A DNA stretch of 64,000 bases, from the NCBI GenBank assembly GCA_038237435.1, contig JBBRYT010000001.1, forward strand, positions 152,656 to 216,655, in the 5' to 3' direction. Made by a program: the position numbers and the translations under genes. Positions within the stretch are counted from its first letter, which is position 1. Each line of letters opens with the position of its first letter. A model generated the notes under the pieces. That model did not search any database. It had not been told where the DNA came from and saw only the letters and a program-made list of their open reading frames with translations. Source of the DNA: Chthoniobacterales bacterium. Lineage in GTDB: Bacteria; Verrucomicrobiota; Verrucomicrobiia; Chthoniobacterales; UBA10450. This document shows, in pieces, positions 1 to 64,000 of the stretch.

Positions 1-324
1 GCGATGACCTTCCACTTCCCGCTCGTCGAAATGCAAACCGAACTCGATCAGTTCATTAATTCGCGCCGGGCCTTCCGTAATGATCGTGCGCGCCGCCGCT
101 TCGTCGCAGAGACCCGCGCCCGCTTCCAGCGTGTCGCGCAGATGCAGTTCGAATGAATCTTCACTGCTGGTCACGCATGCGATTCCGCCTTGCGCCCAGG
201 CCGTATTCGAGTCGGCGCCTTTGCGTTTCGTAATCACCGCCACCGAGCCGTGCTTCGCTGCTTTCAACGCAAAGGTCAGCCCCGCGATCCCACTGCCGAT
301 GACGACGAAATCGTATTCCTTCAT
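1..324 (-). CDS. nadB: L-aspartate oxidase, N-terminal part (gene runs off the window start)
   Basis: Minus-strand translation from ATG 324-322 reads MKEYDFVVIGSGIAGLTFALKAAKHGSVAVITKRKGADSNTAWAQGGIACVTSSEDSF. This shows the FAD-binding GSGxAG fold and the AQGGIA motif of NadB. It is absent from the ORF track because no stop lies in the window. ATGA overlap with the panC stop. Confidence 0.8.
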   Translation of the reverse strand, partial: MKEYDFVVIGSGIAGLTFALKAAKHGSVAVITKRKGADSNTAWAQGGIACVTSSEDSFELHLRDTLEAGAGLCDEAAARTIITEGPARINELIEFGLHFDEREVEGHR

Positions 325-1154
325 CGCAGGCGAATGTTGTCGATCAACCGTGTCTTGCCAAAAAAGACTGCGACGGCGAGAAGCGAACTTGGACTGACAG
401 TCTCGATCGGCTGCAAGTTTTCTGCATCGACAATTTCGACGTAATCGACCCGAGCCAATGACGCCGTTTCAATCTGCGCGCGCACTTGCCTAACGAGTGC
501 TGCCGTCGAAGTCTCACTGCTTTGCGCGGCCGCGAGCAAGGCGGCGCGCAACACCGGAGCCTGGTCTCGCTCCTCTTCATTCAGGTATTGATTGCGCGAA
601 CTGCACGCGAGCCCGTCTGCCTCGCGCACCGTTGGCACGCCGATGATCTCAATCGGAAAATCAAGGTCGCGCACGATGCGCCGGATGATCGCCAGTTGTT
701 GAAAATCTTTCTCGCCAAAGACCGCCGCCTCCGGCGCAAGGAGATGAAACAACTTCGCCACCACTGTGGTTACCCCGCGAAAATGTCCCGGACGCGATTT
801 ACCCTCCAGCAGTTGCGAAAGGGTTGTCTCCTCGACCAGGACGGAGCGATCAGCGAGATACATCTCGTTAGGCAAAGGTCGAAAAAGTAAATCGACCCCG
901 GCTTCGTGACATAACTTTTCATCTTCTTCGTTCGGCCGCGGATATTTTTCGAAGTCCGCGCCCGGTTCGAACTGCAGCGGGTTCACAAAAATGCTGACCG
1001 CTACTTCGCCATCAGCGCCCGCTGATTCGCGCGCGATTCGCACCAGCTCCATATGCCCGCGATGCAGTCCGCCCATCGTCGGCACTAGCACGCGTCGTTT
1101 CCCGCTTTGCCTAACGAATGCAAGCGCTCCTTCCGCGGTCTCGATGATTTTCAT
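321..1154 (-). CDS. panC: pantoate--beta-alanine ligase
   Basis: 277 aa with VPTMGGLHRGHMELVR (HxGH-type motif) and PanC-like length. Confidence 0.9.
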   Translation of the reverse strand: MKIIETAEGALAFVRQSGKRRVLVPTMGGLHRGHMELVRIARESAGADGEVAVSIFVNPLQFEPGADFEKYPRPNEEDEKLCHEAGVDLLFRPLPNEMYLADRSVLVEETTLSQLLEGKSRPGHFRGVTTVVAKLFHLLAPEAAVFGEKDFQQLAIIRRIVRDLDFPIEIIGVPTVREADGLACSSRNQYLNEEERDQAPVLRAALLAAAQSSETSTAALVRQVRAQIETASLARVDYVEIVDAENLQPIETVSPSSLLAVAVFFGKTRLIDNIRLR

Positions 1155-1843
1155 TCCAGCCAGATCGCCTGTCGCGCGAAACGAAATTTCCCCGCGCCAA
1201 AGTTGTCCCAGCCTGCGCGCCGCGCCAACTCAGACAGCTCATCGAAAGAAAAGGCGCGCACGGCCGAGGTGCGGCCATCGTTCCGCGTCATGGCATCATG
1301 AAAGATCAGCGCCGTTAACAAAAAAACTCCCACCGTGCATTCGATGCCACGTCGCAAATCCGACACCAGCACACAACCTCGCGATAAATCACGGCAACGG
1401 CGCAACAATTTTACCGCATCCTCCGCGCTGAAATGATGAAGAGCCAGGGTGCAGGTCACAATGTCGAATGGTTCTTCGCTTTGGAAAGTGAGCGCATCTG
1501 CCTGTTGAAAAATAATCTCCGGATAATCCGCGCTGAGCTCTCGCGCGACCTGCAAAGTAGTCGGCTGAAAATCCACCGCGACGATCTCGATCTGCGCTCC
1601 AATCGCACGCGCATGATCCGCGACCAAGCGCGGAATATCGCCGGAACCCGTCGCAAAATCGAGGATCCGCAGTTTGTCGCCGCGCCTGATCCAGCGGCGA
1701 AGGAAATGCCTAACGAGTCGATAACTGCCGAAATATTGATTTAGCCCGCGCAGACTGCGCAGGGCGTCTTTCAATTGCGCGGGCGTTGCGTCTGGCCGGT
1801 CCATTAACTCCGGCTCCGAAGCTGCGAACTGCCGCGCGCTCAT
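1151..1843 (-). CDS. class I SAM-dependent methyltransferase
   Basis: 230 aa. ILDFATGSGDIP glycine-rich SAM motif followed by acidic residue patterns. 4-nt overlap with panC. Confidence 0.75.
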   Translation of the reverse strand: MSARQFAASEPELMDRPDATPAQLKDALRSLRGLNQYFGSYRLVRHFLRRWIRRGDKLRILDFATGSGDIPRLVADHARAIGAQIEIVAVDFQPTTLQVARELSADYPEIIFQQADALTFQSEEPFDIVTCTLALHHFSAEDAVKLLRRCRDLSRGCVLVSDLRRGIECTVGVFLLTALIFHDAMTRNDGRTSAVRAFSFDELSELARRAGWDNFGAGKFRFARQAIWLE

Positions 1844-1851
1844 GCGGCTTG

Positions 1852-2577
1852 TTATTGCGCGAGAAATCGTTGCCAGGATTCCGGCAAGGGCGCCGACTCC
1901 ACGTCGCTCGCGATTCGACCTTCAAACTCCGGCACGAACGAAGTGCTAGTGCCGTAAACCATGATCAAATCTTCCGAGCCTTCCACGCGAAGGGCGTGCG
2001 CCACACCGGGCGGGATGATGATCCCAACATTGTTCGCGCTACGATGATTATCGCCATCGACCAGCAGCCGCATGGAACGCGACGGCATTCCCGCGCGCAG
2101 ATCGCGCAGGACCATTTCCGCCACGCCTTGCACGAAAAACATCATGTCCCACTGCTCGTCATCGTAACGGCGCAGGGAAAAGTTCTCCGGCTCCTTAACG
2201 AATAGTCGCTGAAACCATTCTTCCGGCTTGGATTCGTTAGGCACAAATGGCGGATGGATGTGAAAACCCTTCGCCGTCTGTGCAAACATTCGCGCCGCCG
2301 CCCATTGCTTCGGCCAAAAGCCGATCTTCCTGACGATGCCTTCATCGCGCCGCGCAAATTCACCGAACGATCCGCGATGGCGTTGTGGATAAATTGCGCG
2401 CGGAAAAATTTCCACGCCCGGAATCCAAACATCACTCATCCCTTTCGCGCTGCGATCGAGTTTGCCGGCTTCGATTCCAATTTCAGAAACCTGCTGCTTG
2501 AGATCAGCCTTCGCGTAATCGCGCGTCGTCAGCGCCGCTCGACCTTCCGCAGAGAGTCCATGCCACAATTCGCCCAT
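1852..2577 (-). CDS. RmlC-like cupin (sugar-nucleotide epimerase/isomerase-like)
   Basis: 241 aa. GFHIHPP ... FFVQGVAEMVLRDLR ... IIIPPGVAHAL resembles the dTDP-4-dehydrorhamnose 3,5-epimerase-type cupin core. Sits in a polysaccharide locus. Confidence 0.5.
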   Translation of the reverse strand: MGELWHGLSAEGRAALTTRDYAKADLKQQVSEIGIEAGKLDRSAKGMSDVWIPGVEIFPRAIYPQRHRGSFGEFARRDEGIVRKIGFWPKQWAAARMFAQTAKGFHIHPPFVPNESKPEEWFQRLFVKEPENFSLRRYDDEQWDMMFFVQGVAEMVLRDLRAGMPSRSMRLLVDGDNHRSANNVGIIIPPGVAHALRVEGSEDLIMVYGTSTSFVPEFEGRIASDVESAPLPESWQRFLAQ

Positions 2578-2579
2578 AG

Positions 2580-4601
2580 CTATTTGCCTAACGAGAAGTC
2601 GGCCGCGGCGCGAGAAAGACTCGGGTTATAATAGGGATCGCGCGCGATCACTTCGCTCCAACGTTCGCGAATGATATCGCTCTCTCTCGGCTCGGCGCTG
2701 CGATGGCGCGTGGCCGATTCGTGATGAATTAACTTCGCGAATGGCGTGTAGACGATGAGATAACCGGCGCGTCGCATTTTCAGGCAGAGATCAACATCGC
2801 TGAAGGTGACCGGCAATTGCGCTTCGTCAAAGCCGCCGACTTCATCGAAGACCTCGCGCCGCGTGAGCAGACAGGCGCCCGTGACCGCGCTGTAGTTGCG
2901 CGTCACCTGCAATTGCCGGCAAACACCTGGATCTTCCGCGCCGAAATTTTTGAACGCGTGCTGAGCGATTCCGCCAACGCCCATGACAACACCGGCGTGC
3001 TGCACGGTCTCATCGGGATAGAGCAAACGTGCGCCGACTGCGCCAACTTCCGGTCGCTGCACGTGCTCGACCATTGTGGTCAACCATTCGCTTTCGATAA
3101 TCTCGACATCGTTGTTCAGGAAAAGCAGCCAGGGCGAATCGGTTTGTTCCACCGCAAGATTATTCATCGCGGAAAAATTGAACGGACCTTCGTAGCGCAA
3201 GACTCGATGCGGCGTCTGCGCGAAATATTGGCGCGCTTCTTCCGTCGCGCTGTCGTTGTCCACGATAACTATTTCGAATTCACGATAGCTCGTCTTGGTG
3301 GTTAGCGTTTCGATACAACGCGACAAAAGCGAAACGCGATCACGCGTCGCGATGATAATGGAAATTTTGCGAGCGTGCTTGATCTCGCGCTTCACCCAAT
3401 AACAATGCGTCCGCCAATCGATCGCGACGTAGCCGGGTTCCCCGCGGCGCTGCAAATGTTCGTCGATCGCTTTTCGGCCCGCTTCCAGAGCGCGCGGTTT
3501 GCGACGAATATTGTCGGCGGTCGAAGTCGCGGTGCGCCTCCAGTGATAAAGCACGCGCGGGATGTGATGAATGCGCGGCGTCTTTTCGACCAGGCGCAGG
3601 AATAGATCGTAATCTTGCGATCCATCGAACTCAGATCGAAAACCGCTCACCTGCTCTAGTAGTGCGCGGCGAAAAACGGTGAAGTGACAGATATAGTTGT
3701 AGGAGAGAAAAAGATCCGGCGACCAATCCGGTTTCAAAAACGGCGCGTCCAATCCCGCATCAATGATCTTGTCTTCGTCGGAATAAATCAGATCGGCGTC
3801 GCGATGCGTTTGCAGCAATTTCACGGTCTGAAAAAGCGCATCCGGCTCGAGCGTGTCGTCGTGATCGAGAATTCCGATGAACTCGCCGATCGCCACCTTC
3901 AGTCCGTCGTTGGAGGCCGCAGAAATACCGCCATTGCTTTTGCGTCTCAGCAGTTTGATTCGCGGATCACCATTCGTTAGGCGATCAAACGCCGGCGGCT
4001 CGGTCGATGCATCATCGATTAGGATCAGTTCCCAATTTTGGTAAACCTGCGCGCGAGCCGATTCGATCGCCGCTTGCAACCACTCGTTAGGCGTATTGAA
4101 GACCGGCGTGATAATCGAAATTAGCGGCGTGTAGGAAAACTTCGCGATCAGTTCTTCCGGCTTCGCGCGATGACGCTCGAACCATTCCTGATATTCTGTC
4201 GCCGGCGAGACATCGCTCCTCGGCTTTTTCCCACGCCGTTTTTGTACTTCGCGAATCAACTTCTTCGGCAGCAGATAAGGCGCGAGCAGGACTTGGCCGA
4301 CTTTGCGCTCGGGCGATTTTCGCAGCGCCTGCTTCTCTTCTTTCAAGATCTTCAGCTGCTTCTTCGCTTCCTTCAGCTTAACGATTTTGTCTTCCAGCTT
4401 CGCGATGTGCCGATCGGCCGCCTCCAGTTCCGACATGCGTGTGCGCAGGGTGCGCTCGAGCCCGCGCAGGCGTTCATTCAGCCGCGCGATCTGTGCCTCG
4501 CTGGATTCGGAGTCTTGCAATACCGCGACATTATATTGATTAGTCGCGACGCGGCATGCTCGATTTCTGCGTCTATCTTTTATATCGCGCGGCGCTAGCA
4601 C
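2580..4601 (-). CDS. glycosyltransferase family 2 with two GT2 domains and an N-terminal coiled coil
   Basis: ISIITPVFNTPNEWL...LILIDDAST and ISIIIATRDR...IVIVDNDS are two GT-A DxD-type modules. The true start is probably downstream (TTG about 4520 or ATG 4436), because the longest ORF overlaps the divergent gene. Confidence 0.8.
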   Translation of the reverse strand: MLAPRDIKDRRRNRACRVATNQYNVAVLQDSESSEAQIARLNERLRGLERTLRTRMSELEAADRHIAKLEDKIVKLKEAKKQLKILKEEKQALRKSPERKVGQVLLAPYLLPKKLIREVQKRRGKKPRSDVSPATEYQEWFERHRAKPEELIAKFSYTPLISIITPVFNTPNEWLQAAIESARAQVYQNWELILIDDASTEPPAFDRLTNGDPRIKLLRRKSNGGISAASNDGLKVAIGEFIGILDHDDTLEPDALFQTVKLLQTHRDADLIYSDEDKIIDAGLDAPFLKPDWSPDLFLSYNYICHFTVFRRALLEQVSGFRSEFDGSQDYDLFLRLVEKTPRIHHIPRVLYHWRRTATSTADNIRRKPRALEAGRKAIDEHLQRRGEPGYVAIDWRTHCYWVKREIKHARKISIIIATRDRVSLLSRCIETLTTKTSYREFEIVIVDNDSATEEARQYFAQTPHRVLRYEGPFNFSAMNNLAVEQTDSPWLLFLNNDVEIIESEWLTTMVEHVQRPEVGAVGARLLYPDETVQHAGVVMGVGGIAQHAFKNFGAEDPGVCRQLQVTRNYSAVTGACLLTRREVFDEVGGFDEAQLPVTFSDVDLCLKMRRAGYLIVYTPFAKLIHHESATRHRSAEPRESDIIRERWSEVIARDPYYNPSLSRAAADFSLGK

Positions 4602-6421
4602 TCGTTAGCGCGATCCCTCTGCGTGCGCTCAATGGCATCGGTCAAACGCTCGGGTTTTTGCATTGGCTGATACTCGGAAAATATCGACGGCTCGCGCGGC
4701 ACAACCTTGCGATCGCATTCGCGCCGAAAAAATCGGACGCCGAATTGCACCGACTGACGCGCAAACATTTCCAACGACTCGGCGCCAATCTGCTTAGCAG
4801 CATGAAAGTCGGCGCGATGCCGCTGGAGAAAGTCGCGGAAGTGGTAGCGATCGAGAACGGCGACGTGATTCACAAGGAATTGCGCGCGGGGAACCCGGTC
4901 GTACTCGTGCTCAGCCACATGGGGAGCTGGGAGATTTTCCCGCAGGTTTTCATGAAACATTTCGGCTACGCGCCGATCGGGACCGTTTACCAGTCGTTAG
5001 GCAATCGCCACATCGACGCCGACGTGCAGCGAAAACGCGCGCGTGCTGGCGTGAAGTTGTTTGATCGCAAAGAAGGATTCCAGAAAACGATCGCGCACCT
5101 GCGCAGTGGCGGTTTGGTTGGGATTCTTTCCGATCAGCATGCGGGTGATCAGGGATTATGGACGCCGCTCTTCGGCCGGTTGGCTTCGACTACGCCGCTC
5201 GGTGGTTTACTAGCGAGGAGAACACACGCCGCAGTCGTAGCTGCCGCGGTTTACGAAAACGGCCCGGGGAAATGGCGGATGGTTTTTACGCCGCGCTTCG
5301 ACTCGTCAGGCGATTCCGTCGAGACCATCACCGCGAAAGCGAACAACGTCATTGCCGATCAAGTTCGCGTCGCGCCCGAAGATTGGTTCTGGGTGCACAA
5401 TCGCTGGAAAACGCCGAAGCCGAATTTCCTTCTGCGCGAATATAAGCGAGGGATGCATGTGCCCGAAGGCGTCGAGTTGAAACCGTTCCGCATTCTCATT
5501 CGCGGCTCGAATTGGCTAGGCGACAGCGTAATCAGCGCCGCGGCGGTGCGCGCGATCAAACGCGGCCGACCCGATGCGCATGTCACGATCGCGACGCCGG
5601 CTAACCTCGTGTCGGTTTGGAAATTGGTGCCGGAAGTTGATGAGGTCTTGTCGTTGCCTAACAAGTCGTTACTCGCGACCTCTCGCCTCTTGAAACGGCA
5701 AACGCCGTTCGACGTCGCCGTTCTTTTCCCAAATTCATTTCGCTCGGCAATGGAAGTTTGGCTCGCCGGAATTCCACGCCGTGTCGGTTATCGCGGGCAT
5801 TCTCGCTCGTGGCTGTTGAATCAGATTGTGCCCGAACCGGACGCGCGCGGCCCGATCAAGCATCAAGTGCATCGCTACCTTCATCTGGCGAAGGAACTCG
5901 GCGCGTCCGACGAATCGAAACCGCCTGTCGCGAGAAAAATTCCTAACAAGTCCTTGAAGATCGGCTTGTGTCCCGGCGCGGAATACGGTCCGGCCAAACG
6001 CTGGCTGCCGGAGCGCTTCGCAGAAGTGGCGACGGCAATCGATGGTCAATGGATTTTGTTCGGCACGGAAAAAGACGCGGAGATCGGAAAGACAATCGAG
6101 AACTCGTTAGGCGAAAAATGCGTCAATCGCATCGGCAAAACGACGCTCGAAGAGTTGATCAATGAGCTGCGCGAATGCCGCCTGCTCCTCACCAACGACA
6201 CCGGCACGATGCATCTCGCCACTTTGCTCGGTGTCCCGGTCGTCGCCGTTTTCGGTTCGACCGAAGATCGCCTGACTGGTCCGCTCGGCGCGGGTAATAT
6301 CGTAGTGCGTCATCACGTGGAATGCAGTCCGTGTTTCCTGCGCGAATGCCCGATCGATTTTCGCTGCATGAAAGCGGTCACGTCCGAAGAAGTTACCGCC
6401 GCGATTTTGCGCGTGTTATAG
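4556..6421 (+). CDS. fusion of an LpxL/HtrB-type lipid A late acyltransferase with a GT9 ADP-heptose:LPS heptosyltransferase (WaaF-like)
   Basis: N-terminal half has SHMGSWE (HX4E) and ILSDQHAG motifs of the lauroyl acyltransferase family. C-terminal half has ILIRGSNWLGDSV, GAEYGPAKRWLPERF and LLLTNDTGTMHLA, typical of GT9. Confidence 0.8.
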   Translation: MLDFCVYLLYRAALALVSAIPLRALNGIGQTLGFLHWLILGKYRRLARHNLAIAFAPKKSDAELHRLTRKHFQRLGANLLSSMKVGAMPLEKVAEVVAIENGDVIHKELRAGNPVVLVLSHMGSWEIFPQVFMKHFGYAPIGTVYQSLGNRHIDADVQRKRARAGVKLFDRKEGFQKTIAHLRSGGLVGILSDQHAGDQGLWTPLFGRLASTTPLGGLLARRTHAAVVAAAVYENGPGKWRMVFTPRFDSSGDSVETITAKANNVIADQVRVAPEDWFWVHNRWKTPKPNFLLREYKRGMHVPEGVELKPFRILIRGSNWLGDSVISAAAVRAIKRGRPDAHVTIATPANLVSVWKLVPEVDEVLSLPNKSLLATSRLLKRQTPFDVAVLFPNSFRSAMEVWLAGIPRRVGYRGHSRSWLLNQIVPEPDARGPIKHQVHRYLHLAKELGASDESKPPVARKIPNKSLKIGLCPGAEYGPAKRWLPERFAEVATAIDGQWILFGTEKDAEIGKTIENSLGEKCVNRIGKTTLEELINELRECRLLLTNDTGTMHLATLLGVPVVAVFGSTEDRLTGPLGAGNIVVRHHVECSPCFLRECPIDFRCMKAVTSEEVTAAILRVL

Positions 6422-6431
6422 ACTTGCCCCC

Positions 6432-6845
6432 GTGAACTCCGACGCGCCGCGCCAACGGACTGAAGTGCAGGTAATGTTTTTCGATACCGACTGCGCCGCG
6501 GTCGTGCACAACATCGCCTATCTGCGCTTCATCGAGACGAACCGCACTTTGCTCGCCGAAAAGCTCGGGCTGCCGCTCGTGCAGATGGGCGAAGAGAAAA
6601 AATATCCCGTCGTGGTACGGACGGAGATTGATTACCGCTGCGCGGCCAAACTCGGCGATCAACTCGTAGTCAATGGCTGGCTCGATCGGGTGGAGCGCGT
6701 GCGTTTTTGGTGCGCATTTCGCATCACGCGGTCGGGTGACGAATCACTCATCGCCGAGTGTCGGCAGACGCTGGCAATAATCGAAATGCCCTCGGCGAAA
6801 TTGTTGCGACTGCCGGAAAGCTGGGACAAATATCGCGCGGCCTAA
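6432..6845 (+). CDS. hotdog-fold acyl-CoA thioesterase (YbgC/4HBT-like)
   Basis: 137 aa. MFFDTDCAAVVHNIAYLRFIE matches the catalytic Asp context of 4HBT thioesterases. Confidence 0.75.
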   Translation: MNSDAPRQRTEVQVMFFDTDCAAVVHNIAYLRFIETNRTLLAEKLGLPLVQMGEEKKYPVVVRTEIDYRCAAKLGDQLVVNGWLDRVERVRFWCAFRITRSGDESLIAECRQTLAIIEMPSAKLLRLPESWDKYRAA

Positions 6846-6856
6846 ACGAGTAGTTT

Positions 6857-8473
6857 ATGGCTGCGGCCACTCGCACTTATTCGCTGCACGATACGTTGAT
6901 CGGGACGTCGGCTCTTCCACCGCCGCCGACACGACACGCGCTCTTTGTTTTTCTCATTGCGCTAGCGGCCATTCTTAATTTCGGTAGCGCGGGCTGGAGC
7001 GACATTCACGATGGCAGCGAAGGGATCTTTGCCAGCGACGCGCGTCAGTTGGCGCAGGGAAATGGCGCAGAAGTACCGCAACCGACGCTGCTGCATTGGC
7101 TGATCGTCGCTTCCCTCAAGATGTTTGGCGTTCGCGCGGCCTCGGCGCGATTTCCGATCGCGGCGGCGATGGTCTTTTCGATCGCGTTTACTTTTCTTAT
7201 CGGTGAACACATCGCCGGCTATTGGCGCGGATTTGCGGCGGGTCTCATTCATCTCTGTTGTTTGGGGACATTTGTTTGGGGACGAATCATCACGCCCGAA
7301 CCACTTTTCGCCGCCTTTCTCGGCGGCGCGATTTACTGCGCGGTTTGCGCGTATCAGCGTCAACGAACGAGGCGATGGTGGCTCTCGGGAGTTCTATTCT
7401 TTATCGCGCTCTGCTGGATCACCCGTGGTGCGATGGGTCTGATTTATCCGCTCATAATCCTTGGCTTGCTCGCGCTTTCTTTTCGGGAAGCCAGGATGCG
7501 TTTCAGCCAGATGCCGTGGTTGAGTGTGATTCTTTTCCTTGTCTTCGCGGCAGTCTGGATGATTTGGCTGAAGCGTTATCTGCACACGCCGTCGAACTAC
7601 TCGTTAGACCAAAATGGCCGCGTGCTCTGGCCGTTCTTGAAATGGCAGTTCGCGTGGGCATTTCCCGCAGCGATCCTGATTTTGCCGGGAGTTTGTTTCG
7701 CGTTAAGTAAAATCCTGCGGGCTTACGAATTCGATTTCGTTGATGCCGTTCCGCTCTACTGGATGGCGGTTGTATTTCTGCCGCTCCTCATTTTGCCGCA
7801 TCGACAAGACTACAATTCGATTCCGATGTGGGGCGGGTTCGCGCTTTGGGCGGCGTGCGCGTGGGATCGGATGCCGCGACGATTTCGCCTCATCGGTCTC
7901 GGGTTAACAGGTGCGGCTGGTCTGACGCTCGCACTTATTTCCGGCCACGATCTTTCGCATCTCATTCCGATTTCGGCCGGCCACGATTGGCGCTCAATTC
8001 TACTTCTCTCAGGATTGCCGCTCCTCGCGGCGGCGCTGCTAGCCGGTTATTTCGCCATGCAGGATCGCGAGACGCTCGCGCTCGCCATCGTCATACTCGC
8101 TGCTATCCCCATGGGTTTGAGCGCAGCGGAAAGTATGTCCCGCCTCGGCGCGGAATTTTCTCTGGCCAACGCGGCTCAATTCCTCGCGCCGCGACTGGAA
8201 GAGACCGGCGAAATCTTCTACGAAGGTTCCGCCTTCGATAGCAGTAGTCTCAGGTTTTATCTCGAGAAAAATATTTCGCTCATGACGAACGCCGAAACCG
8301 AAGTGAACGCGATGGAAAAAATGAGCGCGAATCATCCAGTCTTCCTCATCATTCACAAAGAGCGCGTGCCGTATTGGCAGGATCGATTAACCGAGCGGTT
8401 CCACATTTTTCACCAGGAAACCACCTGCGGACCGCACGTCGTGGTCGGGAATGATCTCCAGTTGAAAAACTGA
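6857..8473 (+). CDS. ArnT/PMT-like membrane glycosyltransferase (GT39/GT83-like)
   Basis: 538 aa polytopic membrane protein. The N-terminal periplasmic-loop acidic motif (WSDIHDGSEG) and many TM segments fit undecaprenyl-phosphate-sugar dependent GT-C enzymes. Confidence 0.6.
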   Translation: MAAATRTYSLHDTLIGTSALPPPPTRHALFVFLIALAAILNFGSAGWSDIHDGSEGIFASDARQLAQGNGAEVPQPTLLHWLIVASLKMFGVRAASARFPIAAAMVFSIAFTFLIGEHIAGYWRGFAAGLIHLCCLGTFVWGRIITPEPLFAAFLGGAIYCAVCAYQRQRTRRWWLSGVLFFIALCWITRGAMGLIYPLIILGLLALSFREARMRFSQMPWLSVILFLVFAAVWMIWLKRYLHTPSNYSLDQNGRVLWPFLKWQFAWAFPAAILILPGVCFALSKILRAYEFDFVDAVPLYWMAVVFLPLLILPHRQDYNSIPMWGGFALWAACAWDRMPRRFRLIGLGLTGAAGLTLALISGHDLSHLIPISAGHDWRSILLLSGLPLLAAALLAGYFAMQDRETLALAIVILAAIPMGLSAAESMSRLGAEFSLANAAQFLAPRLEETGEIFYEGSAFDSSSLRFYLEKNISLMTNAETEVNAMEKMSANHPVFLIIHKERVPYWQDRLTERFHIFHQETTCGPHVVVGNDLQLKN

Positions 8474-8516
8474 GCGGCACGTCTATGGTTCGCGCTCACT
8501 TTCGCACGGAGCATTT

Positions 8517-8672
8517 ATGTCACAGCATCGCAGTCTCAAAGGGGCCAGCACCATCACGGCCAAACGAAATGTTCTGAAGCGTTTCGAGCGCGTCGAGCTT
8601 TTGAAGAAGCGCGGGCAGTGGAAGGACGGCGGCAAAGTCATGGGCCTGCCCAAGACCAAGCCGGACGCCTAA
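8517..8672 (+). CDS. small basic protein (51 aa), below the ORF-track length cutoff
   Basis: ATG 8517 to TAA 8670-8672 encodes MSQHRSLKGASTITAKRNVLKRFERVELLKKRGQWKDGGKVMGLPKTKPDA. It resembles the small basic protein family I recall as conserved in PVC-group bacteria. It ends 3 nt before the rluB-like start. Confidence 0.55.
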   Translation: MSQHRSLKGASTITAKRNVLKRFERVELLKKRGQWKDGGKVMGLPKTKPDA

Positions 8673-8675
8673 TAC

Positions 8676-9464
8676 TTGCGCCTCAATCGCTATCTCGCGG
8701 CGGCCGGCGTCGGTTCGCGGCGGCATTGCGATGAATTAATCGCGGCCGGTCGGGTGACGATCAACGGTCGCGTCTGCACCGACTTCAGCACGCAGCCTAA
8801 CGAGACTGATCACGTCAAGGTTGGCAGCAAAATGGTCCGACGGGAACGCCGGCTCGACATCATGCTGCACAAACCGGCGGGATTTGTTTCGACTCGCACC
8901 GACCCGAACGCGCGCGATACGATTTTCGATTTGTTGCCGCCGCATTTCCCGCGGCTCTTCAACGTGGGCCGACTCGACGCGCAAAGCGAAGGGCTGTTAA
9001 TTCTGACGAACAACGGCGATCTCGCGCAGCAGCTAACGCATCCGCGTTTCAAGATCGACAAGGATTACGAAGTGACGCTCGACAAACCTTGGGATCCGGA
9101 AAACGCGCCGAAACTGCTCCGCGGCATCATGCTCGATGGGAAGCGCGCGAAGCTGGAGCGCATTCAACAACTGACGACGATCAAATTGCGCGTGATCTTG
9201 CGGCAGGGAATTAACCGGCAAATCCGCCGGATGTTTTACGATGTTGGCTACGAAGTGGAAAAACTGATCCGCACGCGCGTGGGAAATTTGCGCTTGGGAG
9301 ATTTGCCGCGCGGGCATTGGCGTCCCCTAACGACTGCTGAATTGCATTCGCTCTCTACTCCACCTCGGTCCGCAAAATCTCGAGGGGCGGAGTCGTCCCG
9401 ATCCCGCGGCTCGTCAGCAAACCGATCACGACCGTCAACCCGCTCACGGCCGCGACCGCAATAA
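8676..9464 (+). CDS. rluB: pseudouridine synthase, RsuA/RluB family, with an Arg/Ser/Pro-rich C-terminal tail
   Basis: TTG start. S4 domain (RLNRYLAAAGVGSRR) plus catalytic GRLDAQSEGLLILTN motif. Confidence 0.85.
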   Translation: MRLNRYLAAAGVGSRRHCDELIAAGRVTINGRVCTDFSTQPNETDHVKVGSKMVRRERRLDIMLHKPAGFVSTRTDPNARDTIFDLLPPHFPRLFNVGRLDAQSEGLLILTNNGDLAQQLTHPRFKIDKDYEVTLDKPWDPENAPKLLRGIMLDGKRAKLERIQQLTTIKLRVILRQGINRQIRRMFYDVGYEVEKLIRTRVGNLRLGDLPRGHWRPLTTAELHSLSTPPRSAKSRGAESSRSRGSSANRSRPSTRSRPRPQ

Positions 9465-11883
9465 GCAGGGGCCAAAACGACGGCGCGTAATCGAGTTTGA
9501 AAACGAAGCGCGCCAGTGCCCAACTCGAGGCGAGTGCGAGCACAATGGCCGTCGCACTCGCGAGCAAACCGAGTGCGAAATATTCCGCGCAAAGAATCTG
9601 GTAAATCTGCGCGCGCGATGCGCCGAGCGTGCGCAGCAGCACACTTTCCTTCAATCGCTGATAACGTCCGCTCCAGATTGTGCTCCCGAGTACGATTAAC
9701 CCCGCCGCGAGGGTGTAGAGCGAAATCAAACGAATGACGAGCGCGACTTTGCCCAGGATGGAATCCACCGTTTGAATCACGGTGGTGAGATCAATGGCGG
9801 AGACGTTTGAGAATTTAGCTACCACCGCGTTCTGTAATCGCGCGGAAGCCGCCGGATCGGGCACGCGACTGACGAGCACGTTAAAGGTCGGCGCCGACTC
9901 GAGCACGCCGACCGGAAAGACGACAAAGAAGTTCGTCTGAAATCTTTTCCAATCGATGTCGCGCAAACTTGCGATGCGAGTCTTGAGCGGCACGCCCTGC
10001 ACATCGAAGACAAGTTCGTCGCCGATTTTCGCTTTCCAGTCGTCGGCCAGTTCCTTGTCGAGCGAGACCGGAACCACATCGCCAGGTTTGTACGCAACGC
10101 GCCCGATCCACTGGCCCGCGATAATTTTTTCGGTCTCGGCCAGCACCTCGCGAAAAGTCGAACGATATTCGCGCTGCAGTTCCCACTCCGGAATTTTGTT
10201 TTGCTTGTCGGCCACCAGATCACTCGTTAGGCGATCTTTGATTTGCGTGAGCCGCATCGTGACGACCGGAGCCTGCTGGATGATCGGCAGGCCTAACGAG
10301 CGTACGATTTCCGTCACGCCGGTGGTTTGGTCGGGTTGAATGTCGAAGAGAAAAATGTTCGGCTGATCGTTCGCCCCGATCGATTTGAACTGCGCGAGCA
10401 ACACTTCGCGGGTCAGATAAAGATTAAGGAGCAGGAACGTGCCGAGCCCGAGCGAAATCGTGAGCAGCAAGGTGCGGTTGTTCGGCCGATAGAGATTCGC
10501 GAGACCCTGGCGCAGCGCAAAACTCCAGCCGTGCGGGAAAAATTTTCGCACGAGCACGATAAGTAACTTCGCCACACCGATGAAAATCAAAATGGCGAGG
10601 CCGAGCGCAGCGGCGAAGATCAGGCCGCGTAGCCATTGGTCGCTTTGCTCGATACCGAACGCCGTCACGCTCGCCGCGATCAGCAGGTAAATTACAATTA
10701 CCGCGCGATCGCGGCGCGGCCGTTCCTGTTCGACATGCGCGCGCAAAACAATCAGCGGCGACAATCGGCGGAATCGCAGCAGCGCCGGCAACGCGAACAG
10801 GATGCAAATTCCCAGACCGATGAACATGCCGCGCAAAATCGGAAGCCACGCCAGCGTCGTTGCAATCGGCAAGGGCATGAATGATTTCAAGAGCCTCGGC
10901 AACGTAATTTGCATCACGATCCCCAGCGCCGCGCCGGCCAGCGCGCCGACAAACCCCATCGCAGCCGCTTGCAACACGTAAACGAAAGCCGTGCCGCGCG
11001 CCGAGGCGCCGAGACAACGCAGGATCGCGCCGGTCTTTTGTTTTTGCTGGAGATGCGCGGCGATCGCACTGGCCACACCGACCGCGCCGAGCAGCAGGGC
11101 AACGAAACCGACCAGATTCAAAAAACGGTAAAGATTGTCCAGCGAGTTGCCGAGATCGCGTTTCTGTTTCGCGACGGTGTCGTAGTCGAGGCCGAACTTC
11201 TGAATCTGCGGAACGAGTAACGCGATGCGTTTCTCCGCGTCGGTGCCGGCCGCGAACTTAATGTAATCGCGATAGCGCACGACGCTGCCGGGCTTAAGCA
11301 AATTCGTGGCCGCTAAATCCTGCAACGGAATGTAAACGCTCGGTGTGAACGACGTGGCCGCGGAACCCTCCCCGGGTATTTTCTTCAACGCACCGGCGAT
11401 GATGAAATCGACGTCACCGATCTTCACATGATCGCCGGGCTTCGCGCCGAATTGAATGAGCAGGCTTTCTTTAACGACCACGCCACCGCCCTGGCGAAAA
11501 TCGCGCGCCGCGTTTAACGGATCAGTTTCCATCGTTCCGTAAAATGGAAAATCGCCCGCGAGTGCGCGCACCGCCGTGAGCCGTGTGCCTTTCGCGAATG
11601 TGGCCATGGTAGAAAAACGAACTTCGCGGGCCTGCGGTTCGCCTAACGAGTGCAAGAACGCCTCTTCTTCCGGCGTAAAAGCGCGGCGTGAAACGATAAT
11701 CAGATCCGCGCCAACCAACGTGCGCGCCTGGTCATCGATCGCTTGCGCGAGTGTGATGCGAAACGAGCCGATGCTGACCAGCGCCGCGATACCGAGCGTA
11801 ATCGAAATCGAAAAAGCGAGCAGCCGTCGCCGGCTCGAACGGCTGTCGCGCCACGCCATTTTCCAAATGAAGGACGGATGCAT
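9355..11883 (-). CDS. FtsX-family ABC transporter permease (YbbP-like, duplicated MacB/FtsX module)
   Basis: 842 aa. Two FtsX-type 4-TM modules with large extracytoplasmic loops. Immediately downstream of the ATPase, as in the ybbA-ybbP arrangement. Confidence 0.85.
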   Translation of the reverse strand: MHPSFIWKMAWRDSRSSRRRLLAFSISITLGIAALVSIGSFRITLAQAIDDQARTLVGADLIIVSRRAFTPEEEAFLHSLGEPQAREVRFSTMATFAKGTRLTAVRALAGDFPFYGTMETDPLNAARDFRQGGGVVVKESLLIQFGAKPGDHVKIGDVDFIIAGALKKIPGEGSAATSFTPSVYIPLQDLAATNLLKPGSVVRYRDYIKFAAGTDAEKRIALLVPQIQKFGLDYDTVAKQKRDLGNSLDNLYRFLNLVGFVALLLGAVGVASAIAAHLQQKQKTGAILRCLGASARGTAFVYVLQAAAMGFVGALAGAALGIVMQITLPRLLKSFMPLPIATTLAWLPILRGMFIGLGICILFALPALLRFRRLSPLIVLRAHVEQERPRRDRAVIVIYLLIAASVTAFGIEQSDQWLRGLIFAAALGLAILIFIGVAKLLIVLVRKFFPHGWSFALRQGLANLYRPNNRTLLLTISLGLGTFLLLNLYLTREVLLAQFKSIGANDQPNIFLFDIQPDQTTGVTEIVRSLGLPIIQQAPVVTMRLTQIKDRLTSDLVADKQNKIPEWELQREYRSTFREVLAETEKIIAGQWIGRVAYKPGDVVPVSLDKELADDWKAKIGDELVFDVQGVPLKTRIASLRDIDWKRFQTNFFVVFPVGVLESAPTFNVLVSRVPDPAASARLQNAVVAKFSNVSAIDLTTVIQTVDSILGKVALVIRLISLYTLAAGLIVLGSTIWSGRYQRLKESVLLRTLGASRAQIYQILCAEYFALGLLASATAIVLALASSWALARFVFKLDYAPSFWPLLIAVAAVSGLTVVIGLLTSRGIGTTPPLEILRTEVE

Positions 11884-12548
11884 CAGACTGCTTCGCCGTT
11901 GCGCAGGCGAATGGTACGCTCAGTTAGTTTCGCCACATCGGGATCGTGCGTGACCAGCACCAGCGCGGTGCCCGCGCTGCGATTCAGCTCGAACATGATC
12001 TCGATAATTCCGCTGCTCGTTTCGGCATCCAGATTGCCGGTCGGCTCGTCGGCGAAAAGAATCTGCGGACGATTGATGAAAGCACGGGCGAGCGCGACGC
12101 GCTGTTGCTCGCCGCCGGAAAGTTGCGCCGGATAATGGTCGATGCGCTCGCCAAGACCAACGCGGCCTAACAAGTCCAAACCGAGCGCACGCGCGGAACG
12201 ATCCCCGCGCAATTCCATCGGCACGGTGACGTTTTCCAAAGCGGTGAGCGTCGAGATGAGCTGGAAGTTCTGAAAAACGAATCCGACATGCTGATTGCGA
12301 ATGCGCGCGCGTTCGTCTTCGTCGCAATCGGCCAGCGGATTTCCTGCGAGCAAAACGGAACCGGAAGTCGGCCGATCCAAACCGGCGCAAAGCCCGAGTA
12401 AAGTCGTCTTGCCGCTGCCGGATGGACCGAGGATCGAACAGGTCGCGCCTTCGGGCAGGGTCAATGAAATGTCCTTCAGGACAGTGAGCGCACCCGCCGC
12501 GGTGCGATAAGTTTTCGTGAGATGCTGGACGTCGAGGATGGTGGTCAT
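11883..12548 (-). CDS. ABC transporter ATP-binding protein (YbbA/LolD-like)
   Basis: Walker A GPSGSGKTT, signature LSGGEQQR, Walker B ILFADEPTGNLD. Confidence 0.9.
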   Translation of the reverse strand: MTTILDVQHLTKTYRTAAGALTVLKDISLTLPEGATCSILGPSGSGKTTLLGLCAGLDRPTSGSVLLAGNPLADCDEDERARIRNQHVGFVFQNFQLISTLTALENVTVPMELRGDRSARALGLDLLGRVGLGERIDHYPAQLSGGEQQRVALARAFINRPQILFADEPTGNLDAETSSGIIEIMFELNRSAGTALVLVTHDPDVAKLTERTIRLRNGEAV

Positions 12549-12587
12549 TGACGGTGCGAACGCTTACGCGAACATGATTCCCTTCGC

Positions 12588-13211
12588 ATGGGGAAATTGA
12601 CGCTTCGGGGTTTTGGAATCGCGCTCGCGCTGGCGATTCTTGTTCGCGCGGAAACGACGCCGAAAGCGATTGTCTTTCTCGGCGACAGCCTGAGCGCGGG
12701 CTACGGTGTGAAGCCTAACGAGTCGTTCCCGGCGCTGATCGGTGAGAAAATTCGCGCGGCAAAATTGGCCTACGAGGTTGAGAATGCCGGACTGAGCGGC
12801 GACACAACCGCCGGAGGATTGCGTCGCATCGATTGGCTGCTGCAAAGAAAAATCGATGTGCTCGTGATTGAACTTGGCGGCAACGATGGCCTGCGCGGTC
12901 TGCCGGTCGCAGCGTTGAAGTCAAACATCCAATCGATCATCGAAAAAGTGTGCGCGCAGAATCCGGATGCGAAAATTGTCATCGCGGGAATGCGTATTCC
13001 GCCGAACATCGGCGCGGATTACGCGCGCGATTTTGAAGCGGCCTATCCGGAATTGGCGCAAAAGAATCATGCCGCGCTGATTCCGTTTTTGCTCGAAGGT
13101 GTCGGCGGCATGCGCGAGTTCAATCAGGCCGATTCGATTCATCCGACCGCGGAAGGTCATCGCACAATCGCGGAAACGGTTTGGAAAACTTTGGAGCCGT
13201 TGCTGAGATGA
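12588..13211 (+). CDS. tesA: SGNH arylesterase / thioesterase I (TesA-like), secreted
   Basis: GDSLSAGYG, GGNDGLRG and DSIHPT blocks. Divergent from the ybbA-ybbP-like genes, as in E. coli. Confidence 0.85.
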   Translation: MGKLTLRGFGIALALAILVRAETTPKAIVFLGDSLSAGYGVKPNESFPALIGEKIRAAKLAYEVENAGLSGDTTAGGLRRIDWLLQRKIDVLVIELGGNDGLRGLPVAALKSNIQSIIEKVCAQNPDAKIVIAGMRIPPNIGADYARDFEAAYPELAQKNHAALIPFLLEGVGGMREFNQADSIHPTAEGHRTIAETVWKTLEPLLR

Positions 13212-13981
13212 AGCTCGACGGTTGCACGGCGCTGATTACGGGCGCGTCGTCGGGAATTGGTCGCGAGTTCGCGCGACAACTGGCGGGGCGCGCCAGCGCA
13301 ATAGCATTGGTGGCGCGTCGTGAAGATCGCCTCCACGAATTGCGCGACGAGCTGAAAGCAAACGTGCACGTCTTCGCAGCGGATCTCTCGCAAGAAAGTG
13401 AAATCGCGCGACTGGGCGATTGGCTCGATCAAGAAAAAATCTCGATCAATTTGCTGATCAACAACGCCGGCTTCGGCGACTACGGGAAATTTGCCGAGAG
13501 TGATCCGCGAGCCGTTCGCGAAATGCTGGCCGTAAACACCGTGGCTTTGAGCATGCTGACGCGGCGGCTGCTTCCGGCCATGCTCGCGCAAAAGCGCGGC
13601 GGGATTTTGAATGTCAGCTCGATCGCTTCGTTTCTGCCGATCGCCGGCTTTGCCGTTTACGCGGCGAGCAAAGCTTACGTCACCAGTTTTTCCGAAGCTC
13701 TGCGGAGCGAATTGCGCGGCAGCGGCGTGACGGTGACGACGCTTTGCCCTGGTCCGGTCCACACCGAATTCGGCAGAGTGGCGAATCGGCCTAACGAGAA
13801 GAGGATCACGTCTCCGGAATTTTTTCACGTCGCGGTGGAAGAGGTGGCACGCGCGGGACTGCACGCGATCGAGAACGATCGCCCTTTGATCATTCCCGGT
13901 CTGCTGGTACGCACCATGATCGGAATCGCGCGCATGTTGCCGCTTGCTGTCTTTCGACTGGCGGCGCGCTTCGCTCGGTAG
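13208..13981 (+). CDS. short-chain dehydrogenase/reductase with a hydrophobic C-terminal tail
   Basis: TGASSGIG cofactor motif and YAASK catalytic motif. ATG 13208 overlaps the tesA stop (ATGA). The ORF-track start 13181 is probably too long. Confidence 0.85.
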   Translation: MKLDGCTALITGASSGIGREFARQLAGRASAIALVARREDRLHELRDELKANVHVFAADLSQESEIARLGDWLDQEKISINLLINNAGFGDYGKFAESDPRAVREMLAVNTVALSMLTRRLLPAMLAQKRGGILNVSSIASFLPIAGFAVYAASKAYVTSFSEALRSELRGSGVTVTTLCPGPVHTEFGRVANRPNEKRITSPEFFHVAVEEVARAGLHAIENDRPLIIPGLLVRTMIGIARMLPLAVFRLAARFAR

Positions 13982-13993
13982 CACATTCTCTCC

Positions 13994-15019
13994 TTGCAGA
14001 CGATGAACGCCGAAGGGCTAACGGAATTTTTCCACAGCGAGCTCGATCAACCGCATCCGGAACGGACACGGGCGATTTTGCGCGCGCATCCGGAAGTGCG
14101 GCAATTACTCGGGCGCAATCCGTTCACGGCCGTGATAATGCTAACGGTGTTGTCGATTCAAACTGCGATCGCGTTTGGGATGGGTCGGCTCGGCATGCAC
14201 TACTGGTGGCTTAGTCTACTCATCGCCTTCTGCGTCGGCGCGTTCATGAATCACAGCATGTATGTGATCATTCACGACGCGACGCACAATCTCGTTTTCA
14301 AGCGCAAGACTTGGAACAAGATCGTCGCGATCATGGCCGATCTGCCGAACTTGCTGCCGGGCGCGATCGGTTTCGGTGTCTATCATTTGCAGCATCACGC
14401 GCATCAGGGCGATTACGATTACGACGCCGACATTGCCAGCCGTTGGGAAGCGCGACTGATCGGGAACAAGGCGTATCGCAAAGCGCTTTGGCTACTTTTC
14501 TTTCCGTTCTTTCAACTGACGCGGCCCCCGCGCTTGAAAGCGATCACGATGTGGAGCCGCTGGAGTTTCTTCAATCTCGTCTTCGCTGCCTCTTACGATG
14601 CGTTCGTGATTTATTACTGCAGCTGGCCCGGCCTGCTCTATCTCGTATTTTCCTTCGCGTTTTCGATCGGACTTCATCCGGTCGGCGCGCGCTGGATTCA
14701 GGAGCATTACACTTACGATTCCGAGCAGGAAACGGCGAGCTACTACGGGCCAATCAATCGCGTGGCCTTAAACGTGGGCTACCACAATGAGCATCACGAT
14801 TTTCCCTCGATCGCCTGGAATCGCTTGCCGCGTCTGCGCACGCTCGCGCCGGAATTTTACGACACGCTGCGCTATCACACTTCGTGGACGCGGCTGCTGA
14901 TCGATTTCATTTTCGACGACCGCTACACGCTCTTCTCCCGCGTCGAACGCATCGCGCAGGGGAAAGTCGATTACGATCGGGCACGACGAAACGCCGCGCC
15001 GGTCGCAAAAGCTGCCTAA
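13994..15019 (+). CDS. sphingolipid delta-4 desaturase (DEGS/Des1 family) homologue
   Basis: N-terminal LDQPHPERTRAILRAHPEVRQL (Lipid_DES-like). His boxes HDATHN, HLQHH and HNEHH. ETASYYGPINRVALNVGYHNEHHDFPSIA closely parallels eukaryotic DEGS1. Confidence 0.85.
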   Translation: MQTMNAEGLTEFFHSELDQPHPERTRAILRAHPEVRQLLGRNPFTAVIMLTVLSIQTAIAFGMGRLGMHYWWLSLLIAFCVGAFMNHSMYVIIHDATHNLVFKRKTWNKIVAIMADLPNLLPGAIGFGVYHLQHHAHQGDYDYDADIASRWEARLIGNKAYRKALWLLFFPFFQLTRPPRLKAITMWSRWSFFNLVFAASYDAFVIYYCSWPGLLYLVFSFAFSIGLHPVGARWIQEHYTYDSEQETASYYGPINRVALNVGYHNEHHDFPSIAWNRLPRLRTLAPEFYDTLRYHTSWTRLLIDFIFDDRYTLFSRVERIAQGKVDYDRARRNAAPVAKAA

Positions 15020-15026
15020 CGAGTGG

Positions 15027-15629
15027 TTAGTATTTGACCGAGCAACCGTACGGCTTCGTGTCCGGATTGCTCACTGGCTTGCCGGCCATCGCTTCGTCGA
15101 GCGCAACCTTCACGTAGTTGGTCGAAGCCGGAATGTCGGCTGGATTTGGAGTGGCTTTGCTATCGATGGCGCCTTCGTAAACGATTTTTCCGTCCGGATT
15201 AATCACGAACATATGTGGCGTGTTTTTCGCGCCATAGGCTTGACCGGCTTTGCCTTCCGGATCGAGCAGGAGCTTGGAACTCATCTTCCATTCCGAAGCT
15301 TTCTTTGTGGCGGCTTCCGGGGTCAGGTTGCCTTCTTTACCAGCGGCGGAGGAATCGATCGACATCCAGACGACGCCTTTGCCTGCAAATTCCTTCTGCA
15401 ACTTCTGCATGTTGCCGCTGCCATAATGCTTTTTCACAAACGGGCATTCGGGATTGAACCATTCGAGCACGACCCACTTGCCTTTGTTTTCGCCTAACGA
15501 GTGCTTTTGTCCGTTGGCATCAGTCAAGGCGAAGTCGGGTGCGGCAGTGCCGACCTTGGGTGATTCAGTCGCGAACAATGAAGTTGCGGCGACGGACGCG
15601 AGGATAGTTAGGAATAGTTTTTGTTTCAT
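15027..15629 (-). CDS. secreted thioredoxin-like redoxin (AhpC/TSA-TlpA-like)
   Basis: Signal peptide. WVVLEWFNPECPFVKKHY CxxV/C-type thioredoxin-fold motif. Confidence 0.8.
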   Translation of the reverse strand: MKQKLFLTILASVAATSLFATESPKVGTAAPDFALTDANGQKHSLGENKGKWVVLEWFNPECPFVKKHYGSGNMQKLQKEFAGKGVVWMSIDSSAAGKEGNLTPEAATKKASEWKMSSKLLLDPEGKAGQAYGAKNTPHMFVINPDGKIVYEGAIDSKATPNPADIPASTNYVKVALDEAMAGKPVSNPDTKPYGCSVKY

Positions 15630-15632
15630 AAA

Positions 15633-17738
15633 TTATTGAGACGCGACTTGTGGCGCGACGGTTTCGAGTTTTTCCAGAACGATGTTTTTCGTCAGCAATT
15701 CCGGCAGGATGATCGGCTCGGCCGATTTCCCCGACGGATAGAGGACGTACAGTGGGACACCCGGACGGCCAAATTGTTTCAAATATTTTGTGATGACCGG
15801 ATCGGCGTTGGTCCAATCGGCTTTGAGTTTGACGATCCCGCGGCGTTGGAAGGCGTCCCGCACGGCGCTGCTTTCGAGCACGGCGGCTTCGTTGAATTTG
15901 CAGGTCACACACCAGGCGGCGGTGAAGTCGATAAAGACGGCATGACCCTGCGCGAGTTCGCTATCCAATTTTTCGGGCGTGAAGTTTTGCCAACCTTCTG
16001 TGTTCGAACTCGAGGCGGCTTCGAGTTTTGTCTGCGCGAACTTGTCGCCGATAAAATACCAACCACTCACCAGCACGAGCGCGAGCATGACCAGGAGCAC
16101 GACTACGCGAGAAGCGAATGAGGTTAGCGGCGTGATGAATGTTCCTTTCATCCAGCAAGCCAGAGCGAGCACGAGAAGAAATGCGCAGGCCCAGATGATG
16201 GCGGCGACACCGCGTTGCGCGCCGAGGACGTAGAGCAGAAAAACGAGCGTGGCCAACATGGGAAAGCCCATCAGTTGTTTGACCCGCTCCATCCACGCGC
16301 CGGGCTTGGGAAGAAATTTCACCCAGGCCGGTTGCGCGGACAAAAGAAAGTATGGCAAGCCCATGCCGGCGGCGACGGCCACGAACATGAGCAGGATGAA
16401 AGCGCTGCTTTGCGTGAGCGCGAATCCGACCGCGTAGCCCAGCACCGGGGCGGTGCACGACGTTCCCAAAATGGTAGCAAAGACACCCTGGAAAAACGAC
16501 GCGGCGTTTCCGCTGCCGTCACTCGCGGTGAGAAGACCGCGGTTGGCTCTTTGCGGCAACGTGATCTCGAAAACGCCAAAGAGATTCAACGCGAAGATGA
16601 GCACGACCACGCTCATGCCGAGGACAAAGTAAGGATTAGTGAATTGAATTGCCCACCCGACCTCGCTACCAGCGCGTTTCAAAAAGATCAGGAACAGAGC
16701 GAGCGCGACGAACCAAACGAAGATGCCCGCGACGAATGACAAACCGTTGCGCAGAATTTTTCCGCGATCGCTGCCGGCGTGCTGAATGAATCCGAAAATT
16801 TTCAGAGAGATGACCGGCAAAACGCACGGCATCAGGTTCAAGATAAGACCGCCGATGAAACCGAAGAGGAGGAAGGTCAGCAGCCCTTTGGACTCGTTAG
16901 GCCGCGCCGACGCCGTCATCGCGATCGACGGCGTGTCGGTTAATTGCCAGCCGTTGCGGTCCGCGTCGTCCTTAGTTGAACCGAAGACGACGATACCGGA
17001 AATTGATTTTGCGTCGCCGCTCTCGATTGGAATTCGAACGGTGAGAACGTCGGCAGCACGCTCGACTATCGGATGGCCGATGACGGTTTTTTCATCGGGC
17101 GAAGGATCGAAATCGATGTCCGGATAATTCGCCAGCGCCTTACTTTGCACGCGAAGGGTTAATCCTTTCGCATCGCGCGACCAATCGGCCTTCGCGGTGT
17201 CGTTAGGCCAGGCTTGCGGCAGCGCTCGGCGAAACTTTGCGAAAATATTTTCGTTTGCTGCGTCGGCGGTTTTTTGGACCGGCAATTCCAACTGCAGCTT
17301 CGCGCCGCCAGGAATGCAAAGCCGTTCGCAGACCAACCAGTTGGTCTCGGCGCTTAGCCTAACGAGTGGTTCTGCGACCGATGCAGGCGGCGTGATTTCC
17401 TGCATGAGCAGGACTTCGTCGTGATAGCCGTAAATCTGAATGTCGCCCGGTTCGCTCAGCTTGAGCGGCATGGGCCATCGGATCTCGCCGACTTTCCACC
17501 CGGACGGGAGGTTCCATTTTATTTCCGTCGGAATGCCGGCGTCGCCAGGAAATTTCCAATAAGTGTGCCAGCCGGGAACCATGTGCAGGTGGAGACCGAC
17601 CGTGAATGATTTGCCCGGAACGATCGCAGTGGAATCGGCGAGCAGCTCGGCTTTGACCAACTCTCGTCCTTCATAGGTCTGGGCACGCGCAATTGACGAC
17701 GCGAAAAGAACCAAGGCGAATAAGCGCAGGGCGAACAC
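15633..17738 (-). CDS. dsbD: thiol:disulfide interchange protein, DsbD family
   Basis: 701 aa. Signal peptide and N-terminal periplasmic domain, a central CcdA-like TM core (NLMPCVLPV, TSCTAPVL), and a C-terminal thioredoxin domain with the WCVTC motif. Confidence 0.85.
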   Translation of the reverse strand: MFALRLFALVLFASSIARAQTYEGRELVKAELLADSTAIVPGKSFTVGLHLHMVPGWHTYWKFPGDAGIPTEIKWNLPSGWKVGEIRWPMPLKLSEPGDIQIYGYHDEVLLMQEITPPASVAEPLVRLSAETNWLVCERLCIPGGAKLQLELPVQKTADAANENIFAKFRRALPQAWPNDTAKADWSRDAKGLTLRVQSKALANYPDIDFDPSPDEKTVIGHPIVERAADVLTVRIPIESGDAKSISGIVVFGSTKDDADRNGWQLTDTPSIAMTASARPNESKGLLTFLLFGFIGGLILNLMPCVLPVISLKIFGFIQHAGSDRGKILRNGLSFVAGIFVWFVALALFLIFLKRAGSEVGWAIQFTNPYFVLGMSVVVLIFALNLFGVFEITLPQRANRGLLTASDGSGNAASFFQGVFATILGTSCTAPVLGYAVGFALTQSSAFILLMFVAVAAGMGLPYFLLSAQPAWVKFLPKPGAWMERVKQLMGFPMLATLVFLLYVLGAQRGVAAIIWACAFLLVLALACWMKGTFITPLTSFASRVVVLLVMLALVLVSGWYFIGDKFAQTKLEAASSSNTEGWQNFTPEKLDSELAQGHAVFIDFTAAWCVTCKFNEAAVLESSAVRDAFQRRGIVKLKADWTNADPVITKYLKQFGRPGVPLYVLYPSGKSAEPIILPELLTKNIVLEKLETVAPQVASQ

Positions 17739-17775
17739 AGCACAATATGGCTCGCGCTGTGCTCATTTCAAAACG

Positions 17776-17988
17776 ATGCGCGTCTTCATTTGTTTGCTCA
17801 TCGGGTTAGCGGTCGTCGGGGGCTTCCTAGCACATCGACAGAGAAACGAACCCGCTCCGGCGCCAATCGTCGCCAAGCAGGAAAATAGCCCGCACAATTG
17901 GATGAAAAATTCCCTCGATCGAGCTACCGACGTGAAGAAACAGGTCGCGCAGCAACGTAAAGAGAGCGGCGACGTTTACGGTCGCTGA
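17776..17988 (+). CDS. hypothetical small membrane-anchored protein
   Basis: 70 aa with one N-terminal TM helix. No recognisable family. Confidence 0.3.
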   Translation: MRVFICLLIGLAVVGGFLAHRQRNEPAPAPIVAKQENSPHNWMKNSLDRATDVKKQVAQQRKESGDVYGR

Positions 17989-18003
17989 AATTTGCCTAAC
18001 GCG

Positions 18004-18597
18004 TTATTTCGTTTGCGCGCCGAGCTTAGCGCGAATGGCCGACTTAAAGGAAGCGGCGTCGAGCGATCCAGCCGCACGGTCCTGCGCCGCGTCGGTCGCG
18101 TGATTTTCCGTGAGGAAATCTTCCTTACCGAGCTGGGCCAAATCCTTCACGGCATCGCCGTTATTCTTTAGGACAACTTCGGCGCCGCGGGCGGCATCGG
18201 TTTGTACGTGAAAACGCCCATGCATAATGCCGACCAGCGGAACGAACTGCGTGCCGTTGTGTTCGACAAAAAGAATATCGCGATCGCCCACTTTGAATTT
18301 CGGCACGTCGGAAACTTCCATGGTCATGTCGTCAACGGTGCCACCAAGCATGCGCATGGTGTAAGTCGCTCCCGGATCACCCTTGATCGCCTCTTCGACT
18401 TGCAGCGTGACGTAAGTGGCGATGTGGCGTTCGGCGCCTTCACCGGTCCACTGCGATTTCACATCACTGACTGTGCCTTGGAATATTACCTCCGCCTGAG
18501 CGACGAGTTCGTCGAAACTTGGCGGCACGACAGTAGTGGCGCGCGCGAAATTGAAAACAAAGACAGCGCAGACTGCGAGGAAGATGGATTTTTTCAT
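18004..18597 (-). CDS. hypothetical secreted protein
   Basis: 197 aa. Clear signal peptide MKKSIFLAVCAVFVFNFARA. Confidence 0.55.
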   Translation of the reverse strand: MKKSIFLAVCAVFVFNFARATTVVPPSFDELVAQAEVIFQGTVSDVKSQWTGEGAERHIATYVTLQVEEAIKGDPGATYTMRMLGGTVDDMTMEVSDVPKFKVGDRDILFVEHNGTQFVPLVGIMHGRFHVQTDAARGAEVVLKNNGDAVKDLAQLGKEDFLTENHATDAAQDRAAGSLDAASFKSAIRAKLGAQTK

Positions 18598-18671
18598 AAC
18601 GAAGATCTCTGGAAATTAACTCGTCGATCGAGCGACAATAACATCATGTATTCTGAGTAAAAGGCGAGCGA

Positions 18672-20144
18672 TCACGGATCGAGATCGTAAACTTCCACCA
18701 TGCCGATGCCGGTGAGGTTATTTACTCCGCGCACGAAGGCCGTGTAAGTGCCGGGCGCGAGGTTCGCCATCACCGCGCTCTCCAAAGGATTACCTGGCGC
18801 TCGACCGCTGGCAGTGATCTGCGCCTGCTGAGGACTGGCGGACCAGTTGTCGTTCGAAGCGGTCATTTGTCCGTTGCTGTTGTAAATTTCCAGGCTGGGA
18901 TCGAGTAACGCGCCAGGAATAGCTCCGGCCAAAGATGGGCCAAGCGCGCGAATGATCACATTCTTGTTCCCGCTGCCCTGGACGATGAAGCCCCCGATGA
19001 GCACTTCATCTCCGACGCCGATGTTGCCCCGCGTGGAGACATTCATGAAACGCGTGGTCGGCCCATTCAACTCGTAGGCTTCCACCATGGCAATACCCTC
19101 AGTGTTGTTCTGTCCGCGAATGATAGTGGTGTAAGTGCCCGGCTGAAGGGTCGCGATGAGCGCGGGCTCGGCGGGATCATTTGGCGCCAGACCGCTCGCG
19201 GAAATCGGACCCGCTTGGGTTCCCGATTGCCAATCGTCATTTTGCGCAATGATGGCTCCCGTGCTGTCGTGCAATTCCAAAACCGGGTTCTGCATGACGC
19301 CGCTGAGCCCAGCCGCGGAGAGCGATGGGCCCGGTGCGCGCAAGAGTATTTGCTTCGAAGTCGATCCCTGAATGATAAAGCCGCCGATGAGATTTTGATC
19401 ACCAAGGCCGACCTTCATCCGAGTGGAAATATTCGTCAGACGCGCGGTGGTCGGGGCCGGCGTGGGAGAAGGCGTCGGGGTTGGGGCCGGCGCGCCATAC
19501 ATCGCTTGCGCGCCGGCGATATCGTCGCTCGCGAGAATTTCGCGATCACTGATCGTCGGGTTCATGATGTCGTCACCACTTTGATGTTGCAAGCCGATGC
19601 CGTGTCCGAGTTCATGCAAAAAAACGCGGCGAATATCTGCGATCGCGTAACCGTTGCTGCCAAACTTCAAGTTCCCGCGATAGGAATCGAACGTCTGGGC
19701 GCGATTGAAAAGGACATCGGCTTCAATCATCGCACTACCCTGAGTCATGTAGTAGGTGACCGCGAGAGTGCCGCTGCCGAAGGCTTGACCGTAAACGCTG
19801 TTGGCAAACACCACCGAGTTCACGCGGTCGCCCGACGAGGCTGGCGCAGAGGAGTCCATGACCGCGGTCAATTGGACGCGCTGCATCTGTGAGTTCCACA
19901 TGTTCAGGACCGGGAGGACGGCCGCGTTCCAGGATGTGTTGCCATCCGTGAGGGTGGATGAAGGGCTGCCAAGGCTAAGCTGGAGGACAATGTTAGCGTT
20001 AGTCGGCCAGGTCTTACCGTTGAGCACGTAACCAGAGGCTCCGTGGACAATAGCCAAGGCTAAGGCGGCAAAGAAAAAACGGGATCTTAAGCGAAAGAAG
20101 ATCAACATCTTCGGAAGCGCAGCGAAACAAACCATAATTTCCAT
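18672..20144 (-). CDS. secreted metzincin (matrixin-like) zinc protease with a Pro/Thr linker and two tandem C-terminal beta-domains
   Basis: HELGHGIGLQH zinc motif and APAPTPTPSPTPAPT linker. It is followed by two roughly 125-aa repeats beginning NISTRMKVGLGD / NVSTRGNIGVGD. The start may be the internal M at 20108. Confidence 0.75.
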   Translation of the reverse strand: MEIMVCFAALPKMLIFFRLRSRFFFAALALAIVHGASGYVLNGKTWPTNANIVLQLSLGSPSSTLTDGNTSWNAAVLPVLNMWNSQMQRVQLTAVMDSSAPASSGDRVNSVVFANSVYGQAFGSGTLAVTYYMTQGSAMIEADVLFNRAQTFDSYRGNLKFGSNGYAIADIRRVFLHELGHGIGLQHQSGDDIMNPTISDREILASDDIAGAQAMYGAPAPTPTPSPTPAPTTARLTNISTRMKVGLGDQNLIGGFIIQGSTSKQILLRAPGPSLSAAGLSGVMQNPVLELHDSTGAIIAQNDDWQSGTQAGPISASGLAPNDPAEPALIATLQPGTYTTIIRGQNNTEGIAMVEAYELNGPTTRFMNVSTRGNIGVGDEVLIGGFIVQGSGNKNVIIRALGPSLAGAIPGALLDPSLEIYNSNGQMTASNDNWSASPQQAQITASGRAPGNPLESAVMANLAPGTYTAFVRGVNNLTGIGMVEVYDLDP

Positions 20145-20281
20145 AAAAGCAGGAACCGTACGCAGCGCCGCGGACTTTGAAGTTTTTTACGGAAAGTTCA
20201 AGGCATCCGAATTCTACGAGTCAAAGCTCTGCAGAAATCGGGAACGAAAAGCAGGTTCCGTCCGCAAAACCGACGCTGTCG

Positions 20282-20312
20282 AACAAAACATGGAACGCGT
20301 TATGACGCGTTC
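20282..20312 (-). terminator. rho-independent terminator candidate after the lipoprotein gene
   Basis: GAACGCGT-TATG-ACGCGTTC perfect 8-bp stem (20293-20312), followed on the minus strand by TGTTTTGTT. Confidence 0.5.
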
Positions 20313-20316
20313 GACC

Positions 20317-20829
20317 TTACGGCACGATAAAAATTTGCTTCGTGTAGGGGTCTTTGGCTTTGTCGCCCGATTTGTAACCGGTCACATCGATGATGCCCCC
20401 TTTGGGATCGATGCTGTAAACGTAGCCCGGTTTGCCGGGTACAGGTTTAGCGGTAGGGAACTGTGTGGTCGTCGCCGAAGTCTGGCGCGGGCTCGGCGTT
20501 GGACTGGAAGAAACTTTTCGTGAAGCGGAGCTACCAACGTCGTTGCGGGGCCGCGTCGTCTCCTGAGTGGAAGCTGATGAGCGATGGGTCGATGCCCCAC
20601 GACGGACGACTCTTGACGGTGATGCGGCCACCGGCGCGCCGGGAGTAGTTACATCGGAAACCGTGCTCGTCGTCGTAGTGGTGGTTGTTGTTTGATCCTG
20701 ATCAAGGCGCTCGCGCACAAATTTCGCCGGCGCATCGATTACATGGAATGACGTGACCGCGACGTCGTGCACGGTGCGACAACCGGTAAAGACCAACGCG
20801 CTTGCCAGAAGAAAACGCGCGGCGGTCAT
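20317..20829 (-). CDS. Ser/Thr-rich lipoprotein, hypothetical
   Basis: Start at internal ATG 20829 gives MTAARFLLASALVFTGC (lipobox). Low-complexity T/S-rich middle region. Confidence 0.55.
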   Translation of the reverse strand: MTAARFLLASALVFTGCRTVHDVAVTSFHVIDAPAKFVRERLDQDQTTTTTTTTSTVSDVTTPGAPVAASPSRVVRRGASTHRSSASTQETTRPRNDVGSSASRKVSSSPTPSPRQTSATTTQFPTAKPVPGKPGYVYSIDPKGGIIDVTGYKSGDKAKDPYTKQIFIVP

Positions 20830-20873
20830 GGTGGCTATCTCTAAGGGATATCGTCTGCCACGGCTAGAAGATT

Positions 20874-21917
20874 TCAGGAGCGAGCACATAAATCTTTCGC
20901 GTCTTTGACGAATTCATCCACGATTAATTCGTTCGTATTCCACGAACACATCAGCCGGTAGATATCCGGCTCAACGAACTTGTAAAACTGCCAGCCGCGA
21001 ATTTGCAATTGCGCGACTAGCTCCGCGTCCATGCGGAGGAAAACCGAATTCGACTCCTGCGGAAAGACTGGCTCCCAACCAACCGCACTTCTCAGCTTAC
21101 CCGCGAAGGATTTCGCCGAAGCATTGGCGCGCCGCGCATTTTGTAACCAAACGTCATCGCGCAGGAGGCCCAGCCAGGGCGCAGCCAGGAATCGCATCTT
21201 GGAAGCGAGCTGGCCCGCCTGCTTCGCGCGGTAATCAAAATCCTGTGCGAGTTCCTTGTTGAAAAAGATAACGAGCTCGCCGATGCCGACGCCGTTTTTT
21301 ATCCCGCCAAAACAAAGAACGTCGAAGCCGAGCTGCGCAGTGATTTCCTTTGGCTTGCAGCCTAACGAGACCAAGGCATTCGCAAAACGCGCTCCGTCCA
21401 TGTGGAAATACAACGAACGCGCGCGCGCAAATTCTCCGATCGCCGCTAGTTCGTCCCGCGTATAAACGGTGCCAAGCTCGGTCGCTTGCGTCACGCTAAT
21501 CACGCGCGGTTTCGGTGAATGAATTTCGTGCTGCTTCTCCAATATCGCCGCGACCTGCGCGAGATCGAGTTTTCCGTTCGCCCCTGACGTCAGAAGTAAC
21601 TTTGCGCCCCCCGAAAGAAATTCCGGCGCGCCACATTCATCCGTCTCGACGTGCGCGAGTTCGTGGCAGATGACGCTGTGATAGGGCCGGCAAAGATGCG
21701 CGAGTGCCAGACCGTTGGCCGCCGTTCCATTGAAGACCAGAAAGACTTCGCAATCAGCCTCGAATATTTGCCGCACTCGATCGCACAGACGGTCGGTCCA
21801 TTCGTCGTCGCCGTAGGAGGCGACTACCCCAGAATTCGCTTCCTCAAGTGCCCGGAAGGCTTCGGGACAAATTCCGGCCGTGTTGTCACTAGCCAAGTCA
21901 AATCGAGGCACGATCAT
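20874..21917 (-). CDS. ltaE: low-specificity L-threonine aldolase
   Basis: 347 aa. FDLASDNTAGICPEA N-terminus and a PLP-fold beta-eliminating lyase pattern. Confidence 0.85.
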   Translation of the reverse strand: MIVPRFDLASDNTAGICPEAFRALEEANSGVVASYGDDEWTDRLCDRVRQIFEADCEVFLVFNGTAANGLALAHLCRPYHSVICHELAHVETDECGAPEFLSGGAKLLLTSGANGKLDLAQVAAILEKQHEIHSPKPRVISVTQATELGTVYTRDELAAIGEFARARSLYFHMDGARFANALVSLGCKPKEITAQLGFDVLCFGGIKNGVGIGELVIFFNKELAQDFDYRAKQAGQLASKMRFLAAPWLGLLRDDVWLQNARRANASAKSFAGKLRSAVGWEPVFPQESNSVFLRMDAELVAQLQIRGWQFYKFVEPDIYRLMCSWNTNELIVDEFVKDAKDLCARS

Positions 21918-22020
21918 GCCTCACTCTACTCTGGGCAAAAAAAGTTCGCCTGGCAGGAAACGCGAACTCCTACATTCGCGCCTCCACCAGGCGACTCGCC
22001 TCTACTGGTAACTCGCTCTC

Positions 22021-22137
22021 CTAGGTGCAACCACGCAGGAGGAAAAACAAAAGCAAAATTGGAATCGGAATACCTAGCAGCCATAGCAGGATGTAACCTG
22101 CGGCCGCTTTTTCCCCGGCTCGTTCGATTATTTTCAT
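22021..22137 (-). CDS. tiny membrane protein (38 aa from the internal ATG)
   Basis: MKIIERAGEKAAAGYILLWLLGIPIPILLLFFLLRGCT resembles lmo0937-type small membrane proteins. Weak evidence. Confidence 0.35.
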   Translation of the reverse strand: MKIIERAGEKAAAGYILLWLLGIPIPILLLFFLLRGCT

Positions 22138-22229
22138 CGCTAAGAATTCGCATCTGAAATGCGCATCGCGCGTCTCAATCTTACATTTTCCCAGCTTTGC
22201 CGAAGCGGAATCTCGCACTATGATCGGCC

Positions 22230-25200
22230 ATGAGTCTGCAAACGGAGACCGCGCGCCGCGGCGAACAGATTTTTCGTCTGGTCGATCGACATCCCGAATC
22301 GATTTTCACCAAAGCCGGATTCTATCAGCGGATGATGGCGCTCTCCATGAAGGACGAGCATTTCAAGGTGCAGATGTTTCGCTTTGTCGATGTCCTCGCG
22401 ACCATTCATCGGCCGAAAGATATCGTGCAACATTTCGACGAATACTTGAGCACGGTGCAGAACGGCTTCGCGCCCATCCTGAAACCGGTCATTCGTTTGT
22501 CGCACATCTTTTCGGTAATCGCCGGCCCGTTCATGCGCTGGAACGTCTCGGGCATGGCGCGGCAATTCATCTCCGGACGCAATCCGGAAGATGCGATGAA
22601 AGTTCTGCGCAAACGGCGCAAGGAACGGATCGGCTTCACCGTCGACTTGTTAGGCGAAGCAGTCGTGAGCGAGGGCGAAGCAAACGAATACGCTGCCCGT
22701 TGTTTGCATTTGCTCGAAGGTCTGGCGGCGCTGACGCGTGGTTGGACCGATCCGTTAGGCAAAAACGTCGAGCTGTTTCCGGTGGTTAATGTTTCGGTAA
22801 AAATTTCCGCGCTCTATTCGCAGATGAATCCGGCTGATCCGGAAGATGCGATCGCGCATCTCGCGCCGAAGCTGCGCACGATATTGCGGCGCGCGAAAGA
22901 ACTCGGCGCGTTCGTGAACTTCGACATGGAAAGTTACGCGCACAAAAATTCCACGCTCGATCTTTTCAAAACTCTCTTCACCGAGCCGGAGTTCAAAGAT
23001 TGGCCGCACACCGGCATTGTTATCCAGGCCTATCTGCGCGATGCCGAAAAAGATCTGCGCGATCTCATCGCGTGGGCGCGAAACCGCGGCACGCGCTTCA
23101 CCGTGCGCCTAGTCAAAGGCGCCTACTGGGATTACGAACGCATCAAGTCAGCGCAGAACGGCTGGCGCGTTCCAGTCTGGCAGCAGAAGCCGGAGAGCGA
23201 CGCGAACTTCGAAACGTGCACGCGTGTCCTGCTCGAAAACGAAAATATTGTGACCGCCGCGTTCGGTTCGCACAACGTCCGCAGCATCGCGCACGCGCAA
23301 GCCCTCGCGGAACAGCTCGGCATCGATAAGAGCCGCTTCGAATTTCAGCTGCTCTACGGCATGGCCAATCCGATCAAGCGCGCGCTGGTCGAGATGGGTT
23401 ATCGCGTGCGCGAATATTGTCCGGTCGGCGAACTGCTGCCCGGCATGAGCTACCTCGTCAGGCGCTTGCTCGAGAACACTTCGAACGAAGGATTCTTGAA
23501 GGCGAAATTTTCCGACAACGCTTCCGAACAACTGTTGCTGCGCGATCCGACCACGCTCGTTTCGAAACGCTCTCGCGCGGAAACGCATGTTCCGCCGGTT
23601 GAATTCTCACCGGAGGTGGCAGCGAAAATCGATCGGCATGCCTCGATCGATTCTTATTCGCGCAATGGCGCGACCCGCGAAACGCCGCCCGGTGATAGCT
23701 ACGAAAATTCACCGCTCGTTAATTGGGTGCACAAGGAAAGCCAGGAACAGATGCGCGCCGCTTTGCGCGAAGTGCGCACGCGTTTCGGCAAAAAATATCC
23801 GCTCGTCATCGACGGGAAGAAAATCTCGACCAGCAAATGGATGCGTTCGGTTAACCCGAGCAATCCAACCGAAGTTGTAGGTGAAATTGCCGAAGGCGAA
23901 ATCGAGCACGCCGAGCTGGCGGTGAAAGCCGCGCGCAAAGCCTGGAAAAAATGGCGCCTAACGAGTGTTAACGAGCGCGCGGAATTACTCGAGCGCGTCG
24001 CCACGATCATGGACCGGCGGCGCTTCGAATTGTCCGCTCTTGAAGTTTACGAAGTCGGTAAAGCCTGGGCGGAAGCGGACGGCGATATTCGCGAAGCGAT
24101 CGACTTCCTTCTCTTCTACGCGCAACAGATGCGCATCCTCGGCCGGCCGACACTAACGCAGCACGTCCTCGGAGAAGAAAGCTATCAGCATTATTGGCCG
24201 CGCGGTGTCGCACTCGTCATCTCGCCATGGAATTTTCCCATCGCGATCTTATGCGGCATGGTTTCGGCCGCGCTCGTCACCGGCAACACCGTTATCATGA
24301 AGCCGGCCGAGCCGTCGTCCATCACCGGCGCGATGCTGATGGAAATGTTTGAGGAAGCCGGTGTGCCGCCCGGCGTTCTCAACCTTCTTTTCGGACACGG
24401 CTCCGTTGTCGGCGCGCATCTGGTCGATCATCCCGATGTTGAGATGATCGCCTTCACTGGTTCGCGCGAAGTCGGCCTGCGTATCTGGGAATCCGCGGGG
24501 AAAACCCGACCCGGGCAGCGCGAACTGAAACGCGTCGTTTGCGAAATGGGCGGAAAAAACGGCGTGATTGTCGATTCCGATGCCGACCTCGACGAAGCGA
24601 TCATCGACACGGTTTATTCCGCCTTCGGTTATCAGGGACAAAAATGTTCTGCCTGCTCGCGGTTGATCGTACTCGAAGAAAATTACGACCGCGTCGTCGA
24701 ACGACTTATCGCCGCTGTCGCAAGTTTGCGCGTCGGCAATCCCGAAGTCCCCGGCATTTTCGTCGGACCGGTGATCGACGAAAAAGCCTACAACCAAATT
24801 CAAAAACGAATCGCGCAAGGAATGGGCGAAGCGACGCTGGCTTATCAGGCGAAAAATCTGCCCGTAACCGGCTACTTCATTCCGCCGACGATTTTCACCG
24901 ACGTGAAACCAGAGCACACGCTCGCCTGCAATGAAATCTTCGGACCGGTGCTGAGTGTTTTGAAAGCGCGCGATCTCGATCACGCCATCGAAATCGCCAA
25001 CAGCACTGAATACGCGCTCACCGCCGGATTTTTCTCGCGCAGTCCGGCGAACATCGAACGCGTTAAAGGCGCGCTCGTCGCCGGCAACGTTTACATCAAT
25101 CGCAGCTGCACCGGCGCTGTCGTCGGACGTCATCCCTTCGGCGGATTCAAGATGAGCGGCGGCGGCACCAAGGCCGGCGGCGGCGATTACCTGCTCAACT

Positions 25201-25331
25201 TCCTTGTCCCGCGCGTCGTGACCGAAAACATCATGCGCCACGGCTTCGCACCCGAGACGACGCCGATGTATCGGGAAGAATTCGGTGTGACTCGGGGCAA
25301 GAGCGCGAACGGGCAGCACGCGCGCAGCTAA
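22230..25331 (+). CDS. putA: bifunctional proline dehydrogenase / L-glutamate gamma-semialdehyde dehydrogenase
   Basis: 1033 aa. A PRODH barrel region is followed by an aldehyde dehydrogenase domain (FTGSREVG, EMGGKN, GQKCSA). Confidence 0.95.
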   Translation: MSLQTETARRGEQIFRLVDRHPESIFTKAGFYQRMMALSMKDEHFKVQMFRFVDVLATIHRPKDIVQHFDEYLSTVQNGFAPILKPVIRLSHIFSVIAGPFMRWNVSGMARQFISGRNPEDAMKVLRKRRKERIGFTVDLLGEAVVSEGEANEYAARCLHLLEGLAALTRGWTDPLGKNVELFPVVNVSVKISALYSQMNPADPEDAIAHLAPKLRTILRRAKELGAFVNFDMESYAHKNSTLDLFKTLFTEPEFKDWPHTGIVIQAYLRDAEKDLRDLIAWARNRGTRFTVRLVKGAYWDYERIKSAQNGWRVPVWQQKPESDANFETCTRVLLENENIVTAAFGSHNVRSIAHAQALAEQLGIDKSRFEFQLLYGMANPIKRALVEMGYRVREYCPVGELLPGMSYLVRRLLENTSNEGFLKAKFSDNASEQLLLRDPTTLVSKRSRAETHVPPVEFSPEVAAKIDRHASIDSYSRNGATRETPPGDSYENSPLVNWVHKESQEQMRAALREVRTRFGKKYPLVIDGKKISTSKWMRSVNPSNPTEVVGEIAEGEIEHAELAVKAARKAWKKWRLTSVNERAELLERVATIMDRRRFELSALEVYEVGKAWAEADGDIREAIDFLLFYAQQMRILGRPTLTQHVLGEESYQHYWPRGVALVISPWNFPIAILCGMVSAALVTGNTVIMKPAEPSSITGAMLMEMFEEAGVPPGVLNLLFGHGSVVGAHLVDHPDVEMIAFTGSREVGLRIWESAGKTRPGQRELKRVVCEMGGKNGVIVDSDADLDEAIIDTVYSAFGYQGQKCSACSRLIVLEENYDRVVERLIAAVASLRVGNPEVPGIFVGPVIDEKAYNQIQKRIAQGMGEATLAYQAKNLPVTGYFIPPTIFTDVKPEHTLACNEIFGPVLSVLKARDLDHAIEIANSTEYALTAGFFSRSPANIERVKGALVAGNVYINRSCTGAVVGRHPFGGFKMSGGGTKAGGGDYLLNFLVPRVVTENIMRHGFAPETTPMYREEFGVTRGKSANGQHARS

Positions 25332-25336
25332 CGTTC

Positions 25337-26005
25337 ATGCTTTATGTGATCGGGACCCCGATCGGGAATCTCAACGACATTACGTTGCGCGCACTGGAGA
25401 TTCTGAAATCCGTCGATTTGATTGCAGCCGAAGACACGCGGCATTCCGGAAACTTGTTGCGCCATTTCGAAATTCGGAAACCGCTCGTGAGCTATCACGA
25501 GCACAATGAGGCGATGCGGACGGCGGAGCTTTCGGAACGACTCGTTAGGGGAGAAAACATCGCGCTAATTACCGACGCCGGGATGCCGGGTTTATCCGAT
25601 CCGGGCGCGCGATTGATTCGCGCCTGTATCGAACGCGATCTTCCTTACACCATCATTCCAGGCGCTTCGGCAATTTTGACCGCACTGGTCGGATCGGGAT
25701 TTCCACTCGAGCGCTTTTGTTACCGCGGATTCCTGCCGCCGAAAAGTGGCGGGCGCGAAAGAGAACTGCGCGCGGCGGCGGAGCGTGACGAGACAACCGT
25801 CTTTTTCGAATCGCCGCACAAGATTGCGAAGACCCTGACTGCCTGTGTTGAGCTCATGCCGGAGCGGCAACTCTGCGTAGCGCGCGAGTTGACCAAGAAA
25901 TTCGAAGAGTTCCGTCGCGGAACAGCAGCCGCACTATTGGCCCACTACGAAGCACATCCGGCCAAGGGCGAAATCACGCTCTTGATTCGCGGCAAAGAGG
26001 ACTGA
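25337..26005 (+). CDS. rsmI: 16S rRNA (cytidine1402-2'-O)-methyltransferase
   Basis: LYVIGTPIGNLNDITLRALEILKSVDLIAAEDTR, typical of the RsmI tetrapyrrole-methylase fold. Confidence 0.9.
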   Translation: MLYVIGTPIGNLNDITLRALEILKSVDLIAAEDTRHSGNLLRHFEIRKPLVSYHEHNEAMRTAELSERLVRGENIALITDAGMPGLSDPGARLIRACIERDLPYTIIPGASAILTALVGSGFPLERFCYRGFLPPKSGGRERELRAAAERDETTVFFESPHKIAKTLTACVELMPERQLCVARELTKKFEEFRRGTAAALLAHYEAHPAKGEITLLIRGKED

Positions 26006-26059
26006 CTTTCCACTTGTCAGGCGCGCGGAGTCGTGTGACTGTGCGCGACTTTTTCCCAA

Positions 26060-26392
26060 ATGGCTTTCGCAATTATTAAATCAGGCGGCCGACAACACCG
26101 CGTTTCCAAAGGCGACATCGTCGAGGTCGATTTCCTTGACGTTGAGGTCGGCAAGGAAGGTGTTTTCGGCGATGTGCTTTTTGTCGGTGACGGCGAGAAT
26201 TTCAAGCAAGGCTCGCCGTTGATCGAAGGCGCCACTGTGACTGGTGAGATAATCGAACAGCGCAAGGACAAGAAGGTCATCGCGTTCAAGTATCGCCGCC
26301 GCAAAGGTTATCACCGTACCGTTGGGCATCGCCGAAAATTGACGCGTGTAAAGATTACCGAGATCAGCCTCGAAGCCCCGAAAAAGAAATAG
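26060..26392 (+). CDS. rplU: 50S ribosomal protein L21
   Basis: [19 protein letters not shown]. Confidence 0.95.
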
Positions 26393-26394
26393 TC

Positions 26395-26649
26395 ATGGCT
26401 CATAAAAAAGGACAGGGCAGCGTTAAGAACGGCCGCGACAGCGTCAGCAAACGTCTGGGCGTGAAAAAATTCGGCAGTGAAGCGGTCGTCGCCGGCAACA
26501 TCATCATCCGCCAGCGTGGAACTAAATTTGTCCCAGGCAAAAACGTCGGGCTCGGCCGCGATTACACTATTTTTGCTTTAGTTGACGGTCAGGTTCGTTT
26601 TGACCGTGCTGGTCGGCGCGTCAACGTCGAGCCGGTTGCCGCGAAGTAA
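26395..26649 (+). CDS. rpmA: 50S ribosomal protein L27
   Basis: [16 protein letters not shown]. Confidence 0.95.
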
Positions 26650-26754
26650 TTCCCGCTCCGTATTTTTCCGCACGATTTTTTGCGGACTCGTTAGGCACGG
26701 ACGATCTGGTTGGTTGTCTCCGGGTCATTATTTGCGCTATAACCGAAAACACTC

Positions 26755-27363
26755 ATGAAATACCGCACCCATCTTCTTTTCGGACCGCCCGGGAGCGGTA
26801 AGGGCACACAAGGCAAGATTCTCGGCAGCATTCCGCGCTATTTCCATTGTGCCTGCGGCGATGTTTTTCGCTCGATCGACACGCGCACTCCGGTGGGTCG
26901 GGCTTTTCTCGATTATTCGAGCAAGGGCGAGCTGGTGCCGGATGAGATCACTGTGCAGCTGTGGAAGGCGCGCATCGATTCGATGGTGGATGGGCACAGT
27001 TTCAAGCCGGACATCGATGTTCTCGTGCTCGATGGGATTCCGCGAAATGTCGGACAGGCCAAGATCATGGATGAACTGATCGACGTGGAAAAAGTGTTCC
27101 ACTTGTCCTGCCCGAATCGTGAAGCGCTTTACACGCGACTAAAGAAACGTGCGCTAAAAGACAACCGACTCGACGATGCGAACGAGGAAGTGATCAAGCG
27201 TCGCCTCGCCACTTACGAGCAGGAATCAAAACCGGTGCTCGATTATTACAGCAAGGATCGCATCACCTGCATTGACGCGACTGAGCCGCCGGCGAAAGTT
27301 TTGCTACACATTCTTGAGAGTGTGAACGGGATCAACGGGCAGCATGAGCCAGCAACAGTTTGA
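26755..27363 (+). CDS. adk: adenylate kinase
   Basis: P-loop GPPGSGKGTQ, with NMP-binding and short lid regions. Confidence 0.9.
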   Translation: MKYRTHLLFGPPGSGKGTQGKILGSIPRYFHCACGDVFRSIDTRTPVGRAFLDYSSKGELVPDEITVQLWKARIDSMVDGHSFKPDIDVLVLDGIPRNVGQAKIMDELIDVEKVFHLSCPNREALYTRLKKRALKDNRLDDANEEVIKRRLATYEQESKPVLDYYSKDRITCIDATEPPAKVLLHILESVNGINGQHEPATV

Positions 27364-27592
27364 GAATTTCACCGCTTCAAGTCTCTACTGCGAGAAATGC
27401 AAAACCGCCATGCCGGTGCGCGAACGGTTGCTGCTCGTTCTGCCTGACAAAGAGATTTACGATTATCTCTGCACCGGTTGCGCGTCGTCGGTAGGTTCAC
27501 GCGAAATCACCGCGGGGGAGAAGATCCTGGCGCAACAAACGACTGCGCGCCGAGCGAAACGTCCTCGCCCCGTTCAACAAATTCGACTCTAG
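27344..27592 (+). CDS. hypothetical zinc-ribbon protein
   Basis: 82 aa with a CEKC ... CTGC pair and a basic tail. Overlaps the adk end by 20 nt. Confidence 0.4.
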   Translation: MSQQQFENFTASSLYCEKCKTAMPVRERLLLVLPDKEIYDYLCTGCASSVGSREITAGEKILAQQTTARRAKRPRPVQQIRL

Positions 27593-27599
27593 ACGCGAC

Positions 27600-28523
27600 A
27601 TGCGCGTCGTCTTTATCGGCACGGGCGAAATTGGCTTGCCAACGCTGCGCTGGCTGCAGGCGAGTGAGCAGCATTCGTTAGTCGGCCTCGTCACGCAACC
27701 GGACAAACCGGTCGGGCGGGCTCAACACATCGAAGCGCCGCCAATCAAAGCCGGCCTAACGAGTGGTTCGATTCCGATGCTACAGCCTGCGCGGATCAAG
27801 CAAGCCGTCGAGGAAATTCAGCAGCTGGAACCGGACGTGATCGTCGTCATGGCCTACGGGCAAATCTTGCCTCGCGTGGTGCTGGAAATTCCGCGCGTCG
27901 CCTGTTTGAACTTGCACGCCTCGCTCCTCCCGAGACATCGCGGCGCCGCGCCGATTCAAGCAGCGATTGTGTCGGGCGATTCTGAAACTGGAATCACGGT
28001 CATGTATATGGATGAGGGCCTCGATACCGGGGACATTCTCGTGCAATCGAAGATGGCGATCTCGCCTAACGAGACCGGCGGATCGCTGCACGATCGGTTG
28101 GCGAAGATTGCCCCGGCCGCGTTACGTGACGGGCTTGCTCAACTCGCGTCCGGTAGCGCTGTGCGAGTTCCTCAAGATTCGAATGCTGCGACTTATGCGC
28201 CGAAACTGGAGCGTGACGATGGACTCATTGATTGGCGAGAATCGGCGGACAAGATCGAGCGAAAGATTCGCGCCTTCCACCCGTGGCCGGGCAGTTACAC
28301 AAACCTCCGCGACGCGAGCAACCAGCTGCGGAAGCTAAAGATTCTCTCCGCCACCGTTGTCCCGACTTCCACGATCGCGCCGGGAGTGATCGATGGAGTT
28401 GCCATTGGGGCCGCTGACGGCGCACTTTTGTTGAACCAAGTCCAACTCGAGGGGAAGAGGCGGATGAGTGCGGCCGATTTCGCGCGCGGTCATCCCTGGC
28501 TACAGCAGGCGTGTTGCGATTAA
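27600..28523 (+). CDS. fmt: methionyl-tRNA formyltransferase
   Basis: MRVVFIGTGEIGLPTL, HASLLPRHRGAAPIQ. Confidence 0.95.
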   Translation: MRVVFIGTGEIGLPTLRWLQASEQHSLVGLVTQPDKPVGRAQHIEAPPIKAGLTSGSIPMLQPARIKQAVEEIQQLEPDVIVVMAYGQILPRVVLEIPRVACLNLHASLLPRHRGAAPIQAAIVSGDSETGITVMYMDEGLDTGDILVQSKMAISPNETGGSLHDRLAKIAPAALRDGLAQLASGSAVRVPQDSNAATYAPKLERDDGLIDWRESADKIERKIRAFHPWPGSYTNLRDASNQLRKLKILSATVVPTSTIAPGVIDGVAIGAADGALLLNQVQLEGKRRMSAADFARGHPWLQQACCD

Positions 28524-28553
28524 ATCCTTCACAAGGCCGGTTCCTTCTGTTGA

Positions 28554-29285
28554 ATGTTTCCGGCCATGGCCGCGCCCGTTTATAAACGCATCGTCCTCAA
28601 ACTGAGCGGCGAAGCTTTGCGCGAGCCGGGAGCGAAGGAAAATATTTCGCCGGAGATCGTGCGTGAGATCGCGCATCGCGTGAAGGAAGTGCGCGACCTC
28701 GGCGTGCAAACTTCCGTCGTGATCGGCGGCGGCAATATCTGGCGCGGTCTAACCGCCAGTCACAAAGGGATGGACCGGACCACCGCAGATTACATGGGCA
28801 TGCTCGCGACGGTTATCAATGGCCTCGCGTTGAAAAGCGCGCTGGAGGAACTCTCGGTCGATACGCGGGTGCAGACCGCGATCGACATGCGCAATGTCGC
28901 GGAGCCTTTCATTCTTGGGCGCGCGATTCGCCATCTGGAGGTGGGACGCGTCGTTATTTTCGTCGCCGGCACGGGCAATCCATATTTTTCCACTGACACC
29001 ACGGCCGCGCTACGTGCGAGCGAAATCCGCGCAAACGTCATTCTCAAAGCGACAAAGGTCGATGGTATTTACGATTCCGACCCGACGAAAAATGCCGGGG
29101 CGAAACGCTTCGATCGCATCACTTTCAGCGAAGCCCTGACGAAACGTTTGCAGGTAATGGATTCGACGGCGTTCAGTCTTTGCATGGACAACAAGATTCC
29201 GATCGTGGTCTTCGACATGAACACGCCGAGTAATTTTACCGACATCGTCCTCGGCAAGCATGTCGGCACGATCGTGACGGAATGA
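28554..29285 (+). CDS. pyrH: UMP kinase
   Basis: [23 protein letters not shown]. Confidence 0.95.
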
Positions 29286-29322
29286 TTGCGGACCGTTGAG
29301 TGCTGATTGAGAGTCCACACGC

Positions 29323-29883
29323 ATGAGCGCGGAAGAAATTTTGTTCGAAACGGAGGTCGCGATGGAAAAAAGCGTGGACTACATGATCCACGAATTTTCC
29401 GGCGTGCGCACGGGCAAGGCCTCACCCGCGCTGGTCGAGAATGTCGACGTCGAAGCCTACGGCTCGTCGATGAAGCTTAAGCAGCTCGCGCTCATCACCA
29501 CGCCCGAGCCGCGCTTGCTCGTCGTGCAGCCATTCGATGCCGCCACGGTGAAAGATATCGAAAAGGCTTTGAAAGAATCGAAGATCGGCATTCAGCCGCT
29601 CGTCGATGGCAAATTAATTCGGCTGCCGATCCCTGAGCTTTCGGAAGAGCGTCGCAAAGATTTGGTGAAATCGCTCAAACAAATGGCGGAGGAAGCGCGG
29701 GTGCGCGTCCGGAGCAATCGTCGCACCGCCTTAGACGACGCAAAAAAACTGAAAGGCTCCGGCGAATTAACTGAGGACGGAATCCGCGATTTGGAAAGCG
29801 ACGTGCAGAAGCTGACCGATAAGTTCGTGAAATCGGTCGATGATCACCTCGAGCGCAAAGAAGCCGAAGTGATGAAGGTCTAA
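29323..29883 (+). CDS. frr: ribosome recycling factor
   Basis: 186 aa. GVRTGKASPALVENV, IPELSEERRKDLVK. Confidence 0.95.
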   Translation: MSAEEILFETEVAMEKSVDYMIHEFSGVRTGKASPALVENVDVEAYGSSMKLKQLALITTPEPRLLVVQPFDAATVKDIEKALKESKIGIQPLVDGKLIRLPIPELSEERRKDLVKSLKQMAEEARVRVRSNRRTALDDAKKLKGSGELTEDGIRDLESDVQKLTDKFVKSVDDHLERKEAEVMKV

Positions 29884-30063
29884 CTACTCGTGAGATGTTC
29901 TCTCGGTTCGCGCAGCTGTCATCATGAAACTGGCGCAGAGCGCCAAAGGATCTCACGTTTGCTTTTGTCGGCAACGCGTGTTCTTCAAACCGACTCCGAG
30001 ACCTTTGACGAGATCCTTCGCCGTCTTCGCGGTTCAGGATGACACGCTTTCTCGCGCGCGAAT

Positions 30064-30879
30064 TTACAGCCGCACCAAGTCCAACAAAAACTGACACCAA
30101 AGATAAACCATCCCGCGCCAGGAATATTTCACCTCGCGGTCGTTGGCGGATTTGAGCACACCCTTTTTAATGTTGTGCGCGATCTGGTCGCGTAAATCGC
30201 GCTCGATTTCCGCCTGAATGGTTTCTTCATCCATCGGATCGATCGCTTTTGTTTCGACCTGATGATTCCGTAGGTATTCCTTGTGGCTTTGATAAAGCTG
30301 CCAGAACGACTGATCTGGTCGCTGTCGATTGATCCGGAACTGCGGCGTTAATTTCAGACCGTAGGACAACGGATAGTTCCACGTCGTCCAGATGATTCCG
30401 TCGTGCGCGCGTGAGGAAATGCGCAGGTAATAAAAGGACAAATCGTTTTGTTCGTTCAAACAGATGGTCGCCTGCGCGCGATCTTCTTCTTTGTAAAAAA
30501 GGCGAAAGAACTGTCGATAATCCTCCCAATCCCAGCCGGCGTCACTGATGTGGGCGAAACCTTCGTTTTCGATTTCGCGCGTGATCTCGTTCAACGTCGG
30601 AAAAATATCTGACGATGGCGGGCTCTTCGGCCGCAGTGCTTTTTCCTTGGGCAAACGCAACGTGCGAATGCGCGTCAAAATTTCCAGCCACGGGAGGAAG
30701 AACCAGAGAAGCGCCGCCGCCAATCCAATCAGCCAATTGTCTGAGACGAAATACGCCGCCAAAAAAGTGGCAGTGAGAATGCCGAGCGCGCCGGACTTTT
30801 GCGCGAACGAAGTCTGATAGCTCCGCAACGCGATGCTGAGCACCAAGACGCCCAGCACAATAAAAAGGCCAAACAGCAT
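30064..30879 (-). CDS. hypothetical membrane protein
   Basis: 271 aa. Three N-terminal TM helices plus a soluble domain. TAATG overlap with the glutaredoxin-like gene. Confidence 0.55.
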   Translation of the reverse strand: MLFGLFIVLGVLVLSIALRSYQTSFAQKSGALGILTATFLAAYFVSDNWLIGLAAALLWFFLPWLEILTRIRTLRLPKEKALRPKSPPSSDIFPTLNEITREIENEGFAHISDAGWDWEDYRQFFRLFYKEEDRAQATICLNEQNDLSFYYLRISSRAHDGIIWTTWNYPLSYGLKLTPQFRINRQRPDQSFWQLYQSHKEYLRNHQVETKAIDPMDEETIQAEIERDLRDQIAHNIKKGVLKSANDREVKYSWRGMVYLWCQFLLDLVRL

Positions 30880-31130
30880 TAAGGCTTGATTCCGTGCTCG
30901 CCCAGAAACTTTTCCAACTGATCGGTATCAAAATTCGCCAGCACTTCATCGCCCGCCACTAGCGTCGGCACATAAGTCTGATCGGAAATCTCCGTCATCT
31001 CCTTGTAGGCCTGCCGGTCTTCGCCAACATCGATTTCGGTAAACTTGTAACCGCGCTCGGTCAGGTATTCCTTCGCGTCCATGCACCACGAGCACCACTC
31101 GCGACTGTAGAGTTTGAGTTCGGCGGCCAC
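30879..31130 (-). CDS. glutaredoxin-like protein
   Basis: 83 aa with the CSWC redox motif (LYSREWCSWCMDAKEYL). Confidence 0.8.
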   Translation of the reverse strand: MAAELKLYSREWCSWCMDAKEYLTERGYKFTEIDVGEDRQAYKEMTEISDQTYVPTLVAGDEVLANFDTDQLEKFLGEHGIKP

Positions 31131-31161
31131 AGATAAAAATAAAACAGACGCTTCCGCGGCG

Positions 31162-32700
31162 TCAATATGACTTCGCCCAGATCACGCGACGCGGACTCGG
31201 CTCGCCGGTAAAAATGCATTTTCCTGCTTCGGGCGGCTTCGCCGGTTGGTCGAAGGGAATGCAGCGAATCGTCACTTTCAGGTCGTTCTTTACTTGTTCT
31301 TCGACTGCGCCCGCACCATTCCAATGGGCCAGGGCGAAACCTCCGTGAACTTCCGGTTTGTTGGAATTCTTCGGGGTGAAGAAGTCGTAGAACTCTTCCT
31401 TCGAGTTTATCTCGCGCGTGTTCTCGTCTCGGAATTTTGTCGCGCGCTCGAGTAGATTTTTTTGGATGGAATCCAGCAATCCGCTCACGCGCCTAACGAG
31501 TTCTTCGCTCTTAAGGAATTCCTTCGCTTTCACACCCTGGTCGCGCCGACTGACAGCGACGCTGCCCGATTCCAGATCGCGTGGACCAATCTCAACCCGC
31601 ATTGGCACACCTTTCTTGATCCATTCCCAACTCTTCACTCCACCACCGAGATCGCGCTTGTCGACCTCCACTTCGAGCCGGGCTTCGTGATAATAAATTG
31701 CGCGCAGTTCTGCCGCCAGTTTATCCACGGCGGCTAAGACCGCAGCGCGTGTTTCCTCTTTCGGTGTGATCGGAATGATCACGATGTGCGTAGGAGCGAG
31801 ACGCGGCGGCAAGACCAATCCATCATCATCGGCATGCGCCATGATGAGGGTCCCGACCATGCGCGTGCTCAGACCCCAACTCGTCGTCCATCCAAACTCC
31901 TGCTTTCCGTCGCGGGTTTGAAATTGAATACCGCTCGCACGCGAAAAATTTTGTCCGAGAAAGTGTGAGGTGCCGGCCTGAATCGCTTTCCGATCCTGCA
32001 CCATCGCTTCGATGGTCAACGTCTGGACCGCGCCGGGAAAACGCTCGCTCTCCGATTTCTCGCCGCTAAAAACGGGAACTGCAACGTAGTCGCGCGCAAA
32101 TGTCTCATACACATCCAGCATGCGTCGCGTTTCTTCGCGCGCTTCCGCTTCCGTCTCGTGCACCGTGTGACCTTCCTGCCAGAGGAACTCAGTCGTGCGC
32201 AAAAAAATCCTCGGCCGCATTTCCCAGCGCACGACGTTACACCATTGATTGATCAGGATCGGCAAATCGCGGTAACTCTGCACCCACTTCGCGTAAGTCG
32301 CGCCGATGATTGTCTCGGAAGTCGGCCTAACGACTAGTGGCTCGCTCAGCGGACTAGCCGGAACCATTTTGCCTTCGGCATTCACTTCCAGCCGGCTATG
32401 CGTGACGACTGCACATTCCTTGGCGAAGCCCTCTACATGCGCCGCTTCCTTCGCCATGTAACTGAGCGGAATAAAAAGCGGGAAGTAAGCGTTGCGATGC
32501 CCGGTCGCCTTGAACATCGCGTCGAGCGCCCGCTGCATGTTTTCCCAGATGCCGTAACCCCACGGCCGAATGACCATGCAACCGCGCACTTCCGAGGGCT
32601 CGGCCAGCTCCGCCGCCCGGATCACCTGCTGATACCATTCTGGAAAATCTTCCTCACGCCGCGGTGTGATCGCAGTTTTTGGTTTCGCGTTGTCGCTCAT
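31162..32700 (-). CDS. proS: proline--tRNA ligase (archaeal/eukaryote-like type without the INS domain)
   Basis: Class II motifs, FPEWYQQVIRAAELAE N-terminus and a C-terminal ...WAKSY end. Start taken at ATG 32700 rather than the longer ORF-track start. Confidence 0.95.
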   Translation of the reverse strand: MSDNAKPKTAITPRREEDFPEWYQQVIRAAELAEPSEVRGCMVIRPWGYGIWENMQRALDAMFKATGHRNAYFPLFIPLSYMAKEAAHVEGFAKECAVVTHSRLEVNAEGKMVPASPLSEPLVVRPTSETIIGATYAKWVQSYRDLPILINQWCNVVRWEMRPRIFLRTTEFLWQEGHTVHETEAEAREETRRMLDVYETFARDYVAVPVFSGEKSESERFPGAVQTLTIEAMVQDRKAIQAGTSHFLGQNFSRASGIQFQTRDGKQEFGWTTSWGLSTRMVGTLIMAHADDDGLVLPPRLAPTHIVIIPITPKEETRAAVLAAVDKLAAELRAIYYHEARLEVEVDKRDLGGGVKSWEWIKKGVPMRVEIGPRDLESGSVAVSRRDQGVKAKEFLKSEELVRRVSGLLDSIQKNLLERATKFRDENTREINSKEEFYDFFTPKNSNKPEVHGGFALAHWNGAGAVEEQVKNDLKVTIRCIPFDQPAKPPEAGKCIFTGEPSPRRVIWAKSY

Positions 32701-32801
32701 TTTATGGGGGCGATACTTAACCGCATCTGCTCGAAACGCCAACGGCGTTTCGCCTAACCAAACGCAACTTTTCCGCGCCAGCGGGTTTCAGTCTTCAGAA
32801 C

Positions 32802-33140
32802 ATGAAAACGAAATTATGCCTCACCATTTTTGCGGCGGTAGCTGCGATGCAGCTCGCGCCCGTCAGTTTCGCCCAAGCGAACGATGATCAAGCTGGCTGG
32901 CAACGCCACGGTCGGCGCGCCCATTTGCTAGCGAACCTTTCCGCCGACGAACGAAGCAAACTCCGCGCTGCCAATCAAAAAGCGATGGCCGATCCCGCCG
33001 TGCAAGCCGCTAAAGAGCGAGCCAGGCAGGCGAGGAAAGATTTTCGCTCCCTCAAACGTGCCGCCCTGTTACGCGCCGATCCGTCGCTCCAGCCGATCCT
33101 AGACAAGATTCCCGAACGCGGGGGCAAGCGCAATACCTAG
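32802..33140 (+). CDS. hypothetical secreted helical protein
   Basis: 112 aa. Signal peptide MKTKLCLTIFAAVAAMQLAPVSFA. Confidence 0.5.
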   Translation: MKTKLCLTIFAAVAAMQLAPVSFAQANDDQAGWQRHGRRAHLLANLSADERSKLRAANQKAMADPAVQAAKERARQARKDFRSLKRAALLRADPSLQPILDKIPERGGKRNT

Positions 33141-33793
33141 AAATTCCGCGCGACCAACCGCTCGTTAGGCACAGTCCCGCCTTCGACGTAGGTGCCAGCG
33201 AATTCTGTGCTGCAGATGGTTCGATAGGTCGCGTGTGATCCGACCGCCGCCCCGGCGTAACCGAACGCAGGGTTGAAAATATTCTTGCGATGTTTTCGGC
33301 CGGGCAATCCGTCGTCGATGATCAAGGCCATGACGATTTCGCGCGCGCCAGAGCGGCCACACGCGAGATTTTCGCCCCACATTCCGCTCCAATTGCCGTA
33401 ACGATTGATGCGATCGCCGGTATTGCTGCCGCCTCGCCCGGAGTGACTCATCCCGCCGCCGGCTTGCTCGGCACAATGATCCGTCGCGGCCCGCGACATT
33501 CCTGGCGAGAAAACCAACGGAGCTTCGGGCGAAGCGCTGCGGAGGAAATGGATCGCATCGTCCAGAGCGCGCGTACCCTCCTTGGTTCGCAGTGGAATGC
33601 GACCCGGCACGATTAACAAGTTCCCGTGAAAATTGCCGCGTATTTCTTCGATGAAGGTCGCGTAGAGCGCGGGATTTTGGCGGGCCAGATTCATCTCGCG
33701 CACGATCGCGCTGCCGGAATTTGGTTCTGCGAATGATGTCTGCGCGGCCACAAGAGAAAACATCAAACCAAGAGTGATAAAACAGCGTCTCAT
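33137..33793 (-). CDS. secreted CAP/SCP/PR1-like domain protein
   Basis: Start at ATG 33793 gives the signal peptide MRRCFITLGLMFSLVAAQTSFA. CAP-like blocks are MNLARQNP, HSGRGG and GRKHRKNIFNP. Confidence 0.75.
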   Translation of the reverse strand: MRRCFITLGLMFSLVAAQTSFAEPNSGSAIVREMNLARQNPALYATFIEEIRGNFHGNLLIVPGRIPLRTKEGTRALDDAIHFLRSASPEAPLVFSPGMSRAATDHCAEQAGGGMSHSGRGGSNTGDRINRYGNWSGMWGENLACGRSGAREIVMALIIDDGLPGRKHRKNIFNPAFGYAGAAVGSHATYRTICSTEFAGTYVEGGTVPNERLVARNF

Positions 33794-33806
33794 TATGGTA
33801 TTTATG

Positions 33807-33822
33807 AGCAAAACCAGTGCCA
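33807..33822 (-). promoter_or_regulatory. candidate sigma-54 (-24/-12) promoter
   Basis: The minus strand reads TGGCAC-TGGTT-TTGCT, a full match to TGGCAC-N5-TTGCW. It ends 14 nt upstream of ATG 33793. Confidence 0.45.
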
Positions 33823-33873
33823 CCGCGGCACTGGAACGAGGGTTGACACCCACCGTCGCTGCTCGTAGCTTCC

Positions 33874-34320
33874 GTGCCCTTTCAGCTCCAGATGAAGACC
33901 TTTTCTGCTAAAGCCGCCGAAGTCCCCCGCAAGTGGTGGATCATTGACGCCAAAGACCAGGTGCTCGGCCGCGTCGCGGTCAAAGCCGCCAATCTATTAC
34001 GCGGCAAAGAAAAGGCGATTTACACACCGCATTGCGACACCGGCGATTTCGTCGTCGTGATCAATGCCGACAAAGTGCGTCTGACCGGCAAGAAAGAAGA
34101 GCAAAAGACTTTCATGAGTTTCTCCGGATTCGTGGGCGGACATAAAATCGAGAACGTTCGCGGCCGTCGCGCGCGCCATCCGGAATTGCTCGTCGAGCAC
34201 GCCATTCGTGGGATGATTCCACATAACAAACTCGGTCGCGCCGTTTATCGGAAATTGAAGGTCTACAAAGGCGACCTTCATCCGCATGCCGCGCAGGCCC
34301 CCGCCGCGGTTTCATTTTAG
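33874..34320 (+). CDS. rplM: 50S ribosomal protein L13
   Basis: 148 aa. WWIIDAKDQVLGRVA. Confidence 0.95.
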   Translation: MPFQLQMKTFSAKAAEVPRKWWIIDAKDQVLGRVAVKAANLLRGKEKAIYTPHCDTGDFVVVINADKVRLTGKKEEQKTFMSFSGFVGGHKIENVRGRRARHPELLVEHAIRGMIPHNKLGRAVYRKLKVYKGDLHPHAAQAPAAVSF

Positions 34321-34337
34321 CCTAACGAGTCCTGATC

Positions 34338-34733
34338 ATGGCCCAGACAGAAGAATTTATCGCCACCGGCCGTCGCAAAACTTCCGTCGCGCGCATTCGC
34401 ATGACGGCGGGCAACGGCAAAATCGACGTGAACGGCAAACGTTTCGAAGATTATTTCCCGACCGTCCCGTTGCAGAACACGGTCCTGCAACCGTTACAGG
34501 CGGTGAAGCTGACTAACTCCTACGATCTCTCCATCAACGCCACTGGCGGCGGAGCCACCGGCCAGGCAGGCGCAGTTCGGCTCGCGATTTCGCGCGCGCT
34601 TCTGCAAGTGGACGCGAATCTTCGCGGAACCCTGAAAGCCGAGGGATTGCTCATGCGCGATCCGCGGATGAAAGAGCGCAAGAAATCCGGCCAACCGGGA
34701 GCACGCAAACGCTTCCAGTTCTCGAAGCGCTAA
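34338..34733 (+). CDS. rpsI: 30S ribosomal protein S9
   Basis: 131 aa. GRRKTSVARI ... KRFQFSKR. Confidence 0.95.
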   Translation: MAQTEEFIATGRRKTSVARIRMTAGNGKIDVNGKRFEDYFPTVPLQNTVLQPLQAVKLTNSYDLSINATGGGATGQAGAVRLAISRALLQVDANLRGTLKAEGLLMRDPRMKERKKSGQPGARKRFQFSKR

Positions 34734-34756
34734 TCGCGCTTCGCGGCAACTACTCG

Positions 34757-35473
34757 TTAGGGCGTCGGAACAACCGAGGCAGTTGGCTGTAGCTGCACGG
34801 GCGCAACTGATGGCGCTGCCGCGGTCGACGCTGCAGGTGCAGGTGTCGTGTTCGATTTGAGCGTGCGTAAATATTGCTGCGCTTCCATTGCCGCGTAACT
34901 ATCGCGGTATTGCGTCAGGACAGTTTCGCAAACGCGGCGCGCCTCATCGACCTGCCCCTTTTGCTTGAGGATCGGAACCTCCGCCAACAAAGCGAGTGGT
35001 GCGTTGAACGAACGCGGATTTTCCGACGCGACGCGCTTATACATTTCGAGCGCCTCATCATTTTTGCCTAACGACTCCAAATTCCCCGCCATCGCGCTCT
35101 TGGCCGTCGAAGCCAATTCATGCTTCGGATAATTGTGAAGGAACGTTTGCAGAGTCGTGTTTGATTCCGCGAATTTTCCGCCCTTCTTCTGCGCATCGGC
35201 CAACCGCAAACAAGCCGTCGCCGCCGCCGGTGCCTCGGGATATTGAGAATAGACTTTTTGGAAATCGGTCGGGCCTTTCGCGTCCGCTAAAAGATCAGCG
35301 GCCGAAGCATCGCGTTTGGCGGTATACAGTCGATATCCGCCGTAGGCCGCCAGCGCGACCAGGACCACGAGCAATCCGATCAGGATTTCCATCCGATGTT
35401 TAACCCAGAAAACTTGCGTCTCGATCACGGGATCGATCGACTCATCAGAAACTGGGCGCGTCACAGGTGGCAT
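34757..35473 (-). CDS. membrane-anchored TPR protein (YfgM-like)
   Basis: One TM helix (ILIGLLVVLVALAAYGGY) followed by TPR-like helices. Start taken at ATG 35473. Confidence 0.6.
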   Translation of the reverse strand: MPPVTRPVSDESIDPVIETQVFWVKHRMEILIGLLVVLVALAAYGGYRLYTAKRDASAADLLADAKGPTDFQKVYSQYPEAPAAATACLRLADAQKKGGKFAESNTTLQTFLHNYPKHELASTAKSAMAGNLESLGKNDEALEMYKRVASENPRSFNAPLALLAEVPILKQKGQVDEARRVCETVLTQYRDSYAAMEAQQYLRTLKSNTTPAPAASTAAAPSVAPVQLQPTASVVPTP

Positions 35474-35630
35474 AGATGCAAAACGAGAGTTCGTCCTATG
35501 CCACGCGATACTTTCCTGCGCAACTGCGACGCGGCCGAACACCGTATGCGCATCAAAGAAAAAACCAATTTCACGGCGCGATCGGTCTCATCAAGGCTCG
35601 CATCCGATTTCACTCGCGCGATAATTTGGC

Positions 35631-36146
35631 ATGACGCAATTTTATGATTCTTTTTCCTCTCTCCTCGGCCTTCATGTCGATCCGAAGGATCTGACCTTTC
35701 TTCAAGTTAGTCTGCGCGGCCTGTTCGTTTTCGTCGTCTCACTCGCCATCATCCGCGCCGGCCGCAAACGTTCTCTCGCGCGCAAAACCGCTTTCGACGC
35801 CCTCCTGCTCGTCATCCTCGCCTCCGTTCTCTCGCGCGCGGTCAACGGGAGCGCTTCCTTCTTTCCGACGCTCGGAGGCGCGCTCGTCGTCGTCGTTTTC
35901 CATCGCTTGTTAGGCTTCGGCGCTTGTCGCTGGCGGTGGGTCGGCTTCCTCATCAAGGGCGAGCCCGAAATTCTAGTCGAAGATGGCGAACGACTACACC
36001 GTGCCATGTCCCGCAACCACATTTCCGATCACGACCTCGAAGAAGATATGCGCCTCGCCGCTAAGACCGATGATCTTTCCAAGATTCGCGTCGCCCGCAT
36101 AGAACGCAGCGGCGATATCAGCTTCATCAAAAAACAGGAAGCCTAA
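35631..36146 (+). CDS. DUF421/YetF-like membrane protein
   Basis: 171 aa. N-terminal TM helices and a C-terminal RNHISDHDLEEDMRL...IERSGDISFI pattern. Confidence 0.7.
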   Translation: MTQFYDSFSSLLGLHVDPKDLTFLQVSLRGLFVFVVSLAIIRAGRKRSLARKTAFDALLLVILASVLSRAVNGSASFFPTLGGALVVVVFHRLLGFGACRWRWVGFLIKGEPEILVEDGERLHRAMSRNHISDHDLEEDMRLAAKTDDLSKIRVARIERSGDISFIKKQEA

Positions 36147-36151
36147 CGAAC

Positions 36152-37258
36152 TTGCTGTTAGCATCGTTTCCAGGACGCATGATTGCGCACGACAAACTTT
36201 TCATTCCCGGTCCGGTCGAAGTTTCAGAGAGAACGCTCGCCGCATTTTCGCGACCAATGATCGGTCATCGCGGCGAAGCGTTTCGCGATCTCTATCGCGA
36301 CATTCATCCGAAATTGCAGACGCTCTTCGGCACAAAACAGCCGGTGTTCCTTTCCACCTCCTCCGCGTGGGGCGTGATGGAAGCATCCATCCGCAATCTC
36401 GTCGATCGCGGCGTTCTCTGCTGCATGTGCGGCGCCTTTTCCGACAAATGGCTCGATGTCGCGCGGCGTTGCGGGAAAAACGCCGAGCCGTTGCAAGTTG
36501 AGTGGGGAAAACACATCGATCACAAAGACATCGACGCGAAACTCGCCAGCGGAAAATTCGACACCGTCACGCTCATCCACAACGAGACCTCCACCGGCGT
36601 GATGAATCCGTTACCGGAAATTTGCTGCACGCTCGCGAAATATCCCGACGTCGCGCTCATCGTCGACACCGTCTCGTCCTTTTCCGCGATGAAGATCGAC
36701 ATGGATTCGTTAGGCATCGACGTCCTTCTCACCGGCGCGCAAAAGGCGCTCGCTCTTCCACCCGGTTTTTCACTCTTCGCCGTTTCCGAAAAAGGCTTCG
36801 CCCGCGCTGAAAAACAAAAAGACCGCGGCTACTACTTCGATTTTCTTGAATTCAAAAAACAGCAAATCGAATGGATGACGCCGAGCACCCCGAGCATCGG
36901 TCACATCTACGCCCTGCAATCCAAGCTCGAAGAAATCTTCGCCGAAGGCCTGACGAATCGTCACGAGCGTCACATCAGGACCAACTCACTCGTCCACGAT
37001 TGGGTCCGCGCTCGCGGCTTCGACTTTTTCGCTGAGGAAGGTTTCCGTTCCAAGACGCTTACTTGTGTAAAAAACAATCGCGGCATCGACGTGACAAAGC
37101 TCGCGAAAGATCTTCGCGAAAAACATCACATCGTCATCGACCCCGGCTACGGCAAACTCAAAGGCCACACCTTCCGTCTCTCCAACATGGGCGACGAAAC
37201 GGAAGAGACCGTCTCGCATTTACTTGCGTGTCTCGACGATTGCCTGAAGTCAGAATAA
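36152..37258 (+). CDS. class V PLP aminotransferase (AGXT/SerC-like)
   Basis: 368 aa. LFIPGPVEV N-terminus and TGAQKAL lysine region. Confidence 0.85.
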   Translation: MLLASFPGRMIAHDKLFIPGPVEVSERTLAAFSRPMIGHRGEAFRDLYRDIHPKLQTLFGTKQPVFLSTSSAWGVMEASIRNLVDRGVLCCMCGAFSDKWLDVARRCGKNAEPLQVEWGKHIDHKDIDAKLASGKFDTVTLIHNETSTGVMNPLPEICCTLAKYPDVALIVDTVSSFSAMKIDMDSLGIDVLLTGAQKALALPPGFSLFAVSEKGFARAEKQKDRGYYFDFLEFKKQQIEWMTPSTPSIGHIYALQSKLEEIFAEGLTNRHERHIRTNSLVHDWVRARGFDFFAEEGFRSKTLTCVKNNRGIDVTKLAKDLREKHHIVIDPGYGKLKGHTFRLSNMGDETEETVSHLLACLDDCLKSE

Positions 37259-37263
37259 AAGCG

Positions 37264-37295
37264 GAAGGGCGCCTTCGTTTCCGAAAGCGCCCTTC
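37264..37295. terminator. strong hairpin between the aminotransferase gene and the rnpB 3' end (likely rnpB terminator, possibly bidirectional)
   Basis: GAAGGGCGC ... GCGCCCTTC 9-bp stem with an inner TTCG/CGAA extension. The minus strand continues GCTTTTATT. Confidence 0.5.
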
Positions 37296-37299
37296 ATAT

Positions 37300-37695
37300 T
37301 GATGGCGGTAAGCCGAATTCTGTCCTCCGAATTTCTCCGGAGCGATGATCATTTATCTCACCCGGATTTCTCCGGACGCCCGATCCCGCAGAGCGGGAGC
37401 GTGATGCGACGAAACCCGAGGATCAACGGACCGGCTGCCCTCCCTCTGTTTTGTCTTGCACCGCATGGGGTTTTTCCTGCCGCGCGAATTACTCCGCGCG
37501 CGGTGAGCTCTTACCTCGCCATTTCACCCTTACCTGCGCTTCTTTCAAAGAACCGGCGGTGTCTTTTCTGCGACACTTTCCGTCGCCGCAATTTTACAAC
37601 TGCGGCGCCCGCGTGTTCTACGCGGCATGCTGCCGTATGGTGTTCGGACTTTCCTCCAGCAAGTCTCACGACTCACCAGCGATCATCTGCCATCG
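37300..37695 (-). ncRNA. rnpB: RNase P RNA, bacterial type A
   Basis: The minus strand contains GGAGGAAAGTCCGAACACC, GGTAAGGGTGAAATGGCGAGGTAAGAGCTCACC and GGACAGAATTCGGCTTACCGCC (conserved regions CR-I, CR-IV, CR-V). 5' GATGGCAG pairs with 3' CCGCCATC to form P1. End positions are +/-10 nt. Confidence 0.85.
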
Positions 37696-37710
37696 GGCGG
37701 AAGCTACTCG

Positions 37711-38460
37711 TTAGGCGGCCGAAATCAATTCACCCTGCCGCGCGAGAGGCGCCGGTTCGGTTCCGTCGAGTGCGCGCAGAAAATTAATGCACTCGCCGCG
37801 CGCTTCGCGAAAAAATTCCCGCTTGGTCGCGCCGAGAAGATGAAGTGCCTTGCGGTGATCAGTCCACGCAAATTGCGCCGCGACGGTGAAGAGCACTTGG
37901 AATTGTATGCTCCAAAGCGCGCATTCTGCCGGCAGCCAGCGCCCTTGAATCATGCGTAACCAATCGACATGAAACGCGATGTGCTGCGCTTCGTCGCGCA
38001 AAGTGAGCGCGCAGACTTCTTCCACCACCGGATCGCGCGTTCTGCGATTGAGCAGCCGATAATATGCAGTGCCGACGATCTCGGCGATCACCAGGACCTG
38101 AATCTCGAAATTCAACCCACAGGCGCGTTGCACCAGCCGGAAAAGAAAGTGCGTCCAGTGCACCTTAATCAAAGAACCGCCAAATCGCCTAACGAGTAGT
38201 TCCAACAAACGCGCGTGCTCCTTTTCCTCGTCGATGAAGAGAGCGAGAGCGTTTGCATAGTTCGGATCGTCCGGCGCCTGCCGGCGCGCCTGCTCGAGAA
38301 GAAATCGACCCTCGCCGCTTTCGCCCAATTGAAAATGCGAAAGCGAGCGGGCCAGGATCGCGCGCGCCTTCGTCTCGAGTGGCGATGGAAGATGCCATAA
38401 CGGTTCGCTGCGATTGATGCGGTTCTCTTCGAAATAGCGGAGCCAATGGAGTGAGTTCAT
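37711..38460 (-). CDS. ferritin-like di-iron carboxylate protein, function unknown
   Basis: 249 aa with two ExxH motifs (EEKEHARLL, RDEAQHIAF). ATGA overlap with ispH suggests co-translation. Confidence 0.55.
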   Translation of the reverse strand: MNSLHWLRYFEENRINRSEPLWHLPSPLETKARAILARSLSHFQLGESGEGRFLLEQARRQAPDDPNYANALALFIDEEKEHARLLELLVRRFGGSLIKVHWTHFLFRLVQRACGLNFEIQVLVIAEIVGTAYYRLLNRRTRDPVVEEVCALTLRDEAQHIAFHVDWLRMIQGRWLPAECALWSIQFQVLFTVAAQFAWTDHRKALHLLGATKREFFREARGECINFLRALDGTEPAPLARQGELISAA

Positions 38461-39329
38461 GAAGTTAGTCGGTGTTTATTTGTCTCGTTAGGCGCGACGC
38501 GCGAAATTTCTTCAAGCCTTTCGATCACGGCGGCGATCGTTTCTGGCAGAGTCGATGTGCCGGCAGTAACACCAACGATCTGCGCAATGGAAAACATGTC
38601 CGTGCCCAATTCTTCCGACCGCTCGATATGGATAACTCGACGCCCTGCCGCGGCGCAGGTTTGAACAAGTTGGAGCGTGTTGTTACTGCTGCGTCCGCCG
38701 ACGACCACGATTGTGTCGGCCGTTTCCACCAACTCGGTCAGAGCACGCTGTCGGTCCTTCGTTGGCTGGCAAACGGTGTCGATGAAACGCACTTCCGATG
38801 CGGGACGCTTCTCCCGAATCTCGGCCACAATACGATGGACGTGTTCGAGCGGCTGGGTCGTTTGCGAAATGACTCCGTAACGTTCGCGCGCCGGCAACGC
38901 CTCCACCTCCGCGATGCTTTCGATTACACAAGCGTCCGCGAAATCTTCCGTCAGCCCTCGCACTTCCACGTGCCCGCGTTTCCCAATCACGACTGGAAAA
39001 TACCCCGCAGCCACGAGCGCTTTGAGCTGCTGATGGGCGCGACGAACGAGCGGGCAGGTGCCGTCAGCGACCGTTAGACCGCTGGCGCGTAATTGCTCGT
39101 GGCGCCGATCCGACGCGCCATGAGCGGTGATCATGACCTGCGCATCGTCGCCGAGAAGATCAACAGCCTCGCGCGCACCGACTGCCAGCAGGCGCTCGCG
39201 CACGACTGGGTTGTGCACCAACTCGCCGAGGATCGTCAGCGGTCCTTCTTTCGCCAACTTCTGCGCCTGCGCGATGGCGTCGCGCACCCCGAAACACATT
39301 CCGAAATGTTGAGCCAGTATGATTTTCAT
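38457..39329 (-). CDS. ispH: 4-hydroxy-3-methylbut-2-enyl diphosphate reductase
   Basis: MKIILAQHFGMCFGVRDAI and the conserved Cys pattern. Start taken at ATG 39329. Confidence 0.9.
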   Translation of the reverse strand: MKIILAQHFGMCFGVRDAIAQAQKLAKEGPLTILGELVHNPVVRERLLAVGAREAVDLLGDDAQVMITAHGASDRRHEQLRASGLTVADGTCPLVRRAHQQLKALVAAGYFPVVIGKRGHVEVRGLTEDFADACVIESIAEVEALPARERYGVISQTTQPLEHVHRIVAEIREKRPASEVRFIDTVCQPTKDRQRALTELVETADTIVVVGGRSSNNTLQLVQTCAAAGRRVIHIERSEELGTDMFSIAQIVGVTAGTSTLPETIAAVIERLEEISRVAPNETNKHRLTS

Positions 39330-39366
39330 GTAACTTTGTGCCACAAAGCTTATAGCCAAAAAAATT

Positions 39367-39663
39367 TCACTGCTTTCCCGCTTTCACGATTTGCTCGAGC
39401 ACACGCAGATATTGGTCGAAAGCAGTGCGGCCTTTTTTCGTCAGCGCATAACTGGTTTGTGGACGGTCCAGCATTTCCTTCGTGTAAGCGACGAGCCCGA
39501 TTCGATGCAGTGTGCGCAAATGCGTGACGAGGTTGCCATCGCTCATGTTCAATTCGCTTTTCAAATCTTGAAATGTCCACGAAGGCCGCGCCGCCAGGAG
39601 CGTCATGATCGAAAGACGCCCCTTTTCGTGGATCGCTTTGTCGAGCTTGTCGAAATCCAGCAT
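39367..39663 (-). CDS. winged-helix transcriptional regulator (ArsR/MarR-like small HTH)
   Basis: 98 aa. RLSIMTLLAARPSWTFQDLKSELNMSDGNLVTHLRTL. Confidence 0.65.
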   Translation of the reverse strand: MLDFDKLDKAIHEKGRLSIMTLLAARPSWTFQDLKSELNMSDGNLVTHLRTLHRIGLVAYTKEMLDRPQTSYALTKKGRTAFDQYLRVLEQIVKAGKQ

Positions 39664-39666
39664 CGT

Positions 39667-40353
39667 TCATTCGAGGACGAGCGGTTGCGCCGCCGCGTTT
39701 CGTTCAGGCCGCCAGGTGAAGGCCGCGTAGATCAAATGGAAAAAACCAAAGGTCAAACCCATGGCGAAATTCGCGCCGATATAGCCGCGCAGTTCTTCAA
39801 TCGGCGGCAACACCGGGGATGACAAAATCAAAAGCCAAAAGACCGCGGTAAAAACGAAACTTCCCCCGAGAACAACGAGCGAGCGCGGCGCGAACGTCAT
39901 GGTCGAAAGAAGCGCGAGTCCGTAACAACCGATCCAAGTCAGTCCGAGAATCGTGGGCCCTTCCAGATCGCTCGGATTGCGCCAGCCGACGAAAGTTATG
40001 GCCGCGGCGATGAGAATACTCGGGACAACGGAACGCCAGGCGAGCCGCAGACCCGGAGAAAACAATGGACGGCCGTCGCGCTGCGCTTCTCGCCAGACGA
40101 AGAAGGTGTTCGCGCCGAGCGTAATCACCAGGACGATCAACCACGGCCCGATGAAGTCGCGCGTGGAAAAAGCGCCGACTCGCTCGCTCGCTCCAATGAC
40201 TCCGGCGCGTCGAAGCATCCAAATAGAGGCCGCGAGAGAAGCGAGACCGCCGATCAGGGCTGTTGGAGCGGAGATAGCGCGGTAAACCGTGGCCCGCTCC
40301 ATGAGAGAACGAATGATGCGCAGGTGTTCGGCGGCGCGTGTCCGTTCATCCAT
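39667..40353 (-). CDS. hypothetical polytopic membrane protein
   Basis: 228 aa with 5-6 TM helices. Lies 3 nt upstream of the HTH gene. Confidence 0.5.
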   Translation of the reverse strand: MDERTRAAEHLRIIRSLMERATVYRAISAPTALIGGLASLAASIWMLRRAGVIGASERVGAFSTRDFIGPWLIVLVITLGANTFFVWREAQRDGRPLFSPGLRLAWRSVVPSILIAAAITFVGWRNPSDLEGPTILGLTWIGCYGLALLSTMTFAPRSLVVLGGSFVFTAVFWLLILSSPVLPPIEELRGYIGANFAMGLTFGFFHLIYAAFTWRPERNAAAQPLVLE

Positions 40354-40411
40354 TGCTTCACTTTGTATTACAAAGTTAACGACCGCGCAACAAAAATTTC
40401 TTCGCGATTTT

Positions 40412-40900
40412 CTAAAGCGGCGAATGCACTGACAGCAACCACCAGATCACCATGCCGAACCCAAGCGCAAGCTTGCCAATCATGCCGGCGAGATTCCCCA
40501 GCAACGTTCCCCACCCTGCTTTGCCCGCGCTCACGAGTTTTTTGCCGGCGATGATTTCGCCAATGATCGCGCCGATGACCGGCGCGAAGAGCAATGTGAC
40601 GAAGCCTGTGAAGAGACCAACGATCACGCCGATGGCCGCGCCGATCACTCCCCACTTTGTAGCGCCAAAATATTTCGCGCCGAAATAACTGCTGACGAGA
40701 TCGAGCGCGTAGGAAATCAGCGTAAGGACAACCAATCCACCGATGCACCACCAGTTCGCGCCGAGTTGTCCCCCAACCATGACGCGATGAATCACGGCCG
40801 CGGCGAGAACGATCGTTGTTCCCGGAATAACCGGCAGGACGGTGCCGAGCAATCCAACCGCCATCAGAACGATGGTGAGCAGCCACCAGAAAAAATTCAT
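40412..40900 (-). CDS. DUF456 family membrane protein
   Basis: 162 aa. LPVIPGTTIV ... GAKYFGATKWG pattern. Confidence 0.7.
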   Translation of the reverse strand: MNFFWWLLTIVLMAVGLLGTVLPVIPGTTIVLAAAVIHRVMVGGQLGANWWCIGGLVVLTLISYALDLVSSYFGAKYFGATKWGVIGAAIGVIVGLFTGFVTLLFAPVIGAIIGEIIAGKKLVSAGKAGWGTLLGNLAGMIGKLALGFGMVIWWLLSVHSPL

Positions 40901-40980
40901 TCGTTAGACATCGCGCCCGTAATCCTTTTGACCCCGCACGCGCCGTTTCTATACTGAATTTTCACCTACATCTAACTTAC

Positions 40981-41475
40981 ATGGCACTACCCGTCGGCAG
41001 CAAAGCACCTGATTTCACTCTCCCTACCAAGACTGCTGACGGCTCAAAGCCGATCACACTCCGCGAAAACTTTGCGAAAGGAAATACGCTGCTGCTTTTT
41101 TTTCCGATGGCCTTCACCGGGACATGCACGACGGAAATGTGCGGGGTGAGTATGGACATCGCAGCTTATAGCAGCTTGAACGCGACCGTTTATGGAATCA
41201 GCGGCGACAATCCTTTCGCGCAGGAAGCGTGGGCTACGCAGGAGCATATCACCGTGCCGTTGTTGAGCGATTACGAACACGAAGTCGCGCGCGCCTACGA
41301 CGTGGCCTACGACTCGTTTCTCCCGCAAATGAGTTTGCCGATGGGCGGAGTCCCGAAACGCGCGGTCTTCGTGATCGATCGTTCGGGCGTCATTCAATAT
41401 TCGGAATGCAACGATGACGCGCGCGCGCTCCCGAATTTCGAGAAGATCAAAGCGCGCCTCGCGGAAATGAAATAA
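40981..41475 (+). CDS. peroxiredoxin (AhpE-like)
   Basis: APDFTLP ... [15 protein letters not shown] peroxidatic Cys context. Confidence 0.85.
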
Positions 41476-44339
41476 TGACTAACGAATTCAAAACTCTGCA
41501 GAAATTCGACGCCGGTAAAGGGCGTGAAAGTCAGCTTCATTCACTGCCCGCGCTGGAGGAGCAAGGCGTCGGACCGATCTCGCGTTTGCCGGTCAGCATT
41601 CGCATAGTGCTCGAATCTGTCCTGCGAAATTGCGACGGCAAAAAAGTTCGACGCAAGGACGTCGAGACGCTGGCAAACTGGAACGCGAAGAAGCCGGCGA
41701 ACGAAGAAATTCCATTCGTGGTCGCGCGCATTGTCTTACAGGATTTCACCGGTGTTCCGCTGGTGGTCGATCTGGCCGCGATGCGCAGCGCAGTAAAAAA
41801 TCTCGGCGGCGATCCGAAGATTATCGAGCCGCTCGTGCCGGTCGATCTGGTCGTTGATCACAGCGTGCAGGTTGATTTCGCCGGCTCGGCGGAAGCGTTG
41901 CGTTTGAACATGGAAATGGAATTCAAACGCAACCGCGAGCGTTACCAGTTTTTGTAATGGGGTCAGCAGGCCTTCAAGACTTTCGGTCTCGTCCCTCCCG
42001 GCATCGGCATCGTACATCAGGTGAATCTCGAGTATCTCGCGAAAGGCGTGCTTGAACGCGATGGGGTTTATTTTCCGGACACGCTCGTCGGCACCGATTC
42101 ACACACGACCATGATCAACGGCCTCGGCGTGGTCGGTTGGGGCGTCGGCGGTATCGAAGCGGAAGCAGGAATGCTTGGTCAGCCGGTTTATTTTCTTACG
42201 CCGGAGGTCGTTGGGGTGCAGATGACCGGTGAATTGCGCGAAGGCGTGACCGCAACCGATCTCGCACTGCACATCACGCAGATGCTGCGCGCACAAAAGG
42301 TGGTCGGGAAATTTGTCGAGTTTTACGGCGAAGGAGCGGCTTCGTTGCCGGTAGCGGATCGCGCGACGATCGGAAACATGTCGCCGGAATACGGCGCAAC
42401 CATGGGATTTTTCCCGATCGATGGAGAATCGGTCGCGTACTTGCGCGCGACTGGACGGACCGAAGAACAATGCGCCGCTTTCGAAAATTATTTCCGCGCA
42501 CAAAAAATGTTCGGCATGCCGAAGAAGGGCGAGATCGATTACAGCGTGGATCTCGCACTCGATCTCGCTGAGGTGCAGCCAAGCGTGGCCGGACCGAAAC
42601 GTCCCCAGGATCGCATTAACCTTCCCGAACTCGGCGACACGTTCCGCGACTTGTTCGCGAAGTCGATCAAAGATGGCGGCTATGGCAAGAATGCCGATTC
42701 TTTAACGCAGCGATTTCCCATTCATATGAACGGGCGTTCGCACGACAAGAACGACATGCCGTCGACCGATAAGCGTGACCAAGGAATTAATCCCGCTGAT
42801 CAGCTCAACAAAGTCGAGATGGTGGCGAATCGCCCAACGCCGGACTCCGTCGCCGAAATAAAAGCCGAAACGAATGTGACGCCGGCCGAGATGGGACCGA
42901 CCGCCGATTCCCGCATTGGCCATGGCAGCGTTTTGATTGCGGCGATTACAAGTTGCACGAACACGAGCAATCCGAGCGTGATGCTCGCTTCGGGTTTACT
43001 CGCCAAAAAAGCGGTCGAGCGCGGCCTGCGCGTCGATCCGTCGGTCAAGACTTCGCTCGCGCCGGGCTCACGTGTGGTCACGGATTATTTGAACAAGACC
43101 GGCCTGCAAAAATATCTCGACCAACTGGGCTTCAACACTGTCGGGTACGGTTGCACGACGTGTATCGGAAATTCAGGCCCGCTCCATCCGAAGATCGAAA
43201 AAGCAATTAACGAAAACGACCTCATTGCCGCATCGGTTCTTTCTGGGAACCGCAACTTTGAGGCGCGTGTGCATCAAAACATCAAAGCGAATTTCCTTAT
43301 GTCGCCGCCGCTCGTGGTTGCTTTCGCCTTGGCGGGACGCGTCGATCTCGATCTGTCCAAGGACTCGTTAGGCAAAGATCGCGACGGCAAAGACGTCTAT
43401 CTGCGCGACCTCTGGCCGACGCTGCAGGAAATCCGCGATACCCTGCGCACCGCGCTGACGCCGGAAGTTTTTCAGCGTTTGTATCGCGACTTCAGCGCTC
43501 AGAATCCGAAGTGGAACGAAATCCCGTCGAGCGTGGGCGAAATCTACGAGTGGGATGAGAAAAGTGATTACATTCATGAGCCGCCGTTCTTCCAGGATTT
43601 CGGGATGGAAGCGGGCCGCATCGAAGACATTTGCAACGCGCGGCCGCTCGGAATTTTTGGCGACTCGGTTACGACCGATCACATCTCGCCCGCGGGCGCG
43701 ATTAAGCCGACGTCGCCGGCCGGCCAGTATCTGAAGTCGCGCGGAATCGAGGCCGCGGATTTCAACAGCTACGGATCACGACGCGGGAACGACTTGGTAA
43801 TGACGCGTGGAACATTCGCGAATGTGCGGATCAAGAATCTGATGGTGCCAGGTGTAGAAGGCGGCGTGACGGTTCATCATCCCCACGGCGAACAAATGTC
43901 GATCTATGACGCAGCCACCAAATATCAGAGCGAAGGCACGCCGCTCGTCATTCTCGCAGGACATGAATACGGAACCGGTTCGTCGCGCGACTGGGCGGCG
44001 AAAGGGACGCGCTTGTTAGGCGTGAAGGCTGTAGTAGCGGCAAGTTTCGAACGCATCCATCGCTCGAATTTAGTCGGCATGGGTGTATTGCCGTTGCAGT
44101 TTGCCGAGGGAACGAATGCGCAAACCCTTGGGCTTGATGGCTCGGAAATTTTCAGCATCACCGGCCTGGGAGAAAAAATTCAGCCCGGACAAATGGTGAC
44201 GCTCGAAATCGCGCGCAAAGATGGCGCAAAACAATCCGTTCCGGTAAAGCTGCGCATCGATACCCCGATTGAGATCGATTACTACCGACACGGCGGAATT
44301 CTTCCGTTTGTTTTGCGGGAGTTGGTGGCGAAGAAGTAG
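41475..44339 (+). pseudogene. acnA: aconitate hydratase A interrupted by a single in-frame TAA (41955-41957)
   Basis: ORFs 41475..41957 and 42021..44339 are in the same frame. The junction reads ERYQFL[31 protein letters not shown], where aconitases have FL[KR]WGQ. The rest is full length and intact. Confidence 0.7.
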
Positions 44340-44342
44340 CCG

Positions 44343-45050
44343 CTAATCCGAACGCGCGAAAACTGAGACAAAGGAACCGTCCGCGATGAAGGCTGATTTC
44401 GGTGGCGCGGCCAGTGACTCGACAAATTTTATGCCGTAGAGCGTGGCGACGTCGGCCTTGAAGTCGAAGGAATCAGCCGTCCAGATCTTCCAGCGCGGAT
44501 GTTCGACGCGATACTCGCTCGTGCGTTGGCCGCGCGCGGTGTAGCCCCAGTAGTGTTCGGTAATGAATTCTTCGTGCGAGGCTTGCGAGATATTTTGCGC
44601 TTCGCCGTGCCCGGTCATCGCGAGACGCTCCCATTTTGTTCCGCGACGCCATTCATATTTCGCGCCGACTAGGCCGTCCTTCTCTTCGACTGCGCTGCGC
44701 ATGGGCAAGGCAAGGTAAGGCTCGCCGTAGAAAACGCGGGCCGTGACCGCGATGGCAATTTTCGGGACCAGTTCTCGAAGGAAAACAACGCCGCGGCGCC
44801 AGGTATCGGCAGATTTCTTGCGCACGTAAAAGCGAAGATTTACTTCTTCGAAATTGCGATGCCGCGGAATCGGCAGACCGAGAACGACCGTGTGATGGAA
44901 CAAGAAACCGACGACGCTGACGTATGTCTCACCGTGGAAAAAGTCGAGTTCTGTGCCGACCGGCACATGCGGTTCGAGCAACTTCGGATCGACCGCGAAG
45001 TTGAGCATGGCGAGGTAACGCCAGTTCGCGGTCAGGAACGGCTTCAGCAC
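44343..45050 (-). CDS. DUF2071 (YqjF-like) protein
   Basis: 235 aa. WRYLAMLNFAVDPKLLEPHVPVGTELD pattern. GTG start. Confidence 0.65.
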   Translation of the reverse strand: MLKPFLTANWRYLAMLNFAVDPKLLEPHVPVGTELDFFHGETYVSVVGFLFHHTVVLGLPIPRHRNFEEVNLRFYVRKKSADTWRRGVVFLRELVPKIAIAVTARVFYGEPYLALPMRSAVEEKDGLVGAKYEWRRGTKWERLAMTGHGEAQNISQASHEEFITEHYWGYTARGQRTSEYRVEHPRWKIWTADSFDFKADVATLYGIKFVESLAAPPKSAFIADGSFVSVFARSD

Positions 45051-45058
45051 TCGTTAGG

Positions 45059-47164
45059 CTATTGAATCAACTTCTCCAGCGACGGATTGGATTCTGCGCC
45101 GAGTTCTTTCGCCTTCGCGTAATGCCGCTTGGCCAATTCTTTCGCGGGCGGCTTATTGGTCGCGTAGATGACCGCGAGATTGTAATGCGCGTCGACGTAA
45201 TCCGGATTGGCCGCGATCGCTTCGAGCATCTCTTTTTCCGCAGCTTCCTGCCACCCCTTCTCGCTCGCGGTGATGCCGAGATAGTTGTGCGCGATGAAGC
45301 TCTTCGGATTAATCGCGAGCGCTTTCGTTAGCTCGGTCACGGCGTCGTCGAACTTTGCCTGCCGGTAATAAACGATGCCGAGCGTGCGTCGGGAAAATTC
45401 ATCTTTCGGCGCGAGGGTGACAGCTTTCTTCAACGTCAGCTCGGCCGCTTTCAGTCGACCGGTGCGGAAATAAACCGCGCCGAGATTTGAAAGCGCGTAA
45501 AGATTGTTCGGACTCTTCGTTAGAATTTCGTCGTAATCTTTTTCCGCGGCGCGGAATTTTCCGTTGTCGAAATTAGCTTTCGCAGCACGCGCCAGCGGGA
45601 CCAGTTCGTCCGGAACGCTTGGCTTGAAAGTCGTCTCCACATTCGGACCTGGCGTGCCAGCAGGTGTGCCGGGTTTGGCCATGGCAAAACTCGCGGTCAT
45701 ACCGGCCGGATTCGTGTCGGAAGTTGCAACGAGCGGTTGGCGGAGCAAAGCCAGCTCTTCCGCACTCAACTTCGTCACTGGTTGTGCAAGTAATTCGATC
45801 TGCTGATTGAGCGTTTCCGATTTGATTTGAAGCTTGTCGAATTCGGCCAGCATCAAGCGTTTCGCTTGTTCGCGACGCGCTTCTTCCTGGCGTTCGCGCA
45901 TAACAATCGCGCGCAGCATGTCGTTTTCTTTCGTCAGGCGCGCGGTCTCTTCCGGATTCGCGCCGGTTGTTTTCGCCTGGGTCAATTGCGTATTGGTGTC
46001 TTCCAATTGCTGGCGCAGCTCGGTGATGGTCGTTTCAAATTCCTGATTTTGTTTCTGGCTCGACGCGAGTTGTTGTTTCAGTTGTTCCACCTGCCGTCGG
46101 ACGTCCGCGACTTCCTGTTCCTTCTGCGGTTTGTCTGCGCTGATTTCGCGCACCTGTTTTTCTGCGTCGGCAAGTTTCTTTTGCAGATCGGAATTCTCCG
46201 CGACCAGCGCTTGCACGCGATCAGCAGCTTGCTTGGAATTCTTTAAATCGGCGACCAACTGATCGCGTTCCTTGGTGACGCTTTCGATCTGCACGCTCGC
46301 GTCGTTCGCTTTCGCGTTCGCAGCATCTTTCTCTTTTTCCGCAGCTGTGCGCCCTTGCTCAGCAGAAGCGAGTGCTTTCTTCAACTGCGCGATCTCGGCC
46401 TTCAACGCTTCCGAAACTTTCGCGTCGGTATTCCCGCCTGTTTGAATTTTCTTTAATGACTCCTGCGCGTTCGCTAGTTGATCGCGCGCGGTCTTTTCAG
46501 CGCCGTGTGCTTTTTGTAAATCGGCCTGCGCTTTTTCGAGCTTCGAACTGGTATCCTGTAGTTTGCCGTTGATCGCTTCCTTCTCTTTTTGCACCGAAGT
46601 GATTTGCGAACGCGACTTCTGCAGTTCTGCCTGAAGTTGGTCGACTTTGTCCTGCAATTCCTTGGTCGCTTTTTTTATCGCGGCGTCACTCGGTGCAGGG
46701 GCGGCAGCTATGGCCGGCGTCGCAGCCGGACGTTTCTCGTTTTCGCTCGGAACGGGCAAACGCGCGTTACCTGCGCCAATTTCTACACTCGGTTCTGCGG
46801 GCCCTGAATTCTGCGGAAGCAACGGCGCCGCGGGCTGCGCGGCTGGTTCGGAAGTCGCGGCCAGGTCCGCTTGCGTGCCGATTTTATTTTGCACGCGCAA
46901 AATGCTTTCGCCGATTTTGCGCGATCGATATTCAACAATCGCCGGCTGCCATTCGGCGTGCGATTTTTTCAACTCCTCGAGCAAACTTCCCGCGAACCGG
47001 AACTTGGCCAGCGCGGCTTTGAACTGATTGTCGTGCTCGAGTTTTTCGCCCTGCTGCGAAGTCATGTAGGCCTTGAGAAAGACCTCACTCGGATCATCGG
47101 ATTGCGCCCAGAGCGGCGCGATGATGAAGGAAAAACCGGCAAGGAGAATCCCGATTTTGTTCAT
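45059..47164 (-). CDS. secreted coiled-coil / TPR repeat protein
   Basis: 701 aa. Signal peptide, about 350 aa of heptad-rich Q/E/K/A coiled coil, and C-terminal TPR repeats. Confidence 0.7.
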   Translation of the reverse strand: MNKIGILLAGFSFIIAPLWAQSDDPSEVFLKAYMTSQQGEKLEHDNQFKAALAKFRFAGSLLEELKKSHAEWQPAIVEYRSRKIGESILRVQNKIGTQADLAATSEPAAQPAAPLLPQNSGPAEPSVEIGAGNARLPVPSENEKRPAATPAIAAAPAPSDAAIKKATKELQDKVDQLQAELQKSRSQITSVQKEKEAINGKLQDTSSKLEKAQADLQKAHGAEKTARDQLANAQESLKKIQTGGNTDAKVSEALKAEIAQLKKALASAEQGRTAAEKEKDAANAKANDASVQIESVTKERDQLVADLKNSKQAADRVQALVAENSDLQKKLADAEKQVREISADKPQKEQEVADVRRQVEQLKQQLASSQKQNQEFETTITELRQQLEDTNTQLTQAKTTGANPEETARLTKENDMLRAIVMRERQEEARREQAKRLMLAEFDKLQIKSETLNQQIELLAQPVTKLSAEELALLRQPLVATSDTNPAGMTASFAMAKPGTPAGTPGPNVETTFKPSVPDELVPLARAAKANFDNGKFRAAEKDYDEILTKSPNNLYALSNLGAVYFRTGRLKAAELTLKKAVTLAPKDEFSRRTLGIVYYRQAKFDDAVTELTKALAINPKSFIAHNYLGITASEKGWQEAAEKEMLEAIAANPDYVDAHYNLAVIYATNKPPAKELAKRHYAKAKELGAESNPSLEKLIQ

Positions 47165-47235
47165 TCAAAGAGAGGAGCGGATGATACGCGCTGCCGCCGG
47201 GGTTGCAATGGCGGCATCCATCACTCACGTAAGAA

Positions 47236-47251
47236 AGCGCGCGCCGTGCCA
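47236..47251 (-). promoter_or_regulatory. weaker sigma-54-type promoter candidate upstream of the coiled-coil/TPR gene
   Basis: The minus strand reads TGGCACG-GCGC-GCGCT, with GG and GC at the canonical 10-nt spacing. It lies about 70 nt upstream of ATG 47164. Confidence 0.3.
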
Positions 47252-47306
47252 CGAGGCGTTTGCCTTTGCAAACGCGGCCGCGAAAACTAAAGTCCCCCCT
47301 GCATTT

Positions 47307-47379
47307 GGTGGCCATAGCTCAATGGTAGAGCTCCAGATTGTGATTCTGGCTGTTGCGGGTTCGAGTCCCGTTGGCCACC
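47307..47379 (+). tRNA. tRNA-His (GTG) with encoded G-1
   Basis: GGTGGCCA acceptor including the extra 5' G. Anticodon loop TTGTGAT. T-arm GGTTCGAGTCC. No encoded CCA. Confidence 0.9.
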
Positions 47380-47400
47380 CGCCTCCTGTCTGCCGTAAAA

Positions 47401-48339
47401 CTACGCTACCGTTTCGGAGGGAAGCGGACGCGGGTCGCGGGAATTTCGCGAAGGCAAATCGGGATCGAGGAAACCCAAGGCGTGAGGCGGCTTGATCACG
47501 CGGACACCGGCCGCGCGCTGTTGGTCGACGATCTGATCGCGAAAAGCCTGCATGCGGGTCCAATGCACTTTCGGCCGGAAATGATGCTCAGCGTGGTAAC
47601 CGTTATAGAACCAGATCCAATTGTAGAGCTTATCGTAACTGCTCACGCCCCAGGCGATCGGTTCATCGGGATTTCCGCCGTAGTGGCGATAGTAGCCGTT
47701 CAAATAAGAAAGGCTGTGACCGAAGTACCAAAAGAAGAGGAGAAAACAGATGTAGTGCCAGTTCAAAATTCCGAGGGTTATGAACGTGCCGAAGAAAAAG
47801 ACGAGCTCGGTGATACCCCAAAAAGCTTCTTGCCCGTTCTTGCGTTTCAGTTCCAGGAAAACCGTCTTGGGATCCTCCCGAAAGAAACTGAGGAAAGCGT
47901 ACTTAAATGGGTGCTCCGCCTCGCCATCGTGACCGTGTTTGTAAATGGAAAGCCAATCGATCGTCTCGCCATCGTCATCCGGCCGGTCAGAATTGCCTTT
48001 GTGATGCTGCATGTGCACGCATTCATAAAAGACCTGACTGAAACCGACGGTGACCGATTCGACGACGCTGAAGAGCCGATTGAACAGCGACGAACGAAAA
48101 TAAGGATTATGAATAAAGTTGTGCGAGATGCCGTTGATGTTCCACGAGATGCTAATCGAATAGATGAAACCAAGCAGGAGCATGATCCAAAGCGGCGTGT
48201 GCGGAAAAAGGAAGAACATCCCAAAGAAATAGGCGCAATGCAGAAGCGCCGCGCCGACGGGGATTACATCCCAGCGAGTGTAGGCAAAAATTTTGGAATT
48301 TGTTTTCAGTCGCTCAGTCGCGACATCGTTTGAATTCAC
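47401..48339 (-). CDS. membrane fatty acid desaturase family protein
   Basis: His boxes HNFIH, HMQHH and HAEHH, with four TM segments. Confidence 0.8.
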   Translation of the reverse strand: MNSNDVATERLKTNSKIFAYTRWDVIPVGAALLHCAYFFGMFFLFPHTPLWIMLLLGFIYSISISWNINGISHNFIHNPYFRSSLFNRLFSVVESVTVGFSQVFYECVHMQHHKGNSDRPDDDGETIDWLSIYKHGHDGEAEHPFKYAFLSFFREDPKTVFLELKRKNGQEAFWGITELVFFFGTFITLGILNWHYICFLLFFWYFGHSLSYLNGYYRHYGGNPDEPIAWGVSSYDKLYNWIWFYNGYHAEHHFRPKVHWTRMQAFRDQIVDQQRAAGVRVIKPPHALGFLDPDLPSRNSRDPRPLPSETVA

Positions 48340-48398
48340 ACGACATCCTTACTCCATTTCACCAAATTTTTCTACTCGTGAGAGATTCAGTTTTTTCA

Positions 48399-48472
48399 GT
48401 GCCTGTAGCTCAACCGGATAGAGCTTCTGACTTCGGATCAGAAGGTTGGGGGTTCGAATCCCTCCAGGCACG
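48399..48472 (+). tRNA. tRNA-Arg (TCG)
   Basis: Acceptor GTGCCTG/CAGGCAC. Anticodon loop CTTCGGA. T-arm GGTTCGAATCC. Confidence 0.9.
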
Positions 48473-48490
48473 GAATTCTTAGCGCCCGGC

Positions 48491-49708
48491 ATGAATACGC
48501 CGCGACGTCCCCTCATCGTCCTGCTCGGCATGATGACCCGAATGCCGGTCGGCGGCGTCGTTTGGCAAACGATCCATTATATCGTCGGGCTACAGCGATT
48601 GGGATTCGAAGTTGTCTACATCGAGGATCACGGCGCGTATCCGGCGATGTTCACGAGCAAGGATGATCCCGATGGCGGCGAGAAAGCGGCTGAATTTATC
48701 GCCCGCACGTTGCAGGAGTTCGATCTGGGACTGCGATGGTCGTACCACGCCTGGCACGCGGAGCATCGCTATTACGGTCTTGATAAAACGCAGGTTATCC
48801 ACGTCTTTCAAAGCGCCGACGCGATCATCAACCTGCACGGCGGAACATTACCGCGCACCGAGCATCGGTCGCGCGGGGCGCTGATTTATGTCGAGACCGA
48901 TCCGGTCGCACCGGAAGTGGAGTTGCACAACAATCTCGAGGCGACGCACCAATTTTTAGACGCACACACAGCCTACTTCACGTTCGGCGAAAATCTTGGT
49001 GCACCGGATTGTAAAGTTCCGGTGCCGCCGGCGCGTTACAAATTCTTGGCGACTAGACAGCCAGTCGTTTTAGATTTCTGGCGGAGCACAGAACCGTCGG
49101 GCGGCGAAACTTTTACTACCATCGCTAATTGGCGTCAGCCCCAGCGACAAATGACGCTCAACGGGGAAGTTTATCATTGGAGCAAGCATCATGAATTCTT
49201 GAAATTTCTCGATTTGCCGCGGCGGACGACGCAGCAGTTCGAGCTCGCGCTTAGCAGCTACGAGCCGTCTGATTTTGAAATGTTAAAGGCGGAAGGATGG
49301 TTGGTGCGCAATGCGTTGGAATTTTCCACGGACCCGCAAGCCTATCGGCAGTATCTCCTGCAGTCGCGCGGAGAATGGACCGTGGCGAAGGACCAGAATG
49401 TTAGGCTGCGCAGCGGTTGGTTTAGTGATCGGGCTGCAACTTATTTGGCGGCTAGTCGACCGGTAGTGACCCAGGACACTGGCTTGGCGAATATACTTCC
49501 GACGGGCTCCGGACTTTTCGCGTTCTCCGACATGAACGAAATCTTGTCGGCCATCGATCGGATTAATACGGATTACGAAAAGCAGTGCCGCGGCGCAGCC
49601 GAAATCGCCCGTGATTATTTCGACGCGGAAATGGTGCTGGCGAAGCTGCTGAACGACGCCGGAGTCTCAATGCCCAAGATGAAAAAGGCATCAGCACTTC
49701 ATGCGTGA
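48491..49708 (+). CDS. hypothetical protein, possibly a GT-B/CgeB-like glycosyltransferase
   Basis: About 405 aa from ATG 48491. Only a general resemblance: an N-terminal Rossmann-like beta-strand and a C-terminal GT1-like tail. Paired with a YdjC-type deacetylase. Confidence 0.45.
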   Translation: MNTPRRPLIVLLGMMTRMPVGGVVWQTIHYIVGLQRLGFEVVYIEDHGAYPAMFTSKDDPDGGEKAAEFIARTLQEFDLGLRWSYHAWHAEHRYYGLDKTQVIHVFQSADAIINLHGGTLPRTEHRSRGALIYVETDPVAPEVELHNNLEATHQFLDAHTAYFTFGENLGAPDCKVPVPPARYKFLATRQPVVLDFWRSTEPSGGETFTTIANWRQPQRQMTLNGEVYHWSKHHEFLKFLDLPRRTTQQFELALSSYEPSDFEMLKAEGWLVRNALEFSTDPQAYRQYLLQSRGEWTVAKDQNVRLRSGWFSDRAATYLAASRPVVTQDTGLANILPTGSGLFAFSDMNEILSAIDRINTDYEKQCRGAAEIARDYFDAEMVLAKLLNDAGVSMPKMKKASALHA

Positions 49709-50438
49709 AAGCATGGACGAACGACGCGTCATCGTGAACGCTGATGATTTCGGATTAAGCGACGGAATCAACCGCGGAATTATCGAGGCGCACGAGACTG
49801 GGATTGTAACCAGCGCGAGCTTGATGGTTCGTTACCCAGCCGCACGGGAGGCTGCAGAGCTCGCGAAGACGAATCCGAAACTTAGCGTGGGCTTGCATTT
49901 CGATGTGGCAGAATGGCGTTATCGAAATGGAAATTGGAAAGTATTCTATCAAGTCATAGACGCCAAAGACGCCGCGGCGGTGGAAGTCGAATTGCAGCGG
50001 CAGCTCGCGCTATTTCAAGGTCTGATGAATCGCGCGCCGACTCATCTCGATTCACACCAGCACGTTCACAAGTCCGAGCCCGCGCGTACGATTCTGCTGT
50101 GCGCGGCCGCAAAATTGCGAATACCGCTGCGCGCTTGCGGCTCATTAGTCAGACATTGCGGAGATTTTTATGGTCAGACCGCTGCGGGTCAGTCATTTCC
50201 GAGCGGTATTTCTACATCGCGGCTAGGCGAGATGATCAAACGCATCGAACCCGGCTGGACAGAAATCGGATGTCACCCCGGTTACGCGGATAAGCTGGAC
50301 TCCGTTTATCTAATCGAACGCGAAATTGAGCTTCGTGTTTTGTGTAGCGCCGAGATTCGGCGCACGGTGAGAGAAAATGAAATTGACCTGGTCTCGTTTC
50401 GAGACTTGGCCGAAAGATTACGCGCCTCCAGTTGTTAG
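49701..50438 (+). CDS. ChbG/YdjC/HpnK-family carbohydrate deacetylase
   Basis: VIVNADDFGLSDGINRGIIEAHETGIVTSASLMV. Confidence 0.8.
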   Translation: MRESMDERRVIVNADDFGLSDGINRGIIEAHETGIVTSASLMVRYPAAREAAELAKTNPKLSVGLHFDVAEWRYRNGNWKVFYQVIDAKDAAAVEVELQRQLALFQGLMNRAPTHLDSHQHVHKSEPARTILLCAAAKLRIPLRACGSLVRHCGDFYGQTAAGQSFPSGISTSRLGEMIKRIEPGWTEIGCHPGYADKLDSVYLIEREIELRVLCSAEIRRTVRENEIDLVSFRDLAERLRASSC

Positions 50439-50453
50439 GCTGGAGACGCGTAA
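50418..50453. terminator. 13-bp interrupted hairpin between convergent genes
   Basis: TTACGCG-C-CTCCAG / loop TTGTTAGG / CTGGAG-A-CGCGTAA. The ydjC-like stop TAG (50436-50438) lies in the loop. Confidence 0.45.
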
Positions 50454-50461
50454 CGCTGCAG

Positions 50462-50585
50462 ATTAGTTTAGGAGGGTCTTACTCCCGCGTCTAAGTCCAC
50501 CTTTAGCATCCTTGCGCGGCTTTAAGTCCTTCATCTTCACCTGCGACTTCTTCGCGCTTTTCGTGCTTTTCTTTTGAGTTGGCAT
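50462..50585 (-). pseudogene. third small GG-motif peptide gene, broken by a 1-nt frameshift
   Basis: ATG 50585 gives MPTQKKSTKSAKKSQVKMKDLK, then stops at 50504-50502. Skipping one base after the A4 run (plus-strand T4, 50520-50523) continues PRKDAKGGLRRGSKTLLN-stop. That restores the motif shared with the two upstream peptides. Confidence 0.35.
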
Positions 50586-50652
50586 TTTTTCGTTGGGTTG
50601 GTTGTGCTCTGCTCGCATGGCGGGATCGGACCACCACGCGAGCCAGAGTCAA

Positions 50653-50844
50653 TTAGTCGTTCGTGACCGTCTTGTCGGTGTTGACGGTGCCGCCACTCGG
50701 ACTCGTGGTCCGGTCCAGCCCCCCGCTCGAGTCTTGATTGATCCGACCGCCGCCGCCCTTGGCGTCTTTTTTCGGGCTCAAATCTTGAATCTTGACGCCC
50801 GGTTTCTTTTCGTTGCCTTCAGTACCTTCTTTGTTTTGTGACAT
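50653..50844 (-). CDS. small Lys/Gly-rich peptide with a DLSPKKDAKGG motif (candidate double-glycine exported peptide)
   Basis: 63 aa: MSQNKEGTEGNEKKPGVKIQDLSPKKDAKGG-GGRINQDSSGGLDRTTSPSGGTVNTDKTVTND. Starts 2 nt after the preceding peptide gene. Confidence 0.55.
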   Translation of the reverse strand: MSQNKEGTEGNEKKPGVKIQDLSPKKDAKGGGGRINQDSSGGLDRTTSPSGGTVNTDKTVTND

Positions 50845-50846
50845 GA

Positions 50847-51035
50847 CTAGTTATTTCCTTTACTTGGGTTGTTTGTTTCGGTGTCCGAGGATCCGAAATA
50901 GAATTTGATACCACCACGCACGTTCTGCTTTGGAATTAGATCGTCCAAGCGGATCAATTTTTCTTTCTTACCTCCAGGCTTTTGATTTTTGTTATCTCCA
51001 GCTTGCGCACCTTTGTTTTGTTTTGATGCACTCAC
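50847..51035 (-). CDS. small Lys/Gly-rich peptide with a DLIPKQNVRGG motif (candidate double-glycine exported peptide)
   Basis: 62 aa with a GTG start preceded by AGGAG: MSASKQNKGAQAGDNKNQKPGGKKEKLIRLDDLIPKQNVRGG-IKFYFGSSDTETNNPSKGNN. Confidence 0.55.
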   Translation of the reverse strand: MSASKQNKGAQAGDNKNQKPGGKKEKLIRLDDLIPKQNVRGGIKFYFGSSDTETNNPSKGNN

Positions 51036-51203
51036 CTTGCCGCTCCTATTATCATCCTTCGTGCCAGCGTTGAAAAATGCGCGTGGGCGGCAAAGAACTA
51101 CTCGTTAGGCCGCGTCCAATCTGCCTATGGATCAAGGCTTTGCGCATCTGAAAAGATTTGGACCCGAAACGCGAGGGCGCCTTTTGACTCGACACCGAGT
51201 GGA

Positions 51204-52235
51204 TCATTTCGAGTCCTTCTCTGGATCCAAAATAGAGCCGTTGGCCTCGAAATGAGACACATTCTGCAAATAACGGACTAGGGTCGAACGCGAAATGCCC
51301 AGAAGCTTCGCCGTCAGGCGTTGATTACGATTGGCGCGAGCAAAAACAAACTGCACATGACGCGTCAAGGCGGACGACAGCGATAGATCCTGCCCGTTTG
51401 CGTCGCCCACTACTTCTGGCGTTTTCGTGTCGGCAGTACGCCTGGTCGATTCCGGGAGATCGGCCGAGAAGATCACGTTCTCCGGCAAAATTACTCCGCC
51501 TTCACAAAAAAGCGTCATGGTGTGCACGGTGTGACTCAGCTCACGTAAGTTTCCGCGCCAGTCGTGCGCCAGCAATCGCGCCATCGCTTCCGGATGAATG
51601 GCCCTGATCTTTTTTCCTTCCCGCGCCGCGGAAGCCTTTAGTTCCGTGGCGATCAAGGCCGGCAATTCCTCCAGCCGCTCACGCAACGGCGGAATCAAAA
51701 GAGTGACGCCGTTGAGTCGATGAAAAAGATCCTCTCGAAATTTTCCGTCGGCCACGCGCTGACGCAGCGAGCAATTGGCCGCGCAAATAATTCGCACATC
51801 GCAGCGCAACATTCGTTCGGAACCAAGCCTTTCGAATTCGCCATACTCCAGTGCGCGCAAAATTTTTACCTGCGCCAGTGCGCTCATCTCGGAAATTTCG
51901 TCAAGAAAAAGCGTACCGCTGTGCGCCAGCTCGAATTTTCCTTTCACGGCCTGCTGCGCACCGGTGAATGCGCCCCGCTCATGACCAAACAACTGACTTT
52001 CCAACAACGTGTCGCTCATCGCCGAAGCGTTGAAGGAAACGAAGGGCCGCCCTGCACGCAGGGATGAATTATGAATCGCGTGCGCCAGCAACGTTTTGCC
52101 CGTGCCCGTTTCCCCGAGGAGCACTACCGGCACGTCGGATTTGGATGCGACCGCGGCGAGCTGCAAACAACGCGCCATAGCGTCGGTGGTTGTGGTCAGG
52201 TCTTCGAGTTTCAAACCCGAAAGTGGCGCTTGCAT
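51204..52235 (-). CDS. sigma-54-dependent transcriptional activator lacking an N-terminal sensor/receiver domain
   Basis: 343 aa. The AAA+ domain begins about residue 25 (GETGTGKT, ERGAFTGA, LFLDEI). C-terminal Fis-type HTH (LLGISRSTLVRYL). Confidence 0.9.
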   Translation of the reverse strand: MQAPLSGLKLEDLTTTTDAMARCLQLAAVASKSDVPVVLLGETGTGKTLLAHAIHNSSLRAGRPFVSFNASAMSDTLLESQLFGHERGAFTGAQQAVKGKFELAHSGTLFLDEISEMSALAQVKILRALEYGEFERLGSERMLRCDVRIICAANCSLRQRVADGKFREDLFHRLNGVTLLIPPLRERLEELPALIATELKASAAREGKKIRAIHPEAMARLLAHDWRGNLRELSHTVHTMTLFCEGGVILPENVIFSADLPESTRRTADTKTPEVVGDANGQDLSLSSALTRHVQFVFARANRNQRLTAKLLGISRSTLVRYLQNVSHFEANGSILDPEKDSK

Positions 52236-52249
52236 TCGTTAGGCAGTCG

Positions 52250-53431
52250 TTAGTCGCGCGTATTCTCGCGCAATTGTCGGATCGGCTCGAAGGCGTATTC
52301 GATCATGGTACGACTACCCACCACGATGCGCGCTTCGCCTCGCATACCGACTCGCAGAGCCAGCGGCTTGGCGCGTTTGGCAGTGGCCTCGTCATCGATG
52401 GAAGCGAGGGCGACGAAACGCGGCCCTTCTGGCGCGGCCACGACCGAAGGACTAATCCAATCCAGACGGGCATTGACCACACCATAACGTTGATAGGGAT
52501 AAGCAGCGAAAAAGAACCGCACGCGTTGCCCGATGGAAAGCTTGGGGAGGCCCGCTTCGTTCAGCAGCAAACGCGCGCGCGGTTTGGAATCGAGCCGTGC
52601 CAACTGGCCAAGTTCCTGTCCGTTCTGTAGGACGCTCCCCGGATTTTTCTGCGCCAGTGAAATCACCACGGCATCATAAGGCGCGCGCAGTGTAAGCCGA
52701 TTTTGTTCGGTGTTTTCCAGGTCGCTTTTCAAGGCCGCAAGCCGGAATTTAATTTTCTCAATCTCAGCCAAATCCTGTCCACGTTGCCGCGCATGCTCCA
52801 TGTCGAGGCGCTGCCGGTCGAGAGTCACCTGCTGCAAACTGCGTTGCGCGACGCTGTAATCTTTTTCCGAGGCCGCGAGATCGAGCCTCATTCGTAAGAG
52901 CTCCACCTGCGAGATGCCGCCATTTTTCGACAGCTTGTCCATGCGGTCGACCAGTTCGGCGTTGGTCTTGGAGTGACGTTCGCGAAATTCTACTTCGCTT
53001 TTCGATTGCGCGATTTCGGCATCTTTGATTTCCATCTGCGCGCCAAAAGCGGACTCCGTCTTCTTTAGACTTTCTTCGCGCGTCCGTAGATCCTCCGCGA
53101 GTGTCAGATTCTGGGTATCGCGGTTGCGGATTTCATCCGATTGCAAAACGAACAACTCTTGCCCTTGCTTAACCGCGTCGCCTTCGCTGACCGAAACTTT
53201 GTGCAAAATCGCGAGTAACGGCGATTGGATCGGATCGGCACCTTCCCGCGGCACAAGCACAAAGGGCGCAGTTACATTTTCCGGCAGGTGAACCAGGCAG
53301 GCGGCCAGAATCCCGACGGCAAAAAATGCAATCAAGAGCCATCCGCTTGCCCTCATAATCCACGAGGGCGGGTCTTGCGGCAGCATTTCCGATTCTGTTT
53401 CGAAGGAACCGCGAACAGCCTGGGTTGCCAT
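52250..53431 (-). CDS. HlyD-family secretion adaptor protein
   Basis: 393 aa. N-terminal TM anchor, lipoyl-like and coiled-coil hairpin regions, and a C-terminal beta-barrel pattern. Confidence 0.85.
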   Translation of the reverse strand: MATQAVRGSFETESEMLPQDPPSWIMRASGWLLIAFFAVGILAACLVHLPENVTAPFVLVPREGADPIQSPLLAILHKVSVSEGDAVKQGQELFVLQSDEIRNRDTQNLTLAEDLRTREESLKKTESAFGAQMEIKDAEIAQSKSEVEFRERHSKTNAELVDRMDKLSKNGGISQVELLRMRLDLAASEKDYSVAQRSLQQVTLDRQRLDMEHARQRGQDLAEIEKIKFRLAALKSDLENTEQNRLTLRAPYDAVVISLAQKNPGSVLQNGQELGQLARLDSKPRARLLLNEAGLPKLSIGQRVRFFFAAYPYQRYGVVNARLDWISPSVVAAPEGPRFVALASIDDEATAKRAKPLALRVGMRGEARIVVGSRTMIEYAFEPIRQLRENTRD

Positions 53432-53437
53432 AATAGA

Positions 53438-56400
53438 TCAGATTCCGAGCTGCTGACTCGACAGGTAAAAATACAGGCCGCGCTGGGCCATGAGTTGATC
53501 GTGATTGCCGGTTTCCGCGACCATTCCCTTTTCCAAAACAACAATTGTATCCGCTTCGCGAATCGTGCTCAGTCGATGCGCGATCACGATCGTCGTCCGG
53601 CCCGCCATTAAACGGCCGAGATTATCCTGAATGGCACGCTCCGATTCAGTATCGAGGGCGCTCGTTGCCTCGTCGAAAATCAAGACGGGCGGGTTGTTGT
53701 AAATCGCGCGAGCGATGGCAACACGTTGTTTTTGTCCGCCAGAGAGCGAAAGACCAGATTCGCCGATCTTTGTTTCGTAACCCATCGGCAAACGCATGAT
53801 GAAATCGTGCGCGGCCGCGGTTTGCGCCGCCGTCAAAACCCGATCGAGATCCGGCTCCGCATCACCGAATGCGATGTTGCGTGCGATCGTTTCGTTAAAA
53901 ATGTGATTTTCCTGCAACACCATACCGATGTGCCGGCGAACATCGCGATAGTTGAGCGTTTTCAGATCGACATGATCGAACATGATCGTGCCTTCCGTCG
54001 GTTCGAGCAGACCCGCGATTAATTTTATCAGAGTGGTCTTACCGCAACCGCTTCGTCCGACTAATGCGACCATTCTGCCCGGCGCGAGATCGAGCGTGAT
54101 GTTACTCAAAATATTTGGCGCTTCCGGTCCGCCGTACTTGAAGCTGACCTTCTTCAACTCGATGCGGCCTTCGAGACTATGCACCGGCGCGAGGCGCGAA
54201 CGATCGCGGCCCTGCTCCGGATCCTGTTCGAAAATATCGTTCAGCCGGTTCAGCAACACCGAAGCAAACTGCATGTTGTCCCAGACGCCGAGCGTGCGCA
54301 GGATCCCGCCGTAAGCGAGCGCGGTCAGCGAACTGAAGGCGACGAATCCACCGACGCTGAGCGATCCGTTCATCACCTGATTCGCCCCCACCCAGAGGAA
54401 AATAGCGGTCGATAACATTCCGATCGTTTGCAGCACACTGTCATACGACATGACAATGAAACTGCTGCGGAAAATCTTCTGCGAAACGGCCAGAAATTCG
54501 TTCAGCATCGTGTCGCGGAAGACAGCTTCCGCCGACGCCGCCTTGACTGCTTCGATGCCTTTGATCGCGTCGATCTGATGTGAGCTGTACTTTCCCTGGC
54601 TCTCTTCCACGCTCGCAAAAAGCGGACGCAGGACCTTGAAAGAGAAATACATTAACCCCGCGTAGAGCGGCGTCGTGCAAAGAAACGCGAACATCAGCGA
54701 CGAGCTGTAGAGCGTCATTAAACAAAGCGAACCGACCAGCGTGACCAGTGCCAGCAACGCGCCGATGCCCTGACCGACAGCGAATTGCCGCACCTGCCGC
54801 GCGCCGTCGAGTCGGCGTTGAATGTCGCCGGTGCGTCGGCTGGTGAAATAAGTCATCGGCAACGAAAGTAATTGCCGGCTAAGAAAATCGAGGATGGAAG
54901 TGTCGAGTCGCACCGCAGCGAACGCCAATAAATATTGCTGAATCAGATTCGAAGCCTGCACGAAGAAAAGCGCGATCGCCATTCCCAGGAGAATCACTTT
55001 CAGCAGCCCGATATCGTGTTCGACGATGACCTTATCGACCACCATCTGCGTGAAGATGGGGAAGAGCATTTGCAAGAACGTCACTGCGACCGCGAGCAGC
55101 AACACTTGCAGCAGAGTCTTGCGGTGTTGTGTGAAGAACGGCAGCACCCACGCCAGTGATGGTTTGCTTTCCGGCGCCTGCTCGAAGGCGACCGTGTAAT
55201 CGAAGAGCGCAGCGTAGCCCGACCAATTCATTTCAAATTCCTTGCGCGGAATTTTCCGAATCCCGCGCGCCGGATCGGCCACACGCACGAACTTGTCGTT
55301 CACATCGAAGAGCACCATCCAATGGTTGCCTTCCCAATGAATGATCGCGGGCAACGGCATGGCCGGCAGATTGCGCAGCGAAATTTTCAGCGCGCGCGCC
55401 GCCAGGCCGAGTTCGGTGGCCGCGCGACACATCGCTTTCAAGCTCGTGCCATCAGTCGACGTGTGACAGAGCTGGCGAATTCTGGTCAGGCTAACTTTGC
55501 GTCCGAAATGACGGCAGATCATCCCAAGGCTGGCCGCGCCGCAATCCATCTCGTCGATCTGCGCGACATGCTCGAACTTACGGATGCGACGCGCGCGTTT
55601 TTTGAAAAGACCTTGCTCATCGGCAAACGGATCGGCACTGCCGTCGCGATCCGCCGGTTGGGCGGTTTCGTCGATCGCGACCTTGTTGTGCGCGCGCACT
55701 TCCGCAGGCAAAGTCTCTTCGCTGAAATCGAGCGGAACGCGCGCCTCCGTTTTCGCATGGTACTGAGCGAGCCTCTCGTCGAGCAGTTTGCTGAAATCCG
55801 GAAATTCCTTTTTCAGCTCCTGCACAGATTCGGGTGCAAGCGTAAGCAACCGGCAATCGGAAAATGCTTCCACCGAAGCGGCGCGGGGCGAACCGTTCAG
55901 AATGGAGAGCTCGCCGAAAAAATCGCCATCACGATAAAAGGCGAGATTCGTTTCGCGCCCATTGTTTCCGGCAAAGGCGCGGGCGCGTCCTTTCTCCAAA
56001 ATGTACATCGGCCCCGCGGCATCGCCCTGTCGGATAATGAGATCCCCTTTCGGGACTTCGATGGGCGAAAGTTTTTCCACCACGCTGCGCAACGCGGGCG
56101 TGGGCAACCGGCCGAAGTTACTGAACTCGTAAAGAAAGCCCTGTAGGGAGCGGTGGCGTTTGATCAGCTCGACCTCTTGTTTGATCTCGGGCACTTCCTC
56201 CGAGAGCGCGAGAAAATCAGAGCGATTCAATTTCAAAACCGTGACCGCCGTGCTGCAACGCACCATGGCATTGCGCGTGCCGCCTTCGCCGAGCGCCGCT
56301 TCGCCGAACACATCCCCGGGGCGCAAAGTTGCGAGCGCGATTTCCGTTCCGTTCTGGTCGGTCTTGATCGCGCGAGCGCGGCCTGAAAGCAGAACATAAA

Positions 56401-56551
56401 ACGAATCGGCGGGATCGTTTTGGTGCACGATCACGTCGCCAAATTCAAAATTCTCTTCCTTCAACAACGGGCGCAGACGGCCGAAATATTGCTCGGGCAA
56501 AAATCGAAACAGCGAAGTGCGCTGCAGAATTTCTTCGTCCTGCGTTCTCAT
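53438..56551 (-). CDS. peptidase-C39-containing ABC exporter with two N-terminal cyclic-nucleotide-binding domains
   Basis: Two cNMP-binding modules (FGEAAL...RNAMV, FGELSIL...RAASV). C39 domain with DEMDCGAASLGMI Cys and a downstream NHW His. Six-TM ABC core. Walker A GRSGCGKTT, LSGGQKQR, LIFDEATSALD. ATG 56551 forms an ATGA overlap with the upstream gene; the longer GTG 56581 start is possible. Confidence 0.9.
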   Translation of the reverse strand: MRTQDEEILQRTSLFRFLPEQYFGRLRPLLKEENFEFGDVIVHQNDPADSFYVLLSGRARAIKTDQNGTEIALATLRPGDVFGEAALGEGGTRNAMVRCSTAVTVLKLNRSDFLALSEEVPEIKQEVELIKRHRSLQGFLYEFSNFGRLPTPALRSVVEKLSPIEVPKGDLIIRQGDAAGPMYILEKGRARAFAGNNGRETNLAFYRDGDFFGELSILNGSPRAASVEAFSDCRLLTLAPESVQELKKEFPDFSKLLDERLAQYHAKTEARVPLDFSEETLPAEVRAHNKVAIDETAQPADRDGSADPFADEQGLFKKRARRIRKFEHVAQIDEMDCGAASLGMICRHFGRKVSLTRIRQLCHTSTDGTSLKAMCRAATELGLAARALKISLRNLPAMPLPAIIHWEGNHWMVLFDVNDKFVRVADPARGIRKIPRKEFEMNWSGYAALFDYTVAFEQAPESKPSLAWVLPFFTQHRKTLLQVLLLAVAVTFLQMLFPIFTQMVVDKVIVEHDIGLLKVILLGMAIALFFVQASNLIQQYLLAFAAVRLDTSILDFLSRQLLSLPMTYFTSRRTGDIQRRLDGARQVRQFAVGQGIGALLALVTLVGSLCLMTLYSSSLMFAFLCTTPLYAGLMYFSFKVLRPLFASVEESQGKYSSHQIDAIKGIEAVKAASAEAVFRDTMLNEFLAVSQKIFRSSFIVMSYDSVLQTIGMLSTAIFLWVGANQVMNGSLSVGGFVAFSSLTALAYGGILRTLGVWDNMQFASVLLNRLNDIFEQDPEQGRDRSRLAPVHSLEGRIELKKVSFKYGGPEAPNILSNITLDLAPGRMVALVGRSGCGKTTLIKLIAGLLEPTEGTIMFDHVDLKTLNYRDVRRHIGMVLQENHIFNETIARNIAFGDAEPDLDRVLTAAQTAAAHDFIMRLPMGYETKIGESGLSLSGGQKQRVAIARAIYNNPPVLIFDEATSALDTESERAIQDNLGRLMAGRTTIVIAHRLSTIREADTIVVLEKGMVAETGNHDQLMAQRGLYFYLSSQQLGI

Positions 56552-57513
56552 TCTGCGCCGTTTACCGGAGGAATACGCCACTGGATCCTGCCGGACGCGA
56601 GGTCGGCAAAATGGCGGGACAAAATTCTTTGATCGACGCGCTCACGCACTGCCGCGTCGTCCAGTTTCGGTTCGTTTTTTTGCAAGAGGCGCGTCAGCAC
56701 GAAACCGTCATCGCGCGCCGTCGGCTCGAGCAAGCTCCCCGGCGTGAGACTGAGAAATCGTTGCTGCATATCGTCGGGAATATTTTCCAACAACAGTTCC
56801 ATGCGACGAAAAGGATAGCGACCTTCGCGCGCCACTTCTTCCATCGACATACCATCGTCGCGCACGCACATGAAAGCTTCGCGGGCCGCATCGCGCGATT
56901 CCAGCTCGATCATCTCGACCGCGAAACGTGTCAGCGGCAATCGCACCGCGCCCAGCTCACGTTCGCGCGCTTCTTTCGTCAGGCGTTGTTCACAATGACT
57001 GCGGTAGGCAGCTTCCAAGTCCTCCAAATTTTCGTCGTCGGATGCCGCCACCCGCCAGGCAAAACGTTGCGCCATTCGGTCGAGTTCCCCCGATAAAACC
57101 AGATCCACCATGAAAAGATCGCGCTCCTCCTCATTCGCATCTTCAAAAGGAGTCGCGGGCGCTTCACCTCGTCCGGCGTAAATTTTCCCCCACTCGATCC
57201 GGGCAAAATATTCGCTGAAATCCGACAGAGTCAGTCCACGCGCCTCCAACCAGGCTTCTGTCTCTTCTGCGGTGATCAAGTCGTATTGGTAACGAAAAGC
57301 GATGGCCGCCTCATCGATAACCGACCCATCCAACTCAGTGTCTGATTCCTCACCCCGCGCAGCCGCTTCTTTGCGACGAAGAAATTCCTGCCAGAGCGGC
57401 GCGACCTCGCCGCGAAAATGCGCGGCTTCAATCAAATCGCGCACGGTATAATCCCGCGACCCGCGAGAAAAAACCGGACGGCTCTCCTTTAATACTGGCA
57501 CCGAACTCGCCAT
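56548..57513 (-). CDS. acidic hypothetical protein, first gene of the export cluster (possibly a parvulin/PpiC-like accessory protein)
   Basis: 321 aa. The C-terminal half (ESRDAAREAFMCVRDDGMSMEEVAREG ... GFVLTRLL) loosely resembles rotamase-like domains. This is an impression only. Confidence 0.5.
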   Translation of the reverse strand: MASSVPVLKESRPVFSRGSRDYTVRDLIEAAHFRGEVAPLWQEFLRRKEAAARGEESDTELDGSVIDEAAIAFRYQYDLITAEETEAWLEARGLTLSDFSEYFARIEWGKIYAGRGEAPATPFEDANEEERDLFMVDLVLSGELDRMAQRFAWRVAASDDENLEDLEAAYRSHCEQRLTKEARERELGAVRLPLTRFAVEMIELESRDAAREAFMCVRDDGMSMEEVAREGRYPFRRMELLLENIPDDMQQRFLSLTPGSLLEPTARDDGFVLTRLLQKNEPKLDDAAVRERVDQRILSRHFADLASGRIQWRIPPVNGAE

Positions 57514-57616
57514 GAGGTGCGCTTTATAATAGAAAGACCAGAATAAGTCGAGATACCATCTCCCTAGCCGTCAATGCGCGAACGGTTTGGCCAAACGGCC
57601 AGCTTTTTTCGGACCT

Positions 57617-58120
57617 CTATTCTTTCGCGCCGAGATCGCCGGCGTAGCGCATTTCATTCGTCATCAAGAACCCGAGGCGCTCGTAAAGTTTTCGGCCTTC
57701 ATCAGATGCGTGAAGAACCAAGCGATCCAGCCGCTCGCTTTCCGCCCACGTGATAATTTCGCGCATGAGCGCTTGGCCGACTCCGCGACGACGCCATTCC
57801 TGCTCAGTGAAAACGTTAATGACGATGGCGTGCCGACCTTCAGCGATGGCCACTTCGCCATTCGTTTTCTTGAATGGGTGAGGTGAAACGCGCCGCAGTT
57901 GAACTCCCGCACCGCCGATCACCTCGCCAACGGCAGTCGCCAGCCAACCAACATATTCTCCGCTGCGAAATCCGTTGGTGAGCCATGTTTCAGCACTGGT
58001 GCGAAAGTCTTCGTAGAGGGCTGGTGGAACTTGCCCCATGTCACGAAACATTCCGGCGCGATGCGCTGCGATAATTCCGGCGTCAGCCATCGTGGCGCAA
58101 CGGAGGACAAACTCCTTCAC
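57617..58120 (-). CDS. GNAT family N-acetyltransferase
   Basis: 167 aa. QEWRRRGVGQALM acetyl-CoA binding motif. Confidence 0.8.
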   Translation of the reverse strand: MKEFVLRCATMADAGIIAAHRAGMFRDMGQVPPALYEDFRTSAETWLTNGFRSGEYVGWLATAVGEVIGGAGVQLRRVSPHPFKKTNGEVAIAEGRHAIVINVFTEQEWRRRGVGQALMREIITWAESERLDRLVLHASDEGRKLYERLGFLMTNEMRYAGDLGAKE

Positions 58121-58812
58121 GGCAACATTTGATCAATCGCCGCCTCGCAATGAAGACGCGTCGTATTGAGAAATGGAATTCCGTGGTGAGCTTCGTCGCG
58201 CAAGATGAGTGGCAGTTCGGTGCCACCCAAAACAACGGCATCGATCTGCGCGTTTTCTTTGAGGCGATCGACGATCGCGAGCAAGCGCGCACGGGTTTCC
58301 GGCAAGAAAACGCCATTAATTAATTCGTTCATGTACTTATCGTGAATGAATTCCTGTTCGCCTGAGTCGGGCAGGATCACTTCGATCCCAACGCGCGAAA
58401 AAACGTCGCGATAAAAACGCGCACGCATGGTGAAACCCGCGCCGAATAGACCGATGCGTTTGAGGCCGCGCCGCTTCGCTTCGACCGCGGTCACTTTAAC
58501 GATGCTGATCAGTGGAATCGGTGAAACGCGTTCCAACTCGTCGAACACCAGATGAGGCGTATTCGACGCCAGCAACGCGAAATCCGCGCCGGCCCGATGA
58601 AGTTTCTCGATTTCCGGCGACAGGAATTGGACCAAGCCTGGCAAGTCGTTGGCTTCGACCAAACCAATCTGCCGCTGCAGATTGATGCTGTTGATGAAGA
58701 GCGGCGGATACCCGGCGGTTGGTTGACGTTTGCGAAAAATTTCGATGAGCGTGCGGTAATAATCGATGGTCGATTCCGGGCCGACACCGCCGATGATGCC
58801 GAGATTTTTCAT
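58117..58812 (-). CDS. aspartate/glutamate racemase family protein
   Basis: From ATG 58812: MKNLGIIGGVGPESTIDYY, with a second half-site in LGGTELPL. ATGA overlaps on both sides. Confidence 0.85.
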   Translation of the reverse strand: MKNLGIIGGVGPESTIDYYRTLIEIFRKRQPTAGYPPLFINSINLQRQIGLVEANDLPGLVQFLSPEIEKLHRAGADFALLASNTPHLVFDELERVSPIPLISIVKVTAVEAKRRGLKRIGLFGAGFTMRARFYRDVFSRVGIEVILPDSGEQEFIHDKYMNELINGVFLPETRARLLAIVDRLKENAQIDAVVLGGTELPLILRDEAHHGIPFLNTTRLHCEAAIDQMLP

Positions 58813-59321
58813 GTCGCAGGCGCGTCGATTTGAAAAACGATGTTGTCGCGCTCCGACGCGTTCAAGCGCGTTCCCACGCGCACTCCGCCGATTTTTTCCA
58901 TGGCTTTTTGCGACCGCCAATTCTCCGGGCCGACCAGAAAGACCACGTGCCGCACGAATTGAAAAGCGTGGCGCAACAACAGGTCTTTCATTTCGCGGTT
59001 GCAAACTCCGCCCCAGTACGACCGGGCGAGAAAGGTGAAACCAATTTCGATTTCACTCTTCTCTTCGTCGTAACCGAGGAAGCGGGTCGATCCGATCACG
59101 CGATCGTCCTTGGCATCGAGAATGACAAAAGCGCCGCCCGAGTCCATCGCGCCACGAAAATATTCGCGGAAGACTTTTTCCTGATAACGATCCGGCACGG
59201 GATGCTGTTCCCAAATGAGCGGATCAGCGGCGACCGCGAAGAGCGCATCCCAATCTTCTGTGCGCAACGGCCGCAGCCACAAAAGTTCACCACGCAAAGT
59301 AGGTTGAAGATCAAACGGCAT
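58809..59321 (-). CDS. GNAT family N-acetyltransferase (RimJ/RimL-like)
   Basis: 170 aa with the Acetyltransf_3-like pattern LRPLRTEDWDALF. Confidence 0.8.
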   Translation of the reverse strand: MPFDLQPTLRGELLWLRPLRTEDWDALFAVAADPLIWEQHPVPDRYQEKVFREYFRGAMDSGGAFVILDAKDDRVIGSTRFLGYDEEKSEIEIGFTFLARSYWGGVCNREMKDLLLRHAFQFVRHVVFLVGPENWRSQKAMEKIGGVRVGTRLNASERDNIVFQIDAPAT

Positions 59322-59327
59322 AAAATT

Positions 59328-59819
59328 CTAGAGCAGCAATTGCAGATAAGTGACGTCCAGCCAGCGATCGAACTTCCGGCCGATCTCGCGAAATGTTCCG
59401 ACGCGAACGAACCCTAACGACTCGTGCAAAGCGATGCTCGCCGTCGATTCTGTGCAACACCCAGCCACTAGTACGTGGTGACCAATTTTTCGCGCGCGCT
59501 CGATTAAATCCGAAAGAAGCGCGCGTCCAATTCCGCGCCGATGAAAATCCGGATGCAGATAAACCGAAACATCCGAGCTGTGACGATAACCGCCGCGCGG
59601 ATTATGTGGCGAGAGAGCGCCCCAGCCGATCAGTTCACCGTCGCTTTCCACGGCGACCGCAGGATGTTTTTCGGAACGCTGCTCGAACCAGGCCACGCGC
59701 TCGGTCAGCGTCTGCGGCTCGGTGATGAAAGTCGAAGTGGTGTAGGCAATGTAATGATTGAGCAACTCTGTCATGGCCGGCGAGTCGTCTTTGTTGGCGA
59801 GTCGGAGCAAGAAAGTCAT
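59328..59819 (-). CDS. GNAT acetyltransferase, phosphinothricin/methionine-sulfoximine N-acetyltransferase-like
   Basis: 163 aa. [16 protein letters not shown] ... [27 protein letters not shown]. Confidence 0.8.
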
Positions 59820-60976
59820 CGGATCGAATGTAATGCCTGGGCGAAGTCGGCCAGCAAATCACGCTCGTCTTCCAACCCGATGGAAATGCGCACGAGACTG
59901 TCGCTCACTCCCATGGCGGCGCGTTGATCACTCGTTAGACTTTCGGCCCACATCGCCGCCGGATGAACGAGCAATGTAGTGAAACCGCCAAGGCTGGCGG
60001 CATAACGGCCGAGCTTGACCGCGTGAATAAATTTCTCCGCCGCGGCGTGACCACCGCGCAATTCCACACTCAGCATTCCAGTTCCGCCGCTCATCTGCGC
60101 GCGCGCCAGCGCATGCTGCGGATGTGACTCGAGAAAGGGATAATTTACGCGCGCGATCGCCGGATGCGTTTCGAAAAATCGGGCGACGGCCAGCGCGTTG
60201 CTATTATGTCGCTCGACGCGCAACTCTAGCGTGCGCAGGCCGCGCAAGAGCAGCCAGGAATCGAACGGACTGAGCACCGCGCCGACGACGAGGTGAAAGC
60301 GCCACGCGCGTTCGAGGAATTCTTTCGCGCCGACAATCACGCCGCCCATCATATCGTGATGACCGCTTAGATATTTCGTCGCGCTGTGAATCGAGACATC
60401 GATGCCCAGTTCGAGCGGTCGCTGATTAATCGGCGTGGCGAAAGTATTGTCGACGATCGTTATGATCCCGCGCGCCTTCGCTGTTCGCGCGACCGCTCGC
60501 AGATCAGTCAGGCCCATGAGCGGATTGGCGGGCGTCTCGACGTAGATCAATTTCGTATTCGGCTGAAGCGCAGCGGCAAAGTTGGCGGTTTGCGCGACGT
60601 GCGTGCATTCAATTCCCCAGCGCGGAAGAATTTCTCGGAATAAGGTCGCGGCTGAGACGTAAACATTTCGTTGCGCCACGATGTGATCGCCTCTCTGCAG
60701 CACGCTCAAGACGGCGGTAAAAATCGCGCCCATGCCGGAGGTCGTGACCAAGGCCGCTTCGCCGCCTTCCATTTCCGCGAGTAACGCTTCGACCTGTTCA
60801 TGACCCGGATTGCCGTAACGGGTGTAATATTCGCGCGGCTGAATGGTCTGAGAAATTTCCGCGAAGGCCGCGATCGATTCCGCTTCGAAACTCGTGCTCT
60901 GCCAGATGGGAGATGTAATCGCGTTCGTCGCAGTCCGAGAGCGCGCGCCGTGAATGAGTTTGGTTTGCGGATTCAT
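59816..60976 (-). CDS. Cys/Met-metabolism PLP enzyme (cystathionine gamma-synthase/beta-lyase/methionine gamma-lyase family)
   Basis: 386 aa. [15 protein letters not shown] lysine motif. Confidence 0.9.
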
Positions 60977-61929
60977 GCAATTGCCTTTGTGCGAAAGGTC
61001 ACGATCAAAGCAATCCCTGAAACGACCAGCGCACTTCCCGCGAGAAGTTCCGACGCGAGTTTCTCGCCGCCCAACCAGCTACCTAAAAAGACGGCGACGA
61101 TCGGATTGACATAGGCGTAGGTCGAAGCGCGCGTCGCCTCGACATTGCGCAGGAGCCAAAGATAAGCGGAAAAACCGACGATTGATCCGATGGCGGCCAG
61201 ATAGATCATCGCGCCTAACGAGTGCAAGGAAACTGCGCTGGGATGGAAATGCGCGAACTCGCCGTGGAGCAACGCGGTGATGAGACCGAACACGCCCCCG
61301 CAGATCATCTGCATCGCGGCCATCATAAAACCCGATGTTTCGTGGCGCACGCGCACGGCGTAAAGCGACGCCGCCGACCAAAGTAATTCGCCAATCGTCA
61401 GGATGACGAGACTTAGACTCAGTTGAGGAGAAAAAGAGAACCGCGTCGGCTGCACGATGACGGCGACGCCAAAAGTCGCGAGAGCAATCCCGAACCACAC
61501 CGGCAAGCGCGGTCGTCGCAAGGTTCCGCTCAGCCAACCCAGCAACACCATCACCGCCGGAACGAGCGCGATAATGACAGCTGCCGTGCCGGACGGGATG
61601 TATTGCTCCGCGAATGTCACGCTGCCGTTGCCGGCAAGAATAATTCCGCCGCCGACGAGGGCCGCTATGCGCCAGTCACGCGCGCTCGGCTGCGGCGCGC
61701 CGCGGCCGCGCAGAAACAGATATAGTAACGATCCCGCCACGGACCAGCGCACACCCGCCATGATCATCGGCGGGATGGTTTCGATCGCGACGCGAATACC
61801 GAGAAAGGTCGAACCCCAGATCAAATAAACCGCCGAGAAGGCGAGAATGATCCGTACCGTCTGGGGACGAAAATGAAGGCGTGATGACTCGATCCGCGGC
61901 AGCGCCGGGCAAGCTTCGATTGGTGCCAT
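60973..61929 (-). CDS. EamA/DMT-family transporter
   Basis: 318 aa, 10 TM helices, duplicated EamA pattern. Confidence 0.85.
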
Positions 61930-62033
61930 GACCCGATTCTCCCGTCATGATCCGAAACAATACAGATGCAGAGCTAAATGTTTCGATGCAGTACAGTTTG
62001 ATTACCTGTCGTTCTGTATGACATACTGCTTTC

Positions 62034-63479
62034 ATGGTCACTTTTCGAATCCCCCGCGGTCGGCCGGAACCGCTTTACGCGCGCATCGCCGCCAACCTCG
62101 GTGAGCTAATCGAGGGCGGCGTCTTACGCACCGGTGATCGCATTCCATCGGTGCGCCGGGCGAGCCGGCAACATCGCGTCAGCATGGCGACCGCGGTGCA
62201 GGCATATCTTGAATTAGAGAATCGCGGCCTGATTGAAGCGCGTCCCAAATCCGGTTTTTTTGTTCGCCAGCGTCCGCAGCAACTGCTCGAGGAGCCGCAA
62301 ACTTCCCGGCCCGCGCCTGGCGCCTCCGTCCACGAATCCCCCACGCTAATTTCGCGTCTCTTCGACGCCACCATGATGCGAGACGTCGTTCAGCTCGGTC
62401 CGGGAATTCCAAGCGCCAAGCTGCTGCCCGCGCAAAAACTCAATCGCATTCTCGCCTCGACCGCGCGCCGTCTCGGTCCGGCTGCGCTCGAACTCGATAT
62501 GCCACCAGGTTGTTTGCCATTGCGCCGCGCACTCGCAGGACGTGCGCTCGATTGGGGTGCAAAAATATCGCCGGACGAAATCATCACCACCTGCGGTTGC
62601 ATGGAGGCGCTGGTTCTGGCCTTGCGCGCGACGACTAAACCGGGGGACACGGTCGCGGTCGAATCACCGACTTATTTCGGGATTGTGCAGCTTATCGCGC
62701 AGCTAGGACTCAAGGCGCTGGAGATTCCTACTCATCCGCGTTCCGGGCTGGATCTCGATGCGCTCGAACGCGCCCTTCGCACGCGTCGTGTCAGCGCGTG
62801 TCTGGCGGTGCCGAACTTTAACAACCCGCTGGGTAGCCTCATGCCCGAGAGCGCGAAGGAGCGTCTCGTAGACATTCTTGCGCGGCGCGAGATTCCGCTG
62901 ATCGAAGATGATCTTTACGGCGATCTGCATTTCGGCGCGGAACGTCCGCACGTCGCGAAAGCACACGATCGCAAAGGGCTCGTGCTTTTGTGCGGATCCT
63001 TTTCGAAATCGGTCGCGCCCGGTTATCGCGTTGGCTGGTTAATGCCGGGCCGATTTTTCGAGAAGGTAAAAGATTTAAAATGCACCAGCACGGTCGCGAC
63101 TGGCACTCTGCCGCAGTTCGCGCTGGCCGATTACATGACGAATGGCGGTTACGAGCATCATCTGCGCGGATTGCGCCGCGCCTTGCGGCGACAAATGGAA
63201 CAACTCAATCAGGCGGTGGCGGAATCGTTCCCGCGGGAAACGAAAATGACGCGGCCGAATGGCGGCATTGTCTTGTGGGTGGAGCTGCCCAAGGGCGTGG
63301 ATGCGCTTAGCCTCCATGCCAAAGCGCTCGCCGAAAAAATCAGTCTCGCCCCGGGCCCAATGTTCTCCGCGCGGCAGAACTTCAAGAATTTTATTCGCCT
63401 TAGCTTTGGCGAACCGTGGTCGCCTAAGATCGAACGCGCCATCGGCGTGCTCGCTTACTTGGTAAAGCAGATGCGGTGA
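62034..63479 (+). CDS. MocR/GabR-type regulator (GntR wHTH fused to an aminotransferase-like domain)
   Basis: 481 aa. N-terminal GDRIPSVRRASRQHRVSMATAVQAYLELE and a C-terminal class-I aminotransferase fold (SFSKSVAPGYRVGW). Confidence 0.9.
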   Translation: MVTFRIPRGRPEPLYARIAANLGELIEGGVLRTGDRIPSVRRASRQHRVSMATAVQAYLELENRGLIEARPKSGFFVRQRPQQLLEEPQTSRPAPGASVHESPTLISRLFDATMMRDVVQLGPGIPSAKLLPAQKLNRILASTARRLGPAALELDMPPGCLPLRRALAGRALDWGAKISPDEIITTCGCMEALVLALRATTKPGDTVAVESPTYFGIVQLIAQLGLKALEIPTHPRSGLDLDALERALRTRRVSACLAVPNFNNPLGSLMPESAKERLVDILARREIPLIEDDLYGDLHFGAERPHVAKAHDRKGLVLLCGSFSKSVAPGYRVGWLMPGRFFEKVKDLKCTSTVATGTLPQFALADYMTNGGYEHHLRGLRRALRRQMEQLNQAVAESFPRETKMTRPNGGIVLWVELPKGVDALSLHAKALAEKISLAPGPMFSARQNFKNFIRLSFGEPWSPKIERAIGVLAYLVKQMR

Positions 63480-63501
63480 AGAAGCCGCTCGGAATGCGAA
63501 G

Positions 63502-63999
63502 TTATTCCGAGGCCGATGCGCGACCCGCTCTGTTTCGCCGGTAGCTGACAAAACCCAAGAAGACGAAACCAAACAGGATAAATGAGGTCGCAGACATTTC
63601 CGGCACGGCAAGAAGCGCTACATCATCGAGTCGGAAGAAATCGTCGTTGTTCACATAACGAAACTCCAGGGAGGAGATCGCGCCCGCGGCCGCAAGATTG
63701 TCGATCGTGATATTCATGTACGGATTTGTGGTGCCCAGCGCAGGGACATTAGTCTGGGAGAAGACAGTTGAGCCGTTCCACAGCACGGCGAAAGAATTAT
63801 CCACAGTTGCCGTTGGGGTCGACTTGTCGCTCGCCAACCAAAATGAGAGCTGGTAGGTCTGTCCTGTAGTCGTAGCGAGCGTCTGGAGCAACGTGCCGGG
63901 ACCGGGCGAAGCGCCTAGGAAAGCGAAGTCAAACCCGCTGTGGGCGAGGGTGGGATCATTGTTAACGAAGGTGAAACCGGAAGGATCAGTAAAGGTCCA
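63502..63999 (-). CDS. PEP-CTERM-anchored secreted protein, C-terminal part (5' end beyond the window)
   Basis: The reading frame stays open to the window end. The C-terminus VPEMSATSFILFGFVFLGFVSYRRNRA is a PEP-CTERM sorting signal. Confidence 0.7.
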   Translation of the reverse strand, partial: WTFTDPSGFTFVNNDPTLAHSGFDFAFLGASPGPGTLLQTLATTTGQTYQLSFWLASDKSTPTATVDNSFAVLWNGSTVFSQTNVPALGTTNPYMNITIDNLAAAGAISSLEFRYVNNDDFFRLDDVALLAVPEMSATSFILFGFVFLGFVSYRRNRAGRASASE

Positions 64000-64000
64000 T

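Follow-up and report, generated by a model that had tools for sequence, protein, structure and literature searches.

The word and its copies in the 64-kb window

The window, the whole 64-kb stretch of DNA analysed from an uncultured soil bacterium of the Chthoniobacterales, was found to contain 31 exact copies of the word CTCGTTAGGC, 12 on the + strand and 19 on the - strand, at coordinates 488 to 61222. A preliminary description had counted at least 31 copies, divided 19 to 12 by orientation, and exactly these were recovered at the same places:

488..497 (-), panC (321-1154 -), sense, L-V-R
864..873 (+), panC, antisense, P-N-E
1708..1717 (-), SAM methyltransferase gene (1151-1843 -), sense, L-V-R
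2586..2595 (-), last codons of GT2 gene (2580-4601 -), immediately upstream of ORF 1852-2577
4083..4092 (+), GT2 gene, antisense, P-N-E
6103..6112 (+), lpxL-GT9 fusion gene (4556-6421 +), sense, S-L-G
8795..8804 (-), pseudouridine synthase gene (8676-9464 +), antisense, P-N-E; QPAx in orthologues
10223..10232 (+), MacB/FtsX permease gene (9355-11883 -), antisense, L-T-S
10291..10300 (-), MacB/FtsX permease gene, sense, S-L-G; 10223 copy 68 nt away
11641..11650 (-), MacB/FtsX permease gene, sense, S-L-G; identical 16-mer at the orthologous site of L014
12713..12722 (-), GDSL lipase gene (12588-13211 +), antisense, P-N-E
13789..13798 (-), SDR gene (13181-13981 +), antisense, P-N-E
15014..15023 (-), between desaturase and redoxin genes; its TAA (15017-15019) terminates the desaturase gene (13994-15019 +)
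15492..15501 (-), redoxin gene (15027-15629 -), sense, S-L-G; HSLS in orthologues
16893..16902 (+), dsbD (15633-17738 -), antisense, P-N-E
17357..17366 (-), dsbD, sense, L-V-R; xVKL in orthologues
21360..21369 (-), threonine aldolase-like gene (20874-21917 -), sense, S-L-G; word or 8-nt core at the same place in 14 carrier genomes
23956..23965 (-), putA (22230-25331 +), antisense, L-T-S; followed by half-word TAACGAG
26687..26696 (+), intergenic, upstream of adk; kept in L009
27754..27763 (-), fmt (27600-28523 +), antisense, L-T-S; kept in L009
28064..28073 (-), fmt, antisense, P-N-E; kept in L009 and L033
31491..31500 (-), proS (31162-32742 -), sense, L-V-R; common to L014, absent in L009
33161..33170 (+), CAP-domain gene (33137-33853 -), antisense, P-N-E
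34320..34329 (-), between rplM and rpsI
37707..37716 (+), TTA (37711-37713) gives the ferritin-like gene (37711-38460 -) its TAA stop; RNase P RNA 5' end 12 nt away
38187..38196 (-), ferritin-like gene, sense, L-V-R
38484..38493 (+), ispH (38457-39359 -), antisense, P-N-E
43364..43373 (+), acnA, sense, S-L-G
45050..45059 (+), between DUF2071 and TPR genes
51101..51110 (+), intergenic; extended form AACTACTCGTTAGGC
61213..61222 (-), gene 60973-61929 (-), sense, S-L-G

The number of copies expected was 0.09 in 100 dinucleotide-preserving shuffles, none of which held more than one, and 0.06-0.15 under order 0-3 Markov models fitted to the window; at orders 4-5 the model was contaminated by the word itself. 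These values agreed with the earlier estimate of order 0.1, and a chance origin was rejected (31 copies versus ~0.1). Over 10-11 bases, as CTCGTTAGGC or (A)CTCGTTAGGC, the excess over chance in the genes of this bacterium and its relatives was ~300-fold. The ranking of 10-mers by observed/expected ratio, a check that had been suggested for the complete genome, was run on the window, and all of the top words were sub-words or variants of this motif. An earlier report of the word was not found in the literature.

When up to one mismatch was allowed, 53 copies were counted versus 3.3 expected. The 22 one-mismatch copies, of the same kinds as the approximately 20 noticed before, began with TTCG (six), CTTG (five), GTCG (four) or CGCG (one), ended with GGG (two) or GAC (two), or read CTCGTCAGGC (two):

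1109..1118 (-), TTCGTTAGGC, panC
2233..2242 (+), TTCGTTAGGC
3973..3982 (+), TTCGTTAGGC
4993..5002 (+), GTCGTTAGGC
5302..5311 (+), CTCGTCAGGC
5656..5665 (-), CTTGTTAGGC
7600..7609 (+), CTCGTTAGAC
12165..12174 (-), CTTGTTAGGC
17199..17208 (+), GTCGTTAGGC
17994..18003 (-), CGCGTTAGGC, intergenic
22646..22655 (+), CTTGTTAGGC, putA
23454..23463 (+), CTCGTCAGGC, putA
25541..25550 (+), CTCGTTAGGG
32325..32334 (-), GTCGTTAGGC, proS
34753..34762 (+), CTCGTTAGGG, intergenic
35066..35075 (-), GTCGTTAGGC
35906..35915 (+), CTTGTTAGGC
36141..36150 (-), TTCGTTAGGC
36706..36715 (+), TTCGTTAGGC
44012..44021 (+), CTTGTTAGGC, acnA
52235..52244 (+), TTCGTTAGGC, intergenic; followed by half-word TCGTTAG
59931..59940 (+), CTCGTTAGAC

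Transition variants predominated in this halo, and no depletion of neighbour words was seen. The half-word tandems described at 23956 and 52235 were real. The base directly before the word was A in 22 of the 31 copies, as had been noted for most of them; weaker preferences were observed for A at -4 (19/31) and S at -3, no other flank position was conserved, and a search of the flanks for a longer repeat gave none.

Reading frames, strands and distribution

In the ORF calls, the word was read as L-V-R in six cases, S-L-G in seven, P-N-E in nine and L-T-S in three, so that all four stop-free frames were used, with 13 coding copies in sense and 12 in antisense orientation. The two stop-containing frames occurred as gene stop codons, a TAA being supplied by the copies at 15014 and 37707, and four copies (26687, 34320, 45050 and 51101) were fully intergenic, as originally assigned. 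The sites brought in codons that are rare for their own amino acids, namely CCT (8%), TTA (6%), AGG (3%) and CTA (5%). P-N-E was encoded as CCTAACGAG in 9 of 11 tripeptides (0.17 expected), S-L-G as TCGTTAGGC in 11 of 16 (0.15 expected), and L-V-R and L-T-S by the word in 7 of 18 (0.04 expected) and 4 of 8 (0.02 expected), respectively. The P-N-E tripeptide itself was in excess (11 versus 2.0 expected). Of 206 comparisons with orthologues from non-carriers, no more than 4 had the same peptide at the word site, and amino acids were shifted at word sites, e.g., from HSLS to HSLG and from QPAx to QPNE. The reading as a protein motif, already denied in the preliminary description, was rejected on the basis of the four frames, the equality of sense and antisense, and the rare codons. 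The word works at the level of DNA rather than of protein or RNA, and overrides codon and even amino-acid choice.

The strands were balanced at 27:26 in the window with variants included, and at 153:150 over 16 loci, mostly syntenic around putA and counted in the same orientation relative to it. Co-orientation of the copies, which had been named as a sign of a Chi- or KOPS-like polar role, was not observed, and that role was therefore argued against by both 12:19 in the window and 153:150 over the 16 loci; unlike Chi and KOPS, the word is strand-symmetric.

The density was uneven, with 27 copies in 1-38.6 kb versus 4 in the other 25.4 kb (P = 0.001). The dense first 38 kb had been pointed out before, and its density agrees with an uptake-signal-like word. 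The stretch at 45-61 kb, which adjoins two tRNA genes, carries accessory genes and has a lower G+C content, is a probable genomic island. The word was scarce in this likely island and in viral contigs: among 88 viral contigs with a 14-mer form of the word, none had more than two copies. Gene-edge or intergenic copies numbered 4-6 of 31 versus ~2.5 expected. None of the 31 copies lay in a hairpin, inverted pairs were not enriched, and an association with terminators or inverted repeats was absent in the window. No competence genes were found within the 64 kb.

The word in related genomes

Two groups of Chthoniobacterales metagenome-assembled genomes carried the core TCGTTAGGC, with 4-20 copies per 10 kb. 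Carriers had 8.5 per 10 kb, and related non-carriers, whose composition was similar, had 0.33. Confinement to the window, proposed earlier as a refutation, was not observed, since at least 20 related genomes contained the word, as did unlinked metagenome loci, where it stood among unrelated genes (e.g., nine in 5.2 kb of L232). Some relatives reached one word per 0.5 kb (L044).

At 65-85% nucleotide identity, words at orthologous sites were identical in 44-63% of cases, versus 5-19% for other 9-mers. Mismatches at these sites were bimodal (0-1 or 3-6), and the flanks of shared words were normally diverged. The word is thus maintained across species. This conservation could partly reflect repeated convergence at permissive peptides. 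The putA word at 23956 was present in none of the 76 aligned orthologues, L009 among them.

Dialects were also recognized: the clade of the window used A-C-TCGTTAGGC, and another clade used N-TCGTTAGGC. Sister lineages carried an unrelated second word, AAGATCGACAT, which the preliminary description had not seen. L011 and L018 had both words, and the putA tree showed a patchy distribution of carriers.

A further unexpected lead, also new to this analysis, concerned integrons of the same clade: their attC sites carry, at the 3' end, a spacer plus GTTRRRY core identical to the word. In L048, an integron adjoins the orthologue of the redoxin gene, which in the window is one of the two genes flanking the 15014 copy.

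A candidate self-DNA tag and known systems

As the best explanation, held tentatively and as somewhat short of probable, it was proposed that the word may be a self-DNA tag of the DUS/USS/HIP1 kind, linked to natural transformation. A sequence-specific protein would recognize such a lineage-specific tag in double-stranded DNA; this protein would most likely be a natural-transformation component that works when DNA is taken up, or when the incoming DNA is processed or recombined. Word-bearing conspecific fragments would be preferentially taken up or recombined, and mutations creating or improving a word would spread by molecular drive, possibly plus selection, against erosion by mutation and codon preference. 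The expected equilibrium would be one word per 0.5-2 kb on both strands and in any tolerant frame, with a one-mismatch halo and with recently acquired DNA poor in words. We infer both the transformation machinery as the reader and uptake-driven drive as the force.

The self-tag proposal is favored by the abundance of the word, its codon and amino-acid distortion, strand symmetry, maintenance at orthologous sites, dialects and halo, genome-wide spread at unlinked loci, and scarcity in likely foreign DNA. It is also favored by published work: ComEC genes and recombination have been reported for soil Verrucomicrobia populations, and HIP1, a comparable intragenic hyperabundant word of cyanobacteria, raises transformation efficiency and varies together with the DNA-uptake system of the cell, as the authors of that work describe it. 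However, the lack of a competence gene in the window and of terminator, hairpin or inverted-pair association speaks against it, as do the density in some relatives, higher than that of DUS or USS, possible convergence at permissive peptides and the attC core identity, which it does not predict. Two unrelated words in one genome and patchy carriers also weigh against it, since a simple model with one receptor would have to add steps to account for them. The earlier interpretation of the word as uptake-signal-like was thus partly supported.

The hyperabundant word appears to be new for this bacterium and its relatives. As a candidate self-DNA tag, it resembles the Neisseria DUS and the Pasteurellaceae (Haemophilus) USS and is of comparable density, although L044, at one word per 0.5 kb, is denser than either. 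Transcription terminators hold about half of DUS and USS, frequently in inverted pairs, whereas CTCGTTAGGC showed no terminator association. It also resembles cyanobacterial HIP1, which is likewise intragenic and hyperabundant and, on recent evidence, belongs with DUS and USS.

Abundance and coding context of word A

The non-palindromic 10-mer CTCGTTAGGC (word A) occurred in 31 exact copies in the 64-kb window, 12 on the plus strand and 19 on the minus strand. Dinucleotide-preserving shuffles of the window gave an expectation of 0.09 copies and never more than one, and the comparison with Markov models suggested in the preliminary description, performed on the window at orders 0–3, set the 31 observed copies against 0.06–0.15 expected, an over-representation of ~300-fold. 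The copy number, strands and coordinates in that description, as well as its list of one-mismatch variants, were reproduced by the recount. With up to one mismatch allowed, 53 copies were counted (3.3 expected), and the 10-mers ranked highest in the window by the observed/expected ratio were all sub-words or variants of word A.

The alignment of the 31 sites revealed an A at position −1 in 22, an A at −4 in 19 and a C or G at −3, a frequent longer form being AAC[CT]ACTCGTTAGGC. The conserved length was 10–15 nt only; no further conserved position was found within 20 bases on either side of the aligned sites, and a repeat search of the window yielded no larger repeat unit around the word. It was also observed that two one-mismatch copies, at 1108–1135 and 52218–52245, were identical over 20 bases, GCGCTTGCATTCGTTAGGCA, 10 of them past the word. 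The shared bases may be due to chance, made easier by the extended consensus, or may have been copied from one site to the other in a short patch.

Genes in the window were called by ORF length and codon-position G+C and annotated with Pfam. The exact copies were intragenic in 25 of 31 cases, of which 13 were sense and 12 antisense to the gene; 4–6 of the 31 were intergenic or at gene edges. The use of four reading frames, claimed previously, was borne out, all four stop-free frames being used: the tripeptides were P-N-E in nine copies, S-L-G in seven, L-V-R in six and L-T-S in three. The copies at 15014 and 37707 supplied the TAA stop codon of a gene. The codons imposed by the word were rare, CCT, TTA, AGG and CTA accounting for 8%, 6%, 3% and 5% of the codons of their own amino acids, respectively. 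The tripeptides concerned were frequently spelled as word A.

Spelling of the word-encoded tripeptides in the window (occurrences spelled as word A; expected from codon usage)
P-N-E: 9 of 11; 0.17 expected
S-L-G: 11 of 16; 0.15 expected
L-V-R: 7 of 18; 0.04 expected
L-T-S: 4 of 8; 0.02 expected

The P-N-E tripeptide was also 5.5 times more common in the window than predicted from amino-acid frequencies. At alignable word A sites, the word-less orthologues had the same peptide in only 4 of 206 comparisons. The usual change was a shift of one or two residues towards the word-encoded peptide, such as HSLS to HSLG, QPAx to QPNE, xVKL to LVRL and APDE to SPNE. Based on the rare codons and the residue shifts, it was concluded that word A takes precedence over the choice of codon and, where the site tolerates it, of amino acid.

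A protein motif, already dismissed in the preliminary description, was thus ruled out by the four frames, the rare codons and the peptides unlike those of the orthologues, and a motif acting at the level of RNA or transcription by the 13 sense and 12 antisense copies. None of the 31 window copies was involved in a hairpin. The only Rfam matches in the window were the following:

37296–37695, minus strand, RNase P RNA (class A)
47308–47380, plus strand, tRNA-His(GTG)
48399–48472, plus strand, tRNA-Arg(TCG)

A remnant of a mobile element (REP, MITE) and an assembly or adapter artefact had, like the protein and RNA motifs, nothing in their favor except the abundance of the word. REP and MITE elements are longer or palindromic, intergenic and inserted, whereas word A was conserved over 10–15 nt, lay within genes in 25 of 31 cases and differed from orthologues by substitutions. 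No conserved flanks, no longer repeat family and no indels relative to the orthologues were detected, so a MITE, REP or larger repeat was rejected. Moreover, MAGs from many studies, assembled independently of one another, had the words at orthologous sites. Given these data and the occurrence in four frames, both orientations and rare codons, all such trivial causes are refuted.

Words A and B among relatives of the window

The window's PutA protein had its relatives in Chthoniobacterales MAGs (Verrucomicrobiota, PVC group), Candidatus Udaeobacter among them; the nearest one was 90% identical over its best segment. Eighty loci of ~20 kb each around putA (handles of the L001 type) were fetched, and three states were distinguished: word A, an unrelated word B, or neither. 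The core of word A, TCGTTAGGC, reached 2–20 copies per 10 kb in the carrier loci. The carriers comprised the window's own small clade (L009 and L001, more weakly L002 and L004), together with 13 genomes (L044, L058, L050, L052 and others) that form a separate clade. As a composition control, the core density was 8.5 per 10 kb in carriers versus 0.33 in non-carriers, a 26-fold difference; the 10-mer itself was ~65-fold denser in carriers than in the non-carrier relatives. Word B, AAGATCGACA(T), also given as AAGATCGACAT, reached 4–16 copies per 10 kb in a Udaeobacter-like clade and in L005, and was not present as a word in the 64-kb window. Both words were found together in L011 and L018, even within one gene.

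Loci carrying word B
L005, L041, L018, L040, L053, L067, L036, L025, L047, L026, L030, L072, L054

The question of whether word A was confined to the window was answered in the negative by these carriers and by unlinked metagenome loci. A metagenome scan for one 15-mer form of the word returned 120 loci, mostly lone chance matches; at least two copies of the core were present in 23 of the 120. The densest loci contained nine copies in 5.2 kb (L232), six in 5.3 kb (L185) and five in 9.9 kb (L187). The genes on these loci were unrelated to one another (MFS transporter, PDZ-domain protein, MacB permeases, GCS2, NosZ/NosD), and the loci resembled the putA region little if at all, which indicated that carrier genomes have word A scattered through them. 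Of the 88 viral contigs with a 14-mer form of the word, none had more than two core copies; these were therefore regarded as chance matches, and phage carriage of word A was rejected. A low but above-background density (1–3 per 10 kb) was noted in L014, L004, L029, L073 and L019, and both exact copies in L014 lay at sites orthologous to window words. Such loci could hold a set decaying after the loss of the driving factor.

The two carrier clades differed in dialect, being A-C-TCGTTAGGC in the window's clade and N-TCGTTAGGC in the other, where the first position was T, G or C depending on the genome. The one-mismatch neighbors of word A were enriched, chiefly by transitions, and none was depleted compared to the non-carrier control. 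For the 9-mer, the counts were 28 against 2 for C at position 1 and 26 against 3 for T at position 2; variants at G3, T4 and G7 were no more common than in the non-carrier controls.

Conservation between orthologues, a check proposed earlier, was observed: in pairwise carrier alignments of 65–85% nucleotide identity the word was identical in the partner genome at 44–63% of sites, versus 5–19% for other 9-mers in the same alignments. The conservation of word B at orthologous sites was like that of word A. In L009, the closest relative (~89% nucleotide identity), four of six words were common with the window in the aligned 12 kb, and the word site at 21360 was common to 14 carriers. Non-carriers had unrelated sequence at the sites of the words compared between the window and its relatives. 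The flanks of shared words were as diverged as the remaining alignment and no recent recombination tracts were seen around them, hence recent transfer does not explain the sharing.

The number of mismatches at word sites was bimodal, either 0–1 or 3–6; a word site is either the word or an ordinary codon-preferred spelling. In putA of L011 and L018, the A words coincided in position with words of the A clade and the B words with those of the B clade, which could be due to ancient co-occurrence or to repeated convergence at word-permitting peptides. Under either explanation, a directional force is at work in each carrier lineage.

Word A might also be a by-product, with no function selected, of mismatch repair or a methylation-linked process that is sequence-specific, of the very-short-patch type, and keeps turning near-words into words. 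This would agree with orthologous sites that differ all-or-none and by several bases, with two words in one genome, and with a patchy, module-like distribution, which recalls the methyltransferases linked to iterated palindromes as described in PMC4390886. However, a conversion sink would deplete the one-mismatch neighbors, which were enriched, and the Pfam annotation of the window included no DNA methyltransferase gene. In addition, 9–11 contiguous non-palindromic bases far exceed the methyltransferase and Vsr-type sites generally known. We consider biased repair an improbable source of the word.

The orientation of the word was examined as well, since co-orientation with replication would point to another role. 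The strand ratio in the window was 12:19 (P = 0.28), or 27:26 with variants included. Across 16 carrier loci, in all of which putA was on the plus strand and the synteny around it was mostly kept, the ratio was 153:150. Word B was moderately skewed (51:101), its sites being orthologous and hence non-independent. The direction of replication was not readable in the window because the GC skew was too weak; the balance in the co-oriented loci makes a Chi- or KOPS-like role very unlikely. Chi, recognized by RecBCD/AddAB, and KOPS/AIMS or SRS-type guides of FtsK are short, lineage-specific, over-represented words that also lie within genes, and to that extent resemble word A. They are, however, strongly strand-skewed within a replichore, enriched only a few-fold and typically 5–8 bases long, while word A was longer, unskewed and in ~300-fold excess. 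A polar motif of replication or recombination is thus close to refuted.

Integron attC ends and word A

Arrays of small ORFs between imperfect inverted repeats of 105–135 nt were detected in three of the relatives' loci, and a single site in a fourth:

L001, 9000–14450, cassette array
L027, 15150–21385, cassette array (array ~15.2–20.9 kb) with an IS110-family transposase inside
L048, 1100–4650, cassette array (array ~1.1–3.9 kb)
L051, 13778–13888, single attC

The cassette products were cupins, HAD, GNAT and SnoaL/DUF4440 proteins. Thirteen repeats aligned and folded as integron attC sites, with an R box, an unpaired spacer, an L box with bulged bases and a variable loop; the family was homogeneous, and compensatory changes were found at 13 of 27 pairs. 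The top strand of all 13 ended in ..ATCTTGT(G)TCTCGTTAG[GA]NN, with CTCGTTAG invariant at the 3' end of each. Its reverse complement, CTAACGAG, did not vary among the 16 sequences first aligned, two of them incomplete sites. Where the R' box was GTTAGGC, the complete 10-mer word A was present. Hence, word A corresponds to the last three spacer bases (CTC) followed by the G|TTRRRY crossover core with the R' box G|TTAGGC, and the GTTAGGC / GCCTAAC within it is the canonical attC core / inverse core (G|TTRRRY / RYYYAAC).

Integrons were previously reported in Verrucomicrobia. Beside the L048 array, on the opposite strand, lay a 68-residue ORF (4428–4634) followed by a GIY-YIG gene. The only Pfam match of this ORF was Phage_int_SAM_4, a weak one (E = 0.003) below the curated cut-off. 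The ORF presumably resembles the N-terminus of an integron integrase (..HYSVRTEEAYVGW..) and was regarded as a truncated, intI-like N-terminal fragment. An attI-like GATGTTAGCC was also present in L048. Outside its integron, L048 had no word A in 16.6 kb, whereas three of its four attC sites had the exact 10-mer. Therefore, the match is not simply the result of a genome-wide force acting on attC.

Accordingly, word A might be the duplex form of the clade's integron core, spread by or for the integrase or a related tyrosine recombinase; the words would then serve as secondary recombination sites, as pseudo-sites of short-patch conversion, or, in inverted pairs, as sources of new attC. The arrays in the relatives, the invariant end of the folded sites and the intI-like fragment all speak for such a link, 9–11 bases is generally the size of a tyrosine-recombinase arm, and a chance match of 10 out of 10 bases to a recombination core seems unlikely (~1e-3, a rough post hoc estimate). 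Against it, no known integrase reaction rewrites the target DNA by substitution, and thousands of integrase core sites within genes would be hazardous. An attC is an R''-L''...L'-R' imperfect inverted repeat of 57–141 nt with extrahelical bases, whereas the window words were solitary duplex 10-mers in housekeeping genes: no L boxes, hairpin, cassette or nearby integrase were found around them, and no attC-like structure in the window. The five upstream bases differed as well (TTGTT in attC, AACYA in the word), and the attC sites of carrier genomes were no more word-like than those of the non-carrier L048. Inverted word pairs were not enriched, nine being in the attC-like arrangement and eight in the opposite one, so selection for attC-like pairs was not supported. 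Finally, word B behaved alike, yet it lacked a GTT core and showed no link to attC. We regard an integron-driven origin as unlikely.

Two further candidates were tried and rejected: seeding of the L001 array at a solitary word (no word from 14450 to the locus end), and a likeness between word B and the L box of attC (AAGATC..GAC), which required a 3-base gap and was judged to be at chance level. A third "word", GTCATCCCGAGC, proved to be the terminal inverted repeat of a MITE of 110–160 bp unrelated to word A:

L052, 12 copies, MITE-like inverted pairs of GTCATCCCGAGC(G/C).., among them 6279/6388, 7764/7923, 13265/13381 and 18316/18430
L044, 7 copies of the MITE-like element

Repeats unrelated to word A also included short-period repeats with GAATGACGAA in L016 and with CTCCTACTCC in L046, and L073 had a repeat of 147-nt period at 21700–22450, probably a repeated protein domain.

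A broader proposal would make word A and the integron two faces of one system, carrier genomes being peppered, in both orientations, with the crossover core CTC-G|TTAGGC; we regard it as a long shot. Two versions are possible. In the first, self-DNA recognition was borrowed from, or is shared with, the integron core, and gene cassettes are the preferred exchange currency. In the second, the dispersed words are substrates for integrase-built attC, by which ordinary chromosomal genes are captured as cassettes; if true, it would touch the unsolved question of where integron cassettes come from. Alternatively, the match could be secondary to a self tag, either the cassettes having adapted to the uptake word or the abundant attC end having seeded the receptor specificity.

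Word density and comparison with known DNA words

The exact copies were unevenly distributed along the window, with 27 in 1–38.6 kb and four in the remaining 25.4 kb (P = 0.001; P = 2e-5 with variants). The word-dense part contained the housekeeping genes panC, lpxL, dsbD, putA, adk, fmt, pyrH, frr, proS, rplM, rpsI and ispH; the evenness of spacing within it was not significant (gap CV of 0.74 vs 0.97 for random, P = 0.06). The stretch poorest in word A, 45–61 kb, had a lower G+C, adjoined tRNA-His and tRNA-Arg and contained genes of accessory type (a sigma-54 activator, HlyD, a C39-peptidase ABC exporter with cNMP domains and GNATs). It is possibly a genomic island acquired more recently.

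Separately, an in-frame TAA at 41955–41957 was seen to interrupt the aconitase gene (..RYQFL*WGQQAF..), at a position occupied by Lys in homologues. This may point to a pseudogene or a strain variant, or the TAA may be a sequence error.

The shift in density over tens of kb would suit a site of an abundant nucleoid-associated or chromosome-organizing protein, kept for architecture and unrelated to uptake. A chromosome-structuring role was proposed in 2018 for HIP1, the cyanobacterial iterated palindrome, which has a density periodicity of 10–90 kb, and the arguments used for it, i.e. conservation within and between ORFs, strand symmetry and no role at the level of the gene, apply to word A too. 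On the other hand, sister lineages lack the word or have an unrelated one, so the function would need to be one that a lineage can do without and that arose again and again. The region with few words coincides with accessory genes beside tRNA genes, for which residence time is the simpler explanation, and later work on HIP1 points to transformation. An architectural role is thus not likely.

The best explanation, which we favor tentatively and at somewhat less than even chances, is that word A may be a "self-DNA" tag linked to natural transformation, as are DUS, USS and HIP1; it is preferred because the properties of the word are those of these three. In the case of DUS and USS, a pilus-associated receptor prefers word-bearing DNA and the word accumulates by molecular drive. 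The uptake involves a dedicated receptor, a ComP-type pilin, together with ComEC, DprA and the type IV pilus. The DUS of Neisseriaceae is GCCGTCTGAA, with dialects, and the USS of Pasteurellaceae is AAGTGCGGT / ACAAGCGGT. To our knowledge, self-DNA exchange tags have been experimentally established in these two proteobacterial families only, and no receptor or cultured carrier is known to us for word A. The Pfam annotation of the window included no ComEC, DprA or type IV pilus gene. Indirect support is provided by a soil population study that reported homologous recombination in all 19 populations analyzed and listed ComEC genes for five populations (6527, 7383, 4402, 3696 and 6721), four labelled Verrucomicrobia; these ComEC-listed populations came from the same meadow as several loci compared here.

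Word A is rated here as a hyperabundant self-type genomic word in a new phylum. In line with the earlier remark that no described word of this kind was known, a full-text literature search found neither word A nor word B in a microbial context, and no paper tying uptake sequences or competence to the Chthoniobacterales clade. If confirmed, the case would be unusual in that the word is almost purely intragenic, unrelated words alternate or co-occur in one order, and the word is identical to an integron core. In housekeeping genes the word runs counter to the preferred codons and amino acids, it persists across species, and in sister lineages a different word takes its place; this suggests that the carrier genomes were shaped by a bias in DNA exchange or by some related process of DNA recognition. 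Chthoniobacterales have very few cultured members, and we know of nothing on gene exchange among them. The order, including Candidatus Udaeobacter, was reported to be among the most abundant soil bacteria. The 11-mer offers a handle for uptake, binding or transformation assays and a compositional marker separating native from foreign DNA in MAGs, and its match to the attC core joins two fields so far unconnected. If uptake is confirmed, word A could be of practical use in manipulating these bacteria genetically, as HIP1 now is in cyanobacteria.

HIP1 (GCGATCGC) may be considered a candidate third case of a self-DNA tag beside DUS and USS. It is 15–300-fold over-represented and conserved within and between ORFs without a peptide or RNA role, it appears to raise the efficiency of natural transformation, and its abundance co-varies with proteins assigned by its authors to the DNA-uptake system. 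Word A is alike in the order of its over-representation, in its mostly intragenic position in all frames, in its conservation within and between ORFs with no peptide or RNA role, and in a density that varies over tens of kb, seen as one step at ~38.6 kb in 64 kb. In contrast, HIP1 is an 8-base palindrome recognized by known methyltransferases and nearly phylum-wide, while word A is a non-palindromic 10–11-mer, patchy within one order, for which we know of no modifying enzyme.

The comparison with DUS and USS, the only uptake words treated in a 2025 survey, had been drawn in the preliminary description and stood in part: density, strand balance, dialects and conserved positions agreed, while the association with terminators or inverted pairs was absent. 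About half of DUS and USS lie in transcription terminators or inverted pairs, where word A is not concentrated. Word A further differs in belonging to another phylum (Verrucomicrobiota, uncultured soil bacteria), in reaching a density of up to one per 0.5 kb, and in that the sister lineages of its carriers have unrelated words and some genomes hold two. In common with DUS and USS, it is a non-palindromic 9–12-mer with a weaker extended flank, occurs about once per kb equally on both strands and in several reading frames, and has a one-mismatch halo and clade-specific dialects; likewise, its positions are conserved between species, the encoded peptides are distorted, and it is scarce in probably foreign DNA.

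Follow-up and report, generated by a model that had tools for sequence, protein, structure and literature searches.

The locus is a seven-gene cassette from a member of the order Chthoniobacterales (Verrucomicrobiota), located within the 64-kb stretch of DNA analysed here (the window). A previous reading of the sequence alone had described seven co-oriented minus-strand genes with tight junctions and a 168-nt gap, and this layout was confirmed gene for gene, all seven ORFs being recovered on that strand with unchanged boundaries (Table 1). They encode an accessory protein (acc), a peptidase-containing ABC exporter, a HlyD-family adaptor, a sigma-54 enhancer-binding protein (bEBP), and three small precursor peptides (pep1 to pep3). 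The successive junctions are an ATGA overlap, 6 nt, 14 nt, 168 nt, 2 nt, and ~67 nt. For the exporter, the start at M11 is the more likely one, giving the ATGA overlap with the acc stop codon. Likewise, pep3 more likely starts at MPTQKK, its homologues beginning with MPT.KK.

Table 1. Features of the cassette, in the direction of transcription (window coordinates)
Feature	Position	Strand	Details and basis
Putative sigma-70-like promoter, operon 1	57523..57551	(-)	TCGACT (57551-57546), spacer 17 nt, TATAAA (57528-57523), acc ATG 9 nt on; consensus match, function predicted
acc, acidic PrsA/SurA-like accessory protein	56548..57513	(-)	321 aa; AlphaFold2 model and Foldseek
HetC-type peptidase-containing ABC transporter	53438..56551	(-)	1037 aa from ATG 56551; GTG 56581 gives 1047 aa
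Tandem CNB-type domains	55796..56455	(-)	Pfam, two stretches; CNB1 ~56201-56455, CNB2 ~55796-56104
C39 peptidase domain	55199..55576	(-)	Q341, C347, H420, D436 (1047-aa numbering)
Six-TM ABC core and ATPase	53660..55105	(-)	core 54317-55105; ATPase 53660-54109
HlyD-family periplasmic adaptor	52250..53431	(-)	393 aa; Pfam HlyD_3, HlyD_D23
Sensor-less sigma-54 enhancer-binding protein (bEBP)	51204..52235	(-)	343 aa; Pfam and GAFTGA
-24/-12-like element	51051..51066	(-)	TGGCACGAAGGATGAT, then AGGAG (51047-51043) and pep1 GTG (51035)
pep1, type A precursor	50847..51035	(-)	62 aa, GTG start; ORF, comparative conservation
pep2, type B1 precursor	50653..50844	(-)	63 aa; leader MSQNKEGTEGNEKKPGVKIQDLSPKKDAKGG, then hydrophilic low-complexity core
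pep3, type B2 precursor	50463..50585	(-)	40 aa from MPTQKK; ORF open from 50618
Terminator-like hairpin	50421..50450	(-)	CGCGTCTCCAG-N8-CTGGAGGCGCG; read from sequence, 3' of pep3

The order acc-ABC-HlyD-bEBP was syntenic in 57/57 related loci, i.e., all those long enough to hold four genes, and GG-peptide genes followed the four large genes in 52 of 55 loci, the other three carrying none. The leader motif of these peptides was found only downstream of the bEBP gene and nowhere else in ~1.3 Mb of loci or in the window. This exclusive position and the invariant gene order place the cassette far beyond chance: it is real, self-contained, and kept across a dominant group of soil bacteria. Exporter identity ranges from 76 to 97% across the order. 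The cassette has the character of a stable core locus of this entire order, not that of a patchy accessory element. The sequence-only reading had noted no modification or immunity gene at the locus itself; in 49 loci, no conserved neighbour (immunity, modification, or receptor/histidine kinase gene) was found beyond the cassette, and three upstream GNAT genes are common only to the closest relatives. Upstream of acc, 60 of 78 loci have a CTCGAC-like box and, after it, a TAnnAT-like box (~21% expected, by our own estimate from pattern frequency). At the other end, the terminator-like hairpin sits between convergent genes and is kept in two related loci (L002 and L003), and many loci have a GC-rich hairpin with a trailing T-run 3' of the bEBP gene.

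The domain order previously read in the exporter (two cNMP-binding domains, C39 peptidase, six-TM core, ATPase) agrees with both Pfam and alignment: cNMP_binding matched in two stretches (E 1.9e-45), followed by Peptidase_C39 (6e-36), ABC_membrane (1.4e-39), and ABC_tran (5e-37). The ATPase domain displays Walker A GRSGCGKTT, LSGGQ, and Walker B IFDE. The C39 residues Q341, C347, H420, and D436 align residue by residue with LahT150 (6mpz), PCAT1 (4ry2), and ComA and are retained in 37 of 38 family members, as are the motifs QIDEMDCGAASL (37/38) and WEGNHW (38/38). The catalytic Cys and His, already suspected to be intact, and their partners are thus intact, and cleavage after GG is predicted. 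With these residues, a six-TM core with its nucleotide-binding domain, and adjacent GG-leader ORFs, the protein is best classified from its sequence as a peptidase-containing ABC transporter (PCAT/AMS). PKG and the PKA R subunit have tandem CNB domains with which the CNB region of the exporter aligns; the two phosphate-binding cassettes of this region (FGEAALGEGGTRNA and FGELSILNGSPRAA) keep FGE and the Arg and lack the Ser/Thr after the Arg, while some exporter homologues carry RTA or RSA there. A CNB-CNB-C39 query retrieved 395 representative proteins at E <= 1e-30, many of them of ~1010 to 1075 aa and aligned over almost the full query. By architecture, the window exporter belongs to the HetC-type CNB-PCATs, with cNMP-type domains N-terminal to C39 in a protein of ~1040 aa.

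In HMM searches of the kind proposed earlier, Peptidase_C39, cNMP_binding, and HlyD Pfam models matched, TIGR03796 and TIGR01843 stayed below cut-off, and acc had no Pfam match. The best NCBIfam match of the exporter, TIGR03796, reached 542 bits against a cut-off of 853, and the protein also scored under the curated cut-offs of TIGR01193 and TIGR01846. An assignment to the NHLP/NHLM bacteriocin exporters (TIGR03796) was rejected on that score and because the peptides match no NCBIfam or Pfam family. The adaptor, correctly recognised as a HlyD protein from the outset, matched HlyD_3 (1.8e-14), HlyD_D23, and, below cut-off, TIGR01843 (137 bits, 7.8e-40), and its gene is syntenic in every locus of sufficient length. 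It probably represents the membrane fusion protein of a type I secretion-like tripartite exporter; no outer-membrane factor (TolC/NodT) gene was found in the cassette or the ten nearest flanking genes scanned.

The accessory protein, as acidic as first described, has a net charge of -22 in the window, within a family range of -11 to -45 that contrasts with the +4 to +5 of the peptide leaders. It has more than 1177 homologues. Foldseek, run on its AlphaFold2 model (pLDDT 90.9), matched it to PrsA, SurA, and PEB4 (E 3e-6 to 1e-4) and, with a TM of ~0.6, to parvulin domains; hhalign to PCAT-linked Pfam rotamases gave E 1.6e-7. The modelled fold thus resembles the chaperones PrsA and SurA, with a parvulin-like domain. 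Inspection of the acc sequence (MASSVPVLKESRPVF...) revealed no signal-peptide-like hydrophobic N-terminus, and the protein is predicted to be cytoplasmic, in contrast to the extracytoplasmic PrsA/SurA-type chaperones. The parvulin-like region of the family alignment contains no invariant His that would correspond to the catalytic His pair of parvulins. By sequence, acc appears to be a distant relative of the MirC-type partner proteins of TIGR04500, short of the family cut-off. Both are rotamase-annotated, SurA-like, and encoded beside a PCAT in a peptide locus, and they have in common the motif region FRY..DLITAEETE.WL; MirC is the obligate partner of an ATP-grasp ligase in rosaritide (graspetide) biosynthesis, and its C-domain reportedly lacks PPIase similarity (PMC13097080). 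Unlike MirC, acc has a parvulin-like domain in its model and no ATP-grasp ligase accompanies the cassette. Membership of TIGR04500 was rejected, the score being 36 bits against a cut-off of 180 and no ATP-grasp gene being found in or near the cassette.

The bEBP consists, as was read from its sequence, of AAA+ and HTH domains only. Pfam places Sigma54_activat (1.9e-61) from residue 15, followed by AAA_lid_14 and a weak HTH_8 (E 0.0016), the translation contains GHERGAFTGA, and the C-terminal HTH is of the Fis type. These features identify it as a sigma-54 enhancer-binding protein; Pfam found no N-terminal sensor domain, and bEBP homologues begin 7 to 35 nt from the HlyD stop codon, which leaves no space for one. 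PspF and HrpR/HrpS have the same organisation (AAA+ with GAFTGA and HTH, no regulatory N-domain), an organisation that points to activity either constitutive or set by a partner protein, as is known for PspF/PspA and HrpS/HrpV. No anti-activator was found for the window bEBP, which, unlike those activators, would have a peptide-cargo operon as its target. Directly upstream of type A in ~47/49 loci lies a -24/-12-like element with the consensus TGGCAYG-N4-xTGxT / TGGCAYGRATNRTGNTWAWAGG, the sole intergenic block retained at >=80%; by itself, within the window, it is not significant. GG and TG are kept at the sigma-54 -24/-12 spacing, A, G, or T stands where C is expected at -12, and the predicted transcription start falls 4 to 6 nt before the pep1 GTG, downstream of the conserved AGGAG. 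Four distant relatives with no bEBP gene seen at the locus lack the element ahead of their peptide genes, and in locus L061 a decayed bEBP gene accompanies a degenerate element. No RpoN box turned up in the window and locus sequence searched, and the literature searched held no paper tying sigma-54 activators to GG-peptide exporters. Sigma-54 control of the peptides is putative: the conserved element behind it deviates from the canonical sequence at -12 and lies unusually placed relative to the start codon.

The three GG-motif ORFs with Cys-free, hydrophilic cargo also held up, and comparison resolved the peptides into two main classes. Type A, whose core (RQLLFGATDINQT...) is conserved, was found in 50 of 55 loci, and type B, with hypervariable, cationic, tandem-repeat cores, in 48 of 55; the cargo unit comprises one type A and one to three type B precursors. 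In the window, pep1 consists of a 42-aa basic leader (...KEKLIRLDDLIPKQNVRGG) and the core IKFYFGSSDTETNNPSKGNN, while pep3 (net charge +12) has the leader ...VKMKDLKPRKDAKGG and the short basic core LRRGSKTLLN. All precursors share the leader form hydrophobic-x-hydrophobic-x-D-L-x-P-x(4-6)-GG, in which Pro occupies -8 and the hydrophobic positions are -4, -10, -13, and -15, against -4, -7, -12, and -15 in canonical GG leaders. The cores measure 10 to 45 aa, are cationic, rich in Gly/Ser/Asn/Gln/Thr, ~22 to 24% hydrophobic, and essentially Cys-free (one Cys in 52 B1 cores). Type B cores are low-complexity repeats of varying copy number beside conserved leaders: between pep2 and its L002 counterpart, DNA identity drops right after the GG codons and returns past the stop codon. 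Codon-position entropies of type A were 0.77, 0.81, and 1.27 over the N-terminal leader; over the motif they were 0.47, 0.25, and 1.13. This excess at third positions indicates translation, and the reading frame is retained despite indels. The ORFs are called as genes in public data, where type A alone forms 1867 protein clusters, none of them named, and bear only the label 'hypothetical protein'. No match was found in Pfam or NCBIfam for the small ORFs, nor in Rfam for the peptide region.

The closest characterised relatives are cyanobacterial HetC and PteB/EbfG. In HetC of Nostoc/Anabaena sp. PCC 7120, an exporter with an active cysteine protease, the peptidase residues, the ATPase residue, and the cNMP region are all needed in vivo, and the cNMP region bound ppGpp and GTP but not cAMP; the HetC working model invokes an exported signal and an N-terminal fragment that may act on a transcription factor (PMC10986499). 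By its published description, HetC has the size and layout of the window exporter (~1040 aa, N-terminal cNMP-type domain, C39, six-TM core, ATPase), and the Cys, His, and Walker-B Glu of the latter lie within ~10 residues of C347, H420, and E970 in the published HetC numbering. HetC has no adjacent adaptor gene, no nearby GG peptide, and no known substrate, whereas the window cassette links cargo, HlyD, rotamase-like accessory, and sigma-54 activator. PteB of Synechococcus elongatus PCC 7942 was described with a HetC-like domain organisation, and the co-transcribed GG proteins EbfG1-4 are secreted through it in a manner that needs the C39 Cys, are non-antibiotic, and enable biofilm formation (PMC4997328). 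The window cassette resembles that system in having several small GG-motif proteins beside a C39 exporter, and differs in its bEBP and rotamase-like accessory, neither of which is described there, and in its cores (10 to 45 aa, type B tandem-repeat), EbfG mature proteins being of 6 to 7 kDa and not reported as tandem-repeat. The cNMP-C39-ABC architecture, part of a combination that the earlier reading took to be functionally uncharacterised, is not wholly so: HetC has been studied (PMC10986499), and PteB is described with a similar organisation (PMC4997328). Compared with the PCAT1, LahT, ComA, and CvaB types (4ry2, 6mpz, 8hf4), the C39 Q/C/H/D residues, ABC core, and GG leaders are the same, with cleavage here predicted, and a membrane-fusion protein is present as in CvaAB-TolC. 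The window exporter differs from these by an extra 330-residue tandem CNB module, and its cargo by the DLxP leader motif with Pro at -8 in place of the canonical amphipathic pattern. The exporter type as such is known, though its natural cargo had not been, and the cassette adds a new variant to it.

Altogether, we propose that the locus is a self-contained cassette of the HetC type for processing and exporting peptides, organised in two transcription units, a reading to which we give a probability of about 70%. The first unit, under the sigma-70-like promoter, would supply acc, the CNB-PCAT exporter, the HlyD adaptor, and the bEBP; the second would supply the cargo, i.e., the type A precursor and one to three type B precursors. 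Co-produced with the exporter, the bEBP would turn on the sigma-54-type promoter directly before the peptide genes, with the consequence that cargo is made only when the export machinery is present. Acidic acc could then bind the basic, proline-containing leaders and hand them to the C39 domain for cleavage after GG, and the ABC core, together with HlyD and an outer-membrane channel encoded elsewhere, would expel the hydrophilic cores of 10 to 45 residues. A nucleotide ligand on the tandem CNB domains, cAMP/cGMP or, as for HetC, (p)ppGpp/GTP, might gate the exporter, the earlier label 'cyclic-nucleotide-gated' being putative. Weighing against this overall reading are the missing outer-membrane factor gene, the variable -12 position and late predicted start of the putative promoter, the absence of an RpoN box from the sequence searched, CNB cassettes that lack the Ser/Thr alongside a HetC that did not bind cAMP, the deviating hydrophobic pattern of the leaders, the three loci devoid of peptide genes, and the acidic leaders at two distant loci (L082 and L083). 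Most likely, then, the cassette cuts and exports small water-soluble peptides, one conserved and the others fast-evolving and repetitive. Extracellular, non-antibiotic products are more likely than classical bacteriocins: the peptides may condition the matrix or surface, by analogy with EbfG/PteB, or may serve as strain-specific signals, with type A as a conserved partner or signal.

The cassette could also serve quorum sensing or kin recognition through peptide pheromones, with the variable type B cores as strain-specific pherotypes, type A as a common signal, and receptors located elsewhere. Conserved leaders with hypervariable cores recall the pherotypes of ComC and AgrD, a dedicated regulator sits within the cassette, and an exported signal is also part of the HetC working model. 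We regard this as unlikely, since no histidine kinase or other receptor travels with the cassette, the bEBP has no sensory domain, and low-complexity tandem repeats of varying copy number differ from the specific peptide ligands that are known. A decidedly improbable alternative is that the locus makes class II microcins or bacteriocins, antibacterial peptides with arms-race cores that would need no immunity gene or have one elsewhere. GG leaders with a PCAT and HlyD are indeed a standard export route (as the TIGR01193 and TIGR03796 matches recall), the type B cores are hypervariable beside conserved leaders, and some class II microcins are Gly/Ser-rich. Against it, the 49 loci contain no conserved immunity gene or other neighbour, the short, cationic, low-complexity cores with so few hydrophobic residues and essentially no Cys are not of the kind expected of a membrane-active or receptor-targeting core, the cassette behaves as a stable and not a patchy locus of the entire order, and the conserved type A core does not fit an arms race. 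Nor is a modification enzyme, as expected of a RiPP cluster, conserved near the cassette. Following the HetC model, the basic leader released by C39 might instead stay inside the cell and modulate the bEBP, the exported core being a by-product. The type A leader is unusually long, conserved, and translated, a bEBP without a sensor needs some partner for its control, and an N-terminal fragment acting on a transcription factor has been proposed for HetC (PMC10986499). This speculative scheme is very improbable, as the type A core is itself conserved, which implies a function of its own, and as similar peptides persist in relatives without the bEBP. The notion that the small ORFs arose by chance or belong to an untranslated RNA, with the real substrate encoded elsewhere, draws on their shortness and lack of annotation or family match, and has a negligible probability, being already contradicted by the comparative data (position, frame, and leader conserved in 52/55 loci, third codon positions the most variable, frame kept despite indels, 1867 type A clusters, no Rfam family).

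The preferred reading of a self-contained export cassette has a tentative extension, more doubtful than probable, in which the cassette is the best-preserved case of a widespread, unrecognised class of secretion modules governed by nucleotide second messengers and carrying disordered repeat cargo. If so, the module would combine a PCAT bearing CNB domains, a cytoplasmic leader chaperone of the parvulin/SurA kind, and GG peptides with a (hydrophobic-x-hydrophobic-x)DL(x)P leader. Typically, that cargo would consist of tandem-repeat peptides, intrinsically disordered and evolving fast, that form a strain-specific surface, matrix, or recognition layer outside the cell. The leader rule and the cargo class would then also reveal what cyanobacterial HetC-type exporters carry, substrates that have long been sought, and dominant soil Verrucomicrobia, including Ca. 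Udaeobacter, would have put this secretion under sigma-54 control. Absence of the small ORFs beside homologous exporters had been set beforehand as a possible refutation; the survey of co-occurrence found them conserved among the related loci, as given above, and found similar GG peptides beside distant exporters. The preferred reading itself is also supported by distant lineages, in which a rotamase-like accessory again stands beside an exporter with cNMP domains, in most cases together with a GG peptide: an accessory-like or rotamase gene is adjacent to the exporter in 5 of 8 distant CNB-PCAT loci with DNA available and within ~1 kb in two more, and GG peptides with DLP, DLxP, or a related acidic motif occur in L082, L083/84, L085/86, and L090. 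The leaders in L082 and L083 are acidic while the accessory protein is also acidic; charge complementarity is thus not universal. Moreover, class III cyclase, PDEase_II, and Crp genes lie in some of the distant CNB-PCAT loci, which favours a link to cyclic nucleotides.

The locus at 50462-57513 is classed here as a probable double-glycine (GG) peptide exporter of the known HetC type, i.e., a C39-peptidase ABC transporter with N-terminal cyclic-nucleotide-binding-type domains (CNB-PCAT). What is new in it is the linked class of cargo, the leader motif, an accessory protein that resembles PrsA/SurA and is presumably cytoplasmic, and a putative sigma-54 circuit. The proposed mechanism of the export cassette is well supported by its anatomy and by comparative genomics, and the sequence-only reading proved largely right, the finding being real. 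The seven co-oriented minus-strand ORFs are all present exactly as it had described, with junctions, in order, of an ATGA overlap, 6 nt, 14 nt, a 168-nt gap, and 2 nt. As it had also proposed, Pfam recognizes two cNMP_binding stretches, Peptidase_C39, ABC_membrane, and ABC_tran in the exporter (ABC), HlyD_3 and HlyD_D23 in the HlyD adaptor, and Sigma54_activat from residue 15, AAA_lid_14, and a weak HTH_8 in the sensor-less sigma-54 activator (bEBP), which had been read as AAA+ and HTH only; no Pfam family matches the 321-aa acidic accessory protein (acc) or any of the three small ORFs. The nearest NCBIfam models of the exporter are TIGR03796, TIGR01846, and TIGR01193, with scores under every curated cutoff. 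The 1037-aa form of the exporter is the most likely one because its ATG overlaps the acc stop codon (ATGA) and because homologue alignments start at residues 9 to 11. The C39 Cys and His previously judged intact (Cys347 and His420, 1047-aa numbering) align, together with Gln341 and Asp436, with LahT150, PCAT1, and ComA, and the four residues are retained in 37/38 family members. The phosphate-binding cassettes of the CNB domains in the window retain FGE and the Arg, but R-N-A and R-A-A replace R-[ST]-A; RTA or RSA is present in some homologues.

Positions and content of the features at the window cassette and at related or distant loci
Locus	Feature	Position (strand)	Description
Window	ABC start codon	56551 (-)	ATG, most likely start
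Window	pep1, type A		GTG start; 42-aa basic leader ending KEKLIRLDDLIPKGNVSGG, conserved core RQLLFGATDINQTTNKRKR
Window	pep2, type B1		leader M..KKKEVKVRDLKPSKDAKGG
Window	pep3, type B2	50585 (-), probable start	MPTQKK, same start as homologues; longer basic leader, short basic core
Window	conserved hairpin	50450-50421	ends the peptide unit
Window	three GNAT acetyltransferase and Asp/Glu racemase genes	57617-59819 (-)	directly upstream of cassette
Window	tRNA-His(GTG)	47308-47380 (+)	2-3 kb downstream of cassette
Window	tRNA-Arg(TCG)	48399-48472 (+)	2-3 kb downstream of cassette
Window	perfect sigma-54 consensus	33807-33822 (-)	TGGCACTGGTTTTGCT; ATG of signal-peptide ORF (MRRCFITLGLMFSLVAAQTSFA...) 15 nt past -12 C
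L081	acc homologue		directly upstream of CNB-PCAT; E 1e-29 to window acc
L082	acc homologue, class III cyclase		acc homologue directly upstream (E 1e-12)
L082	palindrome	about 6790-6810	TGTCAC-GGGC-GTGACA, Crp/Fnr-type operator-like
L082	47-aa peptide gene	6891	...LEDLEPEPGDAENVKGG then SSQDSDSSGSGGKGGSS
L083/84	344-aa gene, Crp regulator, 50-aa peptide		unannotated 344-aa gene directly upstream; peptide ...DEDLEIDSDTAENVNGG then FAFFEIKTVDG...
L085/86	genes around exporter	L085: 1-15138	HlyD-like gene, Crp-family regulator, PpiC-type rotamase, class II cAMP phosphodiesterase (PDEase_II), class III cyclase
L085/86	83-aa peptide		KIKIEDLP...EIFGG, then (GTTQLPGS)n repeat core
L087	318-aa gene		unannotated, directly upstream of CNB-PCAT
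L089	SurA_N_3/Rotamase gene		about 1 kb from CNB-PCAT
L089	119-aa ORF, candidate	3669-4028 (+)	almost all 7-residue repeats (VRKASQA/V...); ~2 kb upstream of CNB-PCAT
L090	rotamase, 63-aa peptide		rotamase directly downstream of CNB-PCAT; peptide IAIKDLPKK...EIKGG
L092	NodT-like lipoprotein, HlyD-like, accessory-like, CNB-PCAT ORFs	1162-9946	in a row; roles by N-terminal sequence alone
L092	250-aa accessory-like ORF	6104-6856	role by N-terminal sequence alone
L092	1023-aa CNB-PCAT	6875-9946	role by N-terminal sequence alone
P0254 (protein record)	356-aa gene		unannotated, directly upstream of CNB-PCAT

Chthoniobacterales carry the cassette as a core feature, and it behaves like a stable core locus throughout the order. 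Homologues of acc number more than 1177, all named ones being Chthoniobacterales or Verrucomicrobiota. Our scan of species-representative genomes returned 238 stretches encoding a relative, and the best 80 of these 238, used here as loci, are all labeled Verrucomicrobiota, Chthoniobacterales, Spartobacteria, or Candidatus Udaeobacter MAGs. The order acc-ABC-HlyD-bEBP is identical in 57/57 loci long enough to hold all four genes, with protein identities to the window of 76 to 97% for ABC, 55 to 97% for HlyD, 66 to 96% for bEBP, and 44 to 93% for acc. Scanning the flanks of the related loci revealed nothing conserved beyond the cassette, and neither there nor in the window does an outer-membrane factor, immunity, or modification gene travel with it, in line with the absence of modification and immunity genes first reported. 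The genes flanking the cassette in the window encode three GNAT acetyltransferases, a racemase, a PLP enzyme, an EamA transporter, a YdjC-like protein, a fatty-acid desaturase, and a TPR protein; the GNAT and racemase genes are common to the closest relatives only and are therefore probably unrelated to the cassette. The long ORFs that span the two tRNA genes are spurious. The whole cassette is found twice in one MAG in two cases (L007 and L008 in JALZAD01; L055 and L073 in JBBPZS01), and some species thus carry paralogous systems. In five loci from Microflora Danica MAGs (L002, L022, L028, L044, and L076), tblastn finds the exporter and adaptor genes in several apparent fragments, and there is a 1-nt insertion in pep2 of L002; long-read homopolymer errors, and not pseudogenes, are the probable explanation. 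Candidatus Udaeobacter ranks with the most abundant soil bacteria and with those hardest to culture; the locus points to secreted products of such abundant, uncultured bacteria, of which, to our knowledge, hardly any has been described.

All six frames of each of the 80 loci, and of the window in full, were scanned for the leader motif; one spurious match aside, it occurs solely directly downstream of the bEBP gene. When the conservation of the small ORFs beside homologous exporters was checked, peptide genes were found in 52 of the 55 loci that reach far enough; the three GG-motif peptides claimed after the 168-nt gap of the window are present as pep1, pep2, and pep3, one in each of three classes (types A, B1, and B2). 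Three loci (L015, L026, and L066) keep the four large genes with no recognizable peptide gene downstream of bEBP, L026 retaining the first codons of type A alone. L013 and L061 were noted alongside these three; in L061, the bEBP gene, -24 element, and type A GG site have all become degenerate, and a type B gene is still present. The type A core is a conserved 19-residue peptide, which implies a conserved partner. The type A ORF is translated as a whole, as its codon-position entropies indicate (N-terminal leader, 0.77, 0.81, and 1.27; motif, 0.47, 0.25, and 1.13). A type A profile search matched at least 1867 database clusters, all "hypothetical" and without Pfam domain, the named ones all belonging to the phylum of the window, Verrucomicrobiota.

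Type B cores evolve far faster than all surrounding sequence. Over 42 locus pairs with bEBP 3' regions 80 to 97% identical, mean DNA identity was 0.60 for type B cores versus 0.81 to 0.84 for the bEBP 3' end, type A leader, type A core, and type B leader. The window and L002 are about 97% identical as far as the GG codons of pep2; identity collapses there and recovers past the stop codon, a pattern also seen at pep3. These cores, of 10 to 45 residues, are rich in Gly (21%), Ala (11%), Ser (11%), Asn (10%), and Arg (10%), with a mean net charge of about +3; as anticipated for the cargo, they are hydrophilic and essentially Cys-free. A repeated 4-mer occurs in 60% of them versus 13% in shuffled controls (e.g., QHGPT x3-4, AGRTT x4-5, and GGSSLDK x3), and repeat copy number varies even among close relatives (L055 and L075). 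PatS/HetN-like RGSGR motifs were found in 0/62 type B cores. Altogether, the cargo is unusual in combining a conserved peptide with hypervariable cationic tandem-repeat peptides, without modification or immunity genes.

The sequence-only reading had preferred a signaling or surface system to a bacteriocin. Strain-specific signaling could fit the hypervariable cores, but their repeat and low-complexity sequence suggests that composition is constrained rather than the exact sequence; such a constraint would rather suit matrix or surface roles by analogy with the EbfG proteins. A classical bacteriocin is argued against by the lack of an immunity gene, by cores made of hydrophilic repeats, and by the behavior of the cassette as a stable core locus.

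A sigma-70-like TCGACA-N17-TAnnAT lies 9 to 16 nt before the acc ATG in most loci, and a GC-rich hairpin followed by a T-run comes after the bEBP stop codon in many. The sole strongly conserved intergenic block, TGGCAYGRATNRTGNTWAWAGG, precedes type A, whose GTG follows about 6 nt further, and its GG and TG are set apart exactly as in a sigma-54 -24/-12 promoter. The window site at pep1 has two mismatches to the consensus, and the consensus searched in the window alone gave 26 matches, no more than in shuffled sequence; this putative site gains meaning only through its conservation across loci. The element is absent upstream of peptide genes in four distant relatives without bEBP and is degenerate in L061, whose bEBP gene has decayed. 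The -12 C of the putative promoter is not conserved across loci, and the predicted transcription start lies 4 to 6 nt before the pep1 GTG, past a conserved AGGAG. A sigma-70 extended -10 reading of the element (TTTTCA-17-GATAAT in the window) was set aside because neither the -35 box nor the key positions of the -10 box are kept across loci. An inverted-repeat search of the 168-nt gap for upstream activator sites gave nothing convincing, and Rfam had no match in 50300-57800. The perfect sigma-54 consensus elsewhere in the window, of which we estimate about 0.06 to be expected there by chance, would give a nearly leaderless transcript with the same geometry as at pep1. Three such perfect sites in 1.35 Mb have start codons 15, 20, and 28 nt past the -12 C; judging from these three sites, very short 5' untranslated regions may be normal in this lineage.

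In the most probable working model, as the exporter operon encodes its own activator, cargo transcription would follow exporter synthesis, the acidic chaperone would pass the leaders to the C39 domain, and the CNB domains would gate processing or transport. The AlphaFold2 model of acc, built from a 27-sequence alignment, is confident (pLDDT 90.9), and Foldseek matched it over its full length to the PrsA, SurA, and PEB4/Cj1289 chaperones (E 3e-6 to 1e-4) and to isolated parvulin domains at TM about 0.6. By eye, the sequence has no signal-peptide-like N-terminus, so that acc is presumably cytoplasmic, and the parvulin-like part of the family has no invariant His, which makes prolyl isomerase activity doubtful. 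The family has a net charge of -11 to -45, the leaders having +4 to +5 and an invariant Pro, and we infer that acc is a leader-binding chaperone. An internal segment of ~40 residues (about columns 165 to 207 of the acc family alignment) is missing from acc of the window and its two closest relatives and present in most homologues, themselves 355 to 365 aa. The match of acc to TIGR04500 is weak (36 bits, cutoff 180). TIGR04500 proteins are partners in graspetide clusters, and MirC, whose cluster includes a PCAT gene as well, is the obligate SurA-like partner of an ATP-grasp enzyme (PMC13097080, PMC8939145); unlike these, acc is only distantly related and has no ATP-grasp gene at the window cassette.

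HetC of Nostoc PCC 7120 shares the architecture of the window exporter and is an active cysteine protease whose peptidase residues, ATPase residue, and cNMP region are needed in vivo, this region binding ppGpp (Kd 59 uM) and GTP, not cAMP, in vitro; hetC has no GG-leader gene in its vicinity, and for this reason no HetC substrate is known (PMC10986499). PteB of Synechococcus elongatus, described as having a HetC-like domain organization, secretes four co-transcribed GG-motif proteins, EbfG1-4, that enable biofilm formation (PMC4997328). A survey of cyanobacterial bacteriocins mentions neither cNMP domains nor repeat cores (PMC3140520). Our literature search returned no paper linking sigma-54 activators with GG-peptide exporters, on "cyclic nucleotide-regulated ABC" exporters, or on the Verrucomicrobial cassette. 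Since cargo genes adjoin the exporter in these loci, a leader rule that can be tested, DL(x)P...GG, and candidates for accessory factors can be drawn from them. Heterocyst research has dealt with HetC-type exporters for years, and the locus opens a way to their substrates and ligand logic.

The first 460 residues of the exporter (CNB-CNB-C39), searched against 1.84 billion representative proteins, gave 395 matches at E <= 1e-30, many of 1010 to 1075 aa and aligned over nearly the whole query at 27 to 52% identity, under source names including [quoted passage not shown] and "peptidase domain-containing ABC transporter." Deltaproteobacteria or Thermodesulfobacteriota MAGs are the source of some. 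Related proteins are also encoded on Burkholderia stagnalis and Caballeronia chromids (L092) and on Skermanella plasmids (L091), and partial matches occur in cyanobacteria, two annotated [quoted passage not shown] No sigma-54 activator is present in the distant loci L081 to L090; thus, the older shared core appears to be the CNB-PCAT and a rotamase-like accessory, usually with a GG peptide. HlyD is found in some distant loci, and the putative sigma-54 circuit was seen in Chthoniobacterales only. Over its N-terminal half, acc shows homology with Pfam-recognizable rotamases of distant loci (hhalign E 1.6e-7 and 6.8e-5); beside the CNB-PCAT of L088, no accessory-like gene and no GG peptide were seen. 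As annotated, the neighbors in L085/L086 would form a complete cyclic-nucleotide signaling set around a peptide exporter. Such cyclase, phosphodiesterase, and Crp genes are the best evidence here suggesting that the CNB domains respond to cyclic nucleotides, and they suggest a direct link between second messenger and peptide secretion. The L082 palindrome precedes the peptide, accessory, and exporter genes and adjoins the class III cyclase gene; a nearby sortase gene suggests a monoderm host. L092 lies on a chromid of Burkholderia stagnalis, and this cultured Burkholderia may be a genetically tractable model.

Follow-up and report, generated by a model that had tools for sequence, protein, structure and literature searches.

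We analysed a 64,000-nucleotide stretch of DNA from a soil Verrucomicrobium of the Chthoniobacterales (assembly GCA_038237435.1, contig JBBRYT010000001.1, positions 152,656 to 216,655; hereafter referred to as the window). Three small ORFs (hereafter referred to as A, B and C) lie in tandem on the minus strand of the window, directly downstream of a cassette of four genes on the same strand, encoding a partner protein with a predicted SurA/PrsA fold, a peptidase-containing ABC transporter (PCAT), a HlyD-family adaptor and a sigma-54-dependent activator (Table 1). The stop codon of A and the ATG of B are separated by 2 nt, an SD-like AAGGA lies inside the last codons of A, and the exporter gene lies 2.4 kb upstream of the array. 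The three peptides carry the motif h-x-D-L-x-P-x-x-[DN]-[AV]-x-G-G.

Table 1. Features of the peptide locus; positions are those of the window.
Feature	Coordinates	Strand	Description
Partner protein	56548..57513	-	321 aa; predicted SurA/PrsA fold, PpiC-related; distant relative of TIGR04500 (MirC family)
PCAT exporter	53438..56551	-	likely start ATG 56551 (1037 aa), mechanical ORF starting at GTG 56581; two N-terminal cyclic-nucleotide-binding domains, C39 peptidase, ABC membrane domain, ATPase
HlyD-family protein	52250..53431	-	membrane-fusion (periplasmic adaptor) protein of a type I secretion system
Sigma-54-dependent activator	51204..52235	-	bacterial enhancer-binding protein; AAA+ domain and HTH only, no receiver or sensor domain
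Candidate upstream activator site	51136..51148	-	TGCGCAAAG-type element, about 70-80 nt upstream of the -24 element
Candidate sigma-54-type promoter (-24/-12)	51051..51066	-	TGGCAC-N5-ATGAT
Peptide A precursor	50847..51035	-	62 aa, GTG start
A, leader	50910..51035	-	ending ..KLIRLDDLIPKQNVRGG
A, probable internal alternative start	50955..50957	-	TTG, leader position -16; would give a 16-residue leader, (M)IRLDDLIPKQNVRGG
A, predicted core	50850..50909	-	IKFYFGSSDTETNNPSKGNN
Peptide B precursor	50653..50844	-	63 aa, ATG start
B, leader	50752..50844	-	MSQNKEGTEGNEKKPGVKIQDLSPKKDAKGG
B, hypervariable core	50656..50751	-	
Peptide C precursor	50463..50618	-	51 aa; conserved start probably the second ATG, at 50585 (MPTQKK..., 40 aa)
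C, leader		-	ends at 50496 (..VKMKDLKPRKDAKGG)
C, short variable core	50466..50495	-	
Hairpin, probable (bidirectional) terminator	50417..50454	-	15 bp, directly after the stop codon of C

An earlier note, made from the sequence alone, had described these three ORFs as sharing an unusual, proline-containing and basic leader that ends in Gly-Gly and is followed by divergent cores. The peptide sequences given there were exact, and a six-frame scan of the window with its motif, [ILM]-x-D-L-x-P-[KR]-[KQ]-[DN]-[AV]-[KR]-G-G, identified exactly these three hits and no others, against an analytic expectation of 1e-6 per window and 0 hits in 200 shuffles. As the note had anticipated, similarity searches were uninformative: no NCBIfam family at E<=1 and no Pfam family at E<=10 matched A, B or C, and an Rfam scan of positions 50200-51400 at E<=1 yielded nothing. 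An AF2 model of peptide A, built with 22 homologues, was essentially disordered (pLDDT 60), with a four-residue helix at LDDL, and provided no structural lead.

We then investigated whether the motif and the integrity of the ORFs were conserved. There were 129 genome matches, of which the 80 returned (79 loci) were all Chthoniobacterales/Ca. Udaeobacter MAGs. The first database search provided 96 relatives, and a later search with a B/C profile scored 2,620 peptides at E<=10; all the named ones were from Chthoniobacterales/Ca. Udaeobacter. The gene order partner, PCAT, HlyD, activator, A, B (and C) recurred in the related loci, with the array syntenic with the exporter and HlyD in about 60 of 79 loci, including nearly all those with enough upstream flank, and was confirmed by the called genes in loci L080 and L081, in which the exporter orthologues are 1037 aa long. 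P0038, P0055 and P0057 are orthologues of C. By contrast, GNAT, Asp/Glu racemase, YdjC and a 420-aa unknown gene next to the cassette were syntenic only in the closest relatives, and were therefore not considered to be parts of the system.

The motif is under purifying selection (pN/pS 0.16, at a pS of 0.59). In the N-terminal region of A, pN/pS was 0.51 in frame 0, against 0.93 and 0.97 in the other frames, and the length of this region was fixed at 27 codons in 74 of 80 genes. Notably, in three close relatives, nucleotide identity fell from 92-100% to 23-46% exactly after the GG codons of B and C and recovered at the next leader, as expected at a boundary between leader and core. The post-GG parts are unrelated between the three paralogues, as stated in the earlier note, but that of A is conserved among its orthologues (xQLLFGATDT...), whereas the B/C cores are hypervariable repeats rich in G, S, T, N, Q and H (24% Gly and 12% Ser, with few hydrophobic residues and no Cys). 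The length of the ORFs after GG is not evidence for coding, because the DNA is T-poor and the other two frames are open even longer. Nevertheless, all 18 strong DNA tandem repeats had periods that were multiples of 3, and codon position 3 was 51% C, supporting translation of the cores. No reverse transcriptase domain was found in any neighbouring ORF scanned, providing no indication of DGR-type diversification.

In 57 A-type and 149 B/C-type peptides, GG was present in 100% of the sequences, Asp at -11 in 100% and Pro at -8 in 99-100%. Position -4 was small and hydrophobic (Val 94% and Ala 5% in A-type, Ala 100% in B/C-type). The leader nevertheless lacks the Leu(-12)-x3-Glu(-8)-Leu(-7) consensus, that is, the hydrophobic -7 and -12 residues on an alpha-helix used by the C39 domains of ComA and LahT (PMC6363468): position -7 was Lys in about 90% of the peptides, -12 was Asp (A) or Arg/Gln (B/C), and the hydrophobic residues were at -10, -13 and -15. 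The departure from the canonical leader claimed in the earlier note is therefore real, although recognition by the C39 domain is, for the same reason, not guaranteed.

The exporter contains two Pfam cNMP_binding stretches followed by Peptidase_C39, ABC_membrane and ABC_tran, and the catalytic Gln/Cys (QIDEMDCGAASLG), His (NHW) and Asp (ADPA) are present. Its best solved relatives are PCAT1, ComA and HlyB, and its best NCBIfam hit, TIGR03796 (the NHLP-type PCAT), was below the cutoff (542 against 853 bits). The adaptor matched Pfam HlyD_3 and HlyD_D23 and NCBIfam TIGR01843 (7.8e-40). The partner protein, in which no signal peptide was seen by eye, had no Pfam hit, but 15 of 31 homologues hit PF13145 Rotamase_2. 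All 31 hit TIGR04500, “putative peptide maturation system protein”, below its cutoff (best 2e-13), and the window protein itself scored only 36 bits against a cutoff of 180. Its AF2 model (pLDDT 91) had PrsA, SurA and PEB4/Cj1289 as top Foldseek PDB matches, and its stop codon overlaps the ATG of the exporter gene as ATGA. No outer-membrane factor, immunity gene or receptor gene is part of the conserved cassette.

The activator matched Pfam Sigma54_activat (1.9e-61, starting at residue 15) and AAA_lid_14, contains the GAFTGA loop, and always lay immediately upstream of the gene for peptide A. In the window alone, the match to a sigma-54 promoter is not significant: a search for TGGCAC-N5-TTGC with two mismatches was not enriched (58 matches against 68 expected). 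However, 73 of 79 A genes have TGG[CT]A[CT]-N5-NTG with the -13 G lying 15-19 nt before the GTG start, a pattern found in 116 of 20,000 random 60-nt windows. The -12 element was TG[A/G/T], never the canonical TGC, so the assignment to sigma-54 remains tentative. A GCGTAA/TGCRYAA element recurred at a fixed distance from this promoter across loci and, in Udaeobacter-type loci, formed part of a dyad, GCTGCGT-N23-ACGCAGC, suggesting an activator-binding site. A scan for sigma-70 and terminator consensus sequences gave only weak matches near background, but the hairpin located between C and the convergent YdjC gene was strongly predicted (MFE -28.4 kcal/mol, z-score -4.55, 0 of 200 shuffles folding as well) and was conserved in loci L001 and L002. 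Within A, the codon at leader position -16 was TTG in 54, GTG in 12 and ATG in 7 of 80 genes, whereas TTG makes up only 19% of Leu codons in long ORFs, and 13% and 8% at the two other invariant Leu positions of the motif. In the window, GGAGG lies 12 nt upstream of this codon, which is probably an alternative start.

Taken together, these data make it likely that A, B and C are genuine, translated precursor peptides with a double-glycine-type leader, forming the substrate operon of a dedicated type I secretion cassette. The leader/core reading of the earlier note is supported. In the model that we infer, the sensor-less activator binds about 95 bp upstream and fires the -24/-12 promoter, the predicted transcription start lies only 3-7 nt before the GTG of A, and the transcript ends at the hairpin after C. 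A would be translated from the GTG, an awkward signal with so short a 5' UTR, and probably also from the internal TTG, and B and C from ATGs. The disordered, basic precursors would be recognised through the box [IV]-x-[VIL]-x-D-L-x-P (box peptides KTIKVRDLKPKK and KLIRLDDLIPKQ), together with the residue at -4 and the GG, and probably handled by the cytoplasmic partner. The C39 domain would cut after GG, and the ABC exporter, HlyD and an unlinked outer-membrane channel would expel the cores, with the tandem cyclic-nucleotide-binding domains plausibly gating this step. The inferred products are one conserved peptide of about 20 residues and one to three strain-specific, polar, low-complexity repeat peptides. 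These peptides appear to be unmodified, and more likely act in cell-cell or strain-strain interactions than as membrane-active bacteriocins, given that no conserved extra small gene that might confer immunity accompanies the array and that the cores are polar. The cores have no features of known bacteriocins or pheromones, so their function is open.

Other interpretations are less well supported. It is possible, but unlikely, that the peptides are RiPP precursors modified before export, for example by ester or lactam cross-links made by an ATP-grasp ligase encoded elsewhere, with the partner assisting the ligase. MirC, the only studied member of TIGR04500, is required by a graspetide synthetase in a cluster that also has a PCAT (PMC13097080), the Herpetosiphon homologue sits next to a RimK ATP-grasp gene, and the conserved core of A is rich in Thr, Asp, Glu and Lys. 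However, no ATP-grasp or other known RiPP-tailoring enzyme was found among the ORFs scanned between 41 and 63.5 kb of the window, or within 10 kb in L080 and L081, the only genes conserved in about 60 loci are those of the cassette, the cores have no Cys, and those of B and C are too variable to hold fixed cross-link positions. A mainly intracellular, regulatory role, in which A, for example, holds the activator or the exporter and is removed by cyclic-nucleotide-triggered export in a FlgM-like switch, appears still more doubtful. The activator needs a regulator acting in trans, A is conserved along its whole length, the A gene and its promoter are 96-100% identical in relatives whose flanking genes are 80-88% identical, and the B/C tails evolve almost freely. 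Nothing tested here supports this role directly, however, orphan promoter+A+B copies exist far from the activator, the GG and position -4 are invariant in B and C too, and the tails keep their reading frame and codon bias, suggesting that they are made and probably matter. There is little to favour the view that the box is only a docking tag for a chaperone or the exporter and that the GG is not cleaved: the -7/-12 contacts are missing and many tails contain further GG pairs, but the C39 catalytic residues are all retained, unlike those of the degenerate C39-like domains of uncleaved-substrate exporters, the conservation boundary coincides exactly with GG, and position -4 is always small and hydrophobic. 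Finally, despite the shortness of the ORFs, the near-absence of a 5' UTR for A and the open alternative frames, the possibility of chance ORFs, a non-coding RNA or a regulatory region is effectively refuted by the frame-specific constraint, the third-position variability and C-bias, the repeat periods and the thousands of homologues with intact frames.

The array resembles the known double-glycine peptides exported by PCATs (ComC/ComAB, colicin V/CvaAB, class II bacteriocins and microcins, PCAT1/CtA, LahT substrates) in its leader ending in Gly-Gly with a small hydrophobic residue at -4, its variable cores, its tandem precursor genes and its linkage to a catalytic C39 exporter and a HlyD-type adaptor. 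It differs from them in the absence of the canonical helix, the invariant Pro at -8, the strongly basic leader, the lack of an immunity gene, the polar cores, the putative sigma-54 control and the two cyclic-nucleotide-binding domains of the exporter. The HetC protein of Nostoc PCC 7120 has the same domain order, all three parts being required for its function, and is also a Gram-negative exporter working with a membrane-fusion partner (PMC10986499), but it has one cyclic-nucleotide-binding domain as drawn, which bound ppGpp and GTP rather than cAMP in vitro, and no GG-peptide gene lies near hetC. MirC has a SurA-like chaperone fold without a periplasmic location and is likewise encoded next to a PCAT and a GG-type precursor, MirA, the leader of which (MKRKPVQIDTIPADG...MLGG) has a basic N-terminus and an h-x-h-D-x-I-P box resembling LIRLDDLIP and IKVRDLKP. 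However, the role shown for MirC is as a partner of the ligase, not of the exporter, and the window peptides do not hit TIGR04497, whereas MirA does. NHLP/Nif11-leader precursors and prochlorosins also combine a highly conserved leader with hypervariable cores, but the leader described here is not homologous to nitrile hydratase alpha or to Nif11, and no LanM or cyclodehydratase is present.

Uncharacterised cassettes of a PpiC-type isomerase hitting TIGR04500 below its cutoff, a PCAT (cyclic-nucleotide-regulated where examined) and HlyD were also found on plasmids or chromids of Nostoc HK-01, Tolypothrix, Leptolyngbya, Nostoc PCC 7120, Burkholderia stagnalis and Caballeronia. Adjacent small GG-peptide genes, annotated only as hypothetical proteins and sometimes in tandem arrays (4 copies in Nostoc HK-01), carry an N-terminal box (IKITELRP, VINDLP, VEDLP, VQDLP), so the box regarded as unusual in the earlier note is not unique to this lineage. 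In those peptides, the box is followed by a 10-25-residue spacer including a canonical GG helix, whereas only 3-4 residues separate it from A/V-x-G-G in the window peptides; their cores are Cys-rich or D/S/I-rich, and there is no sigma-54 activator. This cross-phylum box was defined post hoc from few lineages, and the Tolypothrix example lacks the Pro. A tblastn search of plasmids with the partner protein gave no hit, and hhalign between the partner family and the Leptolyngbya PPIase was weak (E 0.015, probability 3%), so the relationship rests on shared sub-threshold TIGR04500 hits. We can therefore suggest only tentatively that h-K-h-x-[DE]-L-x-P is a cross-phylum recognition tag for cytoplasmic SurA/PpiC-fold partners, which hand double-glycine peptides to HetC-class PCATs gated by cyclic nucleotide or ppGpp, and that this box has displaced the canonical C39-recognition helix in Chthoniobacterales/Ca. 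Udaeobacter. If so, this would be the first natural substrate set proposed for this exporter class, and a previously unseen channel of cell-cell interaction in this uncultured lineage.

Ca. Udaeobacter and its relatives dominate many soils but are uncultured, and they were judged poor in secondary-metabolite clusters (PMC7343977). Literature searches linking Udaeobacter with bacteriocins or RiPPs, Verrucomicrobia with double-glycine, or C39 with PpiC and leader peptides found nothing relevant, and to our knowledge the cassette has not been described. Its conservation across the lineage suggests that these bacteria invest in secreted ribosomal peptides missed by standard genome-mining tools and annotation; all the homologues are annotated “hypothetical” or are not called as genes at all. 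The cassette pairs candidate substrates with a cyclic-nucleotide-domain PCAT, a class of which the best-studied member, HetC, still has no known substrate (PMC10986499). It also points to a two-part leader logic, with a Pro-containing box for a SurA/PpiC-fold partner and GG for the C39 peptidase, the box recurring in cyanobacteria, Burkholderiaceae and an actinobacterial graspetide precursor, that of rosaritide. Finally, the sharp conservation boundary between leader and core and the repeat-built, strain-specific cores offer a natural system for studying how hypervariable secreted peptides evolve.

The three ORFs described in the earlier note were all found on the minus strand, and the peptide sequences given there were exact. 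A six-frame scan of the whole window detected the motif only at these three places, against an expectation of 1e-6 per window from amino-acid frequencies and no occurrence in 200 shuffles. The stop codon of A and the ATG of B are separated by 2 nt. No Pfam or NCBIfam model matched the peptides, and no Rfam match was obtained. Four genes lie upstream on the same strand, encoding a protein without a Pfam hit, a peptidase-containing ABC transporter (PCAT), a HlyD-family adaptor and a sigma-54 activator. The C39 domain of the exporter retains the oxyanion Gln, the catalytic Cys (QIDEMDCGAASLG), the His (NHW) and the Asp (ADPA), and the activator retains GAFTGA. The ATG of the exporter at 56551 overlaps the stop codon of the upstream gene as ATGA, and this start gives a 1037-aa product, the same length as the orthologues. 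The two cyclic-nucleotide-binding domains carry phosphate-binding-cassette-like motifs, FGEAALGEGGTRNAMV and FGELSILNGSPRAASV (residues about 90-110 and 220-240 of the 1047-aa ORF). The second seems to resemble closely the PKA-type FGELAL..G.PRAA[TS]V, which hints at a true cyclic-nucleotide ligand, unlike HetC. Downstream, a convergent YdjC gene ends inside a 15-bp hairpin (z -4.55) that directly follows the stop codon of C.

Coordinates of the peptide genes, their neighbors and other features of the window
Feature	Coordinates	Strand	Description
Unknown gene	56548..57513	-	321 aa
PCAT	53438..56581	-	1047-aa ORF: two cNMP-binding domains, Peptidase_C39, ABC_membrane, ABC_tran
PCAT from the ATG at 56551	53438..56551	-	1037 aa
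HlyD-family adaptor	52250..53431	-	
Sigma-54 activator	51204..52235	-	AAA+ domain and HTH only
TGCRYAA element	51136..51148		
Sigma-54-type promoter	51051..51066		
Region of excess DNA conservation	50850..51070		Promoter, gene A and B leader, compared with L001 and L002
Peptide A	50847..51035	-	62 aa, GTG start
Leader position -16 codon of A	50955..50957	-	Possible internal start
Peptide B	50653..50844	-	63 aa
Peptide C	50463..50618	-	51 aa
Hairpin	50417..50454		15 bp
YdjC-like gene	49701..50438		Convergent with the peptide operon
420-aa unknown gene	48446..49708	+	No Pfam or NCBIfam family; translationally coupled to the YdjC-like gene
Aconitase, first ORF	41475..41957	+	PF00330
Aconitase, second ORF	42021..44339	+	PF00330
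Canonical sigma-54 consensus	33808..33822	-	TGGCACTGGTTTTGC
ORF with this consensus at its 5' end	33137..33853	-	Signal-peptide-like N-terminus

A profile of the three peptides retrieved 96 small proteins, the named ones being from Chthoniobacterales or Verrucomicrobiota soil MAGs. These proteins fall into three orthologous groups: an A-type (MSASKxKKGAQAGD...KLIRLDDLIPKQNVxGG), followed by a conserved xQLLFGATDT tail; a B-type (...KKPGVKIQDLSPKKDAKGG), followed by unrelated tails; and a C-type (MPTQKK...VKMKDLKPRKDAKGG), followed by short tails. In some relatives (database peptides P0012, P0019, P0028, P0078, P0086, P0090, P0095 and P0096), A and the following B/C gene are fused in one reading frame, giving a peptide with two leader boxes and two GG sites, and these might be real read-through forms or assembly or gene-calling artefacts. 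A scan of one genome per species yielded 129 matches, and the 79 loci returned (numbered with the prefix L) are all Chthoniobacterales, Ca. Udaeobacter or 'Verrucomicrobiae' MAGs. The order unknown-321, PCAT, HlyD, activator and A was recovered by tblastn in about 60 of them, that is, in nearly all those with enough upstream flank. Every locus has A followed by one to three B/C-type genes. A few genomes carry extra 'orphan' copies of A, usually with B, far from any exporter cassette (L032, L039, L060, L063, L066 and L078, and also L036, L058 and L072); most retain the sigma-54-type promoter, but L036, L058 and L072 lack it. A further class of motif-bearing small ORFs, with a different, partly hydrophobic N-terminus (..VVVRSVWRRLKKAKIRDLEIRDLEPEKDVKGGGG..), and a DLRPPKDPKGG variant were observed in L006 (opposite strand, about 1.2 kb downstream of A), L072 (L072:1080 and L072:8289) and L078 (minus strand). 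A broader B/C profile scored 2,620 database proteins at E<=10, dominated by MAQRKETKKTIKVRDLKPKKDAKGG plus a Q/N/S/H-rich tail, and two of these, looked up on long contigs, sit in the same cassette. By contrast, the GNAT, racemase, YdjC and 420-aa unknown genes are syntenic only in the nearest relatives and are thus not part of the system.

We investigated whether the ORFs are translated. Across 75 A genes, pN/pS was 0.16 for the motif (at pS 0.59), 0.51 for the N-terminal part and 0.62 for the post-GG part. In the N-terminal 27 codons, a length fixed in 74 of 80 genes, the annotated frame gave 0.51, against 0.93 and 0.97 in the other frames; third positions were the most variable, and both alternative frames contained stops. 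ORF length is uninformative for the B/C tails, because the DNA is T-poor and all frames are open. Nevertheless, all 18 strong DNA tandem repeats have periods that are multiples of three, and third codon positions are 51% C. SD-like tetramers precede 36 of 91 B/C ATGs, against 9% of random windows, and in the window the SD for B (AAGGA) is encoded by the last codons of A.

The window was then aligned with its two closest relatives, loci L001 and L002. DNA identity is 92-100% from the promoter through A and the B leader, higher than in the flanking genes (80-88%), drops to 23-46% immediately after the GGC GGC codons of B, returns to about 80% for the C leader, drops again after the GG of C, and recovers at the terminator hairpin. 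This is the strongest internal evidence that GG marks a functional boundary. The excess conservation at synonymous sites in the promoter, gene A and the B leader might be due to overlapping signals, RNA structure or recent gene conversion. The B/C cores have a median length of 31 aa and are 24% Gly and 12% Ser, with Thr, Ala, Asn, His and Gln next, almost no hydrophobic or aromatic residues and no Cys. Of 69 long tails, 28 are internally periodic, against 19 of 1,380 shuffles, examples being HTGQHTGQ, GGHLGGGHL, SRQGASRQG and SSLTGSSLTG, and paralogues within a locus share repeat units (loci L016 and L065). The core of A, in contrast, is conserved, with F and G nearly invariant.

A position table over 206 peptides showed G-1 and G-2 in 100%, V or A at position -4, N or D at -5, P-8 in 99-100%, L-10 in 99-100% and D-11 in 100%, with hydrophobic residues at -13 and -15 and basic residues at -3, -6/-7 and -14. 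Positions -7 and -12 are not hydrophobic, and -8 is Pro. Thus, GG and -4 are kept and the rest differs from the canonical leader, as claimed in the earlier note.

Seventy-three of 79 A genes have TGG[CT]A[CT]-N5-NTG, with the -13 G lying 15-19 nt before the start codon, whereas random 60-nt windows match at 0.6%. Assuming standard sigma-54 geometry, the transcript would start 3-7 nt before the GTG, which is the start codon in 77 of 79 genes, and the AGGAG seen in the window would then lie inside the promoter. The -12 element is TG[A/G/T]T, never TGC. About 70-80 nt upstream of -24 lies a conserved TGCRYAA element, which in Udaeobacter-type loci is the dyad GCTGCGT-N23-ACGCAGC. An adjacent activator with GAFTGA and no sensor domain fits this picture, but activity is inferred. 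Elsewhere in the window, a perfect canonical sigma-54 consensus lies at the 5' end of an ORF, and the aconitase reading frame is split into two ORFs, which could reflect a frameshift, a pseudogene or an assembly error. Notably, the Leu codon at leader position -16 of A is TTG in 54, GTG in 12 and ATG in 7 of 80 genes, whereas TTG accounts for 19% of Leu codons in long ORFs, and for 13% and 8% at the two other invariant Leu codons of the motif. This suggests selection for an internal start, which would give a 16-residue leader, (M)IRLDDLIPKQNVRGG, of canonical length, alongside the long form.

The unknown 321-aa protein has 1,177 homologues, and all named hits among the 120 listed are Chthoniobacterales or Verrucomicrobiota. 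Fifteen of 31 homologues hit PF13145 Rotamase_2, and all 31 hit NCBIfam TIGR04500 ('PpiC_rel_mature, putative peptide maturation system protein'), far below its cutoff. An AF2 model (pLDDT 91) matches the PrsA, SurA and PEB4/Cj1289 chaperone-isomerases. By eye, the protein has no signal peptide and lacks the two parvulin catalytic His residues. The only studied TIGR04500 protein, MirC, is a SurA-like partner without which the graspetide ligase MirB is inactive, and its cluster also encodes a PCAT (PMC13097080). No ATP-grasp or other known tailoring enzyme was found among the ORFs scanned near the window cassette or in the related loci L080 and L081.

A tblastn search of plasmids with the N-terminal 470 aa of the exporter identified full-length PCATs with two cNMP domains and a C39 domain in Burkholderia stagnalis, Caballeronia, Skermanella and Leptolyngbya. 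In Burkholderia the neighbors are a NodT/TolC outer-membrane factor, an FHA protein, HlyD and a TIGR04500-like 250-aa protein (87 bits) directly upstream of the exporter. In Leptolyngbya, Nostoc PCC 7120 (alpha plasmid), Nostoc HK-01 and Tolypothrix, an annotated 'peptidylprolyl isomerase' sits beside the exporter and HlyD, and these isomerases hit TIGR04500 at 44-80 bits. Small GG-peptide genes lie nearby (a slash marks the boundary after GG): MGVLVINDLPESVDLDRQAMAAITGG/... in Burkholderia; MTALAVEDLPCDLTLDREAMTCIHGG/... in Caballeronia; ...EFDVQDLPARATVV...SIYGG/, followed by a Cys-rich core, in Leptolyngbya; and MSDKKREIKLNDLNKQQ...EELNARGG/ in Tolypothrix, with no Pro. In Nostoc sp. HK-01 (plasmid5, L088:1240-2241), four near-identical tandem 65-aa genes (MAEIKITELRPTGSELFED...EMTVTLGG/GDSLLSISADTVDKSFISVGGDVSISK) lie upstream of three further genes, two annotated hypothetical and one an aldo/keto reductase, and the same locus holds two PpiC-like genes, HlyD and a cyclic-nucleotide-regulated PCAT, in what looks like an uncharacterised peptide cluster. 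MirA reads MKRKPVQIDTIPADGVELADDQLATMLGG/. A strict pattern, [VILM]xDLP...hxGG, is expected 0.003 times per shuffled locus and occurs 0 times in the rest of the window. The Skermanella locus, in which no isomerase gene is annotated (although its ORFs were not scanned against TIGR04500), has no such ORF. We therefore tentatively propose that h-(K)-h-x-[DE]-L-x-P is a box tied to the SurA/PpiC-fold partner, preceding a canonical GG helix in the other lineages, whereas in Chthoniobacterales only 3-4 residues separate it from A/V-x-G-G. This is inference. The pattern was defined after seeing the data, the lineages are few, and direct profile comparison of the partners is weak.

By its inferred mechanism, this is a GG-leader/PCAT/HlyD type I secretion system. 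The exporter shares its architecture with HetC, the cNMP domain of which bound ppGpp in vitro, and the substrate of which is unknown, with no GG gene nearby (PMC10986499). The peptides fail the sequence definitions of the curated leader families, the partner fails the TIGR04500 cutoff, and the exporter fails the TIGR03796 cutoff. We found no paper describing this cassette or linking Udaeobacter to secreted ribosomal peptides, and a genome study of Ca. Udaeobacter judged it poor in secondary-metabolite clusters.

The pattern of one conserved and several strain-specific secreted peptides suggests inter-cell or inter-strain interaction, and His/Gly-rich repeats in some cores suggest metal binding. 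An export-coupled regulatory role for A is not excluded. Classical quorum sensing is unlikely, because there is no receptor kinase, and membrane-active bacteriocins are likewise unlikely, because the cores are polar and there is no immunity gene. Overall, the observation is confirmed and the interpretation in the earlier note, of a shared leader with divergent cores, is supported, albeit with a core of A that is conserved among its orthologues. Although the biochemical steps are inferred, the finding has a plausible wider significance: a Pro-box leader class tied to a SurA/PpiC-fold partner and cNMP-gated PCATs.
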